A program made the position numbers and the translations under genes. DNA of 64,000 nt from a virus (lineage: Duplodnaviria; Heunggongvirae; Uroviricota; Caudoviricetes): IMG/VR virus record IMGVR_UViG_3300005918_000018. One strand, 5' to 3'. This document shows positions 1-64,000 of this stretch, one piece after another. The notes below the pieces were generated by a model. It searched no databases, was not told where the DNA came from, and saw only the letters and a list, made by a program, of their open reading frames with translations. Numbering within the stretch: position 1 is the first letter of the stretch; each line of letters begins with the position of its first letter.

Positions 1-112
1 ACAACAGTTATCTACTCAAAGAATAGATTGATCCGTTACTTATCCTGTAGTCGGGCTGTCGCCCTTAATTGCGTATCCTAAAGGTTTACCTTGTAGGTTG
101 TCAAGTTTATTT

Positions 113-1171
113 TTAAATTCGTTTCTTTTCAGGGAGGATACTATCAACACTTGTAAGATCTAAACGTGGGAACACCAGACCTTTAAGAATGAAATAATCC
201 TCTAAGAAATGAATCAAAGGGATGTTACGTCTGAAATCTGTAAAGAATTTCCTCCAAGCTTTTCTCCAATGTGCTCCTACAGGTTGGGGGTTTATCCCAA
301 CAATTTTAGCAATTTCTTGTTTTTTAAGTGTTTTCTTATGTTCTATAGCATCCAACCAAACATTCATAACAGCTTCTTGTCCTGTACCACCCCAAGATTT
401 TCTCATATAAGCTCTAATCTTTTTACCTGCTGGGTTATTCATATCATCAAGAATGATACGAGTAAGGAAAGCCAGAGAATCTTTTTCTTTTCGTTTTTTA
501 TCAGCAGGACTCTCACCTATAGGGGTTGCATCAGAATCTTCTTGGATATGTTTCCGTTGTTTGAAAATAGGTTTATTTTTATCCCCTTTACTACGATCTT
601 TATTTTTTGTTATCTGTTTAGTTTTGACTGCTTCAGTGACAACTTCATCCGTAACCCATTTACTTAGAACACCGGCAGCAATCTGTTTGGGGGTTTCTCT
701 ACCTGATAGGATTTTCTTGGAGCCTATTTTCCCAGCTTCATAAGCTTTTTTTTTCTTAGGGCTTAGATCTTTGGCAATACCCATCAGAACTGCTTGAATA
801 ATATCATCAGCCTCAGTGTTCACACCATGTTTATTGATGAAGTTCTCAACTTTATTGTAAAGGATTCTGAACATCCCAGTATTTCCGGGTTCTAACCACT
901 CAGGGTTCAAAGCAGTTCCCTCAGCAGCTTCTTTAGCCCCTGCTAATCCTGCACGGCCTCTGGTCCACCAGATTCCTTCACGAACACCGAAGGCTCCCTC
1001 CAGAATTTGAAGGCGGAAGAACAGGTCATAGTCTCTAGCATTAGACATCAAGTTGGCTAAAAGCCACCTGACGGCAACTTTATCAGAGGCAATCCTGCTT
1101 CTATATTGAAGCATATGGTGGAGAATGTTATGGGCTGTAAGCTGGTTCATTTTAATTCCTTTCATAAACAA
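113..1171 (-). CDS. putative sigma-70-like factor / HTH regulator (weak)
   Basis: 352 aa. 'GIWWTRGRAGLAGA' resembles sigma region 2.3-2.4 (WW aromatic patch). The C-terminal 'TLKKQEIAKIVGINPQPVGAHWRKAW' resembles a region-4 HTH. The true start is probably an internal Met (MNQLT..). Confidence 0.3.
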   Translation of the reverse strand: MFMKGIKMNQLTAHNILHHMLQYRSRIASDKVAVRWLLANLMSNARDYDLFFRLQILEGAFGVREGIWWTRGRAGLAGAKEAAEGTALNPEWLEPGNTGMFRILYNKVENFINKHGVNTEADDIIQAVLMGIAKDLSPKKKKAYEAGKIGSKKILSGRETPKQIAAGVLSKWVTDEVVTEAVKTKQITKNKDRSKGDKNKPIFKQRKHIQEDSDATPIGESPADKKRKEKDSLAFLTRIILDDMNNPAGKKIRAYMRKSWGGTGQEAVMNVWLDAIEHKKTLKKQEIAKIVGINPQPVGAHWRKAWRKFFTDFRRNIPLIHFLEDYFILKGLVFPRLDLTSVDSILPEKKRI

Positions 1172-1371
1172 TACTCACTAGAAGAAAAATATAAGGTTTC
1201 AACCGAATATAGATATTTTTAGTTGACTTTATTTTTTTGATGCTTTAAAGTGCCTGAAGCTGTTATAAAGGACCCGCTCATAAACTAATTAGCACAGTCC
1301 TTGAATGACTCATACTAACCCTATCCGAGGCAAAATCCAATTTATGGTGTTGCCTGAAGGAGAGACGAACG

Positions 1372-2454
1372 ATGGCTTGTGTTAAGACTGTACTACCCCC
1401 TTCTGCACTTGAACTCCGAAGACATTTTTTCATGGTACTGGGAACCCTATCAGGGTGGAAAACCGGCGTGTTTATCAATCACGAGATGGCCAAACGGGCT
1501 GTGGTTGAACATGCTGGGTATGACCCTGATAACCTTGCTCAATACGGCAACCCTGAAGATGGTTGGCGTATGGACGGAGGCCATGCTTCTTTTAAATGTT
1601 TTGGACGACGCATTTGGGATGTATTTCGTAGAGGTTATTGGCTGCAGAAAACACCTCTTACTGAAAAAGGTCCTAAACGAGGTCAATGGGGATTGACCAC
1701 TACAGGATTAGAACTGTCCCGGAGTTATGCAGGACTTCGACAGATAGGTAATAGCACTGCTCAATTCCTCGACCAACGCCTAAAGGAAACAGGAGGGGTT
1801 AATGGAGTGTTCTGGGGAACACTTCGAGCTGCCGTTGCTTCTAAATTCCCGATCTCTAATAAAGCTGGGCTTTTGGATGACCATATCCAAACTTACATGA
1901 TGAGAGTTATCGGTAGAGACGGACTCAGAAATAAAATTGCCGAAGGTAAAATCATTACCGATACACACATTGCTTCCTATGTGGTCAATTCTGCAAGGAA
2001 CGATATTCGAGATGCTGCTATTAATCCTGTTACCAGAGAACTTTACGGGGCAAGAACTGCTAAAGAACGTGCAGGAGAAACCAAGGTGAAGAGTTCTTGT
2101 AACACTTGTGGTATTACTTGGGATAGAGATGAAGGCTGTTGGGATGATATTATTGAACCTACTGTTGGAGATGCACTTGAAGCTAAAATGAGTTTTGAAG
2201 TCGTCTGGGGAAAAATCGAAAGTTCAATCAAACACCGATACCCCAAAGGATGGCCTCGTTACATGAAAATCCTCAAACTCAAAGCTGATGGAGATTCTCA
2301 TTCTGAAATTGCTACTTCTATGAAAATCTCTTTCGGTGAGGTTCTTAGTGCTTTGGCAAAAATCCAACTATGCCTTAATAAAGTACAGAGTTGGTATATT
2401 GACCCTGTAACCAAAAAAGAGAATGTTGGGGATAAGATATTTTATAACGTGTAG
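1372..2454 (+). CDS. putative sigma-like / HTH protein (weak)
   Basis: 360 aa. RBS AAGGAG 8 nt upstream of the ATG. The C-terminal 'DSHSEIATSMKISFGEVLSALAKIQ' resembles a sigma region-4 HTH. Divergent from 113..1171. Confidence 0.25.
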   Translation: MACVKTVLPPSALELRRHFFMVLGTLSGWKTGVFINHEMAKRAVVEHAGYDPDNLAQYGNPEDGWRMDGGHASFKCFGRRIWDVFRRGYWLQKTPLTEKGPKRGQWGLTTTGLELSRSYAGLRQIGNSTAQFLDQRLKETGGVNGVFWGTLRAAVASKFPISNKAGLLDDHIQTYMMRVIGRDGLRNKIAEGKIITDTHIASYVVNSARNDIRDAAINPVTRELYGARTAKERAGETKVKSSCNTCGITWDRDEGCWDDIIEPTVGDALEAKMSFEVVWGKIESSIKHRYPKGWPRYMKILKLKADGDSHSEIATSMKISFGEVLSALAKIQLCLNKVQSWYIDPVTKKENVGDKIFYNV

Positions 2455-2543
2455 GTTCGTAGGATGGTCCCTATGGGCTGATAACTAAAAATATGCCCCA
2501 CAGTCTATCTGGATTTTTCCAGTAGGCTGTGGGGCTAGTTTTG

Positions 2544-5420
2544 TTAGATTTCAAACTTTAACCAATCTCGGACTGAGTTTGGCTGAGAAGCTTTTTTGGA
2601 TACTTTGCCGTCAGGATAACTTGCATGAAGCATTCGGGAGTACATGCACTTGGCTTCTTTGCTATGTTGTTTGAGGAATCCAGTGATGTTGGCATGATGC
2701 TCTGAGCGTCTCTTATGCAAGTCAGATGCATAATGGCCGATCTCTACTCGAAGTGAATTACACATTTTCATACCAAGAGTGGCTGTCTTAGGACGGAAAC
2801 CATAGAGTCCATTCCGACGGCCTTCAACACCTTTACTGGCAATCTTGGGTCCAACACCCTTCATAGCTTCAACAAGGATCTTAGCAGGCAGGCTGTCAGC
2901 TCGTTTTGCATGAGCTGATAAAAATGCTGACACATCATTGTCTTTATTCCAAGCCATCTTAGCTAATTTCGATGCTGTTCTGGTAGTCTTTCGGATACAG
3001 GCTTCACAATCACCCTGGATTTTCCGAGTGTAGCCGTACAAACCTGATGGGGATTTGGCTGCTTGTTTATTGAAGACACCGCCTAAACTTTCACCTTCTC
3101 CTGTAGGAATGGTGATTTGACCACTCTCTTTATTTACTATAAGGAGATTACGGCTGATCTGGTGTTTGAATTTCCAATCTTTTTCGTCAGAACCTTCTAA
3201 CATGAACTCACTAGGTTCAACTTTGGTACGGTATTTACCGTCAAAAGTGGGGAGTCCTGTAGTTTTCAGAGCTTCTGAGAGCTGTTTGAAAGCAGTGTCA
3301 ATATCTTCACCTGTGTTATCAGCTTTCTTATCGGTGAAGTTGTTTCGGTTCTTGAGATTCTGAAGACGCCATTTTTTAGCATCTTCTTCACTCATGTTTT
3401 CAGTCGGGTCAGCAGGCTTGCCTTCTTCAAACTTGGATTCTAATCCATCATCAGAACGACGTTCATCCATTGGAGTTCTGTCCCAGATACCACCTAATTT
3501 TTCAATGTCCTGATCCATTTGGATCTCATATTCCAGGTCATCCATTGCAGTATGGAATGAAGACAGTTTAGTGTTTGTCTTTTTCTCAGCAGTCTCAATC
3601 AGACCCACCAAGATTTTCTGGTTTTTATTGTCCAAACCATCAAACCAAACTCTCATCTTAGCTCCCTGCCGAAGGGTTTTTCCTGTACTTTTTTCGTACT
3701 GACTCACCAGTTCTCTGGTATCAGCATACAAACTTTTCACAGAAACCAACAGGTTGTAAACATCATCAATGTCCATCCTGTAATAGGATGCAGGGGATTT
3801 GGCAGCTTCTTTGAACTTGTCTTTGTTCAATTCCTTCTGTTCTTTCCATTTCTTCTTATCTTCAGGACTCATGTTCTCAGTCGGGTCAGCAGGGACACCT
3901 TCTTCAAACCGAGCAGACATCTCATCCTCTTGGATGGCTCGACGGCTTTCTCTTTTCACTTTGTCTTCCCAAGCAAAAGCAGCCATATTCAACCAGAAAA
4001 TAACATCAGCAATCTCATCGAAATCATGAAGTTTTTTAATCCCCCCAGCTCTGGAAGCATCAGATGCTTTCCAGTCCCAGAATTCATCAGGCATTTTGAT
4101 TTTGTTGAATTGGTAAGCCTTTGGTGGGAATCTGGAAGCTATGATGTCTCGGACATCACCACAGGTTTTGGCTGTCTTGATTTCAGGTTCCATCCCTGGC
4201 ATCAGGCTTCCTGGACCTTCGGGGAGTCTATCTTCTTCAGTTTGAATGATTTCCCCGGCAGTTAGGTTTTGAAGTTCATCCATAGCTGTCATAGTATTTT
4301 CCTCTTGGGCAAATTTCATATTCCCAGCAGGTTGTTGAATAGCTGATTTAAAGAACGTGATGAAATCTCTATGGAGTTTTAGATAACCATAGAAGGTATC
4401 ATTATTTTCGAAGTTGAAGTTTTGATAGTCTACTTTAACACTACCTTCAATCTCAGCATCTTTGAGCCACTGTTTAGCACTGCTGAGATTAAACTCCGTA
4501 ACATCCTCTAATTTCCCTATTGTGAGCCAAGGTTCGGCATCTTCCCACTCACCATCACCAGGAACCCAATCACTGTTGGGGTCTCCATTGTAGCTCGTGG
4601 GTTTGGAAGGTGATCGGTCATGAGCTGTTTCTAAACCATCATCATAATTGACAGGACCACCATGTTTAATAACCCCGAAATTCTTGATTACCTGATAATG
4701 TCCGTTAACAACAACACCCACGTTTTGGATGGTAATTTTATTGTTAGGTAAATTACCCTCATCCTCATCCCCCTCTATATCTTTAGGTCGGACAACAGGT
4801 TTAGGCACGATGAACCGAGCTCTACCTGAGAGGACGATATACAGATATGGCATATGAGCTGATTGTTTGCTCTCACTAGTAAGTTCTTTCAATTCATCAT
4901 AAGCAGTTATAGTATTTTCCCTTTGGGAGCCTAACCGTAGATACCAACCTGTGTGCTTCTCAAAAACCTTTACCAGTTGGTCAAAATAGACATTTTTGAA
5001 TTCTTTGATTTTTCTAGCACCTTTGGAAGGAGTGGTATATGAGAACTCTAAGTCGTAAAGGTCCATACCATTCAATGTGATTTCAAGGGTGTTACCTGTC
5101 TTGGAAGGCTTTCTGGCAGGCCATTGAAACCAAATCCCTTTTGGCCTTGCTACGACCCGTTTCACACCGAGAAACATTTTAAGTTTTCGAAGACCGCCCA
5201 GTTGTTCTATGATAGTCTTAGCAATCTGATTTGCTTGCTTTGAGGAAGGGCTGGCTTTCTTGAGCAGATCACCATACTCATCATTCATCTCCACCCATTT
5301 CTCAGCAGCTTCAGGATTCCCGTGTTCTTTGAGGTACTTAGGAACGTCCACTGGTTTCCCTTTGGGGTGTCGGCTGACTCGTTCCAGCTCTTTTAGAGCT
5401 TCTTTGGTAGATTTGCTCAT
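2544..5420 (-). CDS. large hypothetical protein with internal tandem repeats
   Basis: 958 aa. Two ~60-aa internal repeats ('FEEG[VK]PADPTENMS.ED.KKW..Q'). No recognisable catalytic motif. First gene of a long minus-strand operon (2544-8782). Confidence 0.5.
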   Translation of the reverse strand: MSKSTKEALKELERVSRHPKGKPVDVPKYLKEHGNPEAAEKWVEMNDEYGDLLKKASPSSKQANQIAKTIIEQLGGLRKLKMFLGVKRVVARPKGIWFQWPARKPSKTGNTLEITLNGMDLYDLEFSYTTPSKGARKIKEFKNVYFDQLVKVFEKHTGWYLRLGSQRENTITAYDELKELTSESKQSAHMPYLYIVLSGRARFIVPKPVVRPKDIEGDEDEGNLPNNKITIQNVGVVVNGHYQVIKNFGVIKHGGPVNYDDGLETAHDRSPSKPTSYNGDPNSDWVPGDGEWEDAEPWLTIGKLEDVTEFNLSSAKQWLKDAEIEGSVKVDYQNFNFENNDTFYGYLKLHRDFITFFKSAIQQPAGNMKFAQEENTMTAMDELQNLTAGEIIQTEEDRLPEGPGSLMPGMEPEIKTAKTCGDVRDIIASRFPPKAYQFNKIKMPDEFWDWKASDASRAGGIKKLHDFDEIADVIFWLNMAAFAWEDKVKRESRRAIQEDEMSARFEEGVPADPTENMSPEDKKKWKEQKELNKDKFKEAAKSPASYYRMDIDDVYNLLVSVKSLYADTRELVSQYEKSTGKTLRQGAKMRVWFDGLDNKNQKILVGLIETAEKKTNTKLSSFHTAMDDLEYEIQMDQDIEKLGGIWDRTPMDERRSDDGLESKFEEGKPADPTENMSEEDAKKWRLQNLKNRNNFTDKKADNTGEDIDTAFKQLSEALKTTGLPTFDGKYRTKVEPSEFMLEGSDEKDWKFKHQISRNLLIVNKESGQITIPTGEGESLGGVFNKQAAKSPSGLYGYTRKIQGDCEACIRKTTRTASKLAKMAWNKDNDVSAFLSAHAKRADSLPAKILVEAMKGVGPKIASKGVEGRRNGLYGFRPKTATLGMKMCNSLRVEIGHYASDLHKRRSEHHANITGFLKQHSKEAKCMYSRMLHASYPDGKVSKKASQPNSVRDWLKFEI

Positions 5421-6787
5421 TGGTTTCTCCGTTTAATCCAACGCTGGCCGAGTATCTCGGTAGCAGTTAAATGATTTTCTACATTTGCCATTTTATATTT
5501 TTTCATCGTTTTCTGAAGGATATTTTTTTGTTTAAAACTCAGGCTTTTACTATACACTAACTGGGCAAGAATGTTTTTCAGAAACTTAGTTTCCCACGGT
5601 GTCCCAGTTTTCTTATCTAACAGCTTTTGTATATCTTTAATTTGTGCTTTTTGGTTCTGTGGTCCTCGGTTAGAAGGGGCACGTGGTAAATCTTTCAGTG
5701 AGTATGTTCCTCCGCTGTATTGACGACCGACATACCAAGTATCACCCTCGTCATTATGGGCATAACCTTTATTATCAACTGATATCTCATAAGCAGTTTT
5801 AGTAAGAGTATTTTCTTCCTCTGAGATCGTCATCGTTTCACCCTTGTTCTTAGGGCAAAGGTCATTATTGTAAGGGCTGTTTTTACGACATAGAGGGTTT
5901 GTGTCCCTCGAAGCTGTTACCTGTTTACCATCAGGAGTAATCTCCGTCATTACAGCACAGGCTGGGCGACGTACCAAGTAATCCGGCCATTTCTCAAACC
6001 ACTTGTGGTAAAACTCATCTTTTGGAACAATACGGACGGTTTCTTCCGGGTCAGGGATATTAGGATCTGCAACGGATACGTTCCCGTCGGCATCCACATC
6101 GAATACAACAGAAGCATGTGACCAGTCACGGCCTTCGGGATTCCAAGCAATCATTACAGGAATCCCTTTGTCAGTCCATTCTTTCAACTGAGGGACAGTG
6201 CAAGGAGTTACCAATACTGTTCGGAAACCGAAATGTTGTGAAGCAGCTATGACATTTTCCCAAGCTGCTCCCTGCATGGGAGCAGCCCCCATGATTTTGT
6301 TGACTGTGTCTTCATTCAATTCAGGACGGCCAAGAGCTTGAAGGCACATCGTAAGAGAAGTGGCCATACAAGTGTATTGGGTCCGTTGCCTGACGGGAGT
6401 GACATTAGCTTTAGCAAGTTTTATGTTTTTGTAATTTATTTTGTTTTGGCCTTTTAAAATAATATAACCTTTATTCACTTTGGTTATTTTATCCTTATCA
6501 TTTTTTGTTATGATAGCCATCCAAATCTTATTTGTATCAGCATCTTTATCAAAACCTTTTACATTCATATGATTAAGATAATAAAATATTTGTTTTGTTA
6601 TGTTTGATTTACGAAAATCCATATTTTGAACAACAAAGTAGTAGCCTTTTGAATCAATGAAATGAAAACCATTATCAAAAACAGCATAGTTATCTGTGTC
6701 AGCATCTTTAAACATTACTACATTTACTTGACCTTTTTTTATATGGGAACCCCAAATATTTTGAGGGGTTTTAGCTTTTCGTTTCAT
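5417..6787 (-). CDS. hypothetical protein with C39-like (papain-fold) cysteine peptidase domain
   Basis: 456 aa. 'QYTCMATSLTMCLQAL' gives a Q..C oxyanion/catalytic pair, with a downstream His (WSHASVV) and Asp/Asn, as in the bacteriocin-processing C39 family. Confidence 0.4.
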   Translation of the reverse strand: MKRKAKTPQNIWGSHIKKGQVNVVMFKDADTDNYAVFDNGFHFIDSKGYYFVVQNMDFRKSNITKQIFYYLNHMNVKGFDKDADTNKIWMAIITKNDKDKITKVNKGYIILKGQNKINYKNIKLAKANVTPVRQRTQYTCMATSLTMCLQALGRPELNEDTVNKIMGAAPMQGAAWENVIAASQHFGFRTVLVTPCTVPQLKEWTDKGIPVMIAWNPEGRDWSHASVVFDVDADGNVSVADPNIPDPEETVRIVPKDEFYHKWFEKWPDYLVRRPACAVMTEITPDGKQVTASRDTNPLCRKNSPYNNDLCPKNKGETMTISEEENTLTKTAYEISVDNKGYAHNDEGDTWYVGRQYSGGTYSLKDLPRAPSNRGPQNQKAQIKDIQKLLDKKTGTPWETKFLKNILAQLVYSKSLSFKQKNILQKTMKKYKMANVENHLTATEILGQRWIKRRNQ

Positions 6788-6800
6788 ACGTGTACTCCGA

Positions 6801-7106
6801 TCATTTTAATTTGTTAGCAGCATCACTGATAATTTTAGCTGCTTTTTCTTCACCCGCAAAACCCAAAGTACTCGACAGGAATTTTAACAACATCCAAGAT
6901 TCGGATGCCATCTGCTCGGAGTCTTTTAGTTTCAGAGAATGTTCGATGTATTTAAGAGACCTTTTAACAGACCAAAGGCTATTTTTAGCATCTGCCCACT
7001 TGGTACCACCCTCTTTTAGGAGAGGAATAATTTTTGCCCGAAGCTCCGGTTTATCATTGGCCAGTTTTATTAAGCGTTCTTTAAGTTCCATGTTTAATCC
7101 CACCAT
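6801..7106 (-). CDS. small paralogous protein family member (ENPELRxHLIPLLK motif)
   Basis: 101 aa. Shares 'LAN.KPELRAKIIPLLK' with 7094..7339 and 15760..16110. Confidence 0.5.
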   Translation of the reverse strand: MVGLNMELKERLIKLANDKPELRAKIIPLLKEGGTKWADAKNSLWSVKRSLKYIEHSLKLKDSEQMASESWMLLKFLSSTLGFAGEEKAAKIISDAANKLK

Positions 7107-7339
7107 AGTCTGAATAGACCTTTGTTAGAGCCACTAGTTTCAATATAAGCATCATCAGCATCTGCCGGTGTTAATCCCATGTGTTTTTTCAACAGGGATG
7201 GGTTCAGACTGAAAGCTGCCACATGTTGTTTTATCAGAGGGATTAAGTGTGACCTGGTTTCAGGGTGTTCAGAGGCTATTTTGAGAACTTTAGCCGTCAA
7301 AGAAGTTCCTACTATGTTTTGTTTATCATCGAAAATCAT
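7094..7339 (-). CDS. small paralogous protein family member
   Basis: 81 aa. 'IASEHPETRSHLIPLIK' motif. Overlaps the neighbouring paralog by 13 nt. Confidence 0.5.
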   Translation of the reverse strand: MIFDDKQNIVGTSLTAKVLKIASEHPETRSHLIPLIKQHVAAFSLNPSLLKKHMGLTPADADDAYIETSGSNKGLFRLWWD

Positions 7340-7348
7340 TAAGTTCTC

Positions 7349-8782
7349 CTATATGGATTTAGCCTGGTCTTTCAAGTAGTCAGGATAGTTTCTCTTTATA
7401 GTGTCTTTTATAGTCTTAATACCAGCCCGATCCTTGGTCAAGGAAAAAGCAGCTATCCCATGAATGGCTAAAGTCATTACATCCCAATCATGGCGGTTAG
7501 CAATGCTTGAAACAACACTATGATCTATCTCATAAGTAGGTTCGTCCCAGAGATCCCCAGCTAATTTGTGCCAGTTGGCATCTTCCAGGATGTCAGCAGT
7601 ATAAGCTCGAACAGTAGAGGGGTCTTTCTTTGCCACCATGTATAAGCCTCTTGCTGATGCCATCTCAGCCTGAACCATACGTTTCAGTACCTGAGCCTCG
7701 GTTTCTTTTTTCTTTTTACCGGGAACACCAACAGATAACTCACTAGCTAACAGCTTTGCTAAAAGTCTTTCAAGTTTGGATGCTGCACCTGTTTGACGGC
7801 TTTTCTTGAGAAGTTCTACAGCTATAGTTGCTGCAATAATAGCACCACCAGTTTTTCTAATTAAGCTGGCATATTTCTTTGACAAGCTATGAGTATTAAG
7901 CATTTCCCCATGCTCTACTGGTCCTATTTGTTCAAGTAGTTTGAAGGTGCTGTTGACCAGTTGGGTATCTCTAGGTTTGAGATCACCAAACATAGCCACA
8001 ATAAACCCACTAACAAAGGCTTTTGCATAAGGAGCTTTGTCTGCTGTAGGGTCTTGCTGTTGATATTTCAAGAGATATAGGAAGATAGCTCCTACCATCT
8101 GTTTTACCAGAGGGACATAAAGATCAAAAGGACCAGCAGCAGCTTGTTTCATTATCCATTGAGCTGCCAAGCTGTTGGCATTTTTCCATTTTCGTTTTTT
8201 GTCAGGGTCTGATTTTTTAGCATCTCCCATATTGACAATTTCTTCAGGAAGAATTTTTGACCTTGTAGCTTTCTCCCAATCTCGTCGGGCAGCAAGGTCA
8301 ATAGGATTTCCTGAATTCCCGTTAAGGTGTGATCTCCACCAAAAATATATGTAGGATTCAGTAGCCATTTCTTCAACACTTTTATTCAGACGTTCTTTGA
8401 GCATGTCGATACTCATACCGCTTGCTGGCCATTCATCTGGATTTTCAGCATATTTATGCGTTTCAGCCCATTTTTTGTTTTCACGGGCTGTTTTCTCTAT
8501 CCATACCCAAGCTTTCCGATCAACAGGACGTATTTCACCATCCCACATCCGTAGCTTTGAAGGCATAGATGCTTTTTTCTTCCTGCTTCTCCAGCCAGGA
8601 TCAATTTTATCGTTCAAGCTGGCACAGAAAGCTCCGGGATTATCAATCTTCCCTTCCATTTTCTTAATGCAGGCAGTCACTTTATGTTTTTTATCCCCTG
8701 TTAATGAAGACCAGAACTTCTTGAGAGAGTCCTGAGTCCAACCTTTGGGGAGTGAATTCCATTTATCGGCATGTCTTTCCAT
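7349..8782 (-). CDS. hypothetical protein
   Basis: 477-aa uninterrupted ORF, last in the minus-strand operon. Confidence 0.5.
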   Translation of the reverse strand: MERHADKWNSLPKGWTQDSLKKFWSSLTGDKKHKVTACIKKMEGKIDNPGAFCASLNDKIDPGWRSRKKKASMPSKLRMWDGEIRPVDRKAWVWIEKTARENKKWAETHKYAENPDEWPASGMSIDMLKERLNKSVEEMATESYIYFWWRSHLNGNSGNPIDLAARRDWEKATRSKILPEEIVNMGDAKKSDPDKKRKWKNANSLAAQWIMKQAAAGPFDLYVPLVKQMVGAIFLYLLKYQQQDPTADKAPYAKAFVSGFIVAMFGDLKPRDTQLVNSTFKLLEQIGPVEHGEMLNTHSLSKKYASLIRKTGGAIIAATIAVELLKKSRQTGAASKLERLLAKLLASELSVGVPGKKKKETEAQVLKRMVQAEMASARGLYMVAKKDPSTVRAYTADILEDANWHKLAGDLWDEPTYEIDHSVVSSIANRHDWDVMTLAIHGIAAFSLTKDRAGIKTIKDTIKRNYPDYLKDQAKSI

Positions 8783-8994
8783 GTCCTTATCTCCAGTTTT
8801 TCGTAAGTGATTTCAAGAGTTTAAACATTTTAAAGAAAAACGCTATTGGTCCTACTGTTACTATTTTAGTTTCTTTATCAGGACTCATTTACAAACTCCT
8901 AGTATAAATAATACTCTACCTAATGCTTTCCATAGGATAATCAGTGAGAATTGTGGGTACAATAACAAATAGAATATCAACTTTGGAGAAATAA

Positions 8995-9258
8995 ATGACT
9001 TATGAAGAATTAGTTGAAAACATAGCAGAGGTGTCAGGACACCCTATTGAGACAATAAAAGATATTATATGGGCCATCCCTGATATTCTTACCGATATGA
9101 AAGAAGGAGAGAGAACCTACACACCTATGGGGATTTTCCACATGCTCAGAACTAAGAAAAAAACAGTTATGATGCCAGACCAGTCAAGGGAAGTGCCTAT
9201 CAAGCCTAAGCTTTTAGTGAAATTAAGAGCTAATGATCGTATGAAAAGATTTATTTAA
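8995..9258 (+). CDS. HU/IHF-like DNA-binding protein
   Basis: 87 aa. The pattern 'GIFHMLRTKKKTVMMPDQSREVPIKPKLLVKLRANDRMK' matches the HU beta-arm (GxF.V..R..R.GRNP.T...I.A...P.FK.G..LK). Confidence 0.6.
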   Translation: MTYEELVENIAEVSGHPIETIKDIIWAIPDILTDMKEGERTYTPMGIFHMLRTKKKTVMMPDQSREVPIKPKLLVKLRANDRMKRFI

Positions 9259-9382
9259 ACCAGCCTGCTTCGTGAGCTTTAGAGAAAGCCAATGCACAAA
9301 GTCCCGGAATCAATAAAAAAGAAAAAGTCCAGAGTGCCCCACCAATGACAATGAATGCTCCTAAGATTTGAACAGCTAACAT
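9251..9382 (-). CDS. small hydrophobic membrane protein (unlisted ORF)
   Basis: 43 aa, MLAVQILGAFIVIGGALWTFSFLLIPGLCALAFSKAHEAGWFK. GGAGG RBS 7 nt upstream. Lies directly downstream of promoter-motif copy 9394-9430. Confidence 0.45.
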   Translation of the reverse strand: MLAVQILGAFIVIGGALWTFSFLLIPGLCALAFSKAHEAGWFK

Positions 9383-9393
9383 ATCAGATACCT

Positions 9394-9430
9394 CCTACTA
9401 CAACAACCCACAACCCAAAGAAACTAAGCT
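9394..9430 (-). promoter_or_regulatory. conserved phage promoter-like motif copy 1
   Basis: Plus-strand text CCTACTACAACAACCCACAA-N-AAACTAAGCT. The TAG stop of the GroEL gene lies inside the motif (GCTTAG). Confidence 0.55.
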
Positions 9431-10956
9431 ATAGTTATTCCAGCTTCAACTGTTAAAAGTGCAGATGCTACTGAAATTGCAGCAGAAATAACATTTTCTA
9501 CTACTAATGTTGGGTCTGCTATTATTGGATCAGTTCGTAAGTCCCTCACTTGATTCTGTAAGGCATCCCAACCAACCCACGGTTCATTAGGTAATGATTC
9601 GGCAATAAGTGTGGCAGATAACCCTAATCGTTGGGCATGAACATTAAGAGGTTGTAAGAGAGCTTTTTTTAGGACAGGGTGGTCTGTTTTCAGAGCAGCA
9701 AGCTGGTATGCTCGACCTCCCCCGGGAACTACTCCGCTTTTCAGAGCAGCTCTTGTTGAACCAAGAACATCCTCAACTCTTGCCCTACGTTCTTTCAGAG
9801 CAATTTCTGTTACACCACCGATTTTCAGAATAGCCATCCCTCCTGAGAGTTTAGCAATCCGCTTGAGAATCTTATCCTGATCGAAATCAGAGTCCGTTTC
9901 TTGATGTTTAAGTTCTTTAATTCTGGCCTGAGCAAATTCAAACTTGTCAGGGTATGTGGTAATGACTGTTTGATCTTTTTTAATGTTGGCCTGCCTGAAT
10001 GACCCAAACCATTCACTATCCCAGCTCCTGACATCATCTACCATCGGATCAACTAAATGAGCTCCGGCCATAGCAGCCACGTCTTTCAGGAATTCTTCTT
10101 GGTTATTGAAAGCTGGAGCATTGAAAGCACAGCATTCGATTATACTTTTGTTGTTATTCAGAAGCATTGTCCTGAAAGCATCTCCATCAATATCCCCAGC
10201 AAAAACCATCAGAGGGTTCTGAGGCCATTGACTGGCTACTTCCAGGATGTCTTTAATGTCGTCATATGTTCTGAGGGTTGATTTGACCACGGCAACAAGC
10301 GTACCTTCCATAATCCGTTCAGTCTGATCCCTGAGAAAACCTGTCCCTACAGGACCACATTCCAGCTCTGCTCCATCTTTGAATTCGAGTTTGGACTCAA
10401 CATGCTGACCATCTTCAATGACAATCATACCGTCTTGGCCGACAGCCATACACGCCTCAGACATTAACTTAGCAATTTCGTCATCCCCATTACAAGATAT
10501 CTTGGCAATCCCTTCAAGTTGTTTCTGGTTTTCAACAGGGGATGATATTTCTCTAATGGTTTTGAGGGTCTCCTGACCGGCAGCTTGTAGTTCTCTGGCT
10601 AATTGGATTGGAGAAACACCGGCCACAATCTGTTTATGGCCTTCAAGAAGGAGAGCAGCAGCCAAAAGAGCTACTGTTGTGGTGCCGTCTCCTACTTGTT
10701 CGTTGACTTTGAGGCAGGCTTCCTTGAGTATCTGGCAGCCCATATTCTCTAATTTGTTTTTTAGATGGATTTCTTGGGCAACTGTAACCCCATCTTTAGT
10801 GGCTAGAAGCCCCACCATTCGGTCGAGTAACGCTGTTCGACCTAATGGCCCATAAGTTGTTGTAATGGTTCGAGCTGTTTTCAGAGCACCTTGTAATATC
10901 TGATTACGTGCAGTCAAACCTATAGTAATATCTTTTGGCATTGAACCTCCAGACAT
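9424..10956 (-). CDS. groEL: chaperonin GroEL (Cpn60) homolog
   Basis: 510 aa. 'GDGTTTVALLAAALLLEG' and 'VTVAQEIHLKNKLENMGCQILKEA' match the GroEL equatorial domain, followed by a Gly-rich C-terminal region. Confidence 0.85.
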   Translation of the reverse strand: MSGGSMPKDITIGLTARNQILQGALKTARTITTTYGPLGRTALLDRMVGLLATKDGVTVAQEIHLKNKLENMGCQILKEACLKVNEQVGDGTTTVALLAAALLLEGHKQIVAGVSPIQLARELQAAGQETLKTIREISSPVENQKQLEGIAKISCNGDDEIAKLMSEACMAVGQDGMIVIEDGQHVESKLEFKDGAELECGPVGTGFLRDQTERIMEGTLVAVVKSTLRTYDDIKDILEVASQWPQNPLMVFAGDIDGDAFRTMLLNNNKSIIECCAFNAPAFNNQEEFLKDVAAMAGAHLVDPMVDDVRSWDSEWFGSFRQANIKKDQTVITTYPDKFEFAQARIKELKHQETDSDFDQDKILKRIAKLSGGMAILKIGGVTEIALKERRARVEDVLGSTRAALKSGVVPGGGRAYQLAALKTDHPVLKKALLQPLNVHAQRLGLSATLIAESLPNEPWVGWDALQNQVRDLRTDPIIADPTLVVENVISAAISVASALLTVEAGITIA

Positions 10957-11549
10957 TACTTTACCCTATCGAGCCACCGTTTTGCCAGCTTAGTAGCAGG
11001 GTCTTTTTTGTAAGGGTTTTTATCTTGATAGGTTTCTGGGGTACAGAGTAATTTTTTCTTACCGGCTTTAACCAAATGACCTTTAAATTCAATGTTGAAT
11101 TTAGCTGCTACTCTCTTAACGGCATCCAAGTTCTCTTTACCATCGTCCCACATCTGAATTAAATCTACAGATTTACCGTATTTCTCTAGGTATTTGGTAG
11201 CAATTATAGCCTTATGGACATGAGCATTGTTGGTGCGGTTCAGGTGAACACCATCAAAACGAATGCCTGCTTGTTTCAGGAGTTCCGGGATTCGATACCT
11301 GTTAGAGCCAACATCAGACCGGCCAGTAGCTAAAACTGTAATGATCTTGGGGTTTGAAACACTTTTCTTGGCTTGGCTGACGATCTGGCTGACCCACCAA
11401 GACCCATCAGGTTTATCTGGGACACACGGCCTTGCTAAGGAATCGTTATGAAGCCACCAGCTTCCTCGGACTCCTTCGGGAGGCCACCAATCAGGTTGAT
11501 CTGGACTCTTGAATAAAGTTTTGTCAAAGTCAAATATGTGAAATTCCAT
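10956..11549 (-). CDS. HAD-superfamily phosphatase
   Basis: 197 aa. N-terminal 'IFDFDKTLF' is the DxDxT motif I of HAD hydrolases. The start overlaps the groEL stop. Confidence 0.6.
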   Translation of the reverse strand: MEFHIFDFDKTLFKSPDQPDWWPPEGVRGSWWLHNDSLARPCVPDKPDGSWWVSQIVSQAKKSVSNPKIITVLATGRSDVGSNRYRIPELLKQAGIRFDGVHLNRTNNAHVHKAIIATKYLEKYGKSVDLIQMWDDGKENLDAVKRVAAKFNIEFKGHLVKAGKKKLLCTPETYQDKNPYKKDPATKLAKRWLDRVK

Positions 11550-11552
11550 TGT

Positions 11553-11732
11553 TTATTCCATAATTGAGGTTAAGAGGTCTCGGTACTGAGGGTACATTCT
11601 CACAAATGATACTACCCGCCGGATAATATTTGCATCCGGAGCACGCCGTCGGCAGCAACCAATCAACTGACGTTTAAAACGTAACAGTTCAGGATTCTGA
11701 TTAATAATTATTCGAAGGTCATCAGCTTTCAT
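11553..11732 (-). CDS. small hypothetical protein (unlisted ORF)
   Basis: 59 aa, MKADDLRIIINQNPELLRF.. Its stop overlaps the HAD start (ATGGAATAAACAATGG). Confidence 0.35.
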   Translation of the reverse strand: MKADDLRIIINQNPELLRFKRQLIGCCRRRAPDANIIRRVVSFVRMYPQYRDLLTSIME

Positions 11733-11780
11733 AAAATCTCCATTCTTATTAAGGGTGTTTATAAAGGTTTTACCGTTAAC

Positions 11781-11830
11781 GGCTTAGTTTTCAAAAGTTG
11801 TGGGTTGTTGTAGTAAGAAAGTAATTACTT
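11781..11830 (+). promoter_or_regulatory. conserved phage promoter-like motif copy 2
   Basis: GGCTTAGTTTTCAAAAGTTGTGGGTTGTTGTAGTAAGAAAGTAATTA, 23 nt upstream of the 11853 start. Confidence 0.6.
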
Positions 11831-11852
11831 TAACGAGTTATAAGGAGTTATA

Positions 11853-12173
11853 ATGAAATATAGATTTTTAAAAATAGTATCCCTCCCTACTGGTTATACT
11901 AATTATAGTAAGAAACAGTGGGAAGGTGTTATACAGGATATTATTAAAATTGATTCTCAATTACCAAAGCTGGATAAAAATGACTTAGAGAAAAACCAGG
12001 CTGTTATCGTAATGGTGAATGGGTTTCCTACATTTGCTAGAGTGCAGTTTGTAGGAGATGGTTGGGCTGCTGCAGTTACCTGTGATAATAAGACTATAAT
12101 CCCTCTAACATACTACCTTGACCGTTTCGGAAAGTATCCGAGTGGTTGGTGCTTGCATATACCTTTTGATTAA
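11853..12173 (+). CDS. hypothetical protein
   Basis: 106 aa. GGAG RBS. Confidence 0.5.
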   Translation: MKYRFLKIVSLPTGYTNYSKKQWEGVIQDIIKIDSQLPKLDKNDLEKNQAVIVMVNGFPTFARVQFVGDGWAAAVTCDNKTIIPLTYYLDRFGKYPSGWCLHIPFD

Positions 12174-12203
12174 GAAAGATTGAAAGTTTTTTAAAAAAAG
12201 AGT

Positions 12204-12232
12204 TGACACCCTGAAATTGTTCAGGTAAGGTC
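12204..12232 (+). promoter_or_regulatory. sigma70-like promoter (TTGACA-N17-TAAGGT)
   Basis: TTGACAccctgaaattgttcaggTAAGGT, upstream of a 30-aa ORF and the tRNA array. Confidence 0.3.
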
Positions 12233-12388
12233 TTCCTCACTTAGGGCAGTTTTTGCCCATTGGAGAAATTATGAGACGTTTACTATCCACATCTAGTAGC
12301 TTTACAAGCTCCCAGCTTACAAGCTGGTATTTATATTTGTCTGCACCGGAGGTGACAGGGTAACGTCTAAAACCATTATAAACTAACC

Positions 12389-12426
12389 CTTAAATCCTTC
12401 GGAGCAAACAAGCACCGAAGGATTTT
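12389..12426 (+). terminator. rho-independent terminator-like hairpin
   Basis: AATCCTTCGG..CCGAAGGATTTTT. Confidence 0.5.
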
Positions 12427-12516
12427 TACGTTTTATGTTCTTTGACAATTAAATACTCCCAAATAGTAATAAATCCACAGGATGGCTGGTTACCCAGCTG
12501 GCCATCTTGTTTATTC

Positions 12517-12600
12517 TGGGGTAGTGTCGGAACTGGTATACGAGCTGGTCTCAGAAATCAGTGCTGTAATGGCATGTGGGTTCGAATCCCACCTACCCCA
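12517..12600 (+). tRNA. tRNA-Leu(CAG), type II
   Basis: Acceptor GGGGTAG/CTACCCC. Anticodon stem CTGGT/ATCAG with loop CTCAGAA. T-loop GGGTTCGAATCCCAC. Confidence 0.7.
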
Positions 12601-12687
12601 ATTCAACGAAGATCAAACCACCTCTACGTGGTGTTGAGTATCAACTGGATTCTTAATTGAATTTAGGCTAAGAGTTTGATCAATTTG

Positions 12688-12773
12688 GACATGCGGTGAA
12701 GTTGGAGAGTCACGCCAGACTGTAAATCTGGTCCCTTCGGGGTGAGTAGGTTCGATTCCTACCATGTCCACCA
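12688..12773 (+). tRNA. tRNA-Tyr(GUA), type II
   Basis: Acceptor GGACATG/CATGTCC. Anticodon loop CTGTAAA. Variable arm TCCCTTCGGGGTGA. CCA encoded. Confidence 0.75.
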
Positions 12774-12777
12774 ATTT

Positions 12778-12863
12778 GGAGGTATAGACCACTATGGAGA
12801 TGGGACGGGTTGTAGCCCCGTTGCCTTATGGCCAGCAAGGTTCGATTCCTTGTACCTCCACCA
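12778..12863 (+). tRNA. tRNA, type II, atypical D/anticodon region (GUA-like)
   Basis: Acceptor GGAGGTA/TACCTCC plus CCA. T-arm CAAGG-TTCGATT-CCTTG. Anticodon loop TTGTAGC is only tentative. Confidence 0.45.
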
Positions 12864-12867
12864 TTTT

Positions 12868-12958
12868 GGGGAACGCATGGGAAGCAGAAGAGTCCCGTCA
12901 GGAATTGTACACCTGATCCTGTAAAGGTTAGTAGGTTTGAATCCTACCGTCCCCACCA
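12868..12958 (+). tRNA. tRNA-like, long-arm, unassigned
   Basis: T-arm GTAGG-TTTGAAT-CCTAC with 3' CGTCCCCACCA. The acceptor pairs imperfectly. Confidence 0.35.
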
Positions 12959-13162
12959 TTTTTTTAACATCCTGATTAAAGGGTTTGGTATATCAGGCAT
13001 TCCAAATTGCCGTCTGACAATATTCTTTAATCTTCTGGAACCTTTTTTATCAAGCCAGGTAAAGAACTCAATAGTTTCAACCCATTCATAATAATCTTTT
13101 TCAGTAAGCATAAGAACCTCCTTGTTAAGTAAACGAATAGGGATTGAGTAAATAAATAATTT

Positions 13163-13250
13163 GGAAGATTGGCCCAATGGTAAGGCAGCAGGTTGCTACC
13201 CTGTACAGGTGAAATACCCTGTCCGAGTTCGATTCCCGGATCTTCCGCCA
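13163..13250 (+). tRNA. tRNA-Ser(GCU), type II
   Basis: Acceptor GGAAGAT/ATCTTCC. Anticodon loop TTGCTAC. Variable arm ACAGGTGAAATACCCTGT. Confidence 0.7.
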
Positions 13251-13255
13251 TTTAA

Positions 13256-13341
13256 TGTCACTGTGTCGGAATTGGTATACGAGCTGGCTTGAGGAGTCAG
13301 TGCCTTCGGGCATGAGGGTTCGACCCCCTCCAGTGACACCA
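13256..13341 (+). tRNA. tRNA-Leu(GAG), type II
   Basis: Acceptor GTCACTG/CAGTGAC. Anticodon stem CTGGC/GTCAG with loop TTGAGGA. Confidence 0.7.
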
Positions 13342-13346
13342 TTTAC

Positions 13347-13436
13347 GGAGAGATCGTCGGGATTGGTAGCCCGTGCTTGTTTGGAAAACAAGTTGGCCGA
13401 AAGGTTATGTGGATTCGAATTCCTCTCTCTCCTCCA
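13347..13436 (+). tRNA. tRNA-Ser(GGA), type II
   Basis: Acceptor GGAGAGA/TCTCTCC. Anticodon stem CTTGT/ACAAG with loop TTGGAAA. Confidence 0.65.
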
Positions 13437-13513
13437 TTTTTACAGGCTATTTGTAAGTTTCTCGGTATAGTATCAGAACGTAAGCTATAAGTTCTATACA
13501 AGGAGAATACGAA

Positions 13514-14236
13514 ATGCCCAAGAAAACAAAGAAAAAACAGACACCTAAATTAAAGAAAGCCTCAAAAAAGAAAGAAACTCCGGTTAGGGAAATCACACTT
13601 GATGATTTCCCCCCAGTTGAAGAAGTTATTAAAATTGAGGACCTGTTTAAAATAAGAAGTTTTTCACGTCTGAAAGAACCTCTCAGTGATGTGGAGAGGT
13701 ATCAGATAAGACTTTTGAGATCTGCTAAGGTTAAAATACCCTTTACTGAGGAAGGTGCTGTTAATATTTATGCCGTTGAAGACTTAATGAGTTCTTTCCA
13801 CTGTCACATGAATCCTGAAGAGGATGGTTGGAGTCAAGCTCTAGTAGATATGGCATTTAAAGACGGGACTATCTTCAAACTTAGTTTCCGAAATATCATA
13901 AACCTCTTGAAAACAGGTGATGGGGTTAAGTTTAACGTAGAACAAAAAGATTTATGGAAATTCATGTCTATGGCTTTCCATAATGGAGCTTTGATGAGTA
14001 TGAGTCTAAATGATGTGATGGTTATCATAAAAGCCTTTAAAAAGACCCCAGACTTTTTCAAATCCAGTAAAGTTCCAAAAGCTATCATGAAATTTAGAAC
14101 CCGTAAAAATAACCTTATTCAAGGTTTGAAGGTAGTTCTAACTCTGGGTGCTATATCAAGCCACAAATGTCATTGTGATTCACATGATGATGGTAGATAT
14201 GGAATAAACAGCCGTGTTATCCATCCAATAAAATAA
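13514..14236 (+). CDS. hypothetical protein (Lys-rich N-terminus)
   Basis: 240 aa. GGAG RBS. Confidence 0.5.
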   Translation: MPKKTKKKQTPKLKKASKKKETPVREITLDDFPPVEEVIKIEDLFKIRSFSRLKEPLSDVERYQIRLLRSAKVKIPFTEEGAVNIYAVEDLMSSFHCHMNPEEDGWSQALVDMAFKDGTIFKLSFRNIINLLKTGDGVKFNVEQKDLWKFMSMAFHNGALMSMSLNDVMVIIKAFKKTPDFFKSSKVPKAIMKFRTRKNNLIQGLKVVLTLGAISSHKCHCDSHDDGRYGINSRVIHPIK

Positions 14237-14243
14237 AATAAAT

Positions 14244-14319
14244 GCCTCGTGAGCTAGTGCGGTCATAGCGTTCCGTTGAAGCCGGAAAGAAATCCGTTCG
14301 ACTCGGGTACGGGGCACCA
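14244..14319 (+). tRNA. tRNA-Phe(GAA), copy 1 (divergent)
   Basis: Acceptor GCCTCGT/ACGGGGC plus A-CCA. Anticodon stem TTCCG/CGGAA with loop TTGAAGC. Confidence 0.55.
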
Positions 14320-14323
14320 TTAT

Positions 14324-14398
14324 GGGGGCGGCTCTGGGTAAGCACGTTGGACTCCAAATCCGACGGTTTGGAAAGTTCGATTCTTTCCGTCCCTGCCA
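14324..14398 (+). tRNA. tRNA-like, anticodon CCA (Trp-like), atypical D-arm
   Basis: Anticodon stem TTGGA/TCCGA with loop CTCCAAA. T-arm GAAAG-TTCGATT-CTTTC. D-stem is not resolvable. Confidence 0.4.
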
Positions 14399-14532
14399 TA
14401 AAAATGAAAAACCCGTCAGTTTGAGCTTGTTTGCAAATGAGCAACAGAGGCTTGACGGGTATGCTGTAGACTAAGGTATCAAATTCTAAAAAGAATGCAA
14501 GTTTTTCGGGTAAGGTATCTTGTAAATGTTTT

Positions 14533-14608
14533 CCCTAGATAGCTCAGTCGGTAGAGCACTGCACTGAAAATGCAGGAGTCACCTGTTCAATTCAGGTTCT
14601 AGGGGCCA
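14533..14608 (+). tRNA. tRNA-Phe(GAA), canonical
   Basis: D-arm TAGCTCAGTCGGTAGAGCA. Anticodon stem CTGCA/TGCAG with loop CTGAAAA. T-loop GTTCAATTC. CCA encoded. Confidence 0.8.
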
Positions 14609-14611
14609 TTT

Positions 14612-14797
14612 ATGTCTGGAGCAAGCTGATGGGTGACAGCATCCTGCCTTTGTGCAGGAGAGAGTTGTGGGTTCGATACCTTCTACATCTTTACGGATGT
14701 AGTAAATGGAAACACTCTTTGGAGGTTCGAATCCTCTCTCCATTCATTTTTTATGGGACCGTGGTGGAACTGGTAGACATAGGAGACTACTGGTAAT
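14612..14797 (+). pseudogene. cluster of degenerate tRNA fragments / minihelix-like pseudo-tRNAs
   Basis: Two T-arm motifs (GGGTTCGATACC, GGAGGTTCGAATCCTCT) with acceptor-like hairpins in non-canonical order. These are followed by a tRNA 5'-half look-alike GGGACCGTGGTGGAACTGGTAGACAT directly upstream of the HNH gene. Confidence 0.4.
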
Positions 14798-14830
14798 ATG
14801 CCTATACCTTCTCTTATTAGGAGGTATGAC

Positions 14831-15598
14831 ATGAAAATAGATGATAACATTTTCAAATCCATCGTGGAATCCAGTTATTCAATTAGGCAGGTGATTCTAA
14901 AATCAGGGTTAATTCCTGCTGGTGGTAATTATGTAACGATTAAGAACCGAATTGCAGCTTTGGATTTGGATTCCTCTCATTTTCGAGGTCAGGGGTGGCT
15001 GAAAGGTTTGAAAAAACCTTATGGGAATCCTCGAACAAAAGCACTAAAAGAAATTTTTGATACTTATGAGAATTACCCATCACATAGGTTAAAAAATAGG
15101 CTTTTTAAAGAGGGTTTAAAACAAAAAAAATGTAATATGTGTGGACTTAGTATGTGGAATGGTGATGCTATAGCTTTAGAACTTCACCATCTGGATGGGG
15201 ATAAGAAAAATAATAATTTAAGTAATCTTCAGATACTATGTCCAAATTGTCATGCAACTACCAATAATTATAGAGGTAAAGGGGTAAAAACTAAGTATGA
15301 GACGTTATGTTCTGATTGTAGTAAGCCTATCCAACACAGTTCTTTACGTTGCATATCTTGCGTAAAAGAGTCAAAAAAACCGACCCCTGTTTGTTCTAAG
15401 TGTGGAAAACAGGTTAGCAAAAAATCAAGTTTATGTCGTTCTTGTTATAATGACAAAGAAAAATTAAAAAGTAACAAACCTCTTTTTGAAGTCTTAAAAA
15501 AAGATATAGAGGAGTTAAATTATACAGGGGCTGGGAAAAAATATGGTGTTTCAGATAACACAATTAGGAAATGGTTAATATCATATAAGCCTGGGTGA
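14831..15598 (+). CDS. HNH homing endonuclease
   Basis: 'HHLDGDKKNNNLSNLQILCPNCH' is an HNH motif. RBS AGGAGG sits before the second Met (the listed ORF starts at 14798). The last codons (..KPG) and the TGA stop are encoded by the 5' acceptor of the downstream tRNA. Confidence 0.8.
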   Translation: MKIDDNIFKSIVESSYSIRQVILKSGLIPAGGNYVTIKNRIAALDLDSSHFRGQGWLKGLKKPYGNPRTKALKEIFDTYENYPSHRLKNRLFKEGLKQKKCNMCGLSMWNGDAIALELHHLDGDKKNNNLSNLQILCPNCHATTNNYRGKGVKTKYETLCSDCSKPIQHSSLRCISCVKESKKPTPVCSKCGKQVSKKSSLCRSCYNDKEKLKSNKPLFEVLKKDIEELNYTGAGKKYGVSDNTIRKWLISYKPG

Positions 15599-15665
15599 TG
15601 GAACTGGTATACATGTTCGACTTAAAATTGAAATTGTGCGGGTTCGAATCCCGCCCTAGGCACCA
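15589..15665 (+). tRNA. tRNA with anticodon UAA (Leu-like, short variable arm)
   Basis: Acceptor GCCTGGG/CCTAGGC. Anticodon stem TTCGA/TTGAA with loop CTTAAAA. T-arm GCGGG-TTCGAAT-CCCGC. CCA encoded. Confidence 0.65.
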
Positions 15666-15672
15666 TTTTTTT

Positions 15673-15756
15673 GCCTGAATGATGGAATTGGAAGACATGC
15701 TGGTTTTAGGAACCAGTGCCTTGTGCGTGTCGGTTCGAGTCCGACTTCGGGTACCA
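15673..15756 (+). tRNA. tRNA-Leu(UAG), type II
   Basis: Anticodon stem CTGGT/ACCAG with loop TTTAGGA. Variable arm TGCCTTGTGCGT. T-arm GTCGG-TTCGAGT-CCGAC. Confidence 0.7.
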
Positions 15757-15759
15757 TTT

Positions 15760-16110
15760 TTAACCTTGTTCAAAATAACTAAATATTTTAAGGACACCAC
15801 TAGCATAAACAACAGTCACAAGTGTCCCTGTTATTTTTTCTTCTTTATCAGTCTTAATATCTACTGCGGAAGATATCGTTGTCTCATACCGATTTCTACC
15901 AACTGAAATCCTACCAAGGCTGAAGTGATCAACTTTACAGTTACAAGTTTTTTCTATAGCTTTTTGGATTTCAGGACCTGAGATCCATTCAGACATTAAG
16001 TTTGAAGATTTTTTCTTTTTAGCTGTTTTCAATAAAGGGATAAGATGTGTCCTGAGTTCAGGATTTTCTTTAGCTAGTTTAGTGATTGCTTTTCGTAGAT
16101 TTTCGGACAT
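15760..16110 (-). CDS. small paralogous protein family member (ENPELRTHLIPLLK)
   Basis: 116 aa. 'LAKENPELRTHLIPLLKTAKKKK'. Third copy of the family. Confidence 0.5.
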   Translation of the reverse strand: MSENLRKAITKLAKENPELRTHLIPLLKTAKKKKSSNLMSEWISGPEIQKAIEKTCNCKVDHFSLGRISVGRNRYETTISSAVDIKTDKEEKITGTLVTVVYASGVLKIFSYFEQG

Positions 16111-16177
16111 TTTATTTTCCTTTGTTATTTCACAAAACCTATTTAAGGTTTCTATAATGTCTTTATTGGCTGAGTGT

Positions 16178-16254
16178 TGGAACTGGTAGACAAGCCTGAC
16201 TCAAACTCAGGTGCCCTTCGGGGCGTGAGGGTTCGAGTCCCTCCTTAGCCACCA
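16178..16254 (+). tRNA. tRNA-Leu(CAA), type II
   Basis: Acceptor GGCTGAG/CTTAGCC. Anticodon stem CCTGA/TCAGG with loop CTCAAAC. Variable arm TGCCCTTCGGGGCGT. Confidence 0.7.
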
Positions 16255-16383
16255 TTTCGTTTTTCATGGGTATCATAGTTTGTAGTTATTTTGATTACTG
16301 TTATAAAGTTATATAAAATATAATTTGCAATATGTATCCTATTGTCATTATCTATTGATACGTACCTCATAAGGAGATGCTAC

Positions 16384-17859
16384 ATGATAATTTGGCAAAA
16401 GCGTGAAATACAGATTTTGAAATTATTAGCTCCTTACGTAAAAAACAACATCGTTACTTATATCCTTAACTCTTTATTCAAAACAGATAGGACTGCCCAG
16501 TCTATTACAGATAAGAAACGCCGTCTGGGTGTTATAACTAAAAGTTCTGATTTTCAGGGTGCTTTGGATGCCGTAAAGGAAAGCACCCTTCCTGAAACTC
16601 TGAAAAAACGTGTAGTAATTGCTTTTACGAAAGCAACTAAGAAACAAAGTCCTCTGAAAGAACGAAAAAAACAATATGAAATAAAAAATGACCAGAACTA
16701 CTCTGTGTTAGAACAAGGGTCAGCTATCAAACCAAACTCGTTGGAGGAGATGGTAGAGATTTTCGACATCGACCAAGATGTTTGGACTGTAGATAGATAT
16801 GCCGTTAACCGTTGGGATCAGGCTCAGAAGACTCCGACAGGAGCTAAAGTGATTCCCTTGTATCAGATCAAAGTCTGGCTTATACGAACAGACCCCATTG
16901 TTTATAAATGGCCTGCTGTTCAACCAATTAGCTGTGACAAATTTACTTTCAAGAAACCAAAACCTCCAAAGGCTGGGAAGAAACTACGGAAAGCTATTAT
17001 AATCCCGGATGCCCAGATTACTTATAGACGTGATGCTGAAACTGGATACCTTGACCCGACTCATGATCGTGAAGCTTTTGATGTTATCTGCCAGATTGCA
17101 GAAAAAGAAAAACCGGACGACATTATTCTTCTGGGTGATATGCTTGATTTACCTGATTGGTCTGACAAGTTCCTCATCACTCCTGATTTAGTAGCTACAA
17201 CTCAACCTTCCCTATTGGAATTTCATTGGTGGTTACAACGATTGGTGGGCATCACTCCTCATGTTGTTTACTTGGAAGGTAATCACGAAATGAGACTCGA
17301 GAAAGCTGTTGCTCGTAATCTGGTAGCAGCCAGCGGGTTGAAACCTGCTAACCAACCATCAGGACCTTCTGCAATGAGTGTCCGAAACCTGTTAGGTTTA
17401 GATGAGTTAGGTGTTGAATACATAGGCCCATATCCTCAAGGGGAATACTGGATCAATGATAATCTGAAAGCTCAACATGGTAATACAGTCCGACAAGGTT
17501 CTGGTGCTACAGTAGCAAGCTGTATAAAAGACCTTTTTGTATCAACCATCTTTGGTCATATTCACCGAGTAGAACATGCTTCTAAACTCCGATGGGCTAA
17601 AAAGACTGCTTGTATACAAGCGGTATCTCCTGGAACGATTGCTCGGTTAGATCCGGGGATAGTTCCTTCAAACACAGCTCGTCAGAATTGGCAGAACGGT
17701 TTTGCTATCGTAAATTATGAACCGGGTGATGGAGCTTTCAATATTAATGTTGTCCCCATCATCGAAGGTAAATGTATTTACAGAGATCAAACGTGGGTAG
17801 GAAAAAGCCCCGTTAAAAAGATTGCTGTTGATACCGGACGTAAGGCTTTTGTAAAGTAA
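16384..17859 (+). CDS. calcineurin-like metallophosphoesterase
   Basis: 'LLGDMLDLPDW' and 'GNHE' are MPE motifs II and III. AAGGAG RBS before the second Met. Confidence 0.7.
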   Translation: MIIWQKREIQILKLLAPYVKNNIVTYILNSLFKTDRTAQSITDKKRRLGVITKSSDFQGALDAVKESTLPETLKKRVVIAFTKATKKQSPLKERKKQYEIKNDQNYSVLEQGSAIKPNSLEEMVEIFDIDQDVWTVDRYAVNRWDQAQKTPTGAKVIPLYQIKVWLIRTDPIVYKWPAVQPISCDKFTFKKPKPPKAGKKLRKAIIIPDAQITYRRDAETGYLDPTHDREAFDVICQIAEKEKPDDIILLGDMLDLPDWSDKFLITPDLVATTQPSLLEFHWWLQRLVGITPHVVYLEGNHEMRLEKAVARNLVAASGLKPANQPSGPSAMSVRNLLGLDELGVEYIGPYPQGEYWINDNLKAQHGNTVRQGSGATVASCIKDLFVSTIFGHIHRVEHASKLRWAKKTACIQAVSPGTIARLDPGIVPSNTARQNWQNGFAIVNYEPGDGAFNINVVPIIEGKCIYRDQTWVGKSPVKKIAVDTGRKAFVK

Positions 17860-17893
17860 TTATGCCTGTTTAGCTCAGTTGGTAGAGCACATC
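17851..17893 (+). repeat. direct repeat: duplicated 5' part of tRNA-Thr(UGU) plus upstream leader
   Basis: AGTAATTATGCCTGTTTAGCTCAGTTGGTAGAGCAC is identical to 18462-18493. It ends exactly before the anticodon stem. The pair flanks the 17975..18406 nuclease gene. Confidence 0.7.
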
Positions 17894-17974
17894 CTTGAGG
17901 TATTTTTAATAAAACATTGCTTTCTAACAGACCTCCTGTTACAGTAGGTACTGGTCTAATTTAGGAGGTGGTTA

Positions 17975-18406
17975 ATGGCTACAGATACAAAGAGTAAAGG
18001 TGATCGGACGGAAGGAATTTTTTTAGCAGAAATGCTAAAAAAAAGCATCCCTGTTCTTTTACCTTTTGGAGATAACCAAAGGTATGATCTTGTGATTGAT
18101 GTAGGAGGTCAACTCCTAAAAATACAATGTAAAACAGGTCGTTTTAGGGATGGTGTTATTATGTTTAATACCTGTAGCTCCCACGCTCACAGAGGTGGTG
18201 GCTCCCGTTCTTATAGAGGGGATATAGATTATTTTGGGGTTCATTGCCCATACAATGATTCCGTTTACATGATTCCTGTTGAAAATGCCCCTTTACGGAG
18301 GATGTCCATGCGTTTGGAGGCTCCTAAAAATAATCAGAAAACTGGAATTCATTATGCTGTAAGGTACGAGCTGGAAAAAACTCTTTTAAGTATAAGATCA
18401 CTCTAA
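17975..18406 (+). CDS. PD-(D/E)XK-like nuclease (putative homing endonuclease)
   Basis: 143 aa. 'RYDLVIDVGGQLLKIQCKT' fits the D..(D/E)xK pattern. Sits between the tRNA 5' duplicate and the intact tRNA-Thr. Confidence 0.5.
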   Translation: MATDTKSKGDRTEGIFLAEMLKKSIPVLLPFGDNQRYDLVIDVGGQLLKIQCKTGRFRDGVIMFNTCSSHAHRGGGSRSYRGDIDYFGVHCPYNDSVYMIPVENAPLRRMSMRLEAPKNNQKTGIHYAVRYELEKTLLSIRSL

Positions 18407-18417
18407 AGTTATTTTTT

Positions 18418-18464
18418 AGCTTAGTTTTCATTTTTTGGGGGTTGTTGGGGTAAGAAAGTAATTA
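18418..18464 (+). promoter_or_regulatory. conserved phage promoter-like motif copy 3 (variant) driving a tRNA
   Basis: AGCTTAGTTTTCATTTTTTGGGGGTTGTTGGGGTAAGAAAGTAATTA, immediately upstream of tRNA-Thr(UGU). Confidence 0.5.
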
Positions 18465-18465
18465 T

Positions 18466-18541
<76 letters not shown>

Positions 18542-18566
18542 TTTTTTTACTTAGGAAAGATTTAGA

Positions 18567-18998
18567 ATGTGTAAACATCCAAATATGTTCCAACAAGCTG
18601 TTATTCTAGCAGTTGCAGCTCATCAAGACCAAGTGGATAAGTCAGGAGTTCCTTATATCCTTCATCCGATGGTAGTGGCCAGCAGATGTGAAACTGAGGA
18701 TGAGAGGGTCGTTGCTGTCCTTCACGATATAGTGGAAGATACTGAGATCACTTCAGAAAGCCTTATGGATCTCTTCCCAGATCGTATCGTTAAAGCTGTA
18801 GATGCTATCACACACCGTAAAGGTGAGCCTTACGATCAGTATATTGAAAGAGTGTTAAAAAACTTTACTGCTACTCAGGTGAAAATTCAGGATGTTGGTC
18901 ATAATATGGAACGTATAGATTTCATTAAGGACCAACAAACTAAAGAACGGTTGATTGGTAAATATAAATATGCTTTGGAAATTTTGATAAAAAAATAA
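18567..18998 (+). CDS. HD-domain (p)ppGpp hydrolase-like (SpoT/Mesh1-type small HD)
   Basis: 'AAHQDQVDKSGVPYILHP...LHDIVEDT' matches the HD motif of the SpoT hydrolase domain. Confidence 0.65.
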   Translation: MCKHPNMFQQAVILAVAAHQDQVDKSGVPYILHPMVVASRCETEDERVVAVLHDIVEDTEITSESLMDLFPDRIVKAVDAITHRKGEPYDQYIERVLKNFTATQVKIQDVGHNMERIDFIKDQQTKERLIGKYKYALEILIKK

Positions 18999-19000
18999 AT

Positions 19001-19075
19001 GCCAGCTTGGCTCAACGGTAGAGCACCTGTTTCGTAATCAGGATGTTGTCGGTTCGATTCCGACAGTTGGCTCCA
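19001..19075 (+). tRNA. tRNA-Thr(CGU)
   Basis: Acceptor GCCAGCT/AGTTGGC. Anticodon loop TTCGTAA. T-arm GTCGG-TTCGATT-CCGAC. CCA encoded. Confidence 0.7.
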
Positions 19076-19103
19076 TTTTTAAGTAGTGTTTGAAGGAGCT
19101 TCA

Positions 19104-19721
19104 ATGAGACAAATTAAGATAACTAACATAGAATACATCAAAGCTCTGTTCGAGGGTACTGAGGAAATAGTCCAGCGGGCAATCTCTGACAAGGATGTCT
19201 TAAACGGTGATTCTGAAACTCCTTGGTGGTTAATTTGTATCACTACCGGAGCCGGTTTCCCCATCGTCACACCTGACAGGATGAAGATGATAGGTTGTGC
19301 CGGTATCTTATGTGTGGCTTTTGATGATGTCCTCCCAACTCGTGCCTTATGGGAAGACTCAGTTTTACCTGAAGATGATGGTGAGTTACAATGGCATGAA
19401 ACGATTGCATACACCTACAGGATGCCCAGTAAATACCATATGCCTGAGATCCTTAAAATACTGTCCAAGGTTGGAGAAAACGAACGATTGATTGTCAACT
19501 GTGAAGCTGGTGTCAGCCGTTCGGCTGCTGTTGCTTATTTTGCTGCTATCCGCTGGGGCTTGGTTCCAGATGAAATCTTCGATAGACGTAGATACAAACC
19601 AAATAACTTAGTGAGTGCCCTGCTTCGTGCTGCCGTTGGAGCAGTTCCTTTTGAAGAAAGCTGGGAGAAGTTGGTGAAGAATCCACGACAAGATGATCCG
19701 TGGGGAGACGAAACAAGATGA
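19104..19721 (+). CDS. dual-specificity / protein-tyrosine phosphatase (CX5R)
   Basis: 'VNCEAGVSRSAAV' is the HCxxGxxRS catalytic loop. GAAGGAG RBS before the ATG at 19104 (the listed ORF starts at GTG 19086). Confidence 0.6.
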   Translation: MRQIKITNIEYIKALFEGTEEIVQRAISDKDVLNGDSETPWWLICITTGAGFPIVTPDRMKMIGCAGILCVAFDDVLPTRALWEDSVLPEDDGELQWHETIAYTYRMPSKYHMPEILKILSKVGENERLIVNCEAGVSRSAAVAYFAAIRWGLVPDEIFDRRRYKPNNLVSALLRAAVGAVPFEESWEKLVKNPRQDDPWGDETR

Positions 19722-19975
19722 TGACTCTCAAGTTTAAAATAAAAATCCTGATAATTTTTACTTTAATGTTATTATTATATTTAGGGTTGCTGGCTGGTTT
19801 AGGTTGGGCGGGTTGGGAACTATACTTTAACCTTTTAGACTATGAACATGGAAATTTTTTTACTATTGTGTTAGGGGTTACATTCGGAGTCCAGATGTGT
19901 TTTAGTTTACGTTTTCTATTCCAAAAATTTAAAGAAGATATTGAATACTCTATGCATTACTTTAGGAAATGGTGA
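19718..19975 (+). CDS. small membrane protein
   Basis: 'MMTLKFKIKILIIFTLMLLLYLGLLAGLGWAGW' gives 2 TM helices. ATGA overlap with the upstream stop. Confidence 0.45.
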   Translation: MMTLKFKIKILIIFTLMLLLYLGLLAGLGWAGWELYFNLLDYEHGNFFTIVLGVTFGVQMCFSLRFLFQKFKEDIEYSMHYFRKW

Positions 19976-19981
19976 AACAAA

Positions 19982-20494
19982 ATGAAAAGAGCCATCTACG
20001 CAGGTTCCTTTGACCCTATTACTAAAGGTCACATAGATATCATTCAAAGGGCTATGAAACTGTTCGACCAACTCATTGTCGTAGTTGCCCAGAACTCAGC
20101 CAAGAAAACAATGTTTAATGTGGATAAAAGAATAAGAATGATTAGAAAAGCAGTTTTAATGGACTGCTTAAAAGATGTAGGGGGGATTAAAGTAATGTCT
20201 CTCCCTGAAGGGGAAATGTTGGTTAATTTTGCAGCAAAACATAACGCCTGTGCTATGATTCGTGGTCTCAGGCCGGTTCAGGATTTTCCTGGAGAGTTTT
20301 CTCTGGCCAGTATTAACCGTCGGATAGCACCTTCAATTGAAACGGTTATGTTAATTACCGACCCCTCAGTATCTGAGGTTTCTTCCAGTATGGTAAAAGA
20401 ACTGGTAGCTTTAGGAGGCCCGTATGAACAATTTGTTCCAGAAAATGTGGCAACGGATTTACGGGTTTGGAAAGAATCCCAAGATGTCAAGTAA
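19982..20494 (+). CDS. coaD: phosphopantetheine adenylyltransferase
   Basis: 'AIYAGSFDPITKGHIDII' is the (H/T)xGH nucleotidyltransferase motif of PPAT. Length 170 aa is typical. Confidence 0.8.
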   Translation: MKRAIYAGSFDPITKGHIDIIQRAMKLFDQLIVVVAQNSAKKTMFNVDKRIRMIRKAVLMDCLKDVGGIKVMSLPEGEMLVNFAAKHNACAMIRGLRPVQDFPGEFSLASINRRIAPSIETVMLITDPSVSEVSSSMVKELVALGGPYEQFVPENVATDLRVWKESQDVK

Positions 20495-20918
20495 AAGAAA
20501 AACAGCAGAGGTAGTGGAAATTCTTGATTTCTTTGGTGAGGTTACAGATACCCGATGGGTAAGTAAACCTGATGTGATACAGTTCTTTGCAGATCTTGGG
20601 TTTCACAGGGCTCTGGATGCTGAAGGCTACCCTGATAACTGTGACAATCTCTGGCTATTCAAACGAAATAAGAAAGCCTGTTGTGCCATTGGTATCATTG
20701 GGAAACAATATGAGATACACTCTAAGTTCTTACATAATGCTTTCTATGCTGTGAGTTGTACTCGTGATGTGGAGTTTGTGGTATCCTCAGCTTTGACAGC
20801 TTGTTTCCCTCAAGGGATGGTTGATGGTTGTGTATATATGTATTATTCAACAAAGAACCCGCCCAAGGGCTTCAATACTTTGCCTTTGGCTAAGAGTACA
20901 GAGAGGTCTTGTTATTAA
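20484..20918 (+). CDS. hypothetical protein
   Basis: The ORF 20424..20918 probably starts at MSSKRK (20484), overlapping the coaD stop. Confidence 0.4.
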   Translation: MSSKRKTAEVVEILDFFGEVTDTRWVSKPDVIQFFADLGFHRALDAEGYPDNCDNLWLFKRNKKACCAIGIIGKQYEIHSKFLHNAFYAVSCTRDVEFVVSSALTACFPQGMVDGCVYMYYSTKNPPKGFNTLPLAKSTERSCY

Positions 20919-20995
20919 GCGTTCGTAGCTCAGATGGATAGAGTATCAGCCTCCGAAGTTGAGGGTCGAGGGTTCGAGCCCCTCCGGGCGTACCA
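20919..20995 (+). tRNA. tRNA-Arg(CCG)
   Basis: D-arm TAGCTCAGATGGATAGAGT. Anticodon stem TCAGC/GTTGA with loop CTCCGAA. T-arm GAGGG-TTCGAGC-CCCTC. CCA encoded. The acceptor has several G-U pairs. Confidence 0.6.
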
Positions 20996-21017
20996 TTTTA
21001 ACATAAGGAGAAATAAA

Positions 21018-21122
21018 ATGATTGAAAAACTTAAAAACACATTCAAAGAAGACCCATTCCAATTCTGCATGAGAGCTACTATTCTTGGTGCAATCATCAT
21101 TGGGATCATCTTTTACACATGA
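21018..21122 (+). CDS. small membrane protein (unlisted start)
   Basis: 34 aa, MIEKLKNTFKEDPFQFCMRATILGAIIIGIIFYT. AAGGAG RBS. Confidence 0.45.
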   Translation: MIEKLKNTFKEDPFQFCMRATILGAIIIGIIFYT

Positions 21123-21312
21123 GTGGTAGTTGGACAAAATCCGCTGTGGTGATGAGTTTAAACGAGGCTACTGCTGAAGTTATTATCGGTGAGGATATCG
21201 AACCGACAAAATTTGCCTTGTTAGAATTCCCAAAAGAAATCAGACACCTGGTTAAACCCGGGTTTTCATTCAACTGGACATATTGTGAGGGAGTATTTTC
21301 AATTTCTCACTA

Positions 21313-21400
21313 TGGAAGCAATCCGGCTGGATGAGGAGCTTGTTTCGAAAACAAGTAGGCGGGCAACCGTCTGAGGGTTCGAGTCCTTCTGCTTCCGCCA
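21313..21400 (+). tRNA. tRNA-Ser(CGA), type II
   Basis: Acceptor GGAAGCA/TGCTTCC. Anticodon stem CTTGT/ACAAG with loop TTCGAAA. Long variable arm. CCA encoded. Confidence 0.7.
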
Positions 21401-21410
21401 TAAACTAAGA

Positions 21411-21442
21411 AAGCCACCCAAAGATACCTCTGGGTGGCTTTC
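21411..21442. terminator. bidirectional rho-independent terminator hairpin
   Basis: AAGCCACCCAAAGATACCTCTGGGTGGCTTT, between convergent transcription units. Confidence 0.6.
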
Positions 21443-21459
21443 GTGTCTTTAAAGCCTGT

Positions 21460-22473
21460 TTACGGTCGTTTTGATATGATTTTATTGCATCCTATTTCCC
21501 TACTTACTATTTCCCAGACTTGTCCTTCTCTGGCAAACTCGACAGGGACAGTGTTATCTTCATCGTACCATCCTCCAAGATCCACCGCTGCGTGTTCCAT
21601 CTGTTCCAGAGTAGCATCGTCATGGATAGTGTGATGGTGATGAATCACCAAATGTTTGGCTTTACAAGCTATTGCTTGTTCAAAACAGGACTCAGGAGTT
21701 CCGTGGCCGAAAGTTTGGGTTGTGCTGCTAAGTTGTTTCTCAGTGTATTGACCATCCAACAAAATCCAATCCACATTGGCAGCCAGCTTGGAGATCTGGA
21801 TGTTCGGGTGACGTAACGGTTCATTATCCGAACAGTAAGCCATAGACGTTCCCATGTAATCAATACGGTAACCAAGACACCCATCAGGATGATTCAAAGG
21901 GATGGTAGTGATTTTTATATTGTTTTTGCTATGCTGGCTGTAACAAGCAGCAGAAATTTGATTATATACCCCATCGTTTTCGGCAACATTAGGAGAAAGA
22001 TATCTGTAGTAGAATGTTTCAGGGAATTGTCTATCATGACCAGTATAATGTTTCGTAGCTGGCATACATTCATGAGCTACAGGGAAATGAGGGTTAGCCT
22101 GTTGCTGGGACAGCATTTCTTCAACTGCCGAACGAGGCATACCTGTATGTTCATGGCCTGATGGAATAGGTCCGTGGATATGAAATGTATTGGTTCCAAT
22201 GAAGTATGGTACACAGAACGGCAGACCTTGGATATGATCCCAATGAAAGTGACTGATAAGATTGATGAAATGTTCACCGATCACTCCTTTGGCCATCAGA
22301 TCGTTACCAAGGACAGCCACACCAGAGCCATTATCCAGAATGATTCTGAAAGGACCAGCTTCAACATAGTAACAGTTGGTGTTTCCACCATAAGCTAATG
22401 TTGAGAACCCTTTACGGGATGGTGTCGGTAAAGACCCTCTGGGTCCGTAACAAGTAATTTTCATCTTTGACAT
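21460..22473 (-). CDS. MBL-fold metallo-hydrolase
   Basis: 'ISHFHWDHIQG' is the HxHxDH motif. Confidence 0.75.
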   Translation of the reverse strand: MSKMKITCYGPRGSLPTPSRKGFSTLAYGGNTNCYYVEAGPFRIILDNGSGVAVLGNDLMAKGVIGEHFINLISHFHWDHIQGLPFCVPYFIGTNTFHIHGPIPSGHEHTGMPRSAVEEMLSQQQANPHFPVAHECMPATKHYTGHDRQFPETFYYRYLSPNVAENDGVYNQISAACYSQHSKNNIKITTIPLNHPDGCLGYRIDYMGTSMAYCSDNEPLRHPNIQISKLAANVDWILLDGQYTEKQLSSTTQTFGHGTPESCFEQAIACKAKHLVIHHHHTIHDDATLEQMEHAAVDLGGWYDEDNTVPVEFAREGQVWEIVSREIGCNKIISKRP

Positions 22474-22507
22474 AATTTATTTTCTCCATTTCAGAACCAT
22501 TGTGGCT

Positions 22508-22544
22508 CTTACTACAACAACCCACAGGTTGAAGAAACTAAGCC
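22508..22544 (-). promoter_or_regulatory. conserved phage promoter-like motif copy 4
   Basis: ~35-70 nt upstream of the MBL start. Confidence 0.6.
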
Positions 22545-22761
22545 ATAATAAAAAATACCCGCCAAGACCTAAATCTTGACGGGCATCGACACACCATTTG
22601 TAATTAAAATGGTTCGTCAGGGGGACGACACGGGATGTCGAACCTTCCACCACCCTATTTTTGTAGTGCCAGATTATAGGGAAACTGACGCCCTTTGTAA
22701 ATACAACTTGAGATTCAACAGTAAATAATTCATAAACAGACCAACTCCAACTTTTACTCAC

Positions 22762-23068
22762 GCGTTAGGGATACCACTAAAGAAAATGGGGACACTATGA
22801 TAACGGTTTCAACACAGGTTTTTCCAATTAGATCTCTTTGAGTATTAGCCTAATACTCTAAATCTCTAACTTTGATTTACGGTTGACCCGCTCCACGCTT
22901 CTCACTAACGTAGGTGTCCCCACCCACGGCTGTACCTCAGCTTCGGGACGATGTTTTATGGTAGCTAAACCACTTCATTTCATCGGGGTTCCCGCCCGAC
23001 TAGCCGGAGGCTAATCCAGCATGTCTCTAATCAGTCTTTCGACTGTTATTTGTTTGTCAATGAACGTC
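22762..23068 (-). ncRNA. ORF-free structured region between two promoter-motif copies (candidate sRNA/leader)
   Basis: ~310 nt with no ORF on either strand. GC-rich hairpins (e.g. CCTCAGCTTCGGGACG). Immediately downstream of motif copy 5. Confidence 0.3.
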
Positions 23069-23070
23069 TT

Positions 23071-23108
23071 TCTTACTACAACAACCCACGAGAATCCAAA
23101 ACTAAGCC
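23071..23108 (-). promoter_or_regulatory. conserved phage promoter-like motif copy 5
   Basis: TCTTACTACAACAACCCACGAGAATCCAAAACTAAGCC. Confidence 0.6.
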
Positions 23109-23115
23109 ATTTGTT

Positions 23116-24090
23116 TTAGCCCCAGTGTTTTCCGTACTTTAAATCTTTTACTGTATCCCAGTAAACGAACTTCTCAGCTTCTTCTGGGGTGTAGACTTTC
23201 AGGAGCTCTCGTCCGAACGTGGAGACTCCTTTGGCCAATCCAGCTTCATATTGGAAATGCCACCATTCTGCGGAAGTGTAAGTTCCTTTATAGAAACTGC
23301 TTCTGGCTCGGATGGGTTCAAATCCAAAGGCTTTGGCCAAATCTGTGAAACTGAAGAAAACTCCTTTGGTTTCTTTTTCTTTAATCTTGCCTCCTGTCAT
23401 ATAAGTAGATAGTAGACAGTCAGTAGTACGAGTCGGGAGTTTCTGGGATTCAATGAGATGGTCCATCTCCTTCATAGTTTTGTCAGTCCGACACCAAACA
23501 GACCATTGTCGGCCTTCATAAGCCACAATAACGAAAGGGTCTACGTCTGGTGTCTGCATCCCTGTGGGAAGTGCTAAATCAAAAGCACGGCCTGTGTAAT
23601 GGAAACTGGTCTTTGACCGACTGGCATTGCTTCCAGTAGCCAGAGTTCGTTTTCCTCCAGCTGTTGTGAGGATACCACCGAGTTTATGAACTGTATTATA
23701 GAGGTCAATGTAAGCATTGGCTACATCTTCTCTGAGTTGGAGAAGGTTATAACCATCTCGTACCTGAAAGATATCTGCTGGGCATTTAGCCCACTTCATC
23801 ATCACTGGTTCTACAGGCATGTCTTTAGGTGTGTACGTCTCCAACAGAAGATATTGTAAAGCCCGTTCATCATCCAATTTTCTGAGTTCTTGGTCAAATA
23901 CTTTAGCTGTGGTGTTGCCGACGATCCCGTCATCATATAAACCATGGTCATGTTGAAATTTTTCTACAGCTTGCTCAAGCAACGGACCAAAAACCCCGTC
24001 ATTACTGAGTGTGCATCGTTGGCCGTAGAACTGAAGACCTTCTTGAAGTTTCTTAACATCCGGCCCTTTAGAACCTTTTTTTAATAACAT
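23116..24090 (-). CDS. endolysin: peptidoglycan-binding domain + M15 (VanY-like) peptidase
   Basis: N-terminal 'LKKGSKGPDVKKLQEGLQFYG...DGVFGPLLEQAVEKFQ' is a PG_binding_1 domain. 'SFHYTGRAFDL' is the SxHxxGxAxD zinc-peptidase motif. Confidence 0.75.
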   Translation of the reverse strand: MLLKKGSKGPDVKKLQEGLQFYGQRCTLSNDGVFGPLLEQAVEKFQHDHGLYDDGIVGNTTAKVFDQELRKLDDERALQYLLLETYTPKDMPVEPVMMKWAKCPADIFQVRDGYNLLQLREDVANAYIDLYNTVHKLGGILTTAGGKRTLATGSNASRSKTSFHYTGRAFDLALPTGMQTPDVDPFVIVAYEGRQWSVWCRTDKTMKEMDHLIESQKLPTRTTDCLLSTYMTGGKIKEKETKGVFFSFTDLAKAFGFEPIRARSSFYKGTYTSAEWWHFQYEAGLAKGVSTFGRELLKVYTPEEAEKFVYWDTVKDLKYGKHWG

Positions 24091-24914
24091 ATTAATTTCC
24101 TTTAAAAAACAACAGGAGTCAAGAGGTTAGCTAAATCCCCTGACTCCCATCTACTATTAACCCAAAATCATTGGCCAAGGTACGGGTTTGCACCGCATTG
24201 TCACCCGGTTAGAGTGGTTTTTACTGTTGATAACATTACCCAGCATCGAACACATCGAGCGATAAGTTACCCATCCCTGACCTATTCGGAATAAGGCTGT
24301 TTTTTTGTTCCCAGTTCACCCTGCTGGTAGGGTCTGTCCGACGGACAGAACAGGCTGGTTTAGCCCGCGGGAATGGTCATAGACCGTACAGCTTACCACA
24401 GGCTGACATCAGACCGGTTAATAAATTCTTAATAATAACCTGATCCTGGAAAACCGCTCTGCCACCCGGGGGAGGTGGGACTCTAAAGCAATTCTCCAAA
24501 ACCAGGTTATTACTAAGAAAAATAATGTCGGATTTCCGATTCGTCACCGACTATGTTCTTTAGCCTAGATTCCATATCATATCTAGCGTTGTGGAGTAAC
24601 TCCAAAGAACATTATTTATTGATCGTCTATAAAAATAATGTCAAAAGTGGGGTACCAGCCCTCCCAACTCGGCAATTTCAGAATAGCTCTAGGACGACCT
24701 GCTTGGTTAAAACAGTGATGGTCCTATGGTAGTTCTGAAGTACTTTTGTGGTCAAACTTTTGACAAACTGTTCCAAGAATTGGGGATTCTCACCCCGAGT
24801 AGCACACGAAGTCTACCAATGCAGCGGTTAACGCAGTTAATATGGCTATTAAAAGGTTTACCCATACCGCATGACCGTTCGGTATTCGGACCAGATTCCT
24901 GGAAAAATTAAATA
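24091..24914 (-). ncRNA. ~820-nt ORF-free highly structured region downstream of tmRNA (candidate large ncRNA)
   Basis: No ORF >60 aa on the minus strand. Numerous long-range inverted repeats (AATAACCTG/CAGGTTATT; ATGTTCTTTAG/CCAAAGAACAT; GCCACCCGGGGGAGGTGGGAC). I could not find RNase P RNA P4 or CR motifs. Confidence 0.3.
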
Positions 24915-25268
24915 TGGTGGAGCCGGAGGGTATCGAACCCTCGTCCAAAATAAATTCCTTAACAGATACTACATGCTTATTCCGTTACCTTTTTTCCACT
25001 CATGCGGAACGGACAAATCTTCTGAGTGGGTTGTTTAGAGTTTTGGTTCTCGGCTAATATGCCTCTAACGATACATATAATGCCCAGTCTTCCTGTCTCT
25101 GATGCCCTGACCTCGACCCGGAGACCCGATCAAGCAGGACAAGCAGCTTATGCTGCTATTGCTAATTCCGTGTTGGCAATTAAAAGTTTGGTCTATTTTT
25201 ACGTAGCCTAGACTAACTACGACATGCATCCGTCAGCTTCATTACCCTGTCGAATCCAGTTCGGCCCC
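24915..25268 (-). ncRNA. ssrA: tmRNA (ssrA), tag peptide (A)ANTELAIAA
   Basis: The 5' end GGGGCCGAACTGGATTCGACAGGG closely matches the tmRNA 5' consensus GGGGCUGAUUCUGGAUUCGACGGG. The 3' end has a tRNA-like T-arm GAGGGTTCGATACCCTC plus CGGCTCCACCA, which pairs with the 5' GGGGCCG. The internal reading frame GCC AAC ACG GAA TTA GCA ATA GCA GCA TAA (25148-25177) gives a tag ending in AIAA. Confidence 0.8.
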
Positions 25269-25294
25269 ATATTTGATTGTGAAAGATCATCTGT

Positions 25295-25332
25295 TCTTAT
25301 ATCAACAACCCACAATATATGAAAACTAAGCC
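25295..25332 (-). promoter_or_regulatory. conserved phage promoter-like motif copy 6 (upstream of tmRNA)
   Basis: TTCTTATATCAACAACCCACAATATATGAAAACTAAGCC, ~25 nt upstream of the tmRNA 5' end. Confidence 0.6.
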
Positions 25333-25348
25333 AAAAGCAATTAAAAAA

Positions 25349-26581
25349 TTAAAGTAACAACCACATTTGCCTGATTCCAAAGTCCCGTTGCTTCATAATT
25401 TCCGACCTTGTTTGGGTCTCCCCAGATACTACCGACCGAAATAAAGGAGTAAGTAGCTCGTGAGCTATGTCTTTTAAGAATTTCCCTTTAGTGAAAATGT
25501 CCTCTTTCGGGATATAAATATCCATGTTGTTAGTAAGCATATCATATGTCTGCTTGTTGGCCGTAACTTTTATCACAGGAGCTATGGCAGAACCAAGTGG
25601 CGAGCCTATACCTGTGGTGAACATTGCAAGGTGTGCTCCACCAATGAGCATCCCTGTCATACATAAGAGATCCTGACCGGGACCATCCATGAAATAAAGC
25701 CCGGGGTAACTGGGGATTTTTTGAGAGTAAGCCAACACTTTTTGAATCTTTATTAAATCTGAATGTCCCATTTTACGGGAGTTACCCATGGATTTCTCAG
25801 TAAGAGTAGATATCCCACTATCAATGTTTCCCGGAGTAGGTTCACTTTCTTTGATGTATTTATCCAAAGCCTTAGTTACGTTATCATAGAAACCTATCAT
25901 GTTTCTCAGTTTGGTTACTGCTTCTTTTTTAGTTTTCTCATAAAAGTATTGTTCGGCTCCCAATAGCTCACTAGTCTGAGAAAAAATGGCAGACCCGCCT
26001 TGTTGTATCATGAAGTCTGTAAAGTGGCCGACTGCTGGGTTAGAAAACAAACCTGATGTTGGGTCTGAACCGCCATTTAGGATGGCTGCTGTGAGATTAC
26101 TGTAAGTTATCTCTGTTCGTTTTTTATCACGGATATTATTAAGGAGTACTTCTACTTTTTCTATCCCCTGCTCAATACAGGAATTGGTATTACCTGTAGC
26201 TTGGATATTCAAATGATCAAAAGTCACTCCAATGTCTGACATACGTTTAATCATGTTACTGGTTTTGTCCTGATAACCATCACAACAAAACTGGCCACAA
26301 CCTAAACTGACTAAGAGGACAGCTCCCACATTTGGGTGTTTAGCAGCCCCTAAGAGGGTCCTGAAAGCAACAACTTCATCCGAACCAGTATGGCAACACC
26401 CTGCCCCATGATTAATGGCTACACAGTAATTTTCGTTATGGTCTCCAAAGGACTCATCTTTGAAATGTTCAGCAATTTGATTAACGACGTTATTGGCACA
26501 AAAGACAGTAGGGATTATGAGAAGGTGGTTTCGGATACCGAAACTTTTACCTTGTCTGAAATATCCTTTTAAAATAGTCAT
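25349..26581 (-). CDS. UxaA/GarD-family sugar-acid dehydratase, catalytic (C-terminal) subunit
   Basis: 'LLIIPTVFCANNVVNQI' and 'NVGAVLLVSLGCGQ' align with E. coli UxaA 'WILPTVGCVNGIARQI' and 'NAGAVLVIGLGCEN'. Confidence 0.7.
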   Translation of the reverse strand: MTILKGYFRQGKSFGIRNHLLIIPTVFCANNVVNQIAEHFKDESFGDHNENYCVAINHGAGCCHTGSDEVVAFRTLLGAAKHPNVGAVLLVSLGCGQFCCDGYQDKTSNMIKRMSDIGVTFDHLNIQATGNTNSCIEQGIEKVEVLLNNIRDKKRTEITYSNLTAAILNGGSDPTSGLFSNPAVGHFTDFMIQQGGSAIFSQTSELLGAEQYFYEKTKKEAVTKLRNMIGFYDNVTKALDKYIKESEPTPGNIDSGISTLTEKSMGNSRKMGHSDLIKIQKVLAYSQKIPSYPGLYFMDGPGQDLLCMTGMLIGGAHLAMFTTGIGSPLGSAIAPVIKVTANKQTYDMLTNNMDIYIPKEDIFTKGKFLKDIAHELLTPLFRSVVSGETQTRSEIMKQRDFGIRQMWLLL

Positions 26582-26590
26582 GTTTACCAC

Positions 26591-27262
26591 CTACCCTTTC
26601 AAATCGTTCAACCCCAAATCATTATTTAGGAAACGATAAAAATTAAGAATGGTCTTACGTTTTCTTTGCAAGCTTTCGTTTTTTTCTTCTTTTTCCGAAA
26701 TCAGTTTCTTGATATCAACCATATTACCAATTCGGATTGAGGCCCCTTTGGGGATAACTGAACAGGCTCTGCCTAAATGAACGTCCTTGTCAAAGGTGTC
26801 GTTCATTTGTTTCTCAAGGCGTTTGTCCGTTATCTGAATCTCATTGATTCTCAGGCTATGCCCAGGGTTCATATTTTTAAGAGCAGAAGCCATCCCGTTC
26901 TTATTGGTTGCTGTAAAGGGTTCCAGAAGTTTTTTAATTTCTTCATTCTCTAAAACAACATTACAGACATGAACAACGTCTCCCATAACAATATCCTGAG
27001 CAGCATAGCCGATAGGAGCATTGAATTTTATGACGTTACTGCCTTTAGGGATTGATGTGATGGCAACTTTGGTGTTGGAAAAGGTGTTTTTATTAGGAGT
27101 GATAGTGCCGATTTCACCTTTACCTTCCTCAAAGAGAGGGTAAGGGACACCAGCTTCTAAAAATTTCTCAGGTGATTTACAAGAATCACATACGGGAGCT
27201 TCATCCATAATAAGGGCTGTAGCTACATTATCCTCTGCGTTTATTTTGTAAAAAACATTCAT
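26591..27262 (-). CDS. UxaA-family SAF-domain (N-terminal) subunit
   Basis: 'DNVATAL' and 'GSNVIKFNAPIGYAAQDIVMGDVVHVCN' match UxaA 'DNVAVAL' and 'GANVIKYGLPIGYALADIAAGEHVHAHN'. Split-gene arrangement with the downstream catalytic subunit. Confidence 0.7.
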   Translation of the reverse strand: MNVFYKINAEDNVATALIMDEAPVCDSCKSPEKFLEAGVPYPLFEEGKGEIGTITPNKNTFSNTKVAITSIPKGSNVIKFNAPIGYAAQDIVMGDVVHVCNVVLENEEIKKLLEPFTATNKNGMASALKNMNPGHSLRINEIQITDKRLEKQMNDTFDKDVHLGRACSVIPKGASIRIGNMVDIKKLISEKEEKNESLQRKRKTILNFYRFLNNDLGLNDLKG

Positions 27263-27295
27263 GATACCACCTGTTGTTAAAAATGGAGCCGTATG

Positions 27296-28040
27296 AGGGA
27301 ATCAAAAACCAATATTCGTTAAATTGTTATCTCCTTAGTAGGAGGTGTTAATTATGTTACCCTTATTTACTGATGAAGATTTCAAAAAAGCTAAATGCAA
27401 AGAAAAACTCCCACTTAAATGTAAACACTGTGGTGAAATATTTTATCAAACTAAACATCGTATATATGCAGGGCTACGTCCAACTCATACAAACACCACA
27501 GATTTCTGTAGTCAGGCTTGTAGTGTTAAATATCGACGGATAGGGCATCGGGTTGAGTTTGACTGTGAACAATGTAATCAACCCTCCAGTAAAAGATTAT
27601 CTCAATATAAAAGATCCAAACATCATTTTTGTGGCCATATTTGTTCAGCTACCTACTATAATCAAAGGAAACAAACTGGAACTCGGAGGTCAAAATTTGA
27701 AGTTTGGGTTGAAGAGCAGTTGGTCTCCTTATACCCTGACTTGGAATTCCATTTCAATAGGAAAGATGCCATCCAATCTGAATTGGATGTTTATATCCCT
27801 GAATTAAAACTAGCCTTTGAAATCAACGGTATCTTTCATTATGAGCCAATCTTTGGACAAGATAAGTTATCTAAAATACAAAACAATGACCATCGAAAAT
27901 TTCAGGCTTGTGCCGAGAAGGGTATTAGTCTTTGTATTATTGATACTTCAACTTTGAAATATATTAAACCTAAAAAAACTCAAAAATTCCTTGATATTAT
28001 TACCACTATCATTGATCAAACTCTTAGCCTTGATAATTAA
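27296..28040 (+). repeat. dispersed paralogous cassette A (leader + Zn-ribbon/nuclease-like CDS)
   Basis: ~80% nt identity to 56590-57330 and 59620-60359, including the 45-nt leader CAATATTCGTTAAATTGTTATCTCCTTAGTAGGAGGTGTT. Confidence 0.7.
27345..28040 (+). CDS. Zn-ribbon + putative nuclease-like C-terminal domain protein, paralog A
   Basis: 231 aa. Repeated CxxC pairs N-terminally. Conserved C-terminal 'RRSKFEVWVEEQLVSLYPDLEFHFNRKDAIQSELDVYIPELKLAFEINGIFHYEP'. Confidence 0.6.
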   Translation: MLIMLPLFTDEDFKKAKCKEKLPLKCKHCGEIFYQTKHRIYAGLRPTHTNTTDFCSQACSVKYRRIGHRVEFDCEQCNQPSSKRLSQYKRSKHHFCGHICSATYYNQRKQTGTRRSKFEVWVEEQLVSLYPDLEFHFNRKDAIQSELDVYIPELKLAFEINGIFHYEPIFGQDKLSKIQNNDHRKFQACAEKGISLCIIDTSTLKYIKPKKTQKFLDIITTIIDQTLSLDN

Positions 28041-28089
28041 ACCAAGTTACCATCTGACACCACGAGGAGGTGTTTTGATTACGTCAGAT

Positions 28090-28160
28090 AGCCGTATGAG
28101 GGAATCGAACCCTCCTTACATCCTTACCAAGGATGTGCCCTACCACTGGACTAATACGGC
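28090..28160 (-). tRNA. tRNA-Thr(GGU)
   Basis: Minus-strand read GCCGTATTAGTCCAGTGGTAGGGCACATCCTTGGTAAGGATG..GAGGGTTCGATTCCCTCATACGGC. Anticodon loop TTGGTAA. Confidence 0.7.
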
Positions 28161-28162
28161 AT

Positions 28163-28238
28163 TGGTACCGTCAAGCGGAGTCGAACCGCTGACACCCTGG
28201 CGACAAACCAGGTGCTCTGCCAACTGAGCTATGACGGT
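28163..28238 (-). tRNA. tRNA (anticodon loop TTTGTCG; UGU/Thr-like, position 37 atypical)
   Basis: Acceptor ACCGTCA/TGACGGT plus A-CCA. D-arm TAGCTCAGTTGGCAGAGCA. T-arm AGCGG-TTCGACT-CCGCT. Confidence 0.6.
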
Positions 28239-28252
28239 CAAAGGTTAGTTAC

Positions 28253-30223
28253 CTAACCAATGTAATATGTTAAAGAACGGTCTTTATTTTCTTTGAGGAC
28301 CAACTCAGTAAATTCTTCAATGGTGATAGACTTCACTGTTTTGTCATCACGTCTCCTCACGGAAACCGTGCGTTGATCTACTTCTCTTTTACCCACGATA
28401 AGCATGTAGGGTACTTTCATTTCGTGAGCCAGACGGATTTTGTGTTGGAGGCTCTCATCTTTGTCATCAACAGTAGCACGGATCATCTGGCTACGGAGGA
28501 TGTCTTTAACCTCATTTGCATAACCACCGAACTTTTCACTGCTGATCGGCAGAATACGAACCTGTTCCGGGGCTAACCAAGTCGGCATTGCTCCGGCATA
28601 ATGCTCAATGAGGTTTGAAACAAAGCGTTCCAGAGATCCCAGAATAGCTCTGTGGATCATGATAGGAGTTTGCTTAGTGCCATCCTCAGCAATGTAAGTC
28701 AAACCGAATCTCTCAGGCATTGAGAAATCAACCTGAATGGTTCCACACTGCCATGAACGTCCGATAGCATCCTTGAGATGGTAATCAATCTTAGGACCGT
28801 AGAAAGCACCGTCTCCTTCATTGATGGTGTAATCCATATCTTTCTTGTCCAAAGCAGTTTTCAAAGCAGCCTCGGCAGCTTCCCATTGCTCATCAGTACC
28901 AATGGAGTTATTAGGTCTGGTGGACAGTTCCACTTTGTAGTCCAGGAAACCAAAGGCACTGTAGGTACTATGCACCAAGTCAATCACACTGATGATTTCA
29001 TCATTCAACTGTGACGGAGTGCAATAGATATGAGCATCATCCTGAGTGAAGCCTCTTACACGAGTCAACCCGTGGAGTTCACCGGACTGTTCGTGACGAT
29101 GGACAAAACCAAACTCAGCCATCTTGACAGGCAGATCCCTGTAGGAATAATGATGGTCTTTGTAAACCAAAGTGCCACCAGGACAGTTCATAGGCTTGAC
29201 AGCATAGTCGATAATACGGTCAGAGGACATTTCATTGTCTTTCTCGTTGATTGTAGTGGCGTACATCTTGTCTTTGTAGTTATCCCAGTGACCACTTTTT
29301 TTCCACATCTCGTTATTCAACAAGGTTGCTGTTCTGATCTCCTCAAATCCACGTTTAAAGTTCATTTCCTTACAGAAGTTGAGGACGTTATCAAATATCA
29401 CAGTACCATTGCCGTGCCAGAACGGGAAACCTTGAGCTTCCTTATGGAAGCTGAATAAATCAAGTTCTTCACTTTTTCCCAGTGTTCGATGGTCTCTTTT
29501 CTTAGCTTCTACCAACATTGCAAGGTGGGCATCAAGTTCTTCTTTGTCAGAGAAAGCATACACATAGATACGTTGAAGCTGCTTTGGTGTACCCATCCAA
29601 TAAGCACCAGCAACTGATTTTATCTTGAAGCTGTCGGGGTTGATACAACCCGTAGATGGAACATGCGGTCCTTTACACCAGTCCGTGAAATCAGCCTGTT
29701 TATAGAAACTGGAAACATCACCAACACCAACTTTGTCAGTAACCATCTCCATTTTAAGAGGGGATTTCATCTTTTCCAAGAGTTCCAAACTCTCTTCTTT
29801 AGACAACTCGAAGCGGGTGACAGGGATGTTTTCTGCAATGATTCTTTTCATCTCAGCTTCGATTTTCTCGAAGTCCGAAGGGCTGAATTTATACTCTGTA
29901 TCAAAATCATAGTAAAATCCATCGTCAACAGGCGGTCCTGCTGCAAGATCAATATCAATATCACTATACAGTCTGCTTACAGCCTGAGCCAAGATATGTG
30001 ATGAAGTGTGGCGGGTAACGTCAAGTACTTCGGCAGCACTGACTTCTTCAAGGATCATGTCCTCTGTAATTGGGGTTGCCAGATCAATAATCTCACCGTT
30101 GACTTTGGCTACCAAGTCTTTTACACCAAGAATATTTCCGAGAGGTATTCCTACCTCTGCCACAAAATCTTCACTGTTCGGGTTTGAAAAAGATATTATA
30201 CATTTACTCATAGCATACTCCAT
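28253..30223 (-). CDS. thrS: threonine--tRNA ligase (ThrRS)
   Basis: 656 aa. N-terminal TGS-like region. 'HTSSHILAQAV' is the editing-domain HxxxH. The class II core 'FVHRHEQSGELHGLTRVRGFTQDDAHIYC' is motif 2/3. C-terminal anticodon-binding region. Confidence 0.85.
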   Translation of the reverse strand: MEYAMSKCIISFSNPNSEDFVAEVGIPLGNILGVKDLVAKVNGEIIDLATPITEDMILEEVSAAEVLDVTRHTSSHILAQAVSRLYSDIDIDLAAGPPVDDGFYYDFDTEYKFSPSDFEKIEAEMKRIIAENIPVTRFELSKEESLELLEKMKSPLKMEMVTDKVGVGDVSSFYKQADFTDWCKGPHVPSTGCINPDSFKIKSVAGAYWMGTPKQLQRIYVYAFSDKEELDAHLAMLVEAKKRDHRTLGKSEELDLFSFHKEAQGFPFWHGNGTVIFDNVLNFCKEMNFKRGFEEIRTATLLNNEMWKKSGHWDNYKDKMYATTINEKDNEMSSDRIIDYAVKPMNCPGGTLVYKDHHYSYRDLPVKMAEFGFVHRHEQSGELHGLTRVRGFTQDDAHIYCTPSQLNDEIISVIDLVHSTYSAFGFLDYKVELSTRPNNSIGTDEQWEAAEAALKTALDKKDMDYTINEGDGAFYGPKIDYHLKDAIGRSWQCGTIQVDFSMPERFGLTYIAEDGTKQTPIMIHRAILGSLERFVSNLIEHYAGAMPTWLAPEQVRILPISSEKFGGYANEVKDILRSQMIRATVDDKDESLQHKIRLAHEMKVPYMLIVGKREVDQRTVSVRRRDDKTVKSITIEEFTELVLKENKDRSLTYYIG

Positions 30224-30361
30224 TCATTTTGCGTTGTACTAAACAATAGTAAATCTTGCACTACAATTATATTTACCCCAAACTCGTCAAGAGCACTCAC
30301 TCCTGCTTCGGGATAGTAACGACCTACTTGTAAGATTTCAGTCTTCATTGAATTCACCTTT

Positions 30362-30437
30362 AAGTAAAAAATGGAGCCAACAGCCAGAATCGAACTGGCC
30401 ACCTACTGATTACGAATCAGTTGCTCTACCAGATGAG
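30362..30437 (-). tRNA. tRNA-Thr(CGU)
   Basis: Minus-strand read GCCGACATAGCTCATCTGGTAGAGCAACTGATTCGTAATCAGT..CCAGTTCGATTCTGGCTGTTGGCTCCA. Confidence 0.7.
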
Positions 30438-30456
30438 CTATGTCGGCTTACCCTAG

Positions 30457-30642
30457 CTAAGAATTATTAGAAATAGATTCTGCTAGGCTTGATAATTCTG
30501 AAACAGCCTTGAAAACTTCATCAAGGTCTCGTAGTTTTTCCATACTACCTTCATCATAGTTTGCATCTAAAACCAGAAAATTGTCTCTAGCCATCTTAAG
30601 ATGGTAAAGAGTAGTTTCTTTTAGTTTTTCCTTATGGGTCAT
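30457..30642 (-). CDS. small hypothetical protein
   Basis: 61 aa, MTHKEKLKETTLYHLKMARDNFLVLDANYDEGSMEKLRDL.. Confidence 0.4.
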   Translation of the reverse strand: MTHKEKLKETTLYHLKMARDNFLVLDANYDEGSMEKLRDLDEVFKAVSELSSLAESISNNS

Positions 30643-30654
30643 TGCTTACTTCCT

Positions 30655-30933
30655 TTAATAATCCTGATAGCCTAACTGAGCAGCATATTCGGCTGCCTCT
30701 GCCATAGCCATCATATTTTCTTCATCAGTCAATTCTACTGTTTCTCTGGTATCTGTTCTTGTTACTGACCGTTGAACCAGAACTTTAGTGTTGTCTGTCA
30801 AAGACAGATCCTCTGGAAAATGTACGTAATATACAACTTCAAGTGTAGGTGTATCTGCATCGGGGGATTGTCGTTCAAACTGGACTTTAATAACTGTCTG
30901 TTTGTGTGCTGCTAACTCGTGCATGATTCTCAT
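30655..30933 (-). CDS. hypothetical protein
   Basis: 92 aa. Confidence 0.45.
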   Translation of the reverse strand: MRIMHELAAHKQTVIKVQFERQSPDADTPTLEVVYYVHFPEDLSLTDNTKVLVQRSVTRTDTRETVELTDEENMMAMAEAAEYAAQLGYQDY

Positions 30934-30999
30934 ATTGTCATCCTATCTCTACGTTTCTGTTCTTTTTCAATAGCTACGCAAGCCCTTTTCCAATCAGGC

Positions 31000-32073
31000 T
31001 TACATAAATTTACAAGACATGAAGATTGGACAGCCATTCACACTACGTGGGCCGGCTTTCGAGTAATCTTCCCATACTATACCCAGATTCTCAGTATGGC
31101 CTGTTACCACACCTTTCCAAGCAAGGTTTCTTTTCAGGCTGGCTAAATCCCAGTCTGCTACTATCTTATCAAAGTCTTGGTTTTCAATATCATATTGTTT
31201 CCGATCTTCTGCAAGATTAGCTTTCAGTTCATTGATCTGGTCATTAATCTTTTGACATTGGATTTCCCATCCAGCCTTCTCGTCGGCATAATCTTTATCC
31301 AGTTTGGCATTCTTAACCTTAAAGGTTTCTAAATATTCAACCTTCTTATCCTTAGGGGCCTGTTGGAATTCAATCTGGCTCTGGATATCAGCCAGTATTT
31401 CTGGATCAGGTTTGATCTCTGAGGGCTTGTTGGGCTTATCAGGTTTCACTGGGTATGCTGGAATTGAAGGTTTCTTAGAAAGTTTTGGTTCGTCATCGGG
31501 TTCGGGAGGAAGTTTATCCTCAATTAATGCCATTACATCTTTAGGTATCTCCAAAGCACCGAACATCAGAGGCATGAAAACCATTCCCAGACTGGTACCC
31601 CTGCAATGCTTATCAGTAAAAATCAAACCTTCCATGTAACGAAGGACAAATTGCTTCAAGTCGTCCGAAGACATTGGGTACAACTTCAACTGGTGGTTGG
31701 CAATAGCTTCAAACCCTACTTTAAGTAAAACAGCCTCCTCACTTCCTGTCAAGAGCTTCTGAGTGCCGTCAATACCAATCTCCAAGCGGAACTCTTGAAC
31801 TAGATCATAAGCCGTCTCCAACTCATCACACTTAGGCTCCCAAGTTAAAGTCATTATCTTGGAAGATCGTGTAATCGAAACTGTCCATTTAGGGCATTTC
31901 CAAGTTTTCTTGGTCTTCGTTTCTTTGGTTGGTTTCCCATACCTGTTTCCGAAAACATAATCCAAGTTATCAGATGCAGGATAACCCCACATGATATGAT
32001 TCAAGGTACTTTGAATCCATTCCAGATCATCGGGAGGCCCAATGTATATTTGTTTTTTTCTCAAGTCTTCCAT
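31000..32073 (-). CDS. hypothetical protein
   Basis: 357 aa. Start overlaps the stop of 32073..34916. Confidence 0.5.
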   Translation of the reverse strand: MEDLRKKQIYIGPPDDLEWIQSTLNHIMWGYPASDNLDYVFGNRYGKPTKETKTKKTWKCPKWTVSITRSSKIMTLTWEPKCDELETAYDLVQEFRLEIGIDGTQKLLTGSEEAVLLKVGFEAIANHQLKLYPMSSDDLKQFVLRYMEGLIFTDKHCRGTSLGMVFMPLMFGALEIPKDVMALIEDKLPPEPDDEPKLSKKPSIPAYPVKPDKPNKPSEIKPDPEILADIQSQIEFQQAPKDKKVEYLETFKVKNAKLDKDYADEKAGWEIQCQKINDQINELKANLAEDRKQYDIENQDFDKIVADWDLASLKRNLAWKGVVTGHTENLGIVWEDYSKAGPRSVNGCPIFMSCKFM

Positions 32074-34916
32074 TAGTTTTTCTTTACTCTCTTTCCTCGA
32101 CGCCCACCACGGACATCAGCCAGTTCATTCAGTTTAGCAATCAGCATCTTGGGGATTTCTCTTATCTTGTCAGAATACACATAATCATCAAATAAGCCTT
32201 TAACATATTGAGCACCTGACCCGACACCTACACCAATGATGTAAATACCAGCTTCACGGGCAAGCCTGATTTGACGTTGGATAATCGGCTCATGGCCACC
32301 ATCAGGGCAACCATCGGTAATAACAAACATGAATCTGTGAGCTTCTTCTCTGGAGCTTAGTTCTTGAAGGGCATACTCAGTACCATCAGCCATTGGAGTA
32401 CTGCCCGTAGCTTGAGTATTGGCAAATCTCCACTGGACAGTTTTGAAACGCTCATGCCAAGTTTTGAAAACGTCAATCCGAACACCGTCAAAACGGTGAT
32501 ATCCTTTACCTCGTTCAGACGAGTCAATTTCTATATCATCCCGTTGATTCTTAGCTGCACCCCAACCATTCCTGAATCCGCAGGCCATTGTAGCACAACC
32601 AAGGCTGTCTAAGGGTTCTACAATAGCTGTCATCATTCGAGTTGCTAACTCTAAAAGGTGACCCATTGAGGATGATTCATCCACAACTATAGCAGCTGCC
32701 ATAGTCATATCAACTTGCTGGCCTTTCTTGTAATAGGCTTTATTAGGACTCTGTCTACCTTTTAGGCAGATTTTGGAATCCACAAGAAACCGGTTCGATA
32801 AACCACGTCCTTTAGAAACACCGTGATACGTGCTGGTCATTTCAATAGACCTGATTACGGTTCGTAAACGTGCTCTGAAATAAGCAGACTCAGCTTTGAC
32901 GGATTTTATAACATTTCCGGCTTGTTCTCTATCATATTCTTTCCCTCGACTTGAAGGTTTCACAAATTCGATTATATCCAAGCTGGGGTCATATGGTTTC
33001 CAGATCTGTTCACCGCTCTTTAATTTGATAATTTTATCTTCTTTATCTTGAGCTTCCTCAAATGCACCCTGTAGGGCTGAATTGTTATTTTGAATGCCAG
33101 TATCTTTTTCGGCAGCAGCATCTTCCATTGCATTTTCTGCAATGTTTGACCAATCGTTACCCTCTAAAGGGCCGTCTTTATAGTCGTGTCCGCCGGCAGC
33201 ATTTTGGTGTTGGTCAGATTCAGAGTCCCCTTCACCATCACCTGTCTCGGTTTCATCATCAGGGTCTCCATTGTCATCAGTCCCTTCGGAGTCCTTTGAA
33301 TCATCCCCTGAATCACCATCAGAATCTTCACCTGAATCTTCATCAGAATCACCATCAGAATCTTCACCTGAATGCTCTTGGTGACCGTTATCTTCGTCTC
33401 CATCCTTATCAGAGTCCTTATCGGAGTCTTTACCAGAACCCTCAGAATCCCCATCTTCATCAGATTCCTCATCTTTACCAGACCCGTCTGATTTTTCATC
33501 GGAGTCTTCATCACCGTCTTTATCTGACCCAGAACCATCTTGGTCATCATCACCATCTTGGTCATCACCATCTTTACCAGAGGATTTCCCTTTACCGTTT
33601 TGGCCTTCACTATCATCACCTTCTTTACCATCTTGGCCTTCACCGTCTTGCCCGTCTTGGCTATCACCATCCTCATCACCGTCTTGGTCATCACCATCTT
33701 GGCCGTCTTGATTTTCACCATCCTCATCACTCTCAAAATCTTCGGGGTCAAACCCTTCAAACTTCGGGCTTTTTTGAGGTTTTCCTGACTGTTGGTCGTC
33801 TTGAGGTTTTTCTTTCTTTAATTGGACATCAATTTCTTCTTGGTATCCACAGACGGTACAAGTGACGATGCCTTTTCCTTTGACTTTGCCACCGTTGCCA
33901 TCAGGTTTGGGGCGTACAACCAGCTTATCAGCCTCTGCACCGCATTTAGGACATTTTGTTTCCCCATCTCCAGCACCCTGTTGTTGATTCTCTTGGTCTG
34001 ATTCATTTTGTTCAGCTAAATCAGCAATGAGAGCCAGAACATCCATTGCTCTTGTGAGACAGCCGATATCATCATGAGCTTTCATTTTGATACAGGCGTC
34101 TACCAGAGGTCTGAGTGGTCCTTTGGAGACCATGTCACAGGCTTCAATATTTTCTTTTTTGTAGGATGCAATAGCATCTCTTTGGATTTCAGTATTATAG
34201 CCGAGACCTAAATCTCGGAAAGCTCTTGTAATGATAGACATTGTACATTGAGATTCAGTCGGTCCAGGCATCCCCACCTCTTCCATCCGAGCTTTACCTT
34301 CTTCAATATTCTTCTTCTCCATAGCCAAAATGAAATCTTGAAGGTCACATAATTTAACAAAAACACCTTCAAATTCTTTACGGCCACATTGTTCAATTCT
34401 GATATCCTCAATGATATTAGACCATTCCAAAAGAGGTTTGGTCAAAACTGACCAGTCTTTTACTTTAGCCCATCTGGGAATGACAACATCAGCAATCTCA
34501 TTTGTTTCGAGAGGACGACGGCAGGAATACTTGGAATGGAAAGCTTCGTGGTAAGCACCACCTGTCAGAGCCATTGCAGTTCTGATAGGAAGCAGGTCAG
34601 GAGTGTTGGCAATTACTATTTCACGATGAGGAGGTTCCTCATCATTGGCTTCCTTGACCCATTCAGCCACATCTTTTTTGACAGGGACGCACTCAGGGTT
34701 TTCTTTTGCCCACTCACACATATGCTTTATAAGGTAACGAGTTGTCCATCTGTCTTTGTTGAAAAACATAGAACCCCGACTGAATACATCAGGGGTATCG
34801 TTTCCTAAGATACCGATAACAGACTGTTTATGAGTCCTACGGTATCTTTCACCTTTTAGCATTATAAGCTTTTTTTCTTTAAGCTTTTTTTCTTTAGGTT
34901 TTTTATTTTTTAACAT
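32073..34916 (-). CDS. CobT-like vWA-domain protein with polyacidic disordered linker and zinc ribbon
   Basis: 947 aa. The C-terminal vWA MIDAS 'VVDESSSMG' is DxSxS. Central zinc ribbon CPKCG..CTVCG. A ~250-aa D/E/G/S/Q-rich linker. N-terminal CobT-like region. Confidence 0.65.
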   Translation of the reverse strand: MLKNKKPKEKKLKEKKLIMLKGERYRRTHKQSVIGILGNDTPDVFSRGSMFFNKDRWTTRYLIKHMCEWAKENPECVPVKKDVAEWVKEANDEEPPHREIVIANTPDLLPIRTAMALTGGAYHEAFHSKYSCRRPLETNEIADVVIPRWAKVKDWSVLTKPLLEWSNIIEDIRIEQCGRKEFEGVFVKLCDLQDFILAMEKKNIEEGKARMEEVGMPGPTESQCTMSIITRAFRDLGLGYNTEIQRDAIASYKKENIEACDMVSKGPLRPLVDACIKMKAHDDIGCLTRAMDVLALIADLAEQNESDQENQQQGAGDGETKCPKCGAEADKLVVRPKPDGNGGKVKGKGIVTCTVCGYQEEIDVQLKKEKPQDDQQSGKPQKSPKFEGFDPEDFESDEDGENQDGQDGDDQDGDEDGDSQDGQDGEGQDGKEGDDSEGQNGKGKSSGKDGDDQDGDDDQDGSGSDKDGDEDSDEKSDGSGKDEESDEDGDSEGSGKDSDKDSDKDGDEDNGHQEHSGEDSDGDSDEDSGEDSDGDSGDDSKDSEGTDDNGDPDDETETGDGEGDSESDQHQNAAGGHDYKDGPLEGNDWSNIAENAMEDAAAEKDTGIQNNNSALQGAFEEAQDKEDKIIKLKSGEQIWKPYDPSLDIIEFVKPSSRGKEYDREQAGNVIKSVKAESAYFRARLRTVIRSIEMTSTYHGVSKGRGLSNRFLVDSKICLKGRQSPNKAYYKKGQQVDMTMAAAIVVDESSSMGHLLELATRMMTAIVEPLDSLGCATMACGFRNGWGAAKNQRDDIEIDSSERGKGYHRFDGVRIDVFKTWHERFKTVQWRFANTQATGSTPMADGTEYALQELSSREEAHRFMFVITDGCPDGGHEPIIQRQIRLAREAGIYIIGVGVGSGAQYVKGLFDDYVYSDKIREIPKMLIAKLNELADVRGGRRGKRVKKN
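33180..33760. repeat. low-complexity tandem repeats encoding the polyacidic linker
   Basis: Direct 27-nt repeats AATCACCATCAGAATCTTCACCTGAAT x2, plus GGTCATCACCATCTTGG-type repeats. Alternative-frame ORFs here are artefacts. Confidence 0.7.
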
Positions 34917-34954
34917 CCAAAATCTCCTTAAAACTGCTCACGGGTTTATTACCC

Positions 34955-34992
34955 GCTTATCCCAACAACCCACAAGAAATCAAAACTAAGCC
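34955..34992 (-). promoter_or_regulatory. conserved phage promoter-like motif copy 7 (divergent pair, minus)
   Basis: Upstream of the CobT-like gene start (34916). Confidence 0.6.
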
Positions 34993-35013
34993 AAAAACAA
35001 AAATAAAATAATT

Positions 35014-35055
35014 AGCTTAGTTTTGAAAAGTTGTGGGTTGTTGAAGTGTAAAAAG
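35014..35055 (+). promoter_or_regulatory. conserved phage promoter-like motif copy 8 (divergent pair, plus)
   Basis: AGCTTAGTTTTGAAAAGTTGTGGGTTGTTGAAGTGTAAAAAG, 43 nt upstream of the CobS-like start. Confidence 0.6.
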
Positions 35056-35097
35056 GGTAGAACTTAATGAACTGACCAAACTAATGTAGGAGTTAAT

Positions 35098-36318
35098 ATG
35101 GCCACAGCACTTATTAAAACAATCAAATGTAAGATTTGCGGACAAGAGGAAAAAGACTATCTTGTCCCCCATCTATTAGAAAAACATGGCTTAACGGCTC
35201 AGGAATATCTGGACAAATACCCAGGTGCTCCTATTACCAGTCAACGTCTGCTGGATTCTTACCAAAAACTGACGAAAACTACTCGTCGGGCACACCCTCT
35301 CAAACTTGAAGAACTTACTATAAACTTTGCTAAAATTGAATTTGCAGTCAATTGGGATGTACCTGCTTCGGCTTGTCTTCCTCTCCCTGATCATTATGCC
35401 ACCCCAACTAAAGGGATGTTGGGTGAAGATATCCAACATGCTGCAACGGCTCTGAAATTCCACCGTTCTCAGTACATTTGGGGAATGCCTGGAACGGGTA
35501 AAGATGCCCTTTTCCATGCATGGTCTGCTTTGACCAGAACTCCTGCTATTATGAGACAGGTAAAACCTGGAACTGATATTGAAAGTTGGTTTTTTACCAG
35601 AGCTTTCAATGAGAAAGGAACTTTTTGGGAGGAGGGGGCTGTTTTGAAAGCTATCCGTGATGGATATCTGACTGCAACAGGCCGTCGAATCCCTTATCTT
35701 CTCCTGATTACAGATTTTGACAGGGCTGATAGAGAACAAGGTGAACACCTTCGACTCATTACAGACTCTATCCAAGGGCGTATTGATGGGCCTGCTGGTG
35801 TGACTTATGAGGTATTTCCAAATACTTGGGTGGTGGCTACGGCCAACACTGCCGGTTCGGGTGATGACCGAGGGAGAATGATCTCAGCCAATCCGCTGGA
35901 TGCTTCCTTATTGGATAGGTTTGAGAGAAAGTTCCAGTTCCATTGGATGGAATGGAAAGACGAAGGACCTATTTTAAAAGCTAAGTTCCCATTGCTGGCT
36001 CAAAAGACTCCAAGTGTTTTCCCGAAAATGGCTGCTGTTACTAAAGCTTTGAGGTCAGCTATCTTGAATGGAGACCTCTACGGAGAATTTAGTCACCGTG
36101 GTTGTTGTGCTATTTTAGGTCATGCTCAGGATCTTCTGGTATGCCATAAAGAAATCCCGACAAACCTGATGAAAATTGCCAGTAGAGCTTGGGTAGATTG
36201 TCTACCTGATGCAGAAAACAGAGATGCTGCAAGGAAAATAATGGATGCCCAGTTTAAGATGTTAGACGAGGGTGATACTTCACATATCAGTAGTGGTAGT
36301 GGGGGTTTGGATTTTTAA
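35098..36318 (+). CDS. MucR/Ros-type Zn-finger fused to CobS/MoxR-like AAA+ ATPase
   Basis: N-terminal 'CKICGQEEKDYLVPHLLEKHGLTAQEY' is a Ros/MucR C2H2-like finger. Walker A 'GMPGTGKD'. Walker B 'LLLITDFD'. Sensor region 'VVATANTAGS'. Confidence 0.6.
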   Translation: MATALIKTIKCKICGQEEKDYLVPHLLEKHGLTAQEYLDKYPGAPITSQRLLDSYQKLTKTTRRAHPLKLEELTINFAKIEFAVNWDVPASACLPLPDHYATPTKGMLGEDIQHAATALKFHRSQYIWGMPGTGKDALFHAWSALTRTPAIMRQVKPGTDIESWFFTRAFNEKGTFWEEGAVLKAIRDGYLTATGRRIPYLLLITDFDRADREQGEHLRLITDSIQGRIDGPAGVTYEVFPNTWVVATANTAGSGDDRGRMISANPLDASLLDRFERKFQFHWMEWKDEGPILKAKFPLLAQKTPSVFPKMAAVTKALRSAILNGDLYGEFSHRGCCAILGHAQDLLVCHKEIPTNLMKIASRAWVDCLPDAENRDAARKIMDAQFKMLDEGDTSHISSGSGGLDF

Positions 36319-37107
36319 ATGACAACTAAACTCACAGCAAAAGATTTTAAAGACCCGCTTATGCTTGTTATGTCTGAATTGACAGAAACTAAAGCGGATT
36401 CTCCTATAGAATTTGAAACAACTTTAACCCCGATTTGTAAACTGATGGATATTACTATGGATCAGTTTGGAAATGATCCAAGTTCGGGTGCCCCGAAAGT
36501 AAGAAAATGGATTCAGTGGGCTTTTAAAGATTTGAAAAAAAGTGGTTATACAAAAACAACCGGTCGTGGCCAGTGGGCCTTGACAGATGCAGGAGTGCTT
36601 CTTATGACAACACAAGTCCCAGAAAATAAAACTTCAGATAAAACTGATGCTATTTCAACCAGTACTTTGTTTAGCACTCTCCAACCTGAGAATGCTTACC
36701 ATATGGATGACTACATCCGAACGCTGGCTGCTCAAAATACAAAATGTTTCAGGTATTATGCACAACAAAGCCCTATCTGTGGAGCTTGCCCTATCAATAC
36801 GGCATGTGCTAATGCTATGATGTCTGAGCTAGTAGGGCTTGCCAAGAAATTACATACTCAGGATGTCACAAGAGCAGCTCGGGAAAAAGCAAAAGATAAA
36901 GCCGATCAATCAGATTCTCATACCAGCCCTGCCCCTACAAAAATGCCCAAAGGAGGTGCTGACCCTGTATTGATTCATCAAACTTCTGTTTGTGGTGTCT
37001 GTGGAAAACCTATCCTAAAAGGGACTTATGCTTGCTGGATTACGGCCTCCGTTGGAGAAAGTGCTGGGTTATATCATCCTGAATGTTATGAAGAAAATGA
37101 TAAGTAG
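36319..37107 (+). CDS. hypothetical protein with C-terminal Cys cluster
   Basis: 262 aa. The stop of the upstream gene abuts this ATG. Confidence 0.5.
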   Translation: MTTKLTAKDFKDPLMLVMSELTETKADSPIEFETTLTPICKLMDITMDQFGNDPSSGAPKVRKWIQWAFKDLKKSGYTKTTGRGQWALTDAGVLLMTTQVPENKTSDKTDAISTSTLFSTLQPENAYHMDDYIRTLAAQNTKCFRYYAQQSPICGACPINTACANAMMSELVGLAKKLHTQDVTRAAREKAKDKADQSDSHTSPAPTKMPKGGADPVLIHQTSVCGVCGKPILKGTYACWITASVGESAGLYHPECYEENDK

Positions 37108-37153
37108 GGTATGATAGGAGTAACACCTGATACTGATTTATAGGAGATAACTG

Positions 37154-37636
37154 ATGGATGTAAAACAATTGGAAGATGTAGTAGCAAACTTAAAAGGTTT
37201 GTCTAATGATATCCAGAACACCTTGAATGATAATTCAACCCCTCTTGCTACTGTGGTGGACATTGGGATTGAACTGGACAGGGTTCTCAAACTAACCGCA
37301 AAAACATTGGAACCCGTTAAAGTTATCCTACGCCAGAAAGCCTTGGATATGAATAACCAACAATCAGGTACTGTTGAACTGAGATCTGGACTCTGCACGG
37401 TGCAGATACCCTCTCCAACGATTGCCGTTCGGAAAAGGTATGATATGCAGCCCTTGAAAGATTTGATAGGTCCGATGTTTTCAGTGATCTTCCGTGAGAT
37501 TACGACGTTCAAACCTCAGAAGGAGTTTGAACTAGAAGTCAGTCAGTGTGATTTAGTTGTACAAACGGATATTATGAAAGCTGTTGAACTGAAAGACAAT
37601 AGTCCACGGGTTTACTTCAAAGGAGTAATAACATGA
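37154..37636 (+). CDS. hypothetical protein
   Basis: 160 aa. Confidence 0.5.
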   Translation: MDVKQLEDVVANLKGLSNDIQNTLNDNSTPLATVVDIGIELDRVLKLTAKTLEPVKVILRQKALDMNNQQSGTVELRSGLCTVQIPSPTIAVRKRYDMQPLKDLIGPMFSVIFREITTFKPQKEFELEVSQCDLVVQTDIMKAVELKDNSPRVYFKGVIT

Positions 37637-38115
37637 CAATTTATGAAATGCTATTGATGGCCATCCTTGGTCACTTCATTGGAGACTATCTCTTTCAACC
37701 AAAATGGGTGGCTCACTATAAAACCAACAGTGATTGGTGTGGTTTCTGGACCTGTGTTTTACACTGTATTCTTTATTCTCTGATTATCTCCATTATGATA
37801 GGTCTAGGGAAAGTCATCAATCCTTGGGTGTTTGGGATGGTATTCCTGAGTCATTACCCCATTGATCGTTACAGCCTTGCCCAGAAATGGTTGGATATAA
37901 CAGGTGGCCGTAATTTCATGAATGATTATGATGAGGCTGTGGAGTATCTTAATAAGCAACTGCTTGAGAATGGTGAGGAACAACAGGCAGAGTTAAAAAC
38001 CCCGGTCATTGTCACATCGTTCGGATGTATCGTTTATACCATCACAGATAACACCCTCCACATTGTCTTAATGTGGGTCGGAATCTGTCTTCTTAATTTT
38101 TATAGCTTAGTTTAA
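37633..38115 (+). CDS. integral membrane protein
   Basis: 160 aa, 4 predicted TM helices. ATGA overlap. Confidence 0.5.
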   Translation: MTIYEMLLMAILGHFIGDYLFQPKWVAHYKTNSDWCGFWTCVLHCILYSLIISIMIGLGKVINPWVFGMVFLSHYPIDRYSLAQKWLDITGGRNFMNDYDEAVEYLNKQLLENGEEQQAELKTPVIVTSFGCIVYTITDNTLHIVLMWVGICLLNFYSLV

Positions 38116-38129
38116 CAAAGGAGTTTTTT

Positions 38130-38459
38130 ATGAGTCGTCATTTTTTAGGTTTTGAGGGCCCTTCTGTATTGCAGTTGATGGGTGGGGATATTGTTTTAGA
38201 AGATGACCAAGATTCCACATTCATCGGATCTGTAGTCAACCCGTTTGAAAATGAAACTGGTGGAGGTGCCCGTCTTCTTGCAGAATTTTATTTTGTAAAC
38301 GGGATGGAGGGGTATGCTCCAGGGGATGATGCTTTCTGGACATTAAAAGTGTTCAACCATAAGGGACCTACAATTATTGATGTTGTTCGAGGATGTCCTG
38401 AACACATCCGTAAAACTTACCGTACTGCTGTCAAAGATAGTGGGGTGATTCCACAATAA
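38130..38459 (+). CDS. hypothetical protein
   Basis: 109 aa. Confidence 0.45.
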   Translation: MSRHFLGFEGPSVLQLMGGDIVLEDDQDSTFIGSVVNPFENETGGGARLLAEFYFVNGMEGYAPGDDAFWTLKVFNHKGPTIIDVVRGCPEHIRKTYRTAVKDSGVIPQ

Positions 38460-38519
38460 ACGGCTTGACAATGTTTCTATAAAGTGGTATTTCTATGAAA
38501 TGGTTAAGGAGGCCACTAT

Positions 38520-39332
38520 ATGGAAAACATTATTGATCTAAAAAAACCAGAGATGGCCTATTTATTTGGATTCCTCCAAGCAGATGGACACCTGTCACAA
38601 GGTACTGGAAACAAAGGAAAACTTACTGTTGAACTTCAAGAAAATGATCAGGATATTTTGAAACAATTTCAAAAGTTGTTCCCTGTTTATTCATCCATTA
38701 GGTTTCGAGAGCGGGAAATCCTCTTTAATGGGTATCAGTACCCTCATTATAAAACGTCTATTTGGACTCTTTGTAATCATGATATACGAGAATCCCTGAA
38801 TAACCTTGGCCTTCCTTATGGGAAAAAAAATACTGTGGTTTCCCCCCCAAAAGTTCAATTCTCAGCACCTGATTATTTCAGAGGGTTCTTGGATGGAGAC
38901 GGATCTTTAGGAATTACAGGGGAAGGGGTACCATTTCTTGGGTGGTCGACAAACAGTGCAGCCCTAAACGAAGCTATTGTTAATTTCATAACCTCTGTCA
39001 CAGGAAAACAGAAAACAGTTAACCCAAATAAACGAGATAAAATGTATAACCCAACTGTCTGGAAAGAGGATGCTCAAAAAATTGCAACCTGCCTCTACTA
39101 TGACGGCTGCATGGCCCTCAAAAGAAAAATTGATAAGGCTAAAGAGGTTACAGATTGGGTTCGTCCAGACACCATGAGAATGGTTACCTGGCAAAGAAAA
39201 AGATGGTCTCCTGATGAAGATGTTTTTATAAATTCTCATTCTGTACCAGAGTCTATGAAAAAATTAGGACGTAATGAACGAAGTATTCGAATCAGATTAT
39301 CAAGACTTCGTTTAGGGTATATTAAAAAATAA
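38520..39332 (+). CDS. LAGLIDADG homing endonuclease
   Basis: Two LAGLIDADG motifs, 'YLFGFLQADGHL' and 'FRGFLDGDGSL'. Confidence 0.75.
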   Translation: MENIIDLKKPEMAYLFGFLQADGHLSQGTGNKGKLTVELQENDQDILKQFQKLFPVYSSIRFREREILFNGYQYPHYKTSIWTLCNHDIRESLNNLGLPYGKKNTVVSPPKVQFSAPDYFRGFLDGDGSLGITGEGVPFLGWSTNSAALNEAIVNFITSVTGKQKTVNPNKRDKMYNPTVWKEDAQKIATCLYYDGCMALKRKIDKAKEVTDWVRPDTMRMVTWQRKRWSPDEDVFINSHSVPESMKKLGRNERSIRIRLSRLRLGYIKK

Positions 39333-39336
39333 TAAT

Positions 39337-39379
39337 GGCTTAGTTTCTCTAAGTCATGGGTTGTTGATGTAAGAAAGAG
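39337..39379 (+). promoter_or_regulatory. conserved phage promoter-like motif copy 9
   Basis: GGCTTAGTTTCTCTAAGTCATGGGTTGTTGATGTAAGAAAGAG, 11 nt upstream of the rtcB ATG. Confidence 0.6.
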
Positions 39380-39389
39380 AGATAGAAAA

Positions 39390-40799
39390 ATGTCATTTAA
39401 ACAAATAGTAGGTAAAGAAACTGCAAATCAATACATGATGCCTAAAATCAAAACTATGAACTGTAATGTTATTGCTTTTTTGAGTGATGCTTTATTTGAA
39501 GCATCAGAAGAAGCAGTTTGGCAGCAAGCATATAATGCTGCATCTTACCCAGGAGTAACACATGTATTTTTGATGCCTGATACACACTCAGGATATGGTG
39601 TACCAATAGGTTGTGTGATTGTTACCGAAGGAGTTATAATCCAGGCAGCAGCTGGTTATGATATATCATGTGGAATCCTCTATGCCAAAATAGAGGGGCT
39701 ATCTGCAGATAAAGTTATAGACCCTGCAAAACGCCGTCAATGGATTGATGAGATTGAACTCAGGGTAGCTACTGGAATTGGAACCAAACGTCCAGACAAG
39801 ATGCCTGTTTTCACTCACAAGTTTTTGGAGGAAGTTTTGATTACTGGGGGTCATGCCCTTGGTTTGTCTAAAGACGTTTGTGAACGTGTATCTTTACCTG
39901 TGGACACTAACCATTTCGACATGAAACGTATCCCACGAGCTACCAATAAGATGGTCGGCCAGCTAGGATCTCTCGGATCGGGCAACCACTATTGTGAACT
40001 CCAAGTAGACCCTACAGATTCGTCCGTGTGGTTGATGATTCACTGTGGTAGCCGTGGTTATGGTTGGCAAACTGCCGAACATTTCCTGTATGCTGGAGCA
40101 GAAGCTCGTGGCTTGGCCAAGAACCGCCGTGAAGAATCATGGTTATATGCTGACGAGCAGTTGGGCAAAGAGTTCTGGGCACACCATAATGCAGCTGCTA
40201 ACTATGCCATCTGCAACCGACACGTCATTGCTCAACAGGTTTCTGAAGCAACTAACGTAGTTTTTGGTAAAGGTGCTAAAACTTACTACGAGATCAGCCA
40301 TAACCTGATTCAGGAAGAAGAAATCTATGTTCCTGATGGTTCGTTGGTTAAGGGATTTGTTCACCGTAAAGGTGCTACTCGTGCTTTTCCTGCTGGACAC
40401 CCTGCTTTGTATAACACCAAGTGGTTTGATACTGGCCACCCTTGCCTGATTCCAGGTTCAATGCTGCACGGTGCAGCTATCTTGTTCCCAGAAGAAGGTG
40501 CCAAGAAGTCTGGTTGCTCCGTGAACCATGGCTCTGGTCGTTTAATGGGTCGGTATGCTGCCAAGAGAGAGTTCAAGGAACTCCAGCAGGACATCGATGA
40601 CGAGATGAACAATGCCAAGGTAGAATGCAAGGATGGTTTTATCGTTGAAGGTATCTTGATGAACTCTCGTCAAACTCCTTTGGACGAATGTGGCCATGCT
40701 TATAAAAGCCTGGATGCTGTTCTGAATGTTTTGGAAGAAGAAAATGTGGCCAAGATACATCGTCGTATGTATCCAGTTGCCAACTTAAAAGGACTTTGA
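39390..40799 (+). CDS. rtcB: RtcB RNA-splicing/repair ligase
   Basis: 'MPDTHSGYGVPIGCV' (PDxHxGxG), 'GYDISCG', 'VHRKGATRA' and 'VNHGSGRLMGR' are the RtcB metal and GTP motifs. Confidence 0.85.
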   Translation: MSFKQIVGKETANQYMMPKIKTMNCNVIAFLSDALFEASEEAVWQQAYNAASYPGVTHVFLMPDTHSGYGVPIGCVIVTEGVIIQAAAGYDISCGILYAKIEGLSADKVIDPAKRRQWIDEIELRVATGIGTKRPDKMPVFTHKFLEEVLITGGHALGLSKDVCERVSLPVDTNHFDMKRIPRATNKMVGQLGSLGSGNHYCELQVDPTDSSVWLMIHCGSRGYGWQTAEHFLYAGAEARGLAKNRREESWLYADEQLGKEFWAHHNAAANYAICNRHVIAQQVSEATNVVFGKGAKTYYEISHNLIQEEEIYVPDGSLVKGFVHRKGATRAFPAGHPALYNTKWFDTGHPCLIPGSMLHGAAILFPEEGAKKSGCSVNHGSGRLMGRYAAKREFKELQQDIDDEMNNAKVECKDGFIVEGILMNSRQTPLDECGHAYKSLDAVLNVLEEENVAKIHRRMYPVANLKGL

Positions 40800-40814
40800 T
40801 AATGGGAGGAAATT

Positions 40815-41312
40815 ATGAAATCCGTAGTTACTTTAGTTATTGAGGCCGGAGATGGGGAGCCTTGCCCATTCTGTAAATATAATAACAAACCAGATCAAGG
40901 ATATAAAAACGATGTTGGAATTGATGTTCAGTATGCTTGGTTGAATTCTTCGTTAGGGGCATTGCATATGTGTGAACAATGTGCCTATATGTTGGCCACA
41001 GCATCAGCAATTGAGGCAGCAAGATATAATTGTTGTGAAGCACCCGGAAAATTTGATACGACAGTTGCACTGATTTTGAAAGAAGGGGTGACTAACAAGG
41101 ATCTTCCTAGTCAGTTCATAGAACATATGATTGGACATGCTAAGTTACTACACCCATCATATCACTACATGGGCGGATTGGATGAAGATGCAACAAAACG
41201 AGGTGGTTTATTACAGGATGGGACACCTGATCCACAAATAGGTGACTTCTCAAAATGGATTAATGACTATTATGATGCTTGGCCTTTTAGAGTTCAGTAT
41301 GAGGGTAAATAA
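40815..41312 (+). CDS. hypothetical Cys-rich protein
   Basis: 165 aa. CPFC..CEQC. Confidence 0.45.
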   Translation: MKSVVTLVIEAGDGEPCPFCKYNNKPDQGYKNDVGIDVQYAWLNSSLGALHMCEQCAYMLATASAIEAARYNCCEAPGKFDTTVALILKEGVTNKDLPSQFIEHMIGHAKLLHPSYHYMGGLDEDATKRGGLLQDGTPDPQIGDFSKWINDYYDAWPFRVQYEGK

Positions 41313-41315
41313 CTA

Positions 41316-42065
41316 ATGGATAGAAACTTTGTGGTACGTGGCCTTTCTTGGGCTTTGAAAGAAGCTCAAGAAAAGGTCAATATCCCTGCCACTTGGAAAC
41401 AACTGAAAAAGTTGGGGGGTAAATACGGCAAACGGTTTTTAGTCTTTGCAGTGATCTGGGAAATATTTGAAGATGTTATCCTCCCCATCATCTCTTGGGT
41501 GTTGGGAGTTCCTGAATTAATCCCCATACTCTTGATTTTCCACTTCGAGGTGGTTGCCTATCCTGTAGCATTCTGTGCCTTTAAGGAATGGGATCGGCTT
41601 CGGGGTGTAACAACTATGTACCCAGAGGGTAGGGATAGCTGGTCAACCCTATCAAGGTCATTGGCAAAAGTGTCTATTTATATGATGGCTGCCAGCGGGT
41701 GGGTTTTCATTTACATGGGGCAAGGTTCTGTCTGGGCTGGTTCTATTTTCCTTTCCTTACTATTCACGTTGGGGTTTGTCCATGAGAGAATGTGGCACGA
41801 CTCCAATTATGGAATACGAGAAAACAATACCGTTGAATTTAAGAGGTGTGTGGTTAAAACCGGAACATTCACAGGCTTGGGGGCATTGACCATGTTCTCT
41901 GCTCTGCATGTCACAGGATTACCTATGAACCCCTCGCTTTTCATAGTTTATCACATTGTAGCAGCAATCTTGTATCTCGGTCTTGAAGCAGTATGGTCGA
42001 GATCAACTTTAGGGGTAAAAACACTTGAAGAGGAGAACCTAAAATGTCAGAAGCCGAAAAAATAG
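41316..42065 (+). CDS. integral membrane protein
   Basis: 249 aa, multiple TM helices. Confidence 0.5.
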   Translation: MDRNFVVRGLSWALKEAQEKVNIPATWKQLKKLGGKYGKRFLVFAVIWEIFEDVILPIISWVLGVPELIPILLIFHFEVVAYPVAFCAFKEWDRLRGVTTMYPEGRDSWSTLSRSLAKVSIYMMAASGWVFIYMGQGSVWAGSIFLSLLFTLGFVHERMWHDSNYGIRENNTVEFKRCVVKTGTFTGLGALTMFSALHVTGLPMNPSLFIVYHIVAAILYLGLEAVWSRSTLGVKTLEEENLKCQKPKK

Positions 42066-42289
42066 ATTACTTAGACCATGAAATAATCAGAGAAATAATT
42101 GAAGAAGCAGTGTCTGCCCTGAAAGCCTTGAAAAAAGAAAACCAGTCCTTAAATGAAATAAGACACATGGGTGTTTTCTGGAAAAAACATTACGAAAGCA
42201 CACTTGATATGTTAGGTTTTAGTATAGAATATATTAAAAAACTGGAAACTCAGATAAAAGACCAGTTAGAATTAGAAGAGGGTGAATGA
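42044..42289 (+). CDS. hypothetical protein
   Basis: 81 aa. Confidence 0.4.
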   Translation: MSEAEKIDYLDHEIIREIIEEAVSALKALKKENQSLNEIRHMGVFWKKHYESTLDMLGFSIEYIKKLETQIKDQLELEEGE

Positions 42290-42588
42290 TGAAGTGGATA
42301 AAATTTACAACAGATAATTATTTTACTTGTTTTGTAGGAAACCGCCGGAGATACAAAATCTCCGAAGTATTTTTTTCAGATGGTGACCGAAAAGAATTTC
42401 TATGTGAGTACCAAGAAAAAGTAACCACCATATTTAAAGAGGATGAAGATTCCTATGAAGAAAACCAGGAATGGGATACTGACTGTCTTTTAGGCCACAC
42501 TACGAAACTTGCAGCAGCCAAGAAACTATGTAAAACTCACTTTGAAGGAGTTATAAAAGACCTTCAAGAAATGCTGAATGAGGTTTAA
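42286..42588 (+). CDS. hypothetical protein
   Basis: 100 aa. Confidence 0.4.
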   Translation: MMKWIKFTTDNYFTCFVGNRRRYKISEVFFSDGDRKEFLCEYQEKVTTIFKEDEDSYEENQEWDTDCLLGHTTKLAAAKKLCKTHFEGVIKDLQEMLNEV

Positions 42589-42591
42589 ACA

Positions 42592-43014
42592 ATGCCAGAC
42601 AATAACAAATATCAGAAACTCCGTAAAATTGGTTACTCAATAGCCCCGAACTGTGGGTTCTGCAAACACAGCAAATTTGCTAAACTGACATCTCTGTGGG
42701 GAGAATGTTCAAAGCATCGTTATCAGCACCTGAAACACGATAACCCTGATGAAGGTCGTGGTATTTCCATCGTTCGATGGGGGACGTGTCCCGATGTAGA
42801 TGTTGAACCCTCTGTCTTATTCATATTCTTGGGTCCTCATCAAGAGTTTTTCACAGGAAATGTTCCTGAAGAATACCAGTTTATGAACCCAACGGATTGT
42901 GGGACTTGTATCGGCCCGGACTGTGAAGGCTGTTCTAAACTTCCAGAAGGGGCAACAAAAGGTCCCGGAGCTTTAAAGATTGTTCTAACAAAAAGTCCAG
43001 GAGTTCTAAAATAA
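42592..43014 (+). CDS. Cys-rich hypothetical protein
   Basis: 140 aa. CGFCKH..CGTC..CEGC. Confidence 0.45.
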   Translation: MPDNNKYQKLRKIGYSIAPNCGFCKHSKFAKLTSLWGECSKHRYQHLKHDNPDEGRGISIVRWGTCPDVDVEPSVLFIFLGPHQEFFTGNVPEEYQFMNPTDCGTCIGPDCEGCSKLPEGATKGPGALKIVLTKSPGVLK

Positions 43015-43015
43015 T

Positions 43016-43645
43016 TTAATCCATCCGGCAATAAGAGTGGTAATTAATGCTGTTTTTTTGCATTGCTTGTAGGATTTGATGGTAAGTCATTCGTTTAAGC
43101 CACCGGGCATTATCCTGTACCCAACGATAGAAAACCTTAACATCTTTTCTCCCGCCTTTCATAGCAGGAATACAAGCAGGTAGGTTATTCTGATCGGATT
43201 TATCATTTACGGCAAAACTATTCCAATCAGCTCTGATAGAAACTTCGGGAGTTTCTAAACGGAAAGGACCGAATCCTGCAGGAGCTATGTCCACACCTCT
43301 GTCCATATGCTTTTCAAAGCCTACATCAGAACCAGAATTTTTAATAACCTGACGGATATAAGATAGAGCTTTATCATAAGTCATTTTATCCAGATTTTTA
43401 ATCCATTTGAAAATATTAGCCCTGAGTATATCATCTCGGATGAAATCAATATCATAAATACTGAAATGTTCTACTTTCTTACCACGTTTCCCAGCATTCT
43501 CTAGGTCCCAGACCTTGACAACACTCCGGTAAACTTGGAAGCGTAGTGATTTATTCTCAAGAGTTTTCCCCATCAAAGGTGGATCTTTATAACTGGCTAA
43601 CAACGTCCATTCGGACGAAGATTTCATAAGATTCCATTTAGGCAT
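43016..43645 (-). CDS. hypothetical protein
   Basis: 209 aa. Confidence 0.5.
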   Translation of the reverse strand: MPKWNLMKSSSEWTLLASYKDPPLMGKTLENKSLRFQVYRSVVKVWDLENAGKRGKKVEHFSIYDIDFIRDDILRANIFKWIKNLDKMTYDKALSYIRQVIKNSGSDVGFEKHMDRGVDIAPAGFGPFRLETPEVSIRADWNSFAVNDKSDQNNLPACIPAMKGGRKDVKVFYRWVQDNARWLKRMTYHQILQAMQKNSINYHSYCRMD

Positions 43646-43682
43646 AAGAGTACCTCCTATCAGGGGACTCCTATAGAAACAA

Positions 43683-43722
43683 AAACGGAGAAGCCTTTCG
43701 ACTCCTCCGTTTTGTGTATTAT
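43683..43722 (-). terminator. rho-independent terminator hairpin
   Basis: AAAACGGAGGAGTCGAAAGGCTTCTCCGTTTTT on the minus strand. Confidence 0.5.
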
Positions 43723-43723
43723 T

Positions 43724-44269
43724 TTAAGATACTTCATCTGTCCAGTATTTCAGACTACCGAGGTAATCTTTCCAAGATTTCGGAATGTCTTTCCGGCCTA
43801 GACCAGGCAGCCCATTCCCAGCCAAGTGCTTCGGCTTGAAAGGTTTCTGGATAAGAGCCATACGAGCCTGCTGTGGAGTACGACTTTTTTTCTTCTGGTT
43901 GCATTTGTAACAAGCTACGACGATATTCTGCCAGAGAGTTCTACCACCTTGACTCTTGGGAATAACATGGTCGAAGGTGAAATCCTCTATTGCCGTTTTC
44001 TTCCCGCAGTATTGACACTGGCCTTTGTCCCTGATCCAGATATTCCGACGGTTGAACTTCACACCTTTACGGAAGTATTTGGTCATCTTGGCCACAAATC
44101 TGATAATTGACGGTAATGGGAAAGTCGTAGAAGGAGACCGTAAAAATAAACCCTCGTACACATCTTCGATCACAGCTCGACCGGAAGTTATCCATGTGAT
44201 AGCTTTTTGCCATGACACTGTATTGACGGGCATGTATGAACTATTTAGGACAAGAACTTGGGTTTCCAT
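43724..44269 (-). CDS. HNH endonuclease
   Basis: 'CQYCGKK..FTFDHVIPKSQGG..NIVVACYKCNQKK'. Confidence 0.8.
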   Translation of the reverse strand: METQVLVLNSSYMPVNTVSWQKAITWITSGRAVIEDVYEGLFLRSPSTTFPLPSIIRFVAKMTKYFRKGVKFNRRNIWIRDKGQCQYCGKKTAIEDFTFDHVIPKSQGGRTLWQNIVVACYKCNQKKKSRTPQQARMALIQKPFKPKHLAGNGLPGLGRKDIPKSWKDYLGSLKYWTDEVS

Positions 44270-44337
44270 AACTAACTCCTTTTATAAACTCCTATAAGGA
44301 CAATTAAATAATAGAGAAAGTGGCATAAAAGGTCAAG

Positions 44338-44943
44338 TTATGATTCTTGTCGTAGAACATTTCTACAAAACTTGGCTCGATGTATTGGTGTTACTCCCAA
44401 TTTCTTAATAGCATACGTATGTACCGGTGTGCCATAACCAGCATTTTTATCCCAGCCATAACCGGGATATGCTTTGGACATCTCAACCATATAATTATCT
44501 CTAGCCACTTTGGCCAGAATAGATGCTGCTCCAATAGTCCATTCGATTGCGTCTCCATGTATGATGAATTCAGTTCGGACTCCTTGGAGTTCTGCCCATT
44601 GATTTGGATTCGGGGCTTTTCCATCAATCTTCACACACTCAATAGATTCTAAAGGAACTTTCTTCATAAGGTTTAAAGCTGCTTCTCGGAAACACTCAAA
44701 AACGGCCTTGTTGATACCTAAATGGTCAATTGTAGACACTGGCCTGCTTACGATGCTGAAGTACGTGTCAGGGGCATTCTGGAGTGATCTGGATACTACT
44801 ATACGTCGTGTCCCTGTCAGTTTCTTACTGTCGTCCACCCCTGCCACAGGTTTCATATCAACAGGAGCCATAAAAGCTGCTGCATGAACGTCTCCTGCCA
44901 AGCATCCTCGACCAACCTCATCTATTCCAATGATGTATTTCAT
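44338..44943 (-). CDS. rnhB: ribonuclease HII
   Basis: 'IIGIDEVGRGCLAGDV', 'DDSKKL' and 'GDAIEWTIGAASILAK' are RNase HII motifs. Confidence 0.85.
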   Translation of the reverse strand: MKYIIGIDEVGRGCLAGDVHAAAFMAPVDMKPVAGVDDSKKLTGTRRIVVSRSLQNAPDTYFSIVSRPVSTIDHLGINKAVFECFREAALNLMKKVPLESIECVKIDGKAPNPNQWAELQGVRTEFIIHGDAIEWTIGAASILAKVARDNYMVEMSKAYPGYGWDKNAGYGTPVHTYAIKKLGVTPIHRAKFCRNVLRQES

Positions 44944-45098
44944 TTCTTTCGATTATCCTTTTTAGGGATGGTCTCCCAGGCTTTACCTGCCCACTGGCAA
45001 TCAGAACACTGAACATTATAGCCCCAGTCCCGGAGCTTATAATCTTCGTCAGTCTGATGGATGTTATTACTTCCACACTTAGAGCATTTTGTTTTCAT
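44940..45098 (-). CDS. small zinc-ribbon protein (unlisted ORF)
   Basis: 52 aa, MKTKCSKCGSNNIHQTDEDYKLRDWGYNVQCSDCQWAGKAWETIPKK.. ATGA overlap with rnhB. Confidence 0.45.
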   Translation of the reverse strand: MKTKCSKCGSNNIHQTDEDYKLRDWGYNVQCSDCQWAGKAWETIPKKDNRKK

Positions 45099-45118
45099 TT
45101 TAGCTCCTATTGAAAAAT

Positions 45119-45194
45119 GGTACTCGTGACAGGGCTCGAACCTGTAATCAACGGCTTCGAAGGCCGGTGCCTTATCCAGTTAGGCCACACGAGC
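45119..45194 (-). tRNA. tRNA-Arg(UCG)
   Basis: Minus-strand read GCTCGTGTGGCCTAACTGGATAAGGCACCGGCCTTCGAAGCCG..CAGGTTCGAGCCCTGTCACGAGTACCA. Confidence 0.65.
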
Positions 45195-45199
45195 ATAAG

Positions 45200-45667
45200 T
45201 TATTTATAGGCCAGAATATCAATCCCAGCTTCTTCTAACATCAGGGCAGAAATCTTGAAATCTTCTCCCCACCTCGGCATCTCGAAATCCGGTACAGAAC
45301 AAACCATCTGAGTTATACCAGACTGAATGATACCCCGAGCACAGTCTGTACATGGGAACCATTTTAAATATATTGTACAGTTTTTCAGAGGAACCCCAGT
45401 TCGAGCTGCATTGTAGATAGCATTCCGCTCTGCATGTTCAACCCACTTGTATTTCTCAGGTCTGACTTCATACCGTTCTTTCTTGTCTTTAACTCCTCGG
45501 GGAATTCCGTTGTATCCTAACGACCGAACTTCTCTGTCCGGACCGACGATAACAGCCCCTACTCCGGTGGAAGGGTCTTTGCTCCACTTTTCAACTGTTC
45601 CACATAAGTCGAGAAATTTCTTATCCCATCTGCTAAGTTGGGAGTATTCGGTTTCTTTGAGAGGCAT
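45200..45667 (-). CDS. dCMP deaminase
   Basis: 'HAERNAI' (HAE) and 'PCTDCA' (PCxxC) are the zinc-binding motifs. Confidence 0.85.
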   Translation of the reverse strand: MPLKETEYSQLSRWDKKFLDLCGTVEKWSKDPSTGVGAVIVGPDREVRSLGYNGIPRGVKDKKERYEVRPEKYKWVEHAERNAIYNAARTGVPLKNCTIYLKWFPCTDCARGIIQSGITQMVCSVPDFEMPRWGEDFKISALMLEEAGIDILAYK

Positions 45668-45680
45668 TTTATTCTCCTAT

Positions 45681-45872
45681 TTAGTTACCTGTTTTCTCTG
45701 GTAAAGGACACCATTCAGGAGTCCCTTCCTCTGGGGTTGGTTTATTCATAACTTTACAAGTATCTGTTATTTTAAAACTCGCACAACCAGAGGGGTCTAC
45801 TGATGTAGTTTCTTGAGCATTAATCTGATTTGGACATCCTTTGCAAGAAAAAACTTTAAAATATTTAATCAT
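45681..45872 (-). CDS. small Cys-containing protein
   Basis: 63 aa. Confidence 0.35.
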   Translation of the reverse strand: MIKYFKVFSCKGCPNQINAQETTSVDPSGCASFKITDTCKVMNKPTPEEGTPEWCPLPEKTGN

Positions 45873-45875
45873 TTC

Positions 45876-46169
45876 TCACCTTTTCCGTTTACGGTGGTTA
45901 GATTCTTTGGTTTTCATATACTGACCGGGCGGAACTTTCCGGATAAACTTGACAGCTTTGAAAAACCGATCATTGGCCATCAATCCGGCAATAGTGTCCA
46001 GCTCCAAGACAGGATTCCTCAACTCGTGATTGCTAAACAAAGTATGGATTGTCTTATGGCATTCACGGCATACTAACTCAATGTCCTTCTTATCAGTTTT
46101 CTGAGTTTTCATATGGTGTTTCTCCATCAACTCAGGTACTTCTCTTTTACACAATGGGCATTTATTCAT
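45876..46169 (-). CDS. small HNH-like zinc-finger protein
   Basis: 'CPLCKREV..HH..VCRECHKTIH'. Confidence 0.45.
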   Translation of the reverse strand: MNKCPLCKREVPELMEKHHMKTQKTDKKDIELVCRECHKTIHTLFSNHELRNPVLELDTIAGLMANDRFFKAVKFIRKVPPGQYMKTKESNHRKRKR

Positions 46170-46720
46170 GTCAATTTCGGTATCATTATTTTATTTACAG
46201 CTTCATTAAGATCTTCCAGAGTCCCATCGTTAACGATTATGTGATCCGGGATAATGTGATCTACCCCTGTCTCAGTTTCATGTTTCTGTTCATTATCTGT
46301 TGAAGTAGGTCCGCCAGGACGATCCACTCGGATAACATAGTCACAGAAAGCTGCTTCAAAGGGCAATCGGATATCTGAAATGATAGCTACTTTAGGACGG
46401 TAAGGGTGGCTGTCACGGATGTCTTGCTCAAGAGCTCGTAACCACACCATCTCATCCAAACCACGGAAAAAGGATGATATCTTTTGTAAGGCTTCTCGGC
46501 CTGTTAAGTCTGGGGCTATAGTGGATGCTTTCCCTGCAGTACTCCAGGTGTCAGCACCCCATAACCCTTGCACAACCTTCTTCATGTAATTAGACAACTG
46601 GAAAATTAAACTGGAGCCCCCTAACCTACTAATCCGTATAGTTAGAGCATCGGACACGGCATCTTTACCTGACATCATTTTGCCAGTGACTCCAATAACA
46701 ATCGTGTAATTATCAATCAT
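46166..46720 (-). CDS. T4 gp1-like deoxynucleoside monophosphate kinase
   Basis: P-loop 'GVTGKMMSGKD'. 'VIRVDRPGG..ETETG' and 'IVNDGTLEDLNEAVNKI' parallel T4 gp1 'VIHVVRPG..TEAG' and 'ITNDGSLEELFSKI'. Confidence 0.65.
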   Translation of the reverse strand: MIDNYTIVIGVTGKMMSGKDAVSDALTIRISRLGGSSLIFQLSNYMKKVVQGLWGADTWSTAGKASTIAPDLTGREALQKISSFFRGLDEMVWLRALEQDIRDSHPYRPKVAIISDIRLPFEAAFCDYVIRVDRPGGPTSTDNEQKHETETGVDHIIPDHIIVNDGTLEDLNEAVNKIMIPKLT

Positions 46721-46885
46721 TTTTTCCTCGTTTTATTAGGAAATCCCCGGGGATAGGTTTTTGTATTTCTCCCATAGGGTATTTTTCTTTTGCATTCTCG
46801 TGACGAATACGAGAACGCTCTTCTTTGCCTATAGCCCGCCAAGCATTTAATGTTAGTAAGACAATTCTTTTTTGATCTTCTGTCA
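46703..46885 (-). CDS. small hypothetical protein (unlisted ORF; approximate coordinates)
   Basis: ~57 aa, MTEDQKRIVLLTLNAWRAIGKEERSRIRHENAKEKYP.. GGAG RBS. Start is 3 nt after the upstream stop and the stop overlaps the dNMP kinase start. Supersedes the out-of-frame ORF 46717..46998. Confidence 0.4.
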
Positions 46886-46888
46886 TAT

Positions 46889-47233
46889 CTAATCTTTCTC
46901 CTGACCGAAATGGGCTTTAGCACATGTCTCACAGAAATAAATCCCACAGTACAAACATCGATAAGCATAGTGCATATTGATGGTTTTTCCACAAACACAA
47001 GTTACGTCAGGACATTTACCCCTGATTTGCTTATACTGTTTCTTGTATGCTGCCCGTTTATCAGGGATTGACATATTTGCCGTCGGGTCTACACCACACT
47101 CTGCTTCCTTATCCTTCAATTCTTTCAAGGCTAAAGCCCTGATGCTCTCAAGACGAGCTCGTATTTCAACGGTATCTCCATAGGAATTAGGAAACCTGTC
47201 TATCTCAGCCATGATTTTCTTGTATGTTGACAT
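46889..47233 (-). CDS. zinc-finger protein
   Basis: 114 aa. CPDVTCVCGK..CLYCGIYFCETC. Confidence 0.5.
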   Translation of the reverse strand: MSTYKKIMAEIDRFPNSYGDTVEIRARLESIRALALKELKDKEAECGVDPTANMSIPDKRAAYKKQYKQIRGKCPDVTCVCGKTINMHYAYRCLYCGIYFCETCAKAHFGQEKD

Positions 47234-47430
47234 TAGTTTTTCTTCATGAGGTTAAAGGTTTTGGCCCCCTCAACACATTTGGGGTTGTCATTGCAATACC
47301 TGACGTTCATGTCCATCGTGCCTGCGGGCATATTCATGTCAGCACTTATATCCCGTTTAAACACGGAGATTTGGGCATCCGGTCGTTCTGTATCACAAAC
47401 GTGACATTTCCATTTTAAATCATTCATCAT
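47233..47430 (-). CDS. small zinc-ribbon protein
   Basis: 65 aa. CHVCDTE..CNDNPKC. Confidence 0.4.
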   Translation of the reverse strand: MMNDLKWKCHVCDTERPDAQISVFKRDISADMNMPAGTMDMNVRYCNDNPKCVEGAKTFNLMKKN

Positions 47431-47556
47431 TTAAAGCCCCATTTCTTAGGTTGAAATATTAGAGAGACTACTATTCCGAATAGAACTAAGATACAAGCTA
47501 CACCAACCCCTTCCAGGATTAGTACCATTATGGACTCAATTTCAGTTACTGGGATT

Positions 47557-48366
47557 TCAGTCATCGTCTTCATCCTTTAAGTGTTCCTTCATACGGGAGT
47601 CAACATCTGCTGCATCTCCCATTACAGAAGGTTTTTGATCTTCTGCCCATTTGTAGACCTGTTTTGTGTCTGGCATCTTCTGAGTTTTGAACATATTATT
47701 GACAACAGCATTCGGGCAAAGAGGCATTAGTCCTCGAATGGTCGGGAGTGAGTTGCACCCCATTGAAACACCTTTGTGTTTTCCATCCTGAATATCTTTC
47801 ATGTGTTCGTCCCAGTTAGAGAGGGTCTCCAGATTATAGTTATTGGTTGCCAGCTCGTAGTTTGAATACTGTTTCTGGCCTGTGATTTCTTTAAGACACC
47901 AATCAGGAACTACTACAACAGAACCTTCAGGATCATTTTTATCTTCAGGGTCTGTGTATTCCAACTCAGCAATACGAAGACCTTTGTAACGATCCTCATA
48001 AAGGTCTACTTCAAAGACATGGTATGAAACCAGATTCATGATACAATACCGTACCTTATGAATTACAGCATCACCACAACGATCTATTAATGAATAAGCA
48101 TCATCAAGACTGATAGGGAATTCAAACTCATCCCTAGTAGTTCCGGCAGCATCTAAGAAATCACTCTTTAGGGTTAGATAGGCCATATCTTTTATCAGAG
48201 GGTGTCTGTTTTTAAGCTCTTTTTGAACACGTACTCGAACAACCATACCAGAGAATTTCCCAAGATAACCTTGAATGATATCATAAACATCCTCAGCTTT
48301 CTTAAGTAGGTCGTTTTGATAATAACTGGCACTAACTAACCAACGGCGTTCTATTTCTTTTGACAT
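47557..48366 (-). CDS. CYTH-domain (triphosphate tunnel metalloenzyme-like) protein
   Basis: N-terminal 'EIERRWLV' is the CYTH ExExK-type signature. Confidence 0.5.
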   Translation of the reverse strand: MSKEIERRWLVSASYYQNDLLKKAEDVYDIIQGYLGKFSGMVVRVRVQKELKNRHPLIKDMAYLTLKSDFLDAAGTTRDEFEFPISLDDAYSLIDRCGDAVIHKVRYCIMNLVSYHVFEVDLYEDRYKGLRIAELEYTDPEDKNDPEGSVVVVPDWCLKEITGQKQYSNYELATNNYNLETLSNWDEHMKDIQDGKHKGVSMGCNSLPTIRGLMPLCPNAVVNNMFKTQKMPDTKQVYKWAEDQKPSVMGDAADVDSRMKEHLKDEDDD

Positions 48367-48375
48367 TGAAACCTC

Positions 48376-48846
48376 TTATTTCCCTGTAGAGCCTAACCCA
48401 CCTTCACCACGGTCGGTGTCGTTGAGTTTTTCAACTTCGTTCAGTGACACTCCTGCCAGATGAGCTACGAAAAACAGTTGGGCTATCCTGTCGTTTTTAT
48501 TGATAAGGTAAGCACTATCCCCTGTGTTCAACAGGATGACCTTGATATTCCCACGATAATGGGAATCTATAATGCCAGGTGAGTTCACGATGGTAATACC
48601 GTGTTTGGCTGCCAATCCTGAACGAGGGGTTATCATTGCAAAATATCCGACGGGAGTTTCCAAACTGATTCCAGTATCTACAATCAGACGTTGACCTGAA
48701 CAAATAGACACAGCATCTGCTGAGGGTAAATCCCATCCCGCATCTGTGGGGTGAGACTTGCTGGGTGTATTGATGCTGTCGTCAGTTTTGTGGAAATTGA
48801 TTAAGTTCGGGTTGGGGGGCTGATATATCTTTACTAAATCACTCAT
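48376..48846 (-). CDS. dut: dUTP diphosphatase
   Basis: 'RSGLAAKHGITIVNSPGIIDSHYRGNIKVILLN' is dUTPase motif 3 (GxIDxDYRG). The start is at the internal Met MSDLVKIY (the ORF extends to 48906). Confidence 0.85.
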   Translation of the reverse strand: MSDLVKIYQPPNPNLINFHKTDDSINTPSKSHPTDAGWDLPSADAVSICSGQRLIVDTGISLETPVGYFAMITPRSGLAAKHGITIVNSPGIIDSHYRGNIKVILLNTGDSAYLINKNDRIAQLFFVAHLAGVSLNEVEKLNDTDRGEGGLGSTGK

Positions 48847-48922
48847 AGGAATCCTTTCGTTTACAATAAAATAATGTCCTTGAATAATAATACCCCATAA
48901 TGGCATCCAACTGTTTTAAAAA

Positions 48923-48999
48923 TGGTGGGTCTGTACGGATTTGAACCGTAGATCGTCCGGTTATGAGCCGGGTGCATTAACCAACTATGCTACAGACCC
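48923..48999 (-). tRNA. tRNA-Met/Ile2(CAU) copy 1
   Basis: Minus-strand read GGGTCTGTAGCATAGTTGGTTAATGCACCCGGCTCATAACCGG..TACGGTTCAAATCCGTACAGACCCACCA. Confidence 0.65.
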
Positions 49000-49183
49000 T
49001 TTATTCTAATTCTGAATCTAGGAGTACGAAACCAAGGCATCTGGAACAGGTGGCCGTTCCAGAACCTGCAAATTCCATAAACACATGGAATTGTGAACAA
49101 TGAGGGCATTTTAATAGAAAGAACCTGAATGTATACATATTAGTCCTCCATAAAGTGGAGAACATCATCAAAAAATTGACTTT

Positions 49184-49381
49184 CTAGTCTGAGTTCTCAG
49201 CCCATAACGGAGCGTTCTCGTTTACATACTCAGTTAAAAAATCTCTAGTTCCTCTATCTTTTTCACTATCTTGTTTTTTCAGAGTTTCAATGAACTCGTC
49301 TAATTGGTCTCCAGCCTTAACATCCTCAATTACCATAGTTAAGAAATCTACACACATTTCAAGATTAGTCATAAGAATACC
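49184..49381 (-). CDS. small hypothetical protein
   Basis: Probable start MKGIL or MTNLEM. The listed ORF extends into the tRNA-Cys gene, so it is truncated here. Confidence 0.35.
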   Translation of the reverse strand, partial: GILMTNLEMCVDFLTMVIEDVKAGDQLDEFIETLKKQDSEKDRGTRDFLTEYVNENAPLWAENSD

Positions 49382-49467
49382 TTTCATAAATTGGAGCAGC
49401 TGTCCGGATTCGAACCGGAACCTCTGGATTTGCAATCCAGCGTCTTTGCCATTTTGACCACAGCTGC
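49382..49467 (-). tRNA. tRNA-Cys(GCA)
   Basis: Minus-strand read GCAGCTGTGGTCAAAATGGCAAAGACGCTGGATTGCAAATCCAG..CCGGTTCGAATCCGGACAGCTGCTCCA. Confidence 0.7.
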
Positions 49468-49468
49468 A

Positions 49469-49542
49469 TGGTGACAGGAGAGGAATTTGAATCCACAACC
49501 TCTCGAATATGAGTCGAGGGCTCTACCATTGAGCTATCCTGC
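49469..49542 (-). tRNA. tRNA-Met(CAU) copy 2
   Basis: Minus-strand read GGCAGGATAGCTCAATGGTAGAGCCCTCGACTCATATTCGAG..TGGATTCAAATTCCTCTCCTGTCACCA. Confidence 0.7.
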
Positions 49543-49962
49543 CTTAATTTTTGGTTTCGTTGTTAAACGAAACGAACCCATTAAAAAATCTCCAAGGTTC
49601 TTCATATTTTCAGTTCTTATATCCATACTGCCCTCTTTATAGACGGCTATTGCTTTTTCTTCAAGCCCCTTATGGAACTTATATAAACTTTCCATAGTAT
49701 GATCTCCGTTCCCTAACCCTACAGGGGAACCACAGTCGTTATTTTCCCATTCATCAGGTTCCATAGGTCGGATGTTTTTTATTTTACCACCAAAAAGATC
49801 AATGAAGATTTGTATAAGGTACATATCAAATTCATCTCTGACTTCGGGTCTGTCCCATTGCATAAGGGATTCTTCTAATTTAAAAATCCTTCCAGCATCA
49901 GTATGAAGTCTGTAAACGTCTCCAAGTTTTCTTAAATCCAATTTCCCGTGATATCCCATCAC
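49534..49962 (-). CDS. hypothetical protein
   Basis: 142 aa. Confidence 0.45.
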   Translation of the reverse strand: MMGYHGKLDLRKLGDVYRLHTDAGRIFKLEESLMQWDRPEVRDEFDMYLIQIFIDLFGGKIKNIRPMEPDEWENNDCGSPVGLGNGDHTMESLYKFHKGLEEKAIAVYKEGSMDIRTENMKNLGDFLMGSFRLTTKPKIKAG

Positions 49963-50291
49963 TCCCCCTTTTCTTCGAAGAATGGAAAGGGGACTCGTTG
50001 AGTCGAACTTTCCATTACAATTTTACCACCACCGTCTATATATACAAGACCTTTGGCCCCATGCTCATTCTCAACCATGTCTGCTTGAGAACGCTGACAC
50101 TCAGGACAAGAAACAATTCTCATCTCTGGTCGGTCAAATGGGTGAATTGGTTTCCCATCTTCATCCCATGCAGTCAGCTTTGTGTTTCCTGTGAACTGGA
50201 AATGGAATCCTTGAACAGGTTTGTCGGCTGTTCCAGGCAGTTCCAGTTTTTCTTTGTCGCCCCATTCCTTGCCACATTTACACTTGTTCAT
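49959..50291 (-). CDS. Cys-rich hypothetical protein
   Basis: 110 aa. CKCGK..CPECQRS. Confidence 0.45.
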   Translation of the reverse strand: MNKCKCGKEWGDKEKLELPGTADKPVQGFHFQFTGNTKLTAWDEDGKPIHPFDRPEMRIVSCPECQRSQADMVENEHGAKGLVYIDGGGKIVMESSTQRVPFPFFEEKGE

Positions 50292-50300
50292 AATTACTCC

Positions 50301-51098
50301 TTATAAAATGGTTCCGGGAGAAGGAATCGAACCCTCGTCTGATGAACCAAAATCATCCGTCTTGCCGTTAGACGATCCCGGAATGTATCCTTTTTTTACC
50401 CATTTTCTTATTGAAGTATTACTAACTCCCAACATACTAGCAACCTCCAACTGGGTTTTTTCTTTTAGCAGTATTAAAAGTTCTTGAAAAGATATATCTA
50501 CTGGGATAGCTTTTGTTTTCATTATGCAAAAGAAACATAACCCAGATTTACCATGTTTTGTGATTGCACGGCCACATTTTTTACAATTATATGCCTTTTT
50601 TCGTTTGGAAGCCCCACAAAAAGTAGGTTGCTGGCTGTTGCAATTAGGGCATAGTAGACGTAAATTTTCTAATCTGTGATCGTCTCGGACTCCGTTTATA
50701 TGATCCAAAACTAGAACTAATGGTTTCTTGTCCCACATAGGGAGCAACCCGCAAAGGACACATTTGTTTTTTAGTATTCCTTCGTGTAAAAGACGTTTTT
50801 TCAAATGACCCCTACTGTAAGTAGAGTGTTCCACCATTATTTTTTCAAGTGGTCTTTTCTGTGCTTGTCTGCGTTCCTTTAGTTTCCCACAGTTCTTTTT
50901 TAAACTGTTTCGTACAAACTCATTGTAATCTAAACCCATTTCTTGCATTCTGTTTTTTACAGTATAGTGGTTCCCCCCAACCCCTTTCAACCCAAAAAAC
51001 TCTAATACTTCTCTAATGGAATCACTATTGTTTAGAAGTTCGATGAATTTGTCGTCTTCTAATTTCCATATAGGGCTTCTTCGTTTTCTAGTGTGCAT
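50301..51098 (-). CDS. HNH homing endonuclease (paralog of 14831..15598)
   Basis: 'VLDHINGVRDDHRLENLRLLCPNCN'. The probable start is MHTRKRR (GAGG RBS). The ORF reads ..IPG then continues 27 codons straight through the tRNA gene. Confidence 0.75.
   Translation of the reverse strand: MHTRKRRSPIWKLEDDKFIELLNNSDSIREVLEFFGLKGVGGNHYTVKNRMQEMGLDYNEFVRNSLKKNCGKLKERRQAQKRPLEKIMVEHSTYSRGHLKKRLLHEGILKNKCVLCGLLPMWDKKPLVLVLDHINGVRDDHRLENLRLLCPNCNSQQPTFCGASKRKKAYNCKKCGRAITKHGKSGLCFFCIMKTKAIPVDISFQELLILLKEKTQLEVASMLGVSNTSIRKWVKKGYIPGSSNGKTDDFGSSDEGSIPSPGTIL
50309..50380 (-). tRNA. tRNA-Gln(UUG) (tentative), embedded in HNH ORF 3' end
   Basis: Minus-strand read TCCGGGATCGTCTAACGGCAAGACGGATGATTTTGGTTCATC..GAGGGTTCGATTCCTTCTCCCGGAACCA. 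Confidence 0.6.
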
Positions 51099-51323
51099 AC
51101 ATAAACCTCTGTTATTAATAGTTAGAACCTGTACTATTATCAATGGTATAGGTTTTTTAGAATAAGTCAAGGTTTAATTACCTGCTGGACGACACCCGAA
51201 TAATTATCGGTTATACCACATAATATGAGTGTAAGATTTATCTACCTTACCACTCGTAACATCCGAGGGTTTAACCACTCAAGAGTGACAGGTTTATTAT
51301 CATCCTTAGACATTGGCATCTCC

Positions 51324-51361
51324 TTGTAATACAACAACCCACGAAAATCAAAAACTAAGCC
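51324..51361 (-). promoter_or_regulatory. conserved phage promoter-like motif copy 10
   Basis: Upstream of the HNH gene on the minus strand. Confidence 0.55.
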
Positions 51362-51401
51362 GTTATTACCAGCTTGGTATTCTTATAGGGTATAATACCC
51401 T

Positions 51402-51776
51402 ATGAAAGGAAATGTCATGCCTAATCCAAATATTCAATGTTCAGCTTGTGGGAAACCAATCTACAGGTCTCCTCGTCAGATAGCCAAATCAAAAACAGGT
51501 CTTTTCTACTGTTGTAAAGCTCATCAGAAGAAATGGCGTTTCTACAAGATGACAGCATATCGGAAATTGGCTTTCGATAATTTCCCTCATAAATGTGATG
51601 AATGTGGTTATGATTTCATGGAGATCCTTGAAGTTCATCATGTGGATTTCAACCACAGTAACGACCAGCTCGACAATCTTCGGATCTTATGCCCGAACTG
51701 TCATCGGGAAATCCATTGGTACGGACGTGGAGAAGCTGCTATGGAAGCAGCTTATGAACCTGACTGGGAAGATTGA
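51402..51776 (+). CDS. HNH endonuclease
   Basis: 'HHVDFNHSNDQLDNLRILCPNCH'. Confidence 0.8.
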   Translation: MKGNVMPNPNIQCSACGKPIYRSPRQIAKSKTGLFYCCKAHQKKWRFYKMTAYRKLAFDNFPHKCDECGYDFMEILEVHHVDFNHSNDQLDNLRILCPNCHREIHWYGRGEAAMEAAYEPDWED

Positions 51777-52013
51777 CGGTTCTTCAACAACCTAACTAAT
51801 CTCGTCCGATACATCCAAGGTATATAGGATTTTAATATTGATGGCCCATACGTAACAGGTTGTAACCCTACCAAAGGTTTTGCTTCCAGGCCATTGGTAC
51901 CTCTAAGATGGGAGAGTCACTTGCTTTAAGTTTCTTCAATATCTCCCGGACAATTTCATTCCTGTGATGCTCTGGACCACATATCAATACCATTTTCGGA
52001 TCAGGGTCGTCCA

Positions 52014-52229
52014 TTACATATCCTTAAATCGGGTAGCAGCCAGTAACCATCCTGCTGCTATTGTGGAACTCATCCACCCTATTACCCAAGCCCAAGGGAT
52101 TCCTTGAGAGGGGTTTTCAACAAACCCGTAAACAATGTCAGCAAATACAAGGATAAGTGATACGATAACAAGCACCAAACCAAACACCCAGCTATTCTTA
52201 GTTGGTGGGTTATATTTTGGAGTTCCCAT
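52014..52229 (-). CDS. small membrane protein
   Basis: 71 aa, 2 TM helices. Confidence 0.45.
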   Translation of the reverse strand: MGTPKYNPPTKNSWVFGLVLVIVSLILVFADIVYGFVENPSQGIPWAWVIGWMSSTIAAGWLLAATRFKDM

Positions 52230-52241
52230 GACAGTTTCCTT

Positions 52242-52640
52242 TCAAATACAAGATAGCCCAACGTATGCAGTCAAGGACAAAGTGCTTCGATTCCATTCCA
52301 CTTTGTGCATCCATACAGTAATAATACCCTCAAAATCCTTGTTTTCTCTCAGAGCTGTGTCCTCTAGTACGGCAACACGCTCTGCAATCCAGAACCCAAG
52401 TTCTTGATACTGCTTTAATAAAGCTGTATCATCCCGAACTTTTGCTGTATAGGACAACCGTGTTAAAGGAACAATAACATGTTCCTTGGTTGGTTTAAGC
52501 AACAAAACATTTTCACCACCAGCCCCGATTATGAGGGGCTTCTCTTTAGTCTGTGGTTTAGTCGGTTGTTTTACTGCAAAGTCTGCTCCGTTGTAATCAT
52601 ATGGGATTACGTCAGTTACTGTTTTGGTTTCAATGTGCAT
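52242..52640 (-). CDS. hypothetical protein
   Basis: 132 aa. Confidence 0.45.
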   Translation of the reverse strand: MHIETKTVTDVIPYDYNGADFAVKQPTKPQTKEKPLIIGAGGENVLLLKPTKEHVIVPLTRLSYTAKVRDDTALLKQYQELGFWIAERVAVLEDTALRENKDFEGIITVWMHKVEWNRSTLSLTAYVGLSCI

Positions 52641-52659
52641 AACATTTCCTTTTAAAAAT

Positions 52660-52733
52660 GGTGGAGCTTGTCGGGCTCGAACCGACCACCTTCTGCGTGC
52701 AAGGCAGACGCTCTTCCAGATGAGCTAAAGCCC
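52660..52733 (-). tRNA. tRNA-Ala(UGC)
   Basis: Minus-strand read GGGGCTTTAGCTCATCTGGAAGAGCGTCTGCCTTGCACGCAGA..GTCGGTTCGAGCCCGACAAGCTCCACCA. Confidence 0.75.
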
Positions 52734-52736
52734 CGA

Positions 52737-52881
52737 ATTACCAATTCATTCTTTGTAACATTTCCAAATGAAGCTGTAGGTTCCCAGCTACCCGACGTGC
52801 CTTCTGTAACTCGACGGTCATCTGTTTAGCGGATTTGGTAAATCCTTTGTCGTCATATTTACAAAGTTTGTATCTGTACAT
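52737..52881 (-). CDS. small hypothetical protein (unlisted ORF; approximate)
   Basis: ~47 aa, MYRYKLCKYDDKGFTKSAKQMTVELQKARRVAGNLQLHLEMLQRMNW. Confidence 0.3.
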
Positions 52882-52944
52882 CTCAACAATATCATCCTGA
52901 TGAGCTATATTTTTTTTCAGTTTCTTGGATCAGATTATCTACGT

Positions 52945-53523
52945 TCATGGTGTATACATTCCTCTATGTTCTTCCAAGAACTCATTAGTACCATGTCGAG
53001 TATCTTTACCCGATAAAATATCTTTTAATCGGCGGTCGTATAATATTACGTTCACGGCAGCAGCCAAATTCAGGCAATGGGCTGTCGGAATCGTCACGAA
53101 ACTGTGTGCCCAGTTCAGAACCGACTTTGGTAATGACCCGTCTTCTGGCCCAAAGATATAAAGAGCATTCTCTGGGTGTTCAAAGTGTACCAGATTTTCC
53201 GAGTTCGGTCGAACTTCTATGGCCACAGGGGTCACATCAATTTTATCAAAAGCTTTCCAATATTGATCATTGTGAATAACTTCTACTTTTTGATAACCCT
53301 TCATCCGTTCCTCCCGTGGGAGTCGGCTGAGGTCATCCAATTTATCAATCACTCGGTCTCCTGTGAACCAAAGCTGGTTCATTCCCCAACAGGAACAGGC
53401 TCTTAGAGCATTGCCTACGTTGTGTGGGTCACGGGGATTAATGAGAAGGACTCCTGGTGGCACCGGTGTTCGTTTCTTCATCATCTCTTGGATGTATTTG
53501 GCTTTAACTGCTTTAGTGCTCAT
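52945..53523 (-). CDS. SpoU/TrmH-family RNA 2'-O-methyltransferase (SPOUT)
   Basis: 'HNVGNALRA' is motif 1. 'IFGPEDGSLP' is motif 2. 'IPTAHCLNLAAAVNVILYD' is motif 3. Confidence 0.75.
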   Translation of the reverse strand: MSTKAVKAKYIQEMMKKRTPVPPGVLLINPRDPHNVGNALRACSCWGMNQLWFTGDRVIDKLDDLSRLPREERMKGYQKVEVIHNDQYWKAFDKIDVTPVAIEVRPNSENLVHFEHPENALYIFGPEDGSLPKSVLNWAHSFVTIPTAHCLNLAAAVNVILYDRRLKDILSGKDTRHGTNEFLEEHRGMYTP

Positions 53524-53527
53524 TTAA

Positions 53528-53689
53528 TTATATCCGCCCATTTTCGTTGAAAGCATTAAACTTTTCTTCATCGGTCATGTTGTTCATACGTCGTTCTATC
53601 AGACGGTCACGTAATACCAAAATACCTATTGAAACAAGTGTGATACCAACAAATGTGATACCAACAAATAAACTAGCTGTTAAACACAT
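53528..53689 (-). CDS. small membrane protein (unlisted ORF)
   Basis: ~53 aa, MCLTASLFVGITFVGITLVSIGILVLRDRLIERRMNNMTDEEKFNAFNENGRI. Confidence 0.35.
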   Translation of the reverse strand: MCLTASLFVGITFVGITLVSIGILVLRDRLIERRMNNMTDEEKFNAFNENGRI

Positions 53690-53959
53690 AACATTTTCCT
53701 TTCGAGTTATGACGGGGCTGCAACCCCATTATAAAAACCTGACCCCTTGAGGGGGGACGAGAGGTCAGGCCACGGTGGTTTGGTTAAGAAAGTAAAGAGT
53801 AAAAAGTTTATGGCTCAACCGCTGTTTGATATCAGTTCCGGCTCCCCGTGCTAAAAAAGCTCTCGGTGCCTTCATGAGTGTGTAATCACGGTGTTTCTAG
53901 CCATTTTCATAATCCTGTTAGGGATCGATTTAACCTCACCAACCATGTATAAAACCAGC

Positions 53960-54526
53960 TTACTCAAAGAGAGCTGGCTCCAATCCTTCAATTTCAACCT
54001 TGGTTCCATTACCTATCTGAATAGCTTCTCGAAGGGCAGATGCTCTCCGTGCTGCTGTCTTGGCCAATAGCTGAGAGTCAGTAACCGTAATCTGCTTCTC
54101 AGCATATTCAGTACCTTCTTCCCGACTACGTTTCAGACTCTCACCAAAATCATAACGATCCATTTTCTTAGGTTTGGAAAGATCACGCCATTTCTTTTCT
54201 ACACGTCCAGCACCACCGACCAATTTAATAGCCATAGTTAAAGAGATATCTTGACCTCCAACTGACACTTTTACTTTTTGATTGTAGAGAGCCTGAGCAG
54301 CTTGCACCTGAGCAAAATTAGCTTCTGCTTCACGAAAAATTGACATTGCAGCTACAGGGCTGGGTTTTTCCTCATCTTCAAACTTCCAAATGGAATCATC
54401 AAAGATATGTTCAGCCGTTTCTTTAGCAAAAGCCAGTTCTTTCAAGGCTCTCATCAATTGGTATCCAGTAACTTCCATAGTCAGTACTCCTCTTAAACTT
54501 AATAAAACCCTGACAGGCTTTAACAC
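53960..54526 (-). CDS. coiled-coil hypothetical protein (partner of SPFH gene)
   Basis: 188 aa, predicted alpha-helical. Immediately downstream of the SPFH gene. Confidence 0.4.
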   Translation of the reverse strand: MLKPVRVLLSLRGVLTMEVTGYQLMRALKELAFAKETAEHIFDDSIWKFEDEEKPSPVAAMSIFREAEANFAQVQAAQALYNQKVKVSVGGQDISLTMAIKLVGGAGRVEKKWRDLSKPKKMDRYDFGESLKRSREEGTEYAEKQITVTDSQLLAKTAARRASALREAIQIGNGTKVEIEGLEPALFE

Positions 54527-54552
54527 CTGTCAGGTGATTAAATCACGTTCAG

Positions 54553-56547
54553 TTAAACTTTCGGGGCATCCATCATCGATCTCATCCGTTTAGTCATCGT
54601 TTTTTTAACCTTGGGGATAACATCATCACCGTTGGCCATGCCCGTCAGGGTTGCAAAGAGTCCGTCCATGGCACTCCCACTGCCACCACCGGTTACGAGA
54701 ACCTTCGGCATGATGTTCATACCATTCTCAGACAAGGAACGAGCCACGTTGACTACTGTAGTTCCCTGCTGACCAATGGCCTCCACTTGCTTCTGATAAC
54801 CCTCAGCAAGACCAAGAGCAGTAGCTCTGACTTCGGCAGCTTTAGCAGCACCCGTCATTTCGATGTATGTTGCTTCACCATCAGCTTCGTTTTTACGAGC
54901 ATTGGCTTGGTTCTCAGCAATTTCCATACCGAGTTGGGAACTAACCAGATCTTTCTGCTTGTCAGCCTGAGCATTGGATTTCTCCATCTTGACACGTTGG
55001 TTCTGAGACTCAGTCTGTTTCTTGTAAGTTTCGATTTCCTGATTGGCAATTTCACGTTCGGTCAGGACTTCTACCAACTGTGCTGGCAGGATAACATCCT
55101 GAATATAGACACCACGGACTTCAACTTCATACTGGCCTAAATGCCTCACGATATGGTCGTTGGCTTCTGTTTGGATGGTTTGACGATCCTCAATGAACTT
55201 GACAGCAGCCATTGTTTGCAGCTTATCCCGGAAATGGTTACCAACGGCAGCTTGCAAAACTTCATTGATCAGATTTGCCATAGTTCCGACCATCGAAATA
55301 ACCTGTGGGGCTTTCGTGTCAGGAACATGAATCTGCACTTGAAGGTCGATAGTAAATACAAAACCTTCCTTGGATTTAGCACCAATCGAACTGAGCTGTT
55401 TGTCAAGGTCATGAGCGTCAGAAGTAGCATTTGCCCAGTTCAGAGTCAGGATGCTGGTAGGCACCTTTTCAACCTGATAACAACGGGGATTTAAAGCATA
55501 CTTACCTGTACGAAGAGGTTCTTGCCAAATACCACGGTGACCAGGTCGGACAAGAGAGCCAAATTTGAACTCAGCACCAGAGATGTCTTCTGTAACCAAA
55601 CCGACATAGGCTTTGACCACGGCAACTTGACCCTGTTGGATTACCAACATTGGAGCTTTTTCTACTCTAACGAGGAAGGGGTTCAGTGCATATGCACCAT
55701 ACATCAACGGATCATGCTGGAGTCCCATTGTCCCGCCTTCGTCGAGGAACTTCTGGTAATCCTGATAGTTGTTATGTTTGTCGTTCTGGCTGCCGAGCAA
55801 TAGCTCAATCATAGCAGCATCAGAAATTTTATCTTTGCTTGTTTCTATGTCCCCGATGTCTTTGAATCCATTCATACGGGATGCAATATCACCAGCAGGA
55901 AGTGGAGGTCCTTCAAGAGTTGTCACGATACCAATGATATCCTTAACTCCGTTGTTGGAGGAATCTGGTTCGATGACAGTCAACTTGAAACAACTGGGGG
56001 AAAGTCCAAATCGTTCTGAGCCTCGAACTGCTTTTTTCACGTCTTCGGACATTGGAAGCCCGAATACTTTGTCAGAAGTAACGACAAGGAAAGCAACAGG
56101 ATGGATTGGGACGATAGTTCCTGGAGATAGCACAGGACGTTGGATACCTTTTTGACCACCGTTTTCAATGAATACCTTCAAGTCACGATAGTCACCGAAG
56201 ATTTCTTTGTAAGCAGCAGATTTAGCACCGATAGGCAAAGGGTCTCCAATCTGAGATTGAACCACACCAATTTGGCCTGGAGGTACTTGCACCCACGGAT
56301 GTTTTTCAACGGAATAAATTGGCCAGAGCATGAATCTCAAGCCAGGCATCAACAAATCAGCTTGATAACCGGCTTCACCATTGAAGGCTATCGGGTTATC
56401 CCCACTCAGTTGTTTAAAGGCAAGGTTTTTGGATACAAGTCCAACCTCGTCCTCATCAATAAAGTGGAACGACTTGATCACCATTCCGGTGATCACGCCT
56501 GCTATAACAGCAAGCACAGCTACAACAAAAAGCACAAGACCAGTCAT
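54553..56547 (-). CDS. SPFH/band-7 (flotillin-like) membrane protein
   Basis: N-terminal TM 'LVLFVVAVLAVIAGVITGMVI'. Band-7 core. Long C-terminal flotillin-like coiled coil (EIANQEIETYKKQTESQNQR...). Confidence 0.65.
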   Translation of the reverse strand: MTGLVLFVVAVLAVIAGVITGMVIKSFHFIDEDEVGLVSKNLAFKQLSGDNPIAFNGEAGYQADLLMPGLRFMLWPIYSVEKHPWVQVPPGQIGVVQSQIGDPLPIGAKSAAYKEIFGDYRDLKVFIENGGQKGIQRPVLSPGTIVPIHPVAFLVVTSDKVFGLPMSEDVKKAVRGSERFGLSPSCFKLTVIEPDSSNNGVKDIIGIVTTLEGPPLPAGDIASRMNGFKDIGDIETSKDKISDAAMIELLLGSQNDKHNNYQDYQKFLDEGGTMGLQHDPLMYGAYALNPFLVRVEKAPMLVIQQGQVAVVKAYVGLVTEDISGAEFKFGSLVRPGHRGIWQEPLRTGKYALNPRCYQVEKVPTSILTLNWANATSDAHDLDKQLSSIGAKSKEGFVFTIDLQVQIHVPDTKAPQVISMVGTMANLINEVLQAAVGNHFRDKLQTMAAVKFIEDRQTIQTEANDHIVRHLGQYEVEVRGVYIQDVILPAQLVEVLTEREIANQEIETYKKQTESQNQRVKMEKSNAQADKQKDLVSSQLGMEIAENQANARKNEADGEATYIEMTGAAKAAEVRATALGLAEGYQKQVEAIGQQGTTVVNVARSLSENGMNIMPKVLVTGGGSGSAMDGLFATLTGMANGDDVIPKVKKTMTKRMRSMMDAPKV

Positions 56548-56589
56548 TACGTTTCTCCTTACAGAGGGTTAAATGGTAGCACTGAAAAT

Positions 56590-57330
56590 ATTCAAAAATC
56601 AATATTCGTTAAATTGTTATCTCCTTAGTAGGAGGTGTTGTTTATGTTACCCTTATTTACTGACGAAGAATTTGAAAAAGCTAAGTCCAGAGAAAAACTC
56701 CCACTGAAATGTAAGCATTGCGGGAAAACTTTTTATCAAACTAAGAATCAAATTCAAGTTGGGTATTCCCCCAAGTATCATACAAAATGGGAATTCTGCT
56801 CTCCTTCCTGTATGGGTTCTTATCGGTATAAAGGTCACCGTATTGATTTTAACTGTGAACAATGTAGGAAATTATCCAGTAAGTTAAAATCTGCATATAA
56901 AAGAACAAAACATCATTTCTGTTCAAAATCTTGTTCAGCTACTTATCATAACCAAAGAAAACAAACAGGAACTCGGAGATCAAAATTTGAAGTCTGGGTT
57001 GAAAAACAACTGGTCTCCTTGTATCCAAATCTTGAGTTCCATTTTAACAAGAAAGACACCATTCAATCAGAACTAGATATCTACATCCCCTCTCTCAAGC
57101 TGGCTTTTGAGATAAATGGGGTTTTTCATTATGAACCTATCTTTGGACAAGATAAACTTGATAAGATTCAAAAAAATGAAAAAGGTAAATTTGCTGCCTG
57201 TATTGAAAAGAACATCAGTCTTTGTATTATTGACGTTAGTACTTTAAGCTACTTCAAGCCTAAAAAAGCTCAGAAGTTCCTTGACATAATTACTAATATC
57301 ATTGATCAAGCTATCAGCCTGGATTCATAA
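56590..57330 (+). repeat. dispersed paralogous cassette B
   Basis: Leader AATATTCGTTAAATTGTTATCTCCTTAGTAGGAGGTGTTG plus CDS, ~80% nt identity to cassettes A and C. Confidence 0.7.
56635..57330 (+). CDS. Zn-ribbon + putative nuclease-like protein, paralog B
   Basis: 231 aa. Same architecture as 27345..28040. Confidence 0.6.
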   Translation: MLFMLPLFTDEEFEKAKSREKLPLKCKHCGKTFYQTKNQIQVGYSPKYHTKWEFCSPSCMGSYRYKGHRIDFNCEQCRKLSSKLKSAYKRTKHHFCSKSCSATYHNQRKQTGTRRSKFEVWVEKQLVSLYPNLEFHFNKKDTIQSELDIYIPSLKLAFEINGVFHYEPIFGQDKLDKIQKNEKGKFAACIEKNISLCIIDVSTLSYFKPKKAQKFLDIITNIIDQAISLDS

Positions 57331-57377
57331 TCCAGTTTCCATCCAATGCCTCGTGGAGGCTGCTTGACATCATTGGA

Positions 57378-57450
57378 CAGCGGTGGCCGGATTCGAACCG
57401 ACGACCTGATGGGTATGAGCCACCCGAGCTGTCCTCTGCTCTACACCGCA
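57378..57450 (-). tRNA. tRNA-Met(CAU) copy 3 (no encoded CCA)
   Basis: Minus-strand read GCGGTGTAGAGCAGAGGACAGCTCGGGTGGCTCATACCCATC..GTCGGTTCGAATCCGGCCACCGCT. Confidence 0.65.
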
Positions 57451-57463
57451 AAAAAAGTTTTTC

Positions 57464-57499
57464 TCAATACAACAACCCACGACTTTTCAAAACTAAGCC
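57464..57499 (-). promoter_or_regulatory. conserved phage promoter-like motif copy 11
   Basis: Contains the TAG stop of the guanylate kinase gene (GGCTTAG). Sits upstream of tRNA-Met on the minus strand. Confidence 0.55.
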
Positions 57500-58053
57500 G
57501 TGTTTTTTATTATTCGGTATAAATCTTGTACTGTTTTTTCAATATCAACATTAATCAACTGATAGTCATATGTCTCAGCATCTTTGATTTCTTCTAATGC
57601 TCGGTTTAATCGTATTTGAATCACATCTTCAGTATCAGAACCTCTACCCCGAAGACGTTTTTCCATCTCATCCTTAGAAGGAGGTAACAAAAAGATTGTA
57701 GTAGCTTCAGGGAGTTTTGCTTTGACAGTTTCTTTTCCCTGAGTATCAATTACAAGGATTGCTCCGTCTCCGCAATCCCAAACAGTCTCCACATCAGACA
57801 TTAAAGTCCCATAAGATTGACCGTGGACTGTGGCATACTCAAGGAATTTGTTTGACTTAACTAAGATATTAAAAGAAAATTCTGTTAAAAACTGATAGTC
57901 AATACCATCTAATTCACCTTTACGAGGTTTTCTAGTGGTACAGGTTTTAACTTGTCTCCAGCCAGCATTAGAATATCTTTGGAGAAACCGATCCACTACG
58001 GTTGTTTTTCCAACTCCTGACGGTGCTGACAATATAACTAAATCTTTCGGCAT
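57493..58053 (-). CDS. gmk: guanylate kinase
   Basis: P-loop 'LSAPSGVGKTTV'. 'TTRKPRKGELDGIDYQF' is the GMP-binding signature. Confidence 0.8.
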   Translation of the reverse strand: MPKDLVILSAPSGVGKTTVVDRFLQRYSNAGWRQVKTCTTRKPRKGELDGIDYQFLTEFSFNILVKSNKFLEYATVHGQSYGTLMSDVETVWDCGDGAILVIDTQGKETVKAKLPEATTIFLLPPSKDEMEKRLRGRGSDTEDVIQIRLNRALEEIKDAETYDYQLINVDIEKTVQDLYRIIKNTA

Positions 58054-58125
58054 TCAATTTATCCAATCTTATTCAGATGGCTGATTTTCGTAACGATGGC
58101 TGAGGTCGAATCAAGTTCATCCATA

Positions 58126-58194
58126 TCAGGGATGAGCTTCAATCCATAGGATTGCTGCTTCTAATGATGTTGATTTAAACGGGTTAATAATCAT
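58126..58194 (-). CDS. very small ORF (22 aa) downstream of motif copy 12
   Basis: MIINPFKSTSLEAAILWIEAHP. A spacing-consistent ATG follows GTAAGAAAGAGAACCATT. Low confidence. Confidence 0.2.
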   Translation of the reverse strand: MIINPFKSTSLEAAILWIEAHP

Positions 58195-58205
58195 AATGGT
58201 TCTCT

Positions 58206-58244
58206 TTCTTACCTCAACAACCCACAAAAAAGAGAAACTAAGCC
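58206..58244 (-). promoter_or_regulatory. conserved phage promoter-like motif copy 12
   Basis: TTCTTACCTCAACAACCCACAAAAAAGAGAAACTAAGCC. Confidence 0.6.
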
Positions 58245-58253
58245 AAAAATAAA

Positions 58254-58329
58254 TGGAGCGGGAGACGGGACTCGAACCCGTGGCATCTACCTTGGGAAGG
58301 TAGTACTCTACCAACTGAGTTACACCCGC
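58254..58329 (-). tRNA. tRNA-Gly(CCC)
   Basis: Minus-strand read GCGGGTGTAACTCAGTTGGTAGAGTACTACCTTCCCAAGGTAG..ACGGGTTCGAGTCCCGTCTCCCGCTCCA. Confidence 0.65.
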
Positions 58330-58336
58330 GTTTTTA

Positions 58337-58726
58337 TTAAGCTTTGTTCAGGTAATCAGCAACTTTTTGAAGGTTACTTAAGAATCGGCCACCGTTTCGT
58401 TCAACCATCTCACCGACAGCTTGAAGGCTTGTTTTAGCTTCTTTACTGTAAGTAGCTGTTTTACTTGGGATATAGCAGAATACGGTTTTCTCTGGCCGTT
58501 TGTTGGAATCATCGACGACTTCGGCTATTGAATACACACCCTTCATATCCGGGGTGATGACATACAAGCAGAAATCACATTCCTCACGTTCCCTCAGTTC
58601 CGTTCTCTTGGCTGTTTCATCCCAGTTCTCTACGACAGGGTCAAAGAAATCAATGGTTAGTAATTGGATGAGTTCTTCTCTCCATGTTGTTTCAGCACAG
58701 GTACCACCTAAAAACACTCGTTTCAT
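58337..58726 (-). CDS. nucleoside 2-deoxyribosyltransferase-like protein
   Basis: 'RVFLGGTCAETTWREE' and 'DFCLYVITPDMKGVYSIAEVVD' resemble NDT/DUF4406 family signatures (weak). Confidence 0.4.
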   Translation of the reverse strand: MKRVFLGGTCAETTWREELIQLLTIDFFDPVVENWDETAKRTELREREECDFCLYVITPDMKGVYSIAEVVDDSNKRPEKTVFCYIPSKTATYSKEAKTSLQAVGEMVERNGGRFLSNLQKVADYLNKA

Positions 58727-58782
58727 TTGGGGTTCTCTTTTTCATCAAGGTTAAAAAAAAATGGAGCTGGGTCTTAAAGATC

Positions 58783-58962
58783 CTATTTTTTTTCTGCTGT
58801 AAGTGATGTGGGGCTGAAGGTTCCTTCAAGAAGGTCTTTTGCCTTAAACCAAAGGCAAAAGAAATTTCCATTTTTGTCTTTTTCAGATATTGTCATCATA
58901 GGACCGCCTGATTTTAATTCAACTACATCCCCTATTTTCAATTCTTGGTTGTCAGTACTCAT
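58783..58962 (-). CDS. DUF2158-like small protein (unlisted ORF)
   Basis: 59 aa, 'MSTDNQELKIGDVVELKSGGPMMTISEKDKNGNFFCLWF', the DUF2158 (YodC-like) pattern FKxGDxVxLKSGGPxMTV. The plus-strand ORF 58808..58996 is its antisense artefact. Confidence 0.5.
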   Translation of the reverse strand: MSTDNQELKIGDVVELKSGGPMMTISEKDKNGNFFCLWFKAKDLLEGTFSPTSLTAEKK

Positions 58963-59030
58963 AGCATCTCACTTTCATTGTAAAGGGTTTTTCTGATAGC
59001 AACTATCATACTATACCCAAAGAATAAAAA

Positions 59031-59106
59031 TGGAGCAGATAACGGGGTACGATCCCGTAGCCTTCGGATTGGCAACCCGATGCTCTACCAGTTGAGCTAT
59101 ATCTGC
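59031..59106 (-). tRNA. tRNA-Gly(GCC)
   Basis: Minus-strand read GCAGATATAGCTCAACTGGTAGAGCATCGGGTTGCCAATCCGA..ACGGGATCGTACCCCGTTATCTGCTCCA. Confidence 0.65.
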
Positions 59107-59116
59107 ATTATTACTA

Positions 59117-59192
59117 TGGATGAGGTGGAAAGGTTTGAACTTTCGACATTCGGATTCAGAGACCGATGCTCTACCAACTGAGCTACACCTCA
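59117..59192 (-). tRNA. tRNA-Gln(CUG) (tentative)
   Basis: Minus-strand acceptor TGAGGTG/CACCTCA plus T-CCA. Anticodon loop CTCTGAA. T-arm GAAAG-TTCAAAC-CTTTC. Confidence 0.55.
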
Positions 59193-59203
59193 ATAATTAT
59201 AAA

Positions 59204-59280
59204 TGGTACATCTGACAGGACTCGAACCTGTGGTCCCTGGTTTCGTAGACCAGTGCTTTATCCATCTAAGCTACAGATGC
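59204..59280 (-). tRNA. tRNA-Arg(ACG)
   Basis: Minus-strand read GCATCTGTAGCTTAGATGGATAAAGCACTGGTCTACGAAACCAG..CAGGTTCGAGTCCTGTCAGATGTACCA. Confidence 0.7.
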
Positions 59281-59287
59281 TTAATTG

Positions 59288-59587
59288 TTAGAGTAAGGAA
59301 AGTCTTCGGAAAATTTCTCCGGTATGCACGGTGGCCAGAGCAGTTACTTGGTCACCAATATCAGGTTCCCGGAACACCTTGAAAGGGATATCGTTCCCTT
59401 CCAATCGTCTCCTCCAGGTTTTCAGTTGCCTTCGGCCACTGACTCCCAAGATGATCATAGTTCCGTTCTTCCACTTTGTTTTGGGTCCTCTCAGAAGCCA
59501 CTCAGCTACGGCATGGCCGGACTGAACAACTTGCTGGGACATCGGTAAGTCCCTACGGACTAAGACGTATAATTTTTGTTCTTCCAT
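59288..59587 (-). CDS. peptidyl-tRNA hydrolase, PTH2 family
   Basis: 'VLVRRDLPMSQQVVQSGHAV' matches the Pth2 signature VxRxDLxMxxGKxxAQxxHA. Length 99 aa. Confidence 0.6.
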   Translation of the reverse strand: MEEQKLYVLVRRDLPMSQQVVQSGHAVAEWLLRGPKTKWKNGTMIILGVSGRRQLKTWRRRLEGNDIPFKVFREPDIGDQVTALATVHTGEIFRRLSLL

Positions 59588-59619
59588 TAGGAACTCCTAT
59601 AAATATTGGTACGTGATAC

Positions 59620-60359
59620 TGGGATTTAATTTCAATATTCATTAAATTGCCATCTCCTTATAGGAGGTGTTGATTATGATCCCTTTATATACCCCAGAAG
59701 AATTCGAGAATGCTAAGTCCAGAGAGAAACTCCCCATCAAATGTAAACGCTGTGGAAAAACATTTTATAAGACCAAACATGTTGTGTATATGACATTCTC
59801 AAAGACATCTACCACAAATGATTTCTGTAGCAGATTTTGTAGTTCTAAATATCTTCATGAAAGCCGCTGTGTTGATTTTGACTGTGAGCAATGTGGAAAA
59901 CACACCAGTAATATCTTATCTGAATTTAATAGAAACAAACACCATTTCTGTTCTCGGTCTTGCTCTGCTACCTATTATAACCAAAGGAAACAAACAGGAA
60001 TCCGAAGGTCAAAATTTGAAGTCTGGGTTGAAGAACAGTTGGTCTCCTTGTACCCAAATCTTGAATTTCACTTTAATAGGAAAGATACAATCCAATCGGA
60101 ACTTGATATTTATATCCCATCTCTTAAATTAGCTTTTGAGATAAATGGTATTTTCCATTATGAACCCATCTTTGGTCAAGATAAACTTGACCGAACTCAA
60201 AAGAATGAAAAAGGAAAGTTTGCAGCTTGTTTTGAAAAGAACATTAGCCTTTGTATAATTGATATTAGCACTTTAAATTATTTTAAACCAAAAAAGGCTC
60301 AAAAGTTCCTTGATATTATTACTACTATCATTGATCAAACTCTTAGCCTGGAGTCTTAA
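59620..60359 (+). repeat. dispersed paralogous cassette C
   Basis: Leader CAATATTCATTAAATTGCCATCTCCTTATAGGAGGTGTTGATT plus CDS. Confidence 0.7.
59667..60359 (+). CDS. Zn-ribbon + putative nuclease-like protein, paralog C
   Basis: 230 aa. Same architecture as paralogs A and B. Confidence 0.6.
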   Translation: MLIMIPLYTPEEFENAKSREKLPIKCKRCGKTFYKTKHVVYMTFSKTSTTNDFCSRFCSSKYLHESRCVDFDCEQCGKHTSNILSEFNRNKHHFCSRSCSATYYNQRKQTGIRRSKFEVWVEEQLVSLYPNLEFHFNRKDTIQSELDIYIPSLKLAFEINGIFHYEPIFGQDKLDRTQKNEKGKFAACFEKNISLCIIDISTLNYFKPKKAQKFLDIITTIIDQTLSLES

Positions 60360-60376
60360 TCACGCATGATTTTAAA

Positions 60377-60451
60377 TGGTACGGGAGGAGGGTTTCGAAC
60401 CCCCAGCTTCTGCCTTGTAGGGACAGATTTCTACCATTGAATTACTCCCGC
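60377..60451 (-). tRNA. tRNA-Val(UAC)
   Basis: Minus-strand read GCGGGAGTAATTCAATGGTAGAAATCTGTCCCTACAAGGCAG..GGGGGTTCGAAACCCTCCTCCCGTACCA. Confidence 0.65.
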
Positions 60452-60456
60452 ATGAA

Positions 60457-61101
60457 TTATTTGACTTCGTTAGCTGCTATCGGTTTGCCTGTCAGGAGAT
60501 TTTTCCATCGGACAGCCACGATAGGTAATATGGTAAAAATTGACAGGAGAGCCTGCCAGTTTATTAAGAACCAGTCAGCATAGATTAACACTGTCGGCTG
60601 GTCTTTTTTTAATTTTGGGTCATCCCTATAAGCTAATAAGGTGAGTTTTTCCAATTCTTTTGCTTCTTCTGCTTCACTGAGGATGTGTTTACGAAGGAGT
60701 GCCCGTTCTTCTCTTTTTAAAGAACTGATCTCTCTCTGGATAAAATCTATTATTTCATCCTTTGCATCATCCCCATCAGCAATAAGGCTTTGTAGATATT
60801 TACGTTCGTCTCGAATCTGACGTAAACTTCTGTCAGCTTGTCGGCCTCCAAATAGATTTCTTGGTTTTTTCTTCTTGGCCGATCTCTTTGATAACTCCCC
60901 AATCTCAGGAATATCTTCTTTGAATACTAATCCGTCAAGGTCTGATTTGATAGCAGATTTAGGTTGAGATTTAGGTTGGGGGGCATCAATTACTAATCCA
61001 ACCTCACCGCTTATTAGGTAAGGAGGAATCCAAATACCTAATTGTATGAAAACTATGATGAGAATTAACCATCGAGCCTTGATTGTTTTAAGCCATTTCA
61101 T
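60457..61101 (-). CDS. membrane-anchored coiled-coil protein
   Basis: 214 aa. N-terminal TM (WLILIIVFIQLGIWIPPYLI). Charged helical C-terminal region. Confidence 0.5.
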   Translation of the reverse strand: MKWLKTIKARWLILIIVFIQLGIWIPPYLISGEVGLVIDAPQPKSQPKSAIKSDLDGLVFKEDIPEIGELSKRSAKKKKPRNLFGGRQADRSLRQIRDERKYLQSLIADGDDAKDEIIDFIQREISSLKREERALLRKHILSEAEEAKELEKLTLLAYRDDPKLKKDQPTVLIYADWFLINWQALLSIFTILPIVAVRWKNLLTGKPIAANEVK

Positions 61102-61143
61102 AGTAGACCTCCTATAGAAGGAGAGGTATCAAATAAAAACCGT

Positions 61144-61476
61144 CTATTCCCCAAGCCTGTCTTTTATATGTTCATCCTTAATAGCCCTTAACTCAATTAA
61201 CCATCGGGCTAATTGGTCAGTGTATTCAGCTAATTCAGGATTGTCATATTGGGCACAGTCAAGGACAGTCTCCTCAGCATGTTTGATTGCCTCTGTGAGC
61301 TTCATAATCTCCCCTGCTGGATTGCATCGAGGACATTGTTTGATAGAGCAGTACGTGAGCAGCGGAGGCCTTTCTTTGCCTGTTGGCACTTCGGAAGACT
61401 CCAATGAAAACCCTTTAAGGTTTGCATCTGAGAGATACCCAGAATAGAAGTGGTTACATTTTTCACATTTAGGCAT
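61144..61476 (-). CDS. zinc-ribbon protein
   Basis: 110 aa. CEKCNH..CPRCNP. Confidence 0.45.
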   Translation of the reverse strand: MPKCEKCNHFYSGYLSDANLKGFSLESSEVPTGKERPPLLTYCSIKQCPRCNPAGEIMKLTEAIKHAEETVLDCAQYDNPELAEYTDQLARWLIELRAIKDEHIKDRLGE

Positions 61477-61491
61477 CTTGTTACCTCACAG

Positions 61492-61731
61492 TTAAAATTG
61501 GAAAGGTTCGTCCATCTTAATCATAGCTCTAGTACCCTCTAACATCCTGCCTAATCCGTTTCTTGCTGTCAAGGATTTGTAGTCATCTACCCATAATTTA
61601 ATGAGTCCTTGTTTCGATTCAGGCTTTTTATCTAATGCTTCTCTTTCTTCATCAGAAAGAGCTTTCATACGTTTCTCATGGTTTTCATGAGAAACCTCAT
61701 AACATACTCGGTCTATACGATACATAATCGT
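61492..61731 (-). CDS. hypothetical protein
   Basis: Probable start MYRIDRV. The listed ORF extends into tRNA-Lys. Confidence 0.4.
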   Translation of the reverse strand, partial: TIMYRIDRVCYEVSHENHEKRMKALSDEEREALDKKPESKQGLIKLWVDDYKSLTARNGLGRMLEGTRAMIKMDEPFQF

Positions 61732-61749
61732 TACCTCATAGTTAAAAAA

Positions 61750-61826
61750 TGGTAGACCCAGTGGGAATCGAACCCACAACCTTCGGATTAAGAGTCCGCT
61801 GCTCTGCCTGATTGAGCTACAAGTCC
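61750..61826 (-). tRNA. tRNA-Lys(CUU)
   Basis: Minus-strand read GGACTTGTAGCTCAATCAGGCAGAGCAGCGGACTCTTAATCCGA..GTGGGTTCGATTCCCACTGGGTCTACCA. The acceptor has several G-U pairs. Confidence 0.55.
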
Positions 61827-61845
61827 ATAAAACGATTGACAAGAT

Positions 61846-61874
61846 ATTCTACCCTCGATATACAATAATTACCT
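61846..61874 (+). promoter_or_regulatory. sigma70-like promoter (TTGACA-N17-TATACA)
   Basis: TTGACAagatattctaccctcgaTATACAAT, upstream of 61904. AGGAGG RBS. Confidence 0.35.
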
Positions 61875-61903
61875 TTTGGGGTATTATATATAAGGAGGTT
61901 CTA

Positions 61904-62170
61904 ATGTCTCGAAGTTATAAAAAATCTCTTGCCGGTGTTCTACACTACGGCAGAGAAAATAAAAAAGGAAAACGAAGGACACATAAAGAATTAAGAGCTA
62001 AAGTGAGAGCTCTGATTCACCGATTGATGGGGAACCCTGAAGAAGAACATACGATCCCTGATATCCGAGATGTTCATATGAGTCCTGATAAGGATGTTCA
62101 TCAAGATGATACCCGAGAGTTCTATAACCCCTTCTTAGAAGAATTCCCAAAAAAACTAATGAAAAAATAA
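61904..62170 (+). CDS. small basic hypothetical protein
   Basis: 88 aa. AGGAGG RBS. Confidence 0.5.
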   Translation: MSRSYKKSLAGVLHYGRENKKGKRRTHKELRAKVRALIHRLMGNPEEEHTIPDIRDVHMSPDKDVHQDDTREFYNPFLEEFPKKLMKK

Positions 62171-62171
62171 A

Positions 62172-62248
62172 TGGTACCCGTGGTAGGACTCAAACCTACA
62201 ATTTTCGGAATAGAAATCCGCTGCCTTATTCAGTTAGGCTACACGGGC
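62172..62248 (-). tRNA. tRNA-Arg(UCU)
   Basis: Minus-strand read GCCCGTGTAGCCTAACTGAATAAGGCAGCGGATTTCTATTCCGA..GTAGGTTTGAGTCCTACCACGGGTACCA. Confidence 0.65.
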
Positions 62249-62253
62249 AAAAA

Positions 62254-62323
62254 TGGTGGGAATCGAACCCTTTCGAGTCCACACATCCGAAGATATGCCT
62301 GTGTTCGTCAACACAGGATTCCC
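62254..62323 (-). ncRNA. atypical tRNA-like element (70 nt)
   Basis: Perfect acceptor GGGAATC/GATTCCC plus A-CCA and a T-loop TTCGATT. The body is two perfect hairpins (CCTGTGTT-GACG-AACACAGG; CATATC-TTCG-GATGTG) rather than D and anticodon arms. Confidence 0.4.
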
Positions 62324-62329
62324 GTAAAA

Positions 62330-62407
62330 TGGTCGGGCTGCTGGGGCTTGAACCCAGAAATCTTCGGTGTAGGAGACCGCTGCTCTATCCAGTTGAGCCA
62401 CAACCCG
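62330..62407 (-). tRNA. tRNA-Arg(CCU)
   Basis: Minus-strand read CGGGTTGTGGCTCAACTGGATAGAGCAGCGGTCTCCTACACCG..CTGGGTTCAAGCCCCAGCAGCCCGACCA. Confidence 0.65.
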
Positions 62408-62408
62408 A

Positions 62409-62741
62409 TTATTTGTACTTACGAATCCCACGAAACCCTGTCATTTGGATAGGTTCGGTGTCATATAAAGGACCAGACCTTTGAATGTATTTACCTGCTG
62501 GCCATACCACACCAGTTGTTGCACATTTCCAATCATGAGGGTATTCTTTCAGCCCTACAATCCTCATCCAACCTCGAACATTACCGTTCCAGAGAAGGTA
62601 GCATTTATCTCCCACCTTCATTTCTTTTGGGAAATACCGTGTTTTGTAGTTCATACGGAACTTCCCGTCTTCTACGGCATCTAATTCTTTCTGGTAATCA
62701 TCCCAGGATATTGTTTTCGGGATTGTGACAATCCAGTCCAT
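62409..62741 (-). CDS. ASCH/PUA-like small protein (weak)
   Basis: 110 aa. 'KVGDKCYLLWNGNVRGWMRIVG' looks beta-barrel-like. Confidence 0.3.
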   Translation of the reverse strand: MDWIVTIPKTISWDDYQKELDAVEDGKFRMNYKTRYFPKEMKVGDKCYLLWNGNVRGWMRIVGLKEYPHDWKCATTGVVWPAGKYIQRSGPLYDTEPIQMTGFRGIRKYK

Positions 62742-62755
62742 GAGAACTCCTTAAA

Positions 62756-62839
62756 TGGCGGAAGAGACAGGAGTCGAACCTGCTAATGTTTTACCACCGA
62801 CGGTTTTCAAGACCGCTTCCCACCGTTAGGCTCCCTTCC
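62756..62839 (-). tRNA. tRNA-Ser(UGA), type II
   Basis: Minus-strand read GGAAGGGAGCCTAACGGTGGGAAGCGGTCTTGAAAACCGTC..GCAGGTTCGACTCCTGTCTCTTCCGCCA. Confidence 0.6.
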
Positions 62840-63024
62840 AAAATAAAATGCAGAGTAGGATTGATTACCCACGAAACTGACGGTTTATCACGGCCTCCAT
62901 GTAGTGTGACGGGTACTTCAACTAAACTACATACTTCCGTGTTTTCCCTGTTGTCAGATGTCCCTCGTGCAAAGGGCTAGGCCTCAAGTACCAGTTCCAG
63001 CCGTTGTCTGCAAAATTAAAGAAC

Positions 63025-63420
63025 TTAACCCAATTCCTCAATCATTTTATTGATGTCTTCCTTGGACAGATTTTGCATATCATCTGTCTCTTTCTGAGCC
63101 AAGAGGTTCATCAAGAACTGCTTTCTCTCCTTGTTGCTCTTAGCTTTCAGAACAGCTTCGTTCTCAGCTTTGCGTACCTGGATGACATGTTTGACGATAT
63201 CAAATTTGTTCTTGGAAGTTTCATCAACTTTTTTTACATCATCCACAAAGGAAACCACGTCAGAAGCTTCTTTTGTTTCTTTGTACAAATCCAGGGCAAT
63301 ACTATTGAGATTAGCTTTGCCAGTCTTGGAGGTTAAAGGTATGTCCCAAAGGTCTTCAGTGGTAAGATTACCTTGTGGGGTGTTAAATCGGAATTTCTGT
63401 CTTGTTGCTTTTTCAAACAT
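63025..63420 (-). CDS. hypothetical protein
   Basis: 131 aa, Lys/Glu-rich. Confidence 0.45.
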   Translation of the reverse strand: MFEKATRQKFRFNTPQGNLTTEDLWDIPLTSKTGKANLNSIALDLYKETKEASDVVSFVDDVKKVDETSKNKFDIVKHVIQVRKAENEAVLKAKSNKERKQFLMNLLAQKETDDMQNLSKEDINKMIEELG

Positions 63421-63436
63421 CTGATTTTCCTTTCAA

Positions 63437-63988
63437 TTAGAAAATGATTTTAATATCCCGTCTGAACGACCCTCTTACTCGGCACACTACCGAGTTTTTC
63501 TTCGTAGAGGAGAACCCCAGACCAGATAACTGATTGTCAGTACCTTCTATCGTTGTTTTGGAACCGACGATTTCAAGAACTTTACGGTGTTTATCAAGTT
63601 CGGTTGTGAGAAATTCATTGAAGAACCCACGAGCCTTGCCTTCATGCTTACAGCCTTCCAAGAAGAAGAAACAATGTCTGTTTCCTACTGGTTTGTCACC
63701 CCAATAGTTCGGGGAAAACATTACAGTCTGTACCTTATGGAAAGACTGAGTTGTAACATTCCAGATCGTCTTCGGAGTTTGACTGGTCGGTAAGGACGAA
63801 AGAATCTTGAATACTCCATCCTTGTACTGGATTCGAGCTACCTCTACAGTTTTCTTTGAAGGGAGGGCATTTGGGTAACTCATATGGAAAATGTTACCGT
63901 CAAATTCAATCTCTACTTCAAATCCTACATTCGTAGTGTTTCTCTTAGAATACTGATTAACACTGAGAACATAGATACCATTCTTCAT
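63437..63988 (-). CDS. hypothetical protein
   Basis: 183 aa. Confidence 0.45.
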   Translation of the reverse strand: MKNGIYVLSVNQYSKRNTTNVGFEVEIEFDGNIFHMSYPNALPSKKTVEVARIQYKDGVFKILSSLPTSQTPKTIWNVTTQSFHKVQTVMFSPNYWGDKPVGNRHCFFFLEGCKHEGKARGFFNEFLTTELDKHRKVLEIVGSKTTIEGTDNQLSGLGFSSTKKNSVVCRVRGSFRRDIKIIF

Positions 63989-64000
63989 CTTACGACGGTT

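Follow-up and report, generated by a model that had tools for sequence, protein, structure and literature searches.

The window analysed here, a 64,000-nt stretch of DNA from a virus of the Caudoviricetes, contains three copies of a repeated cassette on the + strand, as an earlier note on this DNA had reported; a repeat search links 27302–28040, 56592–57330 and 59624–60359 with 65–87% identity per block, and a three-way DNA alignment of the cassettes gives a mean column identity of 83%. Each copy holds one nuclease gene on the + strand (gene 1, 27354–28040, 228 aa; gene 2, 56644–57330, 228 aa; gene 3, 59676–60359, 227 aa), the three proteins being 70–72% identical. The length of 231 aa previously given for the product stems from an ORF-caller artefact, a GTG 9 nt upstream of the ATG. 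The ATG itself lies 8 nt past an AGGAGG Shine–Dalgarno (SD) sequence, and the leader hairpin proposed to mask it is indeed found: a CTCCT/AGGAG stem, extended to 8 pairs, occupies 27328–27347 in cassette 1 (anti-SD at 27331–27335, SD at 27340–27345, P(SD paired) 0.99), 56618–56637 in cassette 2 and 59651–59669 in cassette 3 (all + strand), and these hairpins are stable (−10.5 to −12.9 kcal/mol, z −2.8 to −3.7). The source is a non-gut huge phage (environmental metagenome).

The identity of ~80% between copies had been taken as a sign of recent spread. Synonymous sites have reached saturation among the copies (dS 1.2–1.9), and the cassette 2 copy is nearer to a metagenomic relative (L100, dS 0.89) than to the copies in cassettes 1 or 3; the identity therefore reflects constraint rather than recent spread. 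The overall interpretation of the earlier note is partly supported.

Nuclease protein family

The CxxC pairs and the conserved C-terminal block described previously are both present. The N-terminal module consists of two FCS/MYM-like zinc fingers, which probably read DNA, and this half of the protein diverges rapidly; the remainder has a Vsr-like PD-(D/E)xK catalytic fold, in keeping with the nuclease-like character first suspected, and its nearest solved folds are DNA nucleases, one of them a homing endonuclease. Neither Pfam nor PDB yielded a sequence match to the nuclease domain. (Hits to the “Bagel” designed propellers in PDB were rejected as a single 34-residue match repeated within a repeat protein.) The family motif reads ELD...FE(L/I)NGxFH, with an invariant Asn158 where the Asp of EDxHD/Vsr enzymes is expected, such that neither the conserved E-D-x-H-D catalytic motif nor sequence-level membership of the EDxHD family is found. 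Because Asn158 takes the place of the canonical Asp, catalysis in the cassette nucleases is assumed rather than demonstrated; we infer both nuclease activity and a target site, the family probably recognizing the universally conserved T-arm of tRNA genes.

Sequence similarity of the cassette protein to the I-Bth0305I/EDxHD family and Vsr-like nucleases (PDB 3r3p, 1cw0) is undetectable. The cassette motif is E-x-N-G-x-x-H, with Asn replacing Asp, the N-terminal module is formed by the zinc finger pair, and the gene is a free-standing one, unlike that of I-Bth0305I, which lies within a group I intron. The family is large and unnamed (>2,300 homologues, every one labeled “hypothetical”); an HDV ribozyme was looked for beside its short cyanobacterial homologues and none was seen.

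tRNA genes, missing CCA and a 3′-end duplication

Each cassette is convergent with a tRNA gene, again as first described, the ORF ending 17–49 nt from the tRNA 3′ end (Thr-ggt at 28090, Met-cat at 57374 by ARAGORN or 57378 by Rfam, and Val-tac at 60377). Cassette 1 is a complete 783-nt element (27307–28089, +) lying between two copies of tRNA positions 54–73. On one side, the intact tRNA-Thr(ggt) (28090–28160, −) contributes copy A (28090–28109) and lacks an encoded CCA; on the other, a displaced copy B of the same 3′ end (27284–27306, −; alignment score 35; 95th percentile of controls, 14) carries positions 54–73 at 27287–27306, identical to copy A at 19 of 20 positions, followed by the native CCA (27284–27286) and TTTTT. 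Upstream of cassette 2 lies a diverged tRNA 3′-end remnant (T-loop half, T-stem and acceptor strand) with CCA (56574–56596, −), and its tRNA-Met(cat) (57378–57450, −) has no CCA encoded at positions 74–76. A comparable diverged remnant with CCA precedes cassette 3 (59607–59629, −). This third cassette is partly decayed, since the 5′ half of its ribozyme is missing and only the 3′ part, antisense to the last codons, is left (14.9 bits, E 0.13, with our ribozyme model R1, see below); the adjoining tRNA-Val(tac) (60377–60451, −) has a native encoded CCA-TTT and is not ribozyme-processed.

CCA is encoded in 30 of the 33 tRNAs of the window, and the three without it are exactly the three that adjoin a ribozyme. 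Apart from the cassette-linked genes, tRNA-Leu(cag) (12517–12600) is the sole CCA-less tRNA.

HDV-like ribozymes at tRNA 3′ ends

The predicted self-cleaving ribozyme 1 (28011–28089, −) is HDV-like, of theta type with a P4 stem. Its position +1 (28089) falls immediately past the tRNA discriminator, its catalytic C is at 28027, and its last 30 nt are antisense to, and overlap, the nuclease ORF. The Rfam model RF02682 matches over its full span (positions 1–74, from N73+1; E 3e-6 in a 221-nt search) with 39.4 bits, below the gathering threshold of 44 bits; R1 scores it at 61.6 bits, and its helices covary. Ribozyme 2 (57301–57378, −; R1 56.8 bits), the start of which is uncertain by 1 nt, abuts tRNA-Met(cat). 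A solo ribozyme of the cassette type (12601–12684, +; R1 50.4 bits) stands directly past tRNA-Leu(cag) with no nuclease gene, and retains the 3′ sequence GGCUAAGAGUUUGAUCAAU that, in the cassettes, runs antisense to nuclease codons. All three score 50–62 bits with R1, and their offsets from the tRNA end are 0, −5 (ARAGORN end; within ~1 nt of the Rfam tRNA end) and −1, placing the putative cleavage site no more than 5 nt from the tRNA 3′ end, as in theta ribozymes.

The elements adopt a nested double-pseudoknot fold with P1, P2, P3 (and P4) in canonical order. Among 29 sequences, pairing reaches 85.6% in P1, 96.6% in the P2 pseudoknot and 100% in P3; 92.9% of cells are paired, compared with 70.3% in shuffles and 27–49% in slid controls, and 16 of 17 pairs covary, changing on both sides. 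Folding is better on the tRNA-sense strand in 24 of 32 sequences (p = 0.001). The catalytic cytosine occupies the first position of J4/2 (GGCUAAGA in cassette 1, GGCUGAUAG in cassette 2), with C-N-A-A kept in 29/29 aligned sequences and column C63 invariant. (Column pair counting on a first alignment of the 3′ element, A4, was dropped because MAFFT had shifted the 3′ arm in some rows; pairing was re-scored by within- versus cross-sequence complementarity and on a longer alignment, A5.) These particular copies are putatively self-cleaving.

Cassettes in related phages

Antisense ribozymes accompany about 50 non-redundant nuclease genes, overlapping the ORF by 9–65 nt, and in most loci the ribozyme 5′ end is 0 or −1 nt from the tRNA end. 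The tRNA-end duplication is near-exact in 23 of 63 loci, covering 15 tRNA species; it usually spans T54 to N73 and measures 20 nt in 13 of the 23 and 19–21 nt in 17, a fixed-length duplication of the kind left at target sites by DNA transposons. Across duplicated loci, the ribozyme follows copy A, and C or CCA follows copy B. Searching from the ribozyme instead returned five tRNA-linked matches, namely three complete cassettes with duplication, one decayed gene and one solo ribozyme (an initial ribozyme-core pattern mostly drew HDV ribozymes of the F. prausnitzii type; these are preceded by hairpins, not tRNAs, and were set aside as unrelated).

The earlier note had called for insertion polymorphism across related phages, and this is seen in two pairs. 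At a syntenic tRNA-Leu(caa), one locus is unoccupied (L005; tRNA, then CCA) and the other occupied (L004), with the element beginning directly at the 3′ side of N73; the L004 junction is of replacement type, its left end lying at T54 of the next tRNA with about 165 nt deleted. The second pair (L065 versus L058) is at a gene junction, where the family member in L065 sits between protein-coding genes without tRNA or ribozyme. The genes thus lie outside introns and inteins and vary in presence at the same site, as free-standing homing endonuclease genes (HEGs) do. Cassette 1 was present on every contig with an identical flanking gene (identical-protein look-ups), and is therefore at fixation in the population of this phage. 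The searches yielded no clean unoccupied allele at the sites of the window itself; for site 1, neither an exact pattern nor the neighbouring 223-aa protein and ThrRS, used as IMG/VR queries, returned one.

The two parts also occur singly. About 77 of 127 family copies have no R1 match, about 10 solo ribozymes occur in nuclease-selected loci, one of them in the window, and at L192 a decaying gene adjoins a ribozyme. A GIY-YIG endonuclease ORF follows 14 of 51 minimal theta-ribozyme sites, some of which are flanked by 15–17 nt copies of the tRNA end; no adjacent endonuclease gene was detected at the other 37, and a search for minimal theta ribozymes inside a Zn-finger/Vsr-like cassette gave 0/51. 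The solo ribozymes and these 37 sites imply that the ribozyme can persist, and perhaps arise, without a nuclease.

Relation to known systems

Theta ribozymes are minimal HDV-like ribozymes beside phage tRNA 3′ ends (Kienbeck et al, 2024; Nat Commun, PMC10879173), for four of which Mg2+-dependent self-cleavage in vitro is published, and the tRNAs associated with them rarely encode CCA (4.5%; PMC10879173). They share the architecture of the window ribozymes (P1, J, P2, ACC-UCCACGU-GGU, P1′, GG, L4/P4, C-U-A-A, P2′), the cleavage site at the tRNA 3′ end and the missing CCA (encoded in 0/3 of the window tRNAs concerned). The window ribozymes possess a real P4 stem-loop of 20–30 nt, whereas the published theta strings have an L4 of 5–8 nt (PMC10879173), and they probably fall outside the published theta search motif, with its short L4 and J1/2. 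That paper assigns the theta ribozyme a role in phage tRNA maturation or recoding, with no mention of an endonuclease gene, mobility or a flanking duplication (PMC10879173); here, by contrast, the ribozyme would be one half of an inserted cassette.

The arrangement recalls group I intron–HEG partnerships and IStrons, in which a selfish nuclease gene is joined to a ribozyme that undoes the insertion at the RNA level and leaves the host gene functional. It differs from group I intron–HEG pairs in that the cassette does not splice, its ribozyme would cut once (at the tRNA 3′ end), the tRNA 3′ segment is duplicated in the DNA, and the nuclease gene is antisense to and overlaps the ribozyme. HDV-like ribozymes of the R2, RTE and L1Tc retrotransposons likewise sit exactly where a host RNA gene meets a mobile element, freeing both from a co-transcript; those are retroelements with an RNA intermediate and a reverse transcriptase, whereas the cargo here is a DNA endonuclease and no reverse transcriptase is present. 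Endonuclease genes between phage tRNA genes, where the cassettes also reside, include those of T4 SegB and the T5 F-Tfl enzymes, which are preferentially inherited by cutting alleles that lack them; these belong to the GIY-YIG or HNH families and, to our knowledge, have no described ribozyme partner or tRNA-end duplication. The cassettes also resemble integrative elements that are directed at tRNA genes and bring a replacement 3′ end: with a copy of the 3′ segment on either side of the insert, the tRNA stays intact. Those elements depend on recombinases of the tyrosine or serine type together with a fixed attachment sequence, whereas the cassettes have no recombinase and their repeat differs for each tRNA species, on which grounds a site-specific integrase/att-site model was rejected.

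Discussion

We consider it probable that a free-standing homing-type endonuclease gene and an HDV-like ribozyme, on opposite strands, form a single selfish cassette that invades tRNA genes, an explanation built on the observed anatomy, fold assignments, ribozyme covariation, duplication, alleles with and without the insert, and the association of a ribozyme with a missing CCA. The cassettes would then be compact selfish elements of about 760–800 nt at the 3′ ends of phage tRNA genes. The nuclease gene lies opposite the tRNA strand. The ribozyme lies on the tRNA strand, where its first nucleotide is joined to the discriminator N73 and its 3′ part runs antisense to the final nuclease codons. In the proposed mechanism, insertion would remove the encoded CCA and native trailer from the tRNA, displacing a second copy of positions 54–73 with CCA to the far side; on transcription of the tRNA array, the ribozyme would cut at its own 5′ end to give a tRNA ending exactly at N73, which would then need end-healing and CCA addition. 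As the tRNA survives, insertion would be nearly neutral. The nuclease would cleave tRNA genes that have no cassette, at a site within or close to the conserved T-arm, whereupon the cassette would be copied from an occupied allele by recombination. For the first creation of the duplication, nicks about 20 bp apart followed by fill-in would be the simplest geometry for this family. If ordinary double-strand break (DSB) repair drew on a donor at another tRNA, the product would be a chimeric tRNA, so this route leaves the colonization of new tRNA species unexplained. RtcB RNA ligation, tRNA-primed or reverse-transcription routes and several DSB-repair schemes were considered for the N73/ribozyme junction and rejected, all needing extra assumptions and no reverse transcriptase being present.

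Ribozyme and nuclease might instead be independent residents, the former an adaptation for tRNA 3′-end maturation, as the theta-ribozyme paper proposes, and the latter an ordinary free-standing HEG found beside such tRNAs by chance, with no composite unit. Solo ribozymes abutting tRNAs (12601–12684 in the window and about nine others) agree with this, as do the family members without ribozyme or tRNA, the roughly 77 of 127 copies lacking an R1 match, the absence of the cassette nuclease family from all 51 minimal theta sites and of a detected endonuclease ORF from 37 of them. We nevertheless judge it unlikely: in 23 loci one pair of tRNA-end copies encloses ribozyme and gene together, copy B retains the native CCA and trailer, both parts are absent from the unoccupied allele, the ribozyme catalytic core lies inside the ORF at the overlap of 9–65 nt, and the same coupling recurs in an unrelated endonuclease family (GIY-YIG), while the decaying gene of L192 offers a route to solo ribozymes.

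Still less probable are two accounts that assign the protein another role. Vsr-like RAP/FASTK domains occur in RNA-binding proteins, which would suit an RNA-processing factor working on phage tRNAs alongside the ribozyme (in pre-tRNA trailer handling or end healing, for example) rather than a DNA homing enzyme; such a factor would, however, be encoded antisense to the tRNA array it serves, by three divergent paralogues in one genome each tied to one tRNA, and its presence would vary among related phages and extend to non-tRNA intergenic sites. The nearest solved folds, DNA nucleases including a homing endonuclease, and the rapid zinc finger divergence, which fits shifting DNA targets, also speak for DNA as the substrate. 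Marginally less credible again is a true transposon, in which the nuclease would act as a transposase, excising and inserting with a fixed 20-bp duplication at T54/N73 of any tRNA gene and needing no homologous donor. The duplication boundaries are precise and reproducible over 15 tRNA species, which is hard to achieve by homology-directed repair from a different-tRNA donor, and copy A equals copy B in newly colonized species. Yet terminal inverted repeats, sought at the element ends, are not shared, no transposase family matches, and we know of no PD-(D/E)xK enzyme that performs strand transfer alone; the replacement-type junction of L004 (T54 of the next tRNA, about 165 nt deleted) also speaks against it, the variable 15–17 nt copies at GIY-YIG cassettes point to recombinational rather than transpositional junctions, and orthologous homing by itself can propagate a duplication once formed.

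If the selfish-cassette explanation holds, the ribozymes would keep tRNA genes working while selfish nuclease genes reside in them. It would explain the absence of encoded CCA in ribozyme-linked tRNAs and predicts dependence on end-healing and CCA-adding enzymes; it further predicts self-cleavage at N73, cutting by the nuclease close to 53/54 and 73/74, and, in co-infection, super-Mendelian inheritance. More broadly, we give an even chance to the proposition that phage tRNA-3′ HDV-like (theta) ribozymes are the “healing” half of unrecognized homing-endonuclease mobile elements, and not primarily an adaptation for tRNA maturation, at least two unrelated nuclease families (antisense Zn-finger/Vsr-like and sense GIY-YIG) having entered the partnership independently and solo ribozymes being what remains after nuclease decay. 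On that view, homing endonucleases would have a third means of concealment within essential genes, besides inteins and self-splicing introns. This would offer an alternative account of the hundreds to thousands of HDV-like ribozymes at phage tRNA 3′ ends, whose function is openly debated. Part of the turnover and reshuffling that huge-phage tRNA arrays undergo may also be due to the cassettes, which are of practical interest both as compact, modular nucleases that would target tRNA genes and for ribozymes that would make exact RNA 3′ ends.

Three cassettes in the tRNA array carry a putative homing-type endonuclease gene

The window holds 33 tRNA genes and one tmRNA in two oppositely oriented arrays, and a repeat search located three plus-strand copies of a ~750-nt segment within the minus-strand array (cassettes 1–3; 27296–28040, 56590–57330 and 59620–60359). 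The copies align over their full length with a mean column identity of 83% and are thus genuine, as an earlier note had read them from the sequence. Each contains an ORF (27354–28040, 228 aa; 56644–57330, 228 aa; 59676–60359, 227 aa; all +), the true start of which is the ATG 8 nt past AGGAGG; a convergent tRNA has its 3′ end 17–49 nt away from each stop, in keeping with the neighboring tRNAs described in that note. We conclude that the cassettes are composite elements, combining a putative homing-type endonuclease gene with a predicted HDV-like ribozyme that overlaps it in antisense. These components are of known kinds; their combination, and its implication for the origin of phage tRNA-linked ribozymes, appear undescribed in the literature searched.

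The suspected nuclease character of the protein was borne out by profile search: PHROGs matches are to families carrying homing- or HNH-endonuclease annotations (best 1.8e-19), Pfam returned FCS/MYM-type zinc fingers alone (weakly, two times), and a PDB sequence search with the nuclease domain yielded no sequence-level relative. Eight cysteines and residues E143, D145, E156, N158, H162 and E164 are invariant in the family, and divergence of the zinc-finger half outpaces that of the nuclease half severalfold, as would be expected of a DNA-reading module with changing targets. The family comprises >2,300 matches, none of them named and many on contigs of 200–440 kb (the window's parent contig is 402 kb), and no close relative was found in cultured phages. 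A shorter homologue with a single zinc finger and the nuclease domain occurs in cyanobacterial isolate genomes (Microcoleus, Microseira, Tolypothrix, Nostoc, Kamptonema; loci L213, L216–L231) inside dense chromosomal tRNA arrays (20–27 tRNAs per 5.5 kb), with a convergent tRNA 47–69 nt away; the spacer at these loci resembles uncalled tRNA-like sequence, and no HDV ribozyme was detected there.

The three window proteins share 70–72% pairwise identity, with dN/dS of 0.09–0.20. Because dS among the copies is saturated (1.2–1.9) and copy 2 has diverged less from a metagenomic relative than from copies 1 and 3, the cassettes do not represent a recent expansion, contrary to the recent spread first proposed.

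The leader hairpin is a clade-specific accessory

Sequestration of the ribosome-binding site is known to restrain homing endonuclease expression in T4-type phages. The proposed hairpin masking the Shine–Dalgarno (SD) sequence is real in all three window copies (z −2.8 to −3.7), but as a hallmark of the cassettes it fails in most relatives, 82 of 125 leaders being without any SD (51 of these 82 have a TATTTA box instead). The sub-clade that uses an SD (43/125 leaders) has a pyrimidine-rich anti-SD, with an uncontrolled mean P(SD paired) of 0.77. The hairpin is an accessory of one clade, not a defining feature.

A predicted HDV-like ribozyme overlaps the nuclease gene in antisense

The structured segment on the tRNA strand is predicted to be an HDV-like self-cleaving ribozyme. 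At cassette 1, Rfam RF02682 aligned end to end from 28089 to 28015, position 1 being the nucleotide past the tRNA discriminator, at 39.4 bits (below the gathering score of 44; E = 5e-4 in a 35-kb search, 3e-6 in a local search). This alignment provides P1 (AUCUGAC/GUCAGAU), P2 (AUCAAA/UUUGAU), P3 with L3, P4, and the J4/2 core GGCUAAGA. Across 29 sequences from different loci, 92.9% of paired cells are complementary, versus 70.3% with columns shuffled and 27–49% with partners slid; both sides vary in 16/17 pairs, the P2 pseudoknot is 96.6% paired with covariation in 7/7 pairs, and the catalytic C is invariant. In a separate alignment (A4) of shorter 3′-element sequences, 24/32 fold better on the tRNA-sense than on the gene-sense strand (p = 0.001).

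Our own covariance model, made from the aligned sequences, places the ribozyme antisense over the 3′ end of ~50 non-redundant nuclease genes, overlapping the ORF by 9–65 nt, with its 5′ end at an offset of 0 or −1 nt relative to that of the tRNA; the stretch encoding the conserved C-terminal peptide (...IDQTLSL...) thus also encodes the catalytic core and P2 strand of the ribozyme. In the window, the ribozymes of copies 1 and 2 are intact (61.6 and 56.8 bits with this model), and that of copy 3, which adjoins a native CCA-encoding tRNA-Val, has lost its 5′ half. A fourth, solo ribozyme (12601–12684, +; 50.4 bits) lies in the other, plus-strand array, between tRNA-Leu(cag), which it directly abuts, and tRNA-Tyr, 2 nt further on, with neither nuclease gene nor flanking duplication; it keeps sequence antisense to cassette nuclease codons, which suggests descent from a cassette. 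CCA is encoded by 30 of the 33 window tRNA genes (usually followed by TTT), and the three that lack it are exactly the three with a ribozyme directly after them, a strong internal control for the link between ribozyme and missing CCA.

Cassettes sit at tRNA 3′ ends, flanked by duplicated positions 54–73

Read along the tRNA strand, the order is tRNA 1–73, the conserved structured segment, the antisense gene, its leader, a second tRNA 3′ end, C or CCA, and the native downstream sequence. At cassette 1 this second copy (27287–27306) matches 28090–28109 at 19/20 positions and is followed by CCA-TTTTT. Near-exact copies were present in 23 of 63 testable loci, spanning 15 tRNA species; their commonest length is 20 nt, they start at TTC(G/A)A (tRNA position T54) in ~20/23, and they end at the discriminator base (N73). 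In these 23 loci the element (759–804 nt, beginning with G or A) always follows the intact tRNA copy, and the nucleotide after the displaced copy is C in 22, the full CCA being present in 9. No terminal inverted repeats were found at the element ends. The cassettes are thus insertions at tRNA 3′ ends in which positions 54–73 are duplicated. A variant cassette (L189, ~1,060 nt) has an extra 80-aa ORF between nuclease gene and ribozyme (1096–1338) and a 20-nt duplication that is nonetheless perfect. The left ends of elements bear an inverted T-loop-like box, TCGAAAA-N4-8-TTTTCGATATTC (for example L004 4950–4985, L005, L128, L176; AATCAAAAACCAATATTCGTTAAAT at 27300–27325 in the window), which forms a near-palindrome with the displaced T-loop and could act as an operator or be bound by the nuclease.

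Relatives were sampled at 159 loci from IMG/VR and metagenomes, holding 127 non-redundant gene copies. A convergent tRNA lies ≤130 nt from the stop in 69/127 copies and a co-directional one in 1/127. Across the loci, 744 tRNAs are on the strand opposite the nuclease gene and 67 share its strand; as a rule, therefore, the gene is antisense within tRNA arrays. Several cassettes are carried by amber-suppressor tRNAs (anticodon CTA, tRNA-Pyl according to ARAGORN; L003, L010, L140, L038–L043).

The insertion polymorphism anticipated for mobile cassettes was observed in relatives, but not at the window's own sites, where cassette 1 is fixed in the phage population and a search for an unoccupied allele found none. 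In the unoccupied locus L005, a tRNA-Leu(caa) ending ...GGCACGA|CCA precedes a spacer and a further tRNA; in its occupied syntenic partner L004, the element begins right past the last A of GGCACGA and runs to T54 of the following tRNA, in place of ~165 nt. A family member also lies between two protein-coding genes in tRNA-free surroundings (L065), and is missing from a relative (L058). In its general behavior the family therefore resembles free-standing homing endonuclease genes, and it includes a large tRNA-specialized branch.

Two endonuclease families are coupled to tRNA-linked ribozymes

A 2024 paper described HDV-like "theta" ribozymes adjoining the 3′ ends of phage tRNAs, with self-cleavage demonstrated in vitro for four, CCA encoded by only 4.5% of the associated tRNAs, and a proposed role as a genome-saving tRNA-maturation or recoding device (PMC10879173). 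Their reported enrichment at suppressor tRNAs of recoded phages (PMC10879173) is matched by the cassettes on CTA-anticodon tRNAs. The words "endonuclease", "homing" and "duplication" do not occur in that text (PMC10879173), and HDV-like ribozyme, homing endonuclease, tRNA and phage were not found together in the searchable literature, where just six papers name theta ribozymes. Published theta ribozymes have the architecture of the window ribozymes but a minimal L4; the window ribozymes bear P4, a form that probably falls outside the published search motif.

Searching IMG/VR from the ribozyme side gave five P4-type tRNA-linked ribozymes: three in complete cassettes with the 20-nt duplication, one with a nuclease-gene fragment and one solo. 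The window's nuclease family was found at 0/51 minimal theta sites; a GIY-YIG (Seg-like) endonuclease ORF (Pfam 3.5e-13) follows 14/51 on the same strand after 3–72 nt, and several of these sites are bounded by a 15–17 nt copy of the tRNA 3′ end, then CCA (for example L266, L293, L271, L285, L292, L278 and L246, the last a ~140-nt mini-element without an intact ORF). Coupling to tRNA-3′ ribozymes is therefore shared by two unrelated endonuclease families, with a constant boundary on the ribozyme side (N73|+1) and a far boundary that depends on the nuclease family. HDV-like ribozymes of the F. prausnitzii type occupy a different genomic context, after a terminator-like hairpin and not a tRNA (L181, L183, L184, L186, L188, L190, L193, L196–L199).

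Proposed mechanism

We propose that the nuclease would cut at the conserved T-arm of unoccupied tRNA genes, or close to it, and thereby drive the cassette to be copied in from occupied alleles, which would themselves be immune because each of their two tRNA copies lacks part of the target. In the array transcript, the ribozyme would cut after N73 and so give back a usable tRNA end, which must then be healed and receive CCA. HDV-type cleavage yields 2′,3′-cyclic-phosphate and 5′-OH ends, the substrates of RtcB; the window encodes an RtcB RNA ligase (39390–40799, +; Pfam 4e-84). CCA-adding enzymes are enriched in theta-ribozyme phages (PMC10879173).

Homing between orthologous tRNAs would account for propagation of the duplication, but fails to explain the exact N73|ribozyme junction with a matching duplication at a new tRNA species, since a donor at a different tRNA would leave a chimeric acceptor stem. 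Nicks ~20 bp apart followed by fill-in would match the duplication geometry of the window's nuclease family; the variable boundaries of the GIY-YIG cassettes and the replacement-type L004 junction argue for recombinational routes.

Other features of the tRNA arrays

A ThrRS gene (28253–30223, −) lies directly upstream of two tRNA-Thr genes and cassette 1, and guanylate kinase (57493–58053) and PTH2 (59288–59587) genes lie between cassettes. The phage-encoded tmRNA (24915–25268, −; tag ANTELAIAA) sits between the two arrays, and tmRNAs also occur near the cassettes of L058 and L060. A second, unrelated endonuclease type in the same array, an HNH_3 plus HTH endonuclease-like ORF (50301–51170, −), overlaps tRNA-Gln(ttg) (50309–50382) at its 3′ end. 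A dispersed ~61-nt motif, reading TACTACAACAACCCAC...AAACTAAGCC on the plus strand, has six window copies (9380–9440, 22494–22554, 23058–23118, 51311–51371, 57449–57509, 58194–58254), two of them just upstream of tRNAs on the minus strand (Met at 57451, Gly at 58329), and may serve the tRNA array as a phage promoter or regulatory box.
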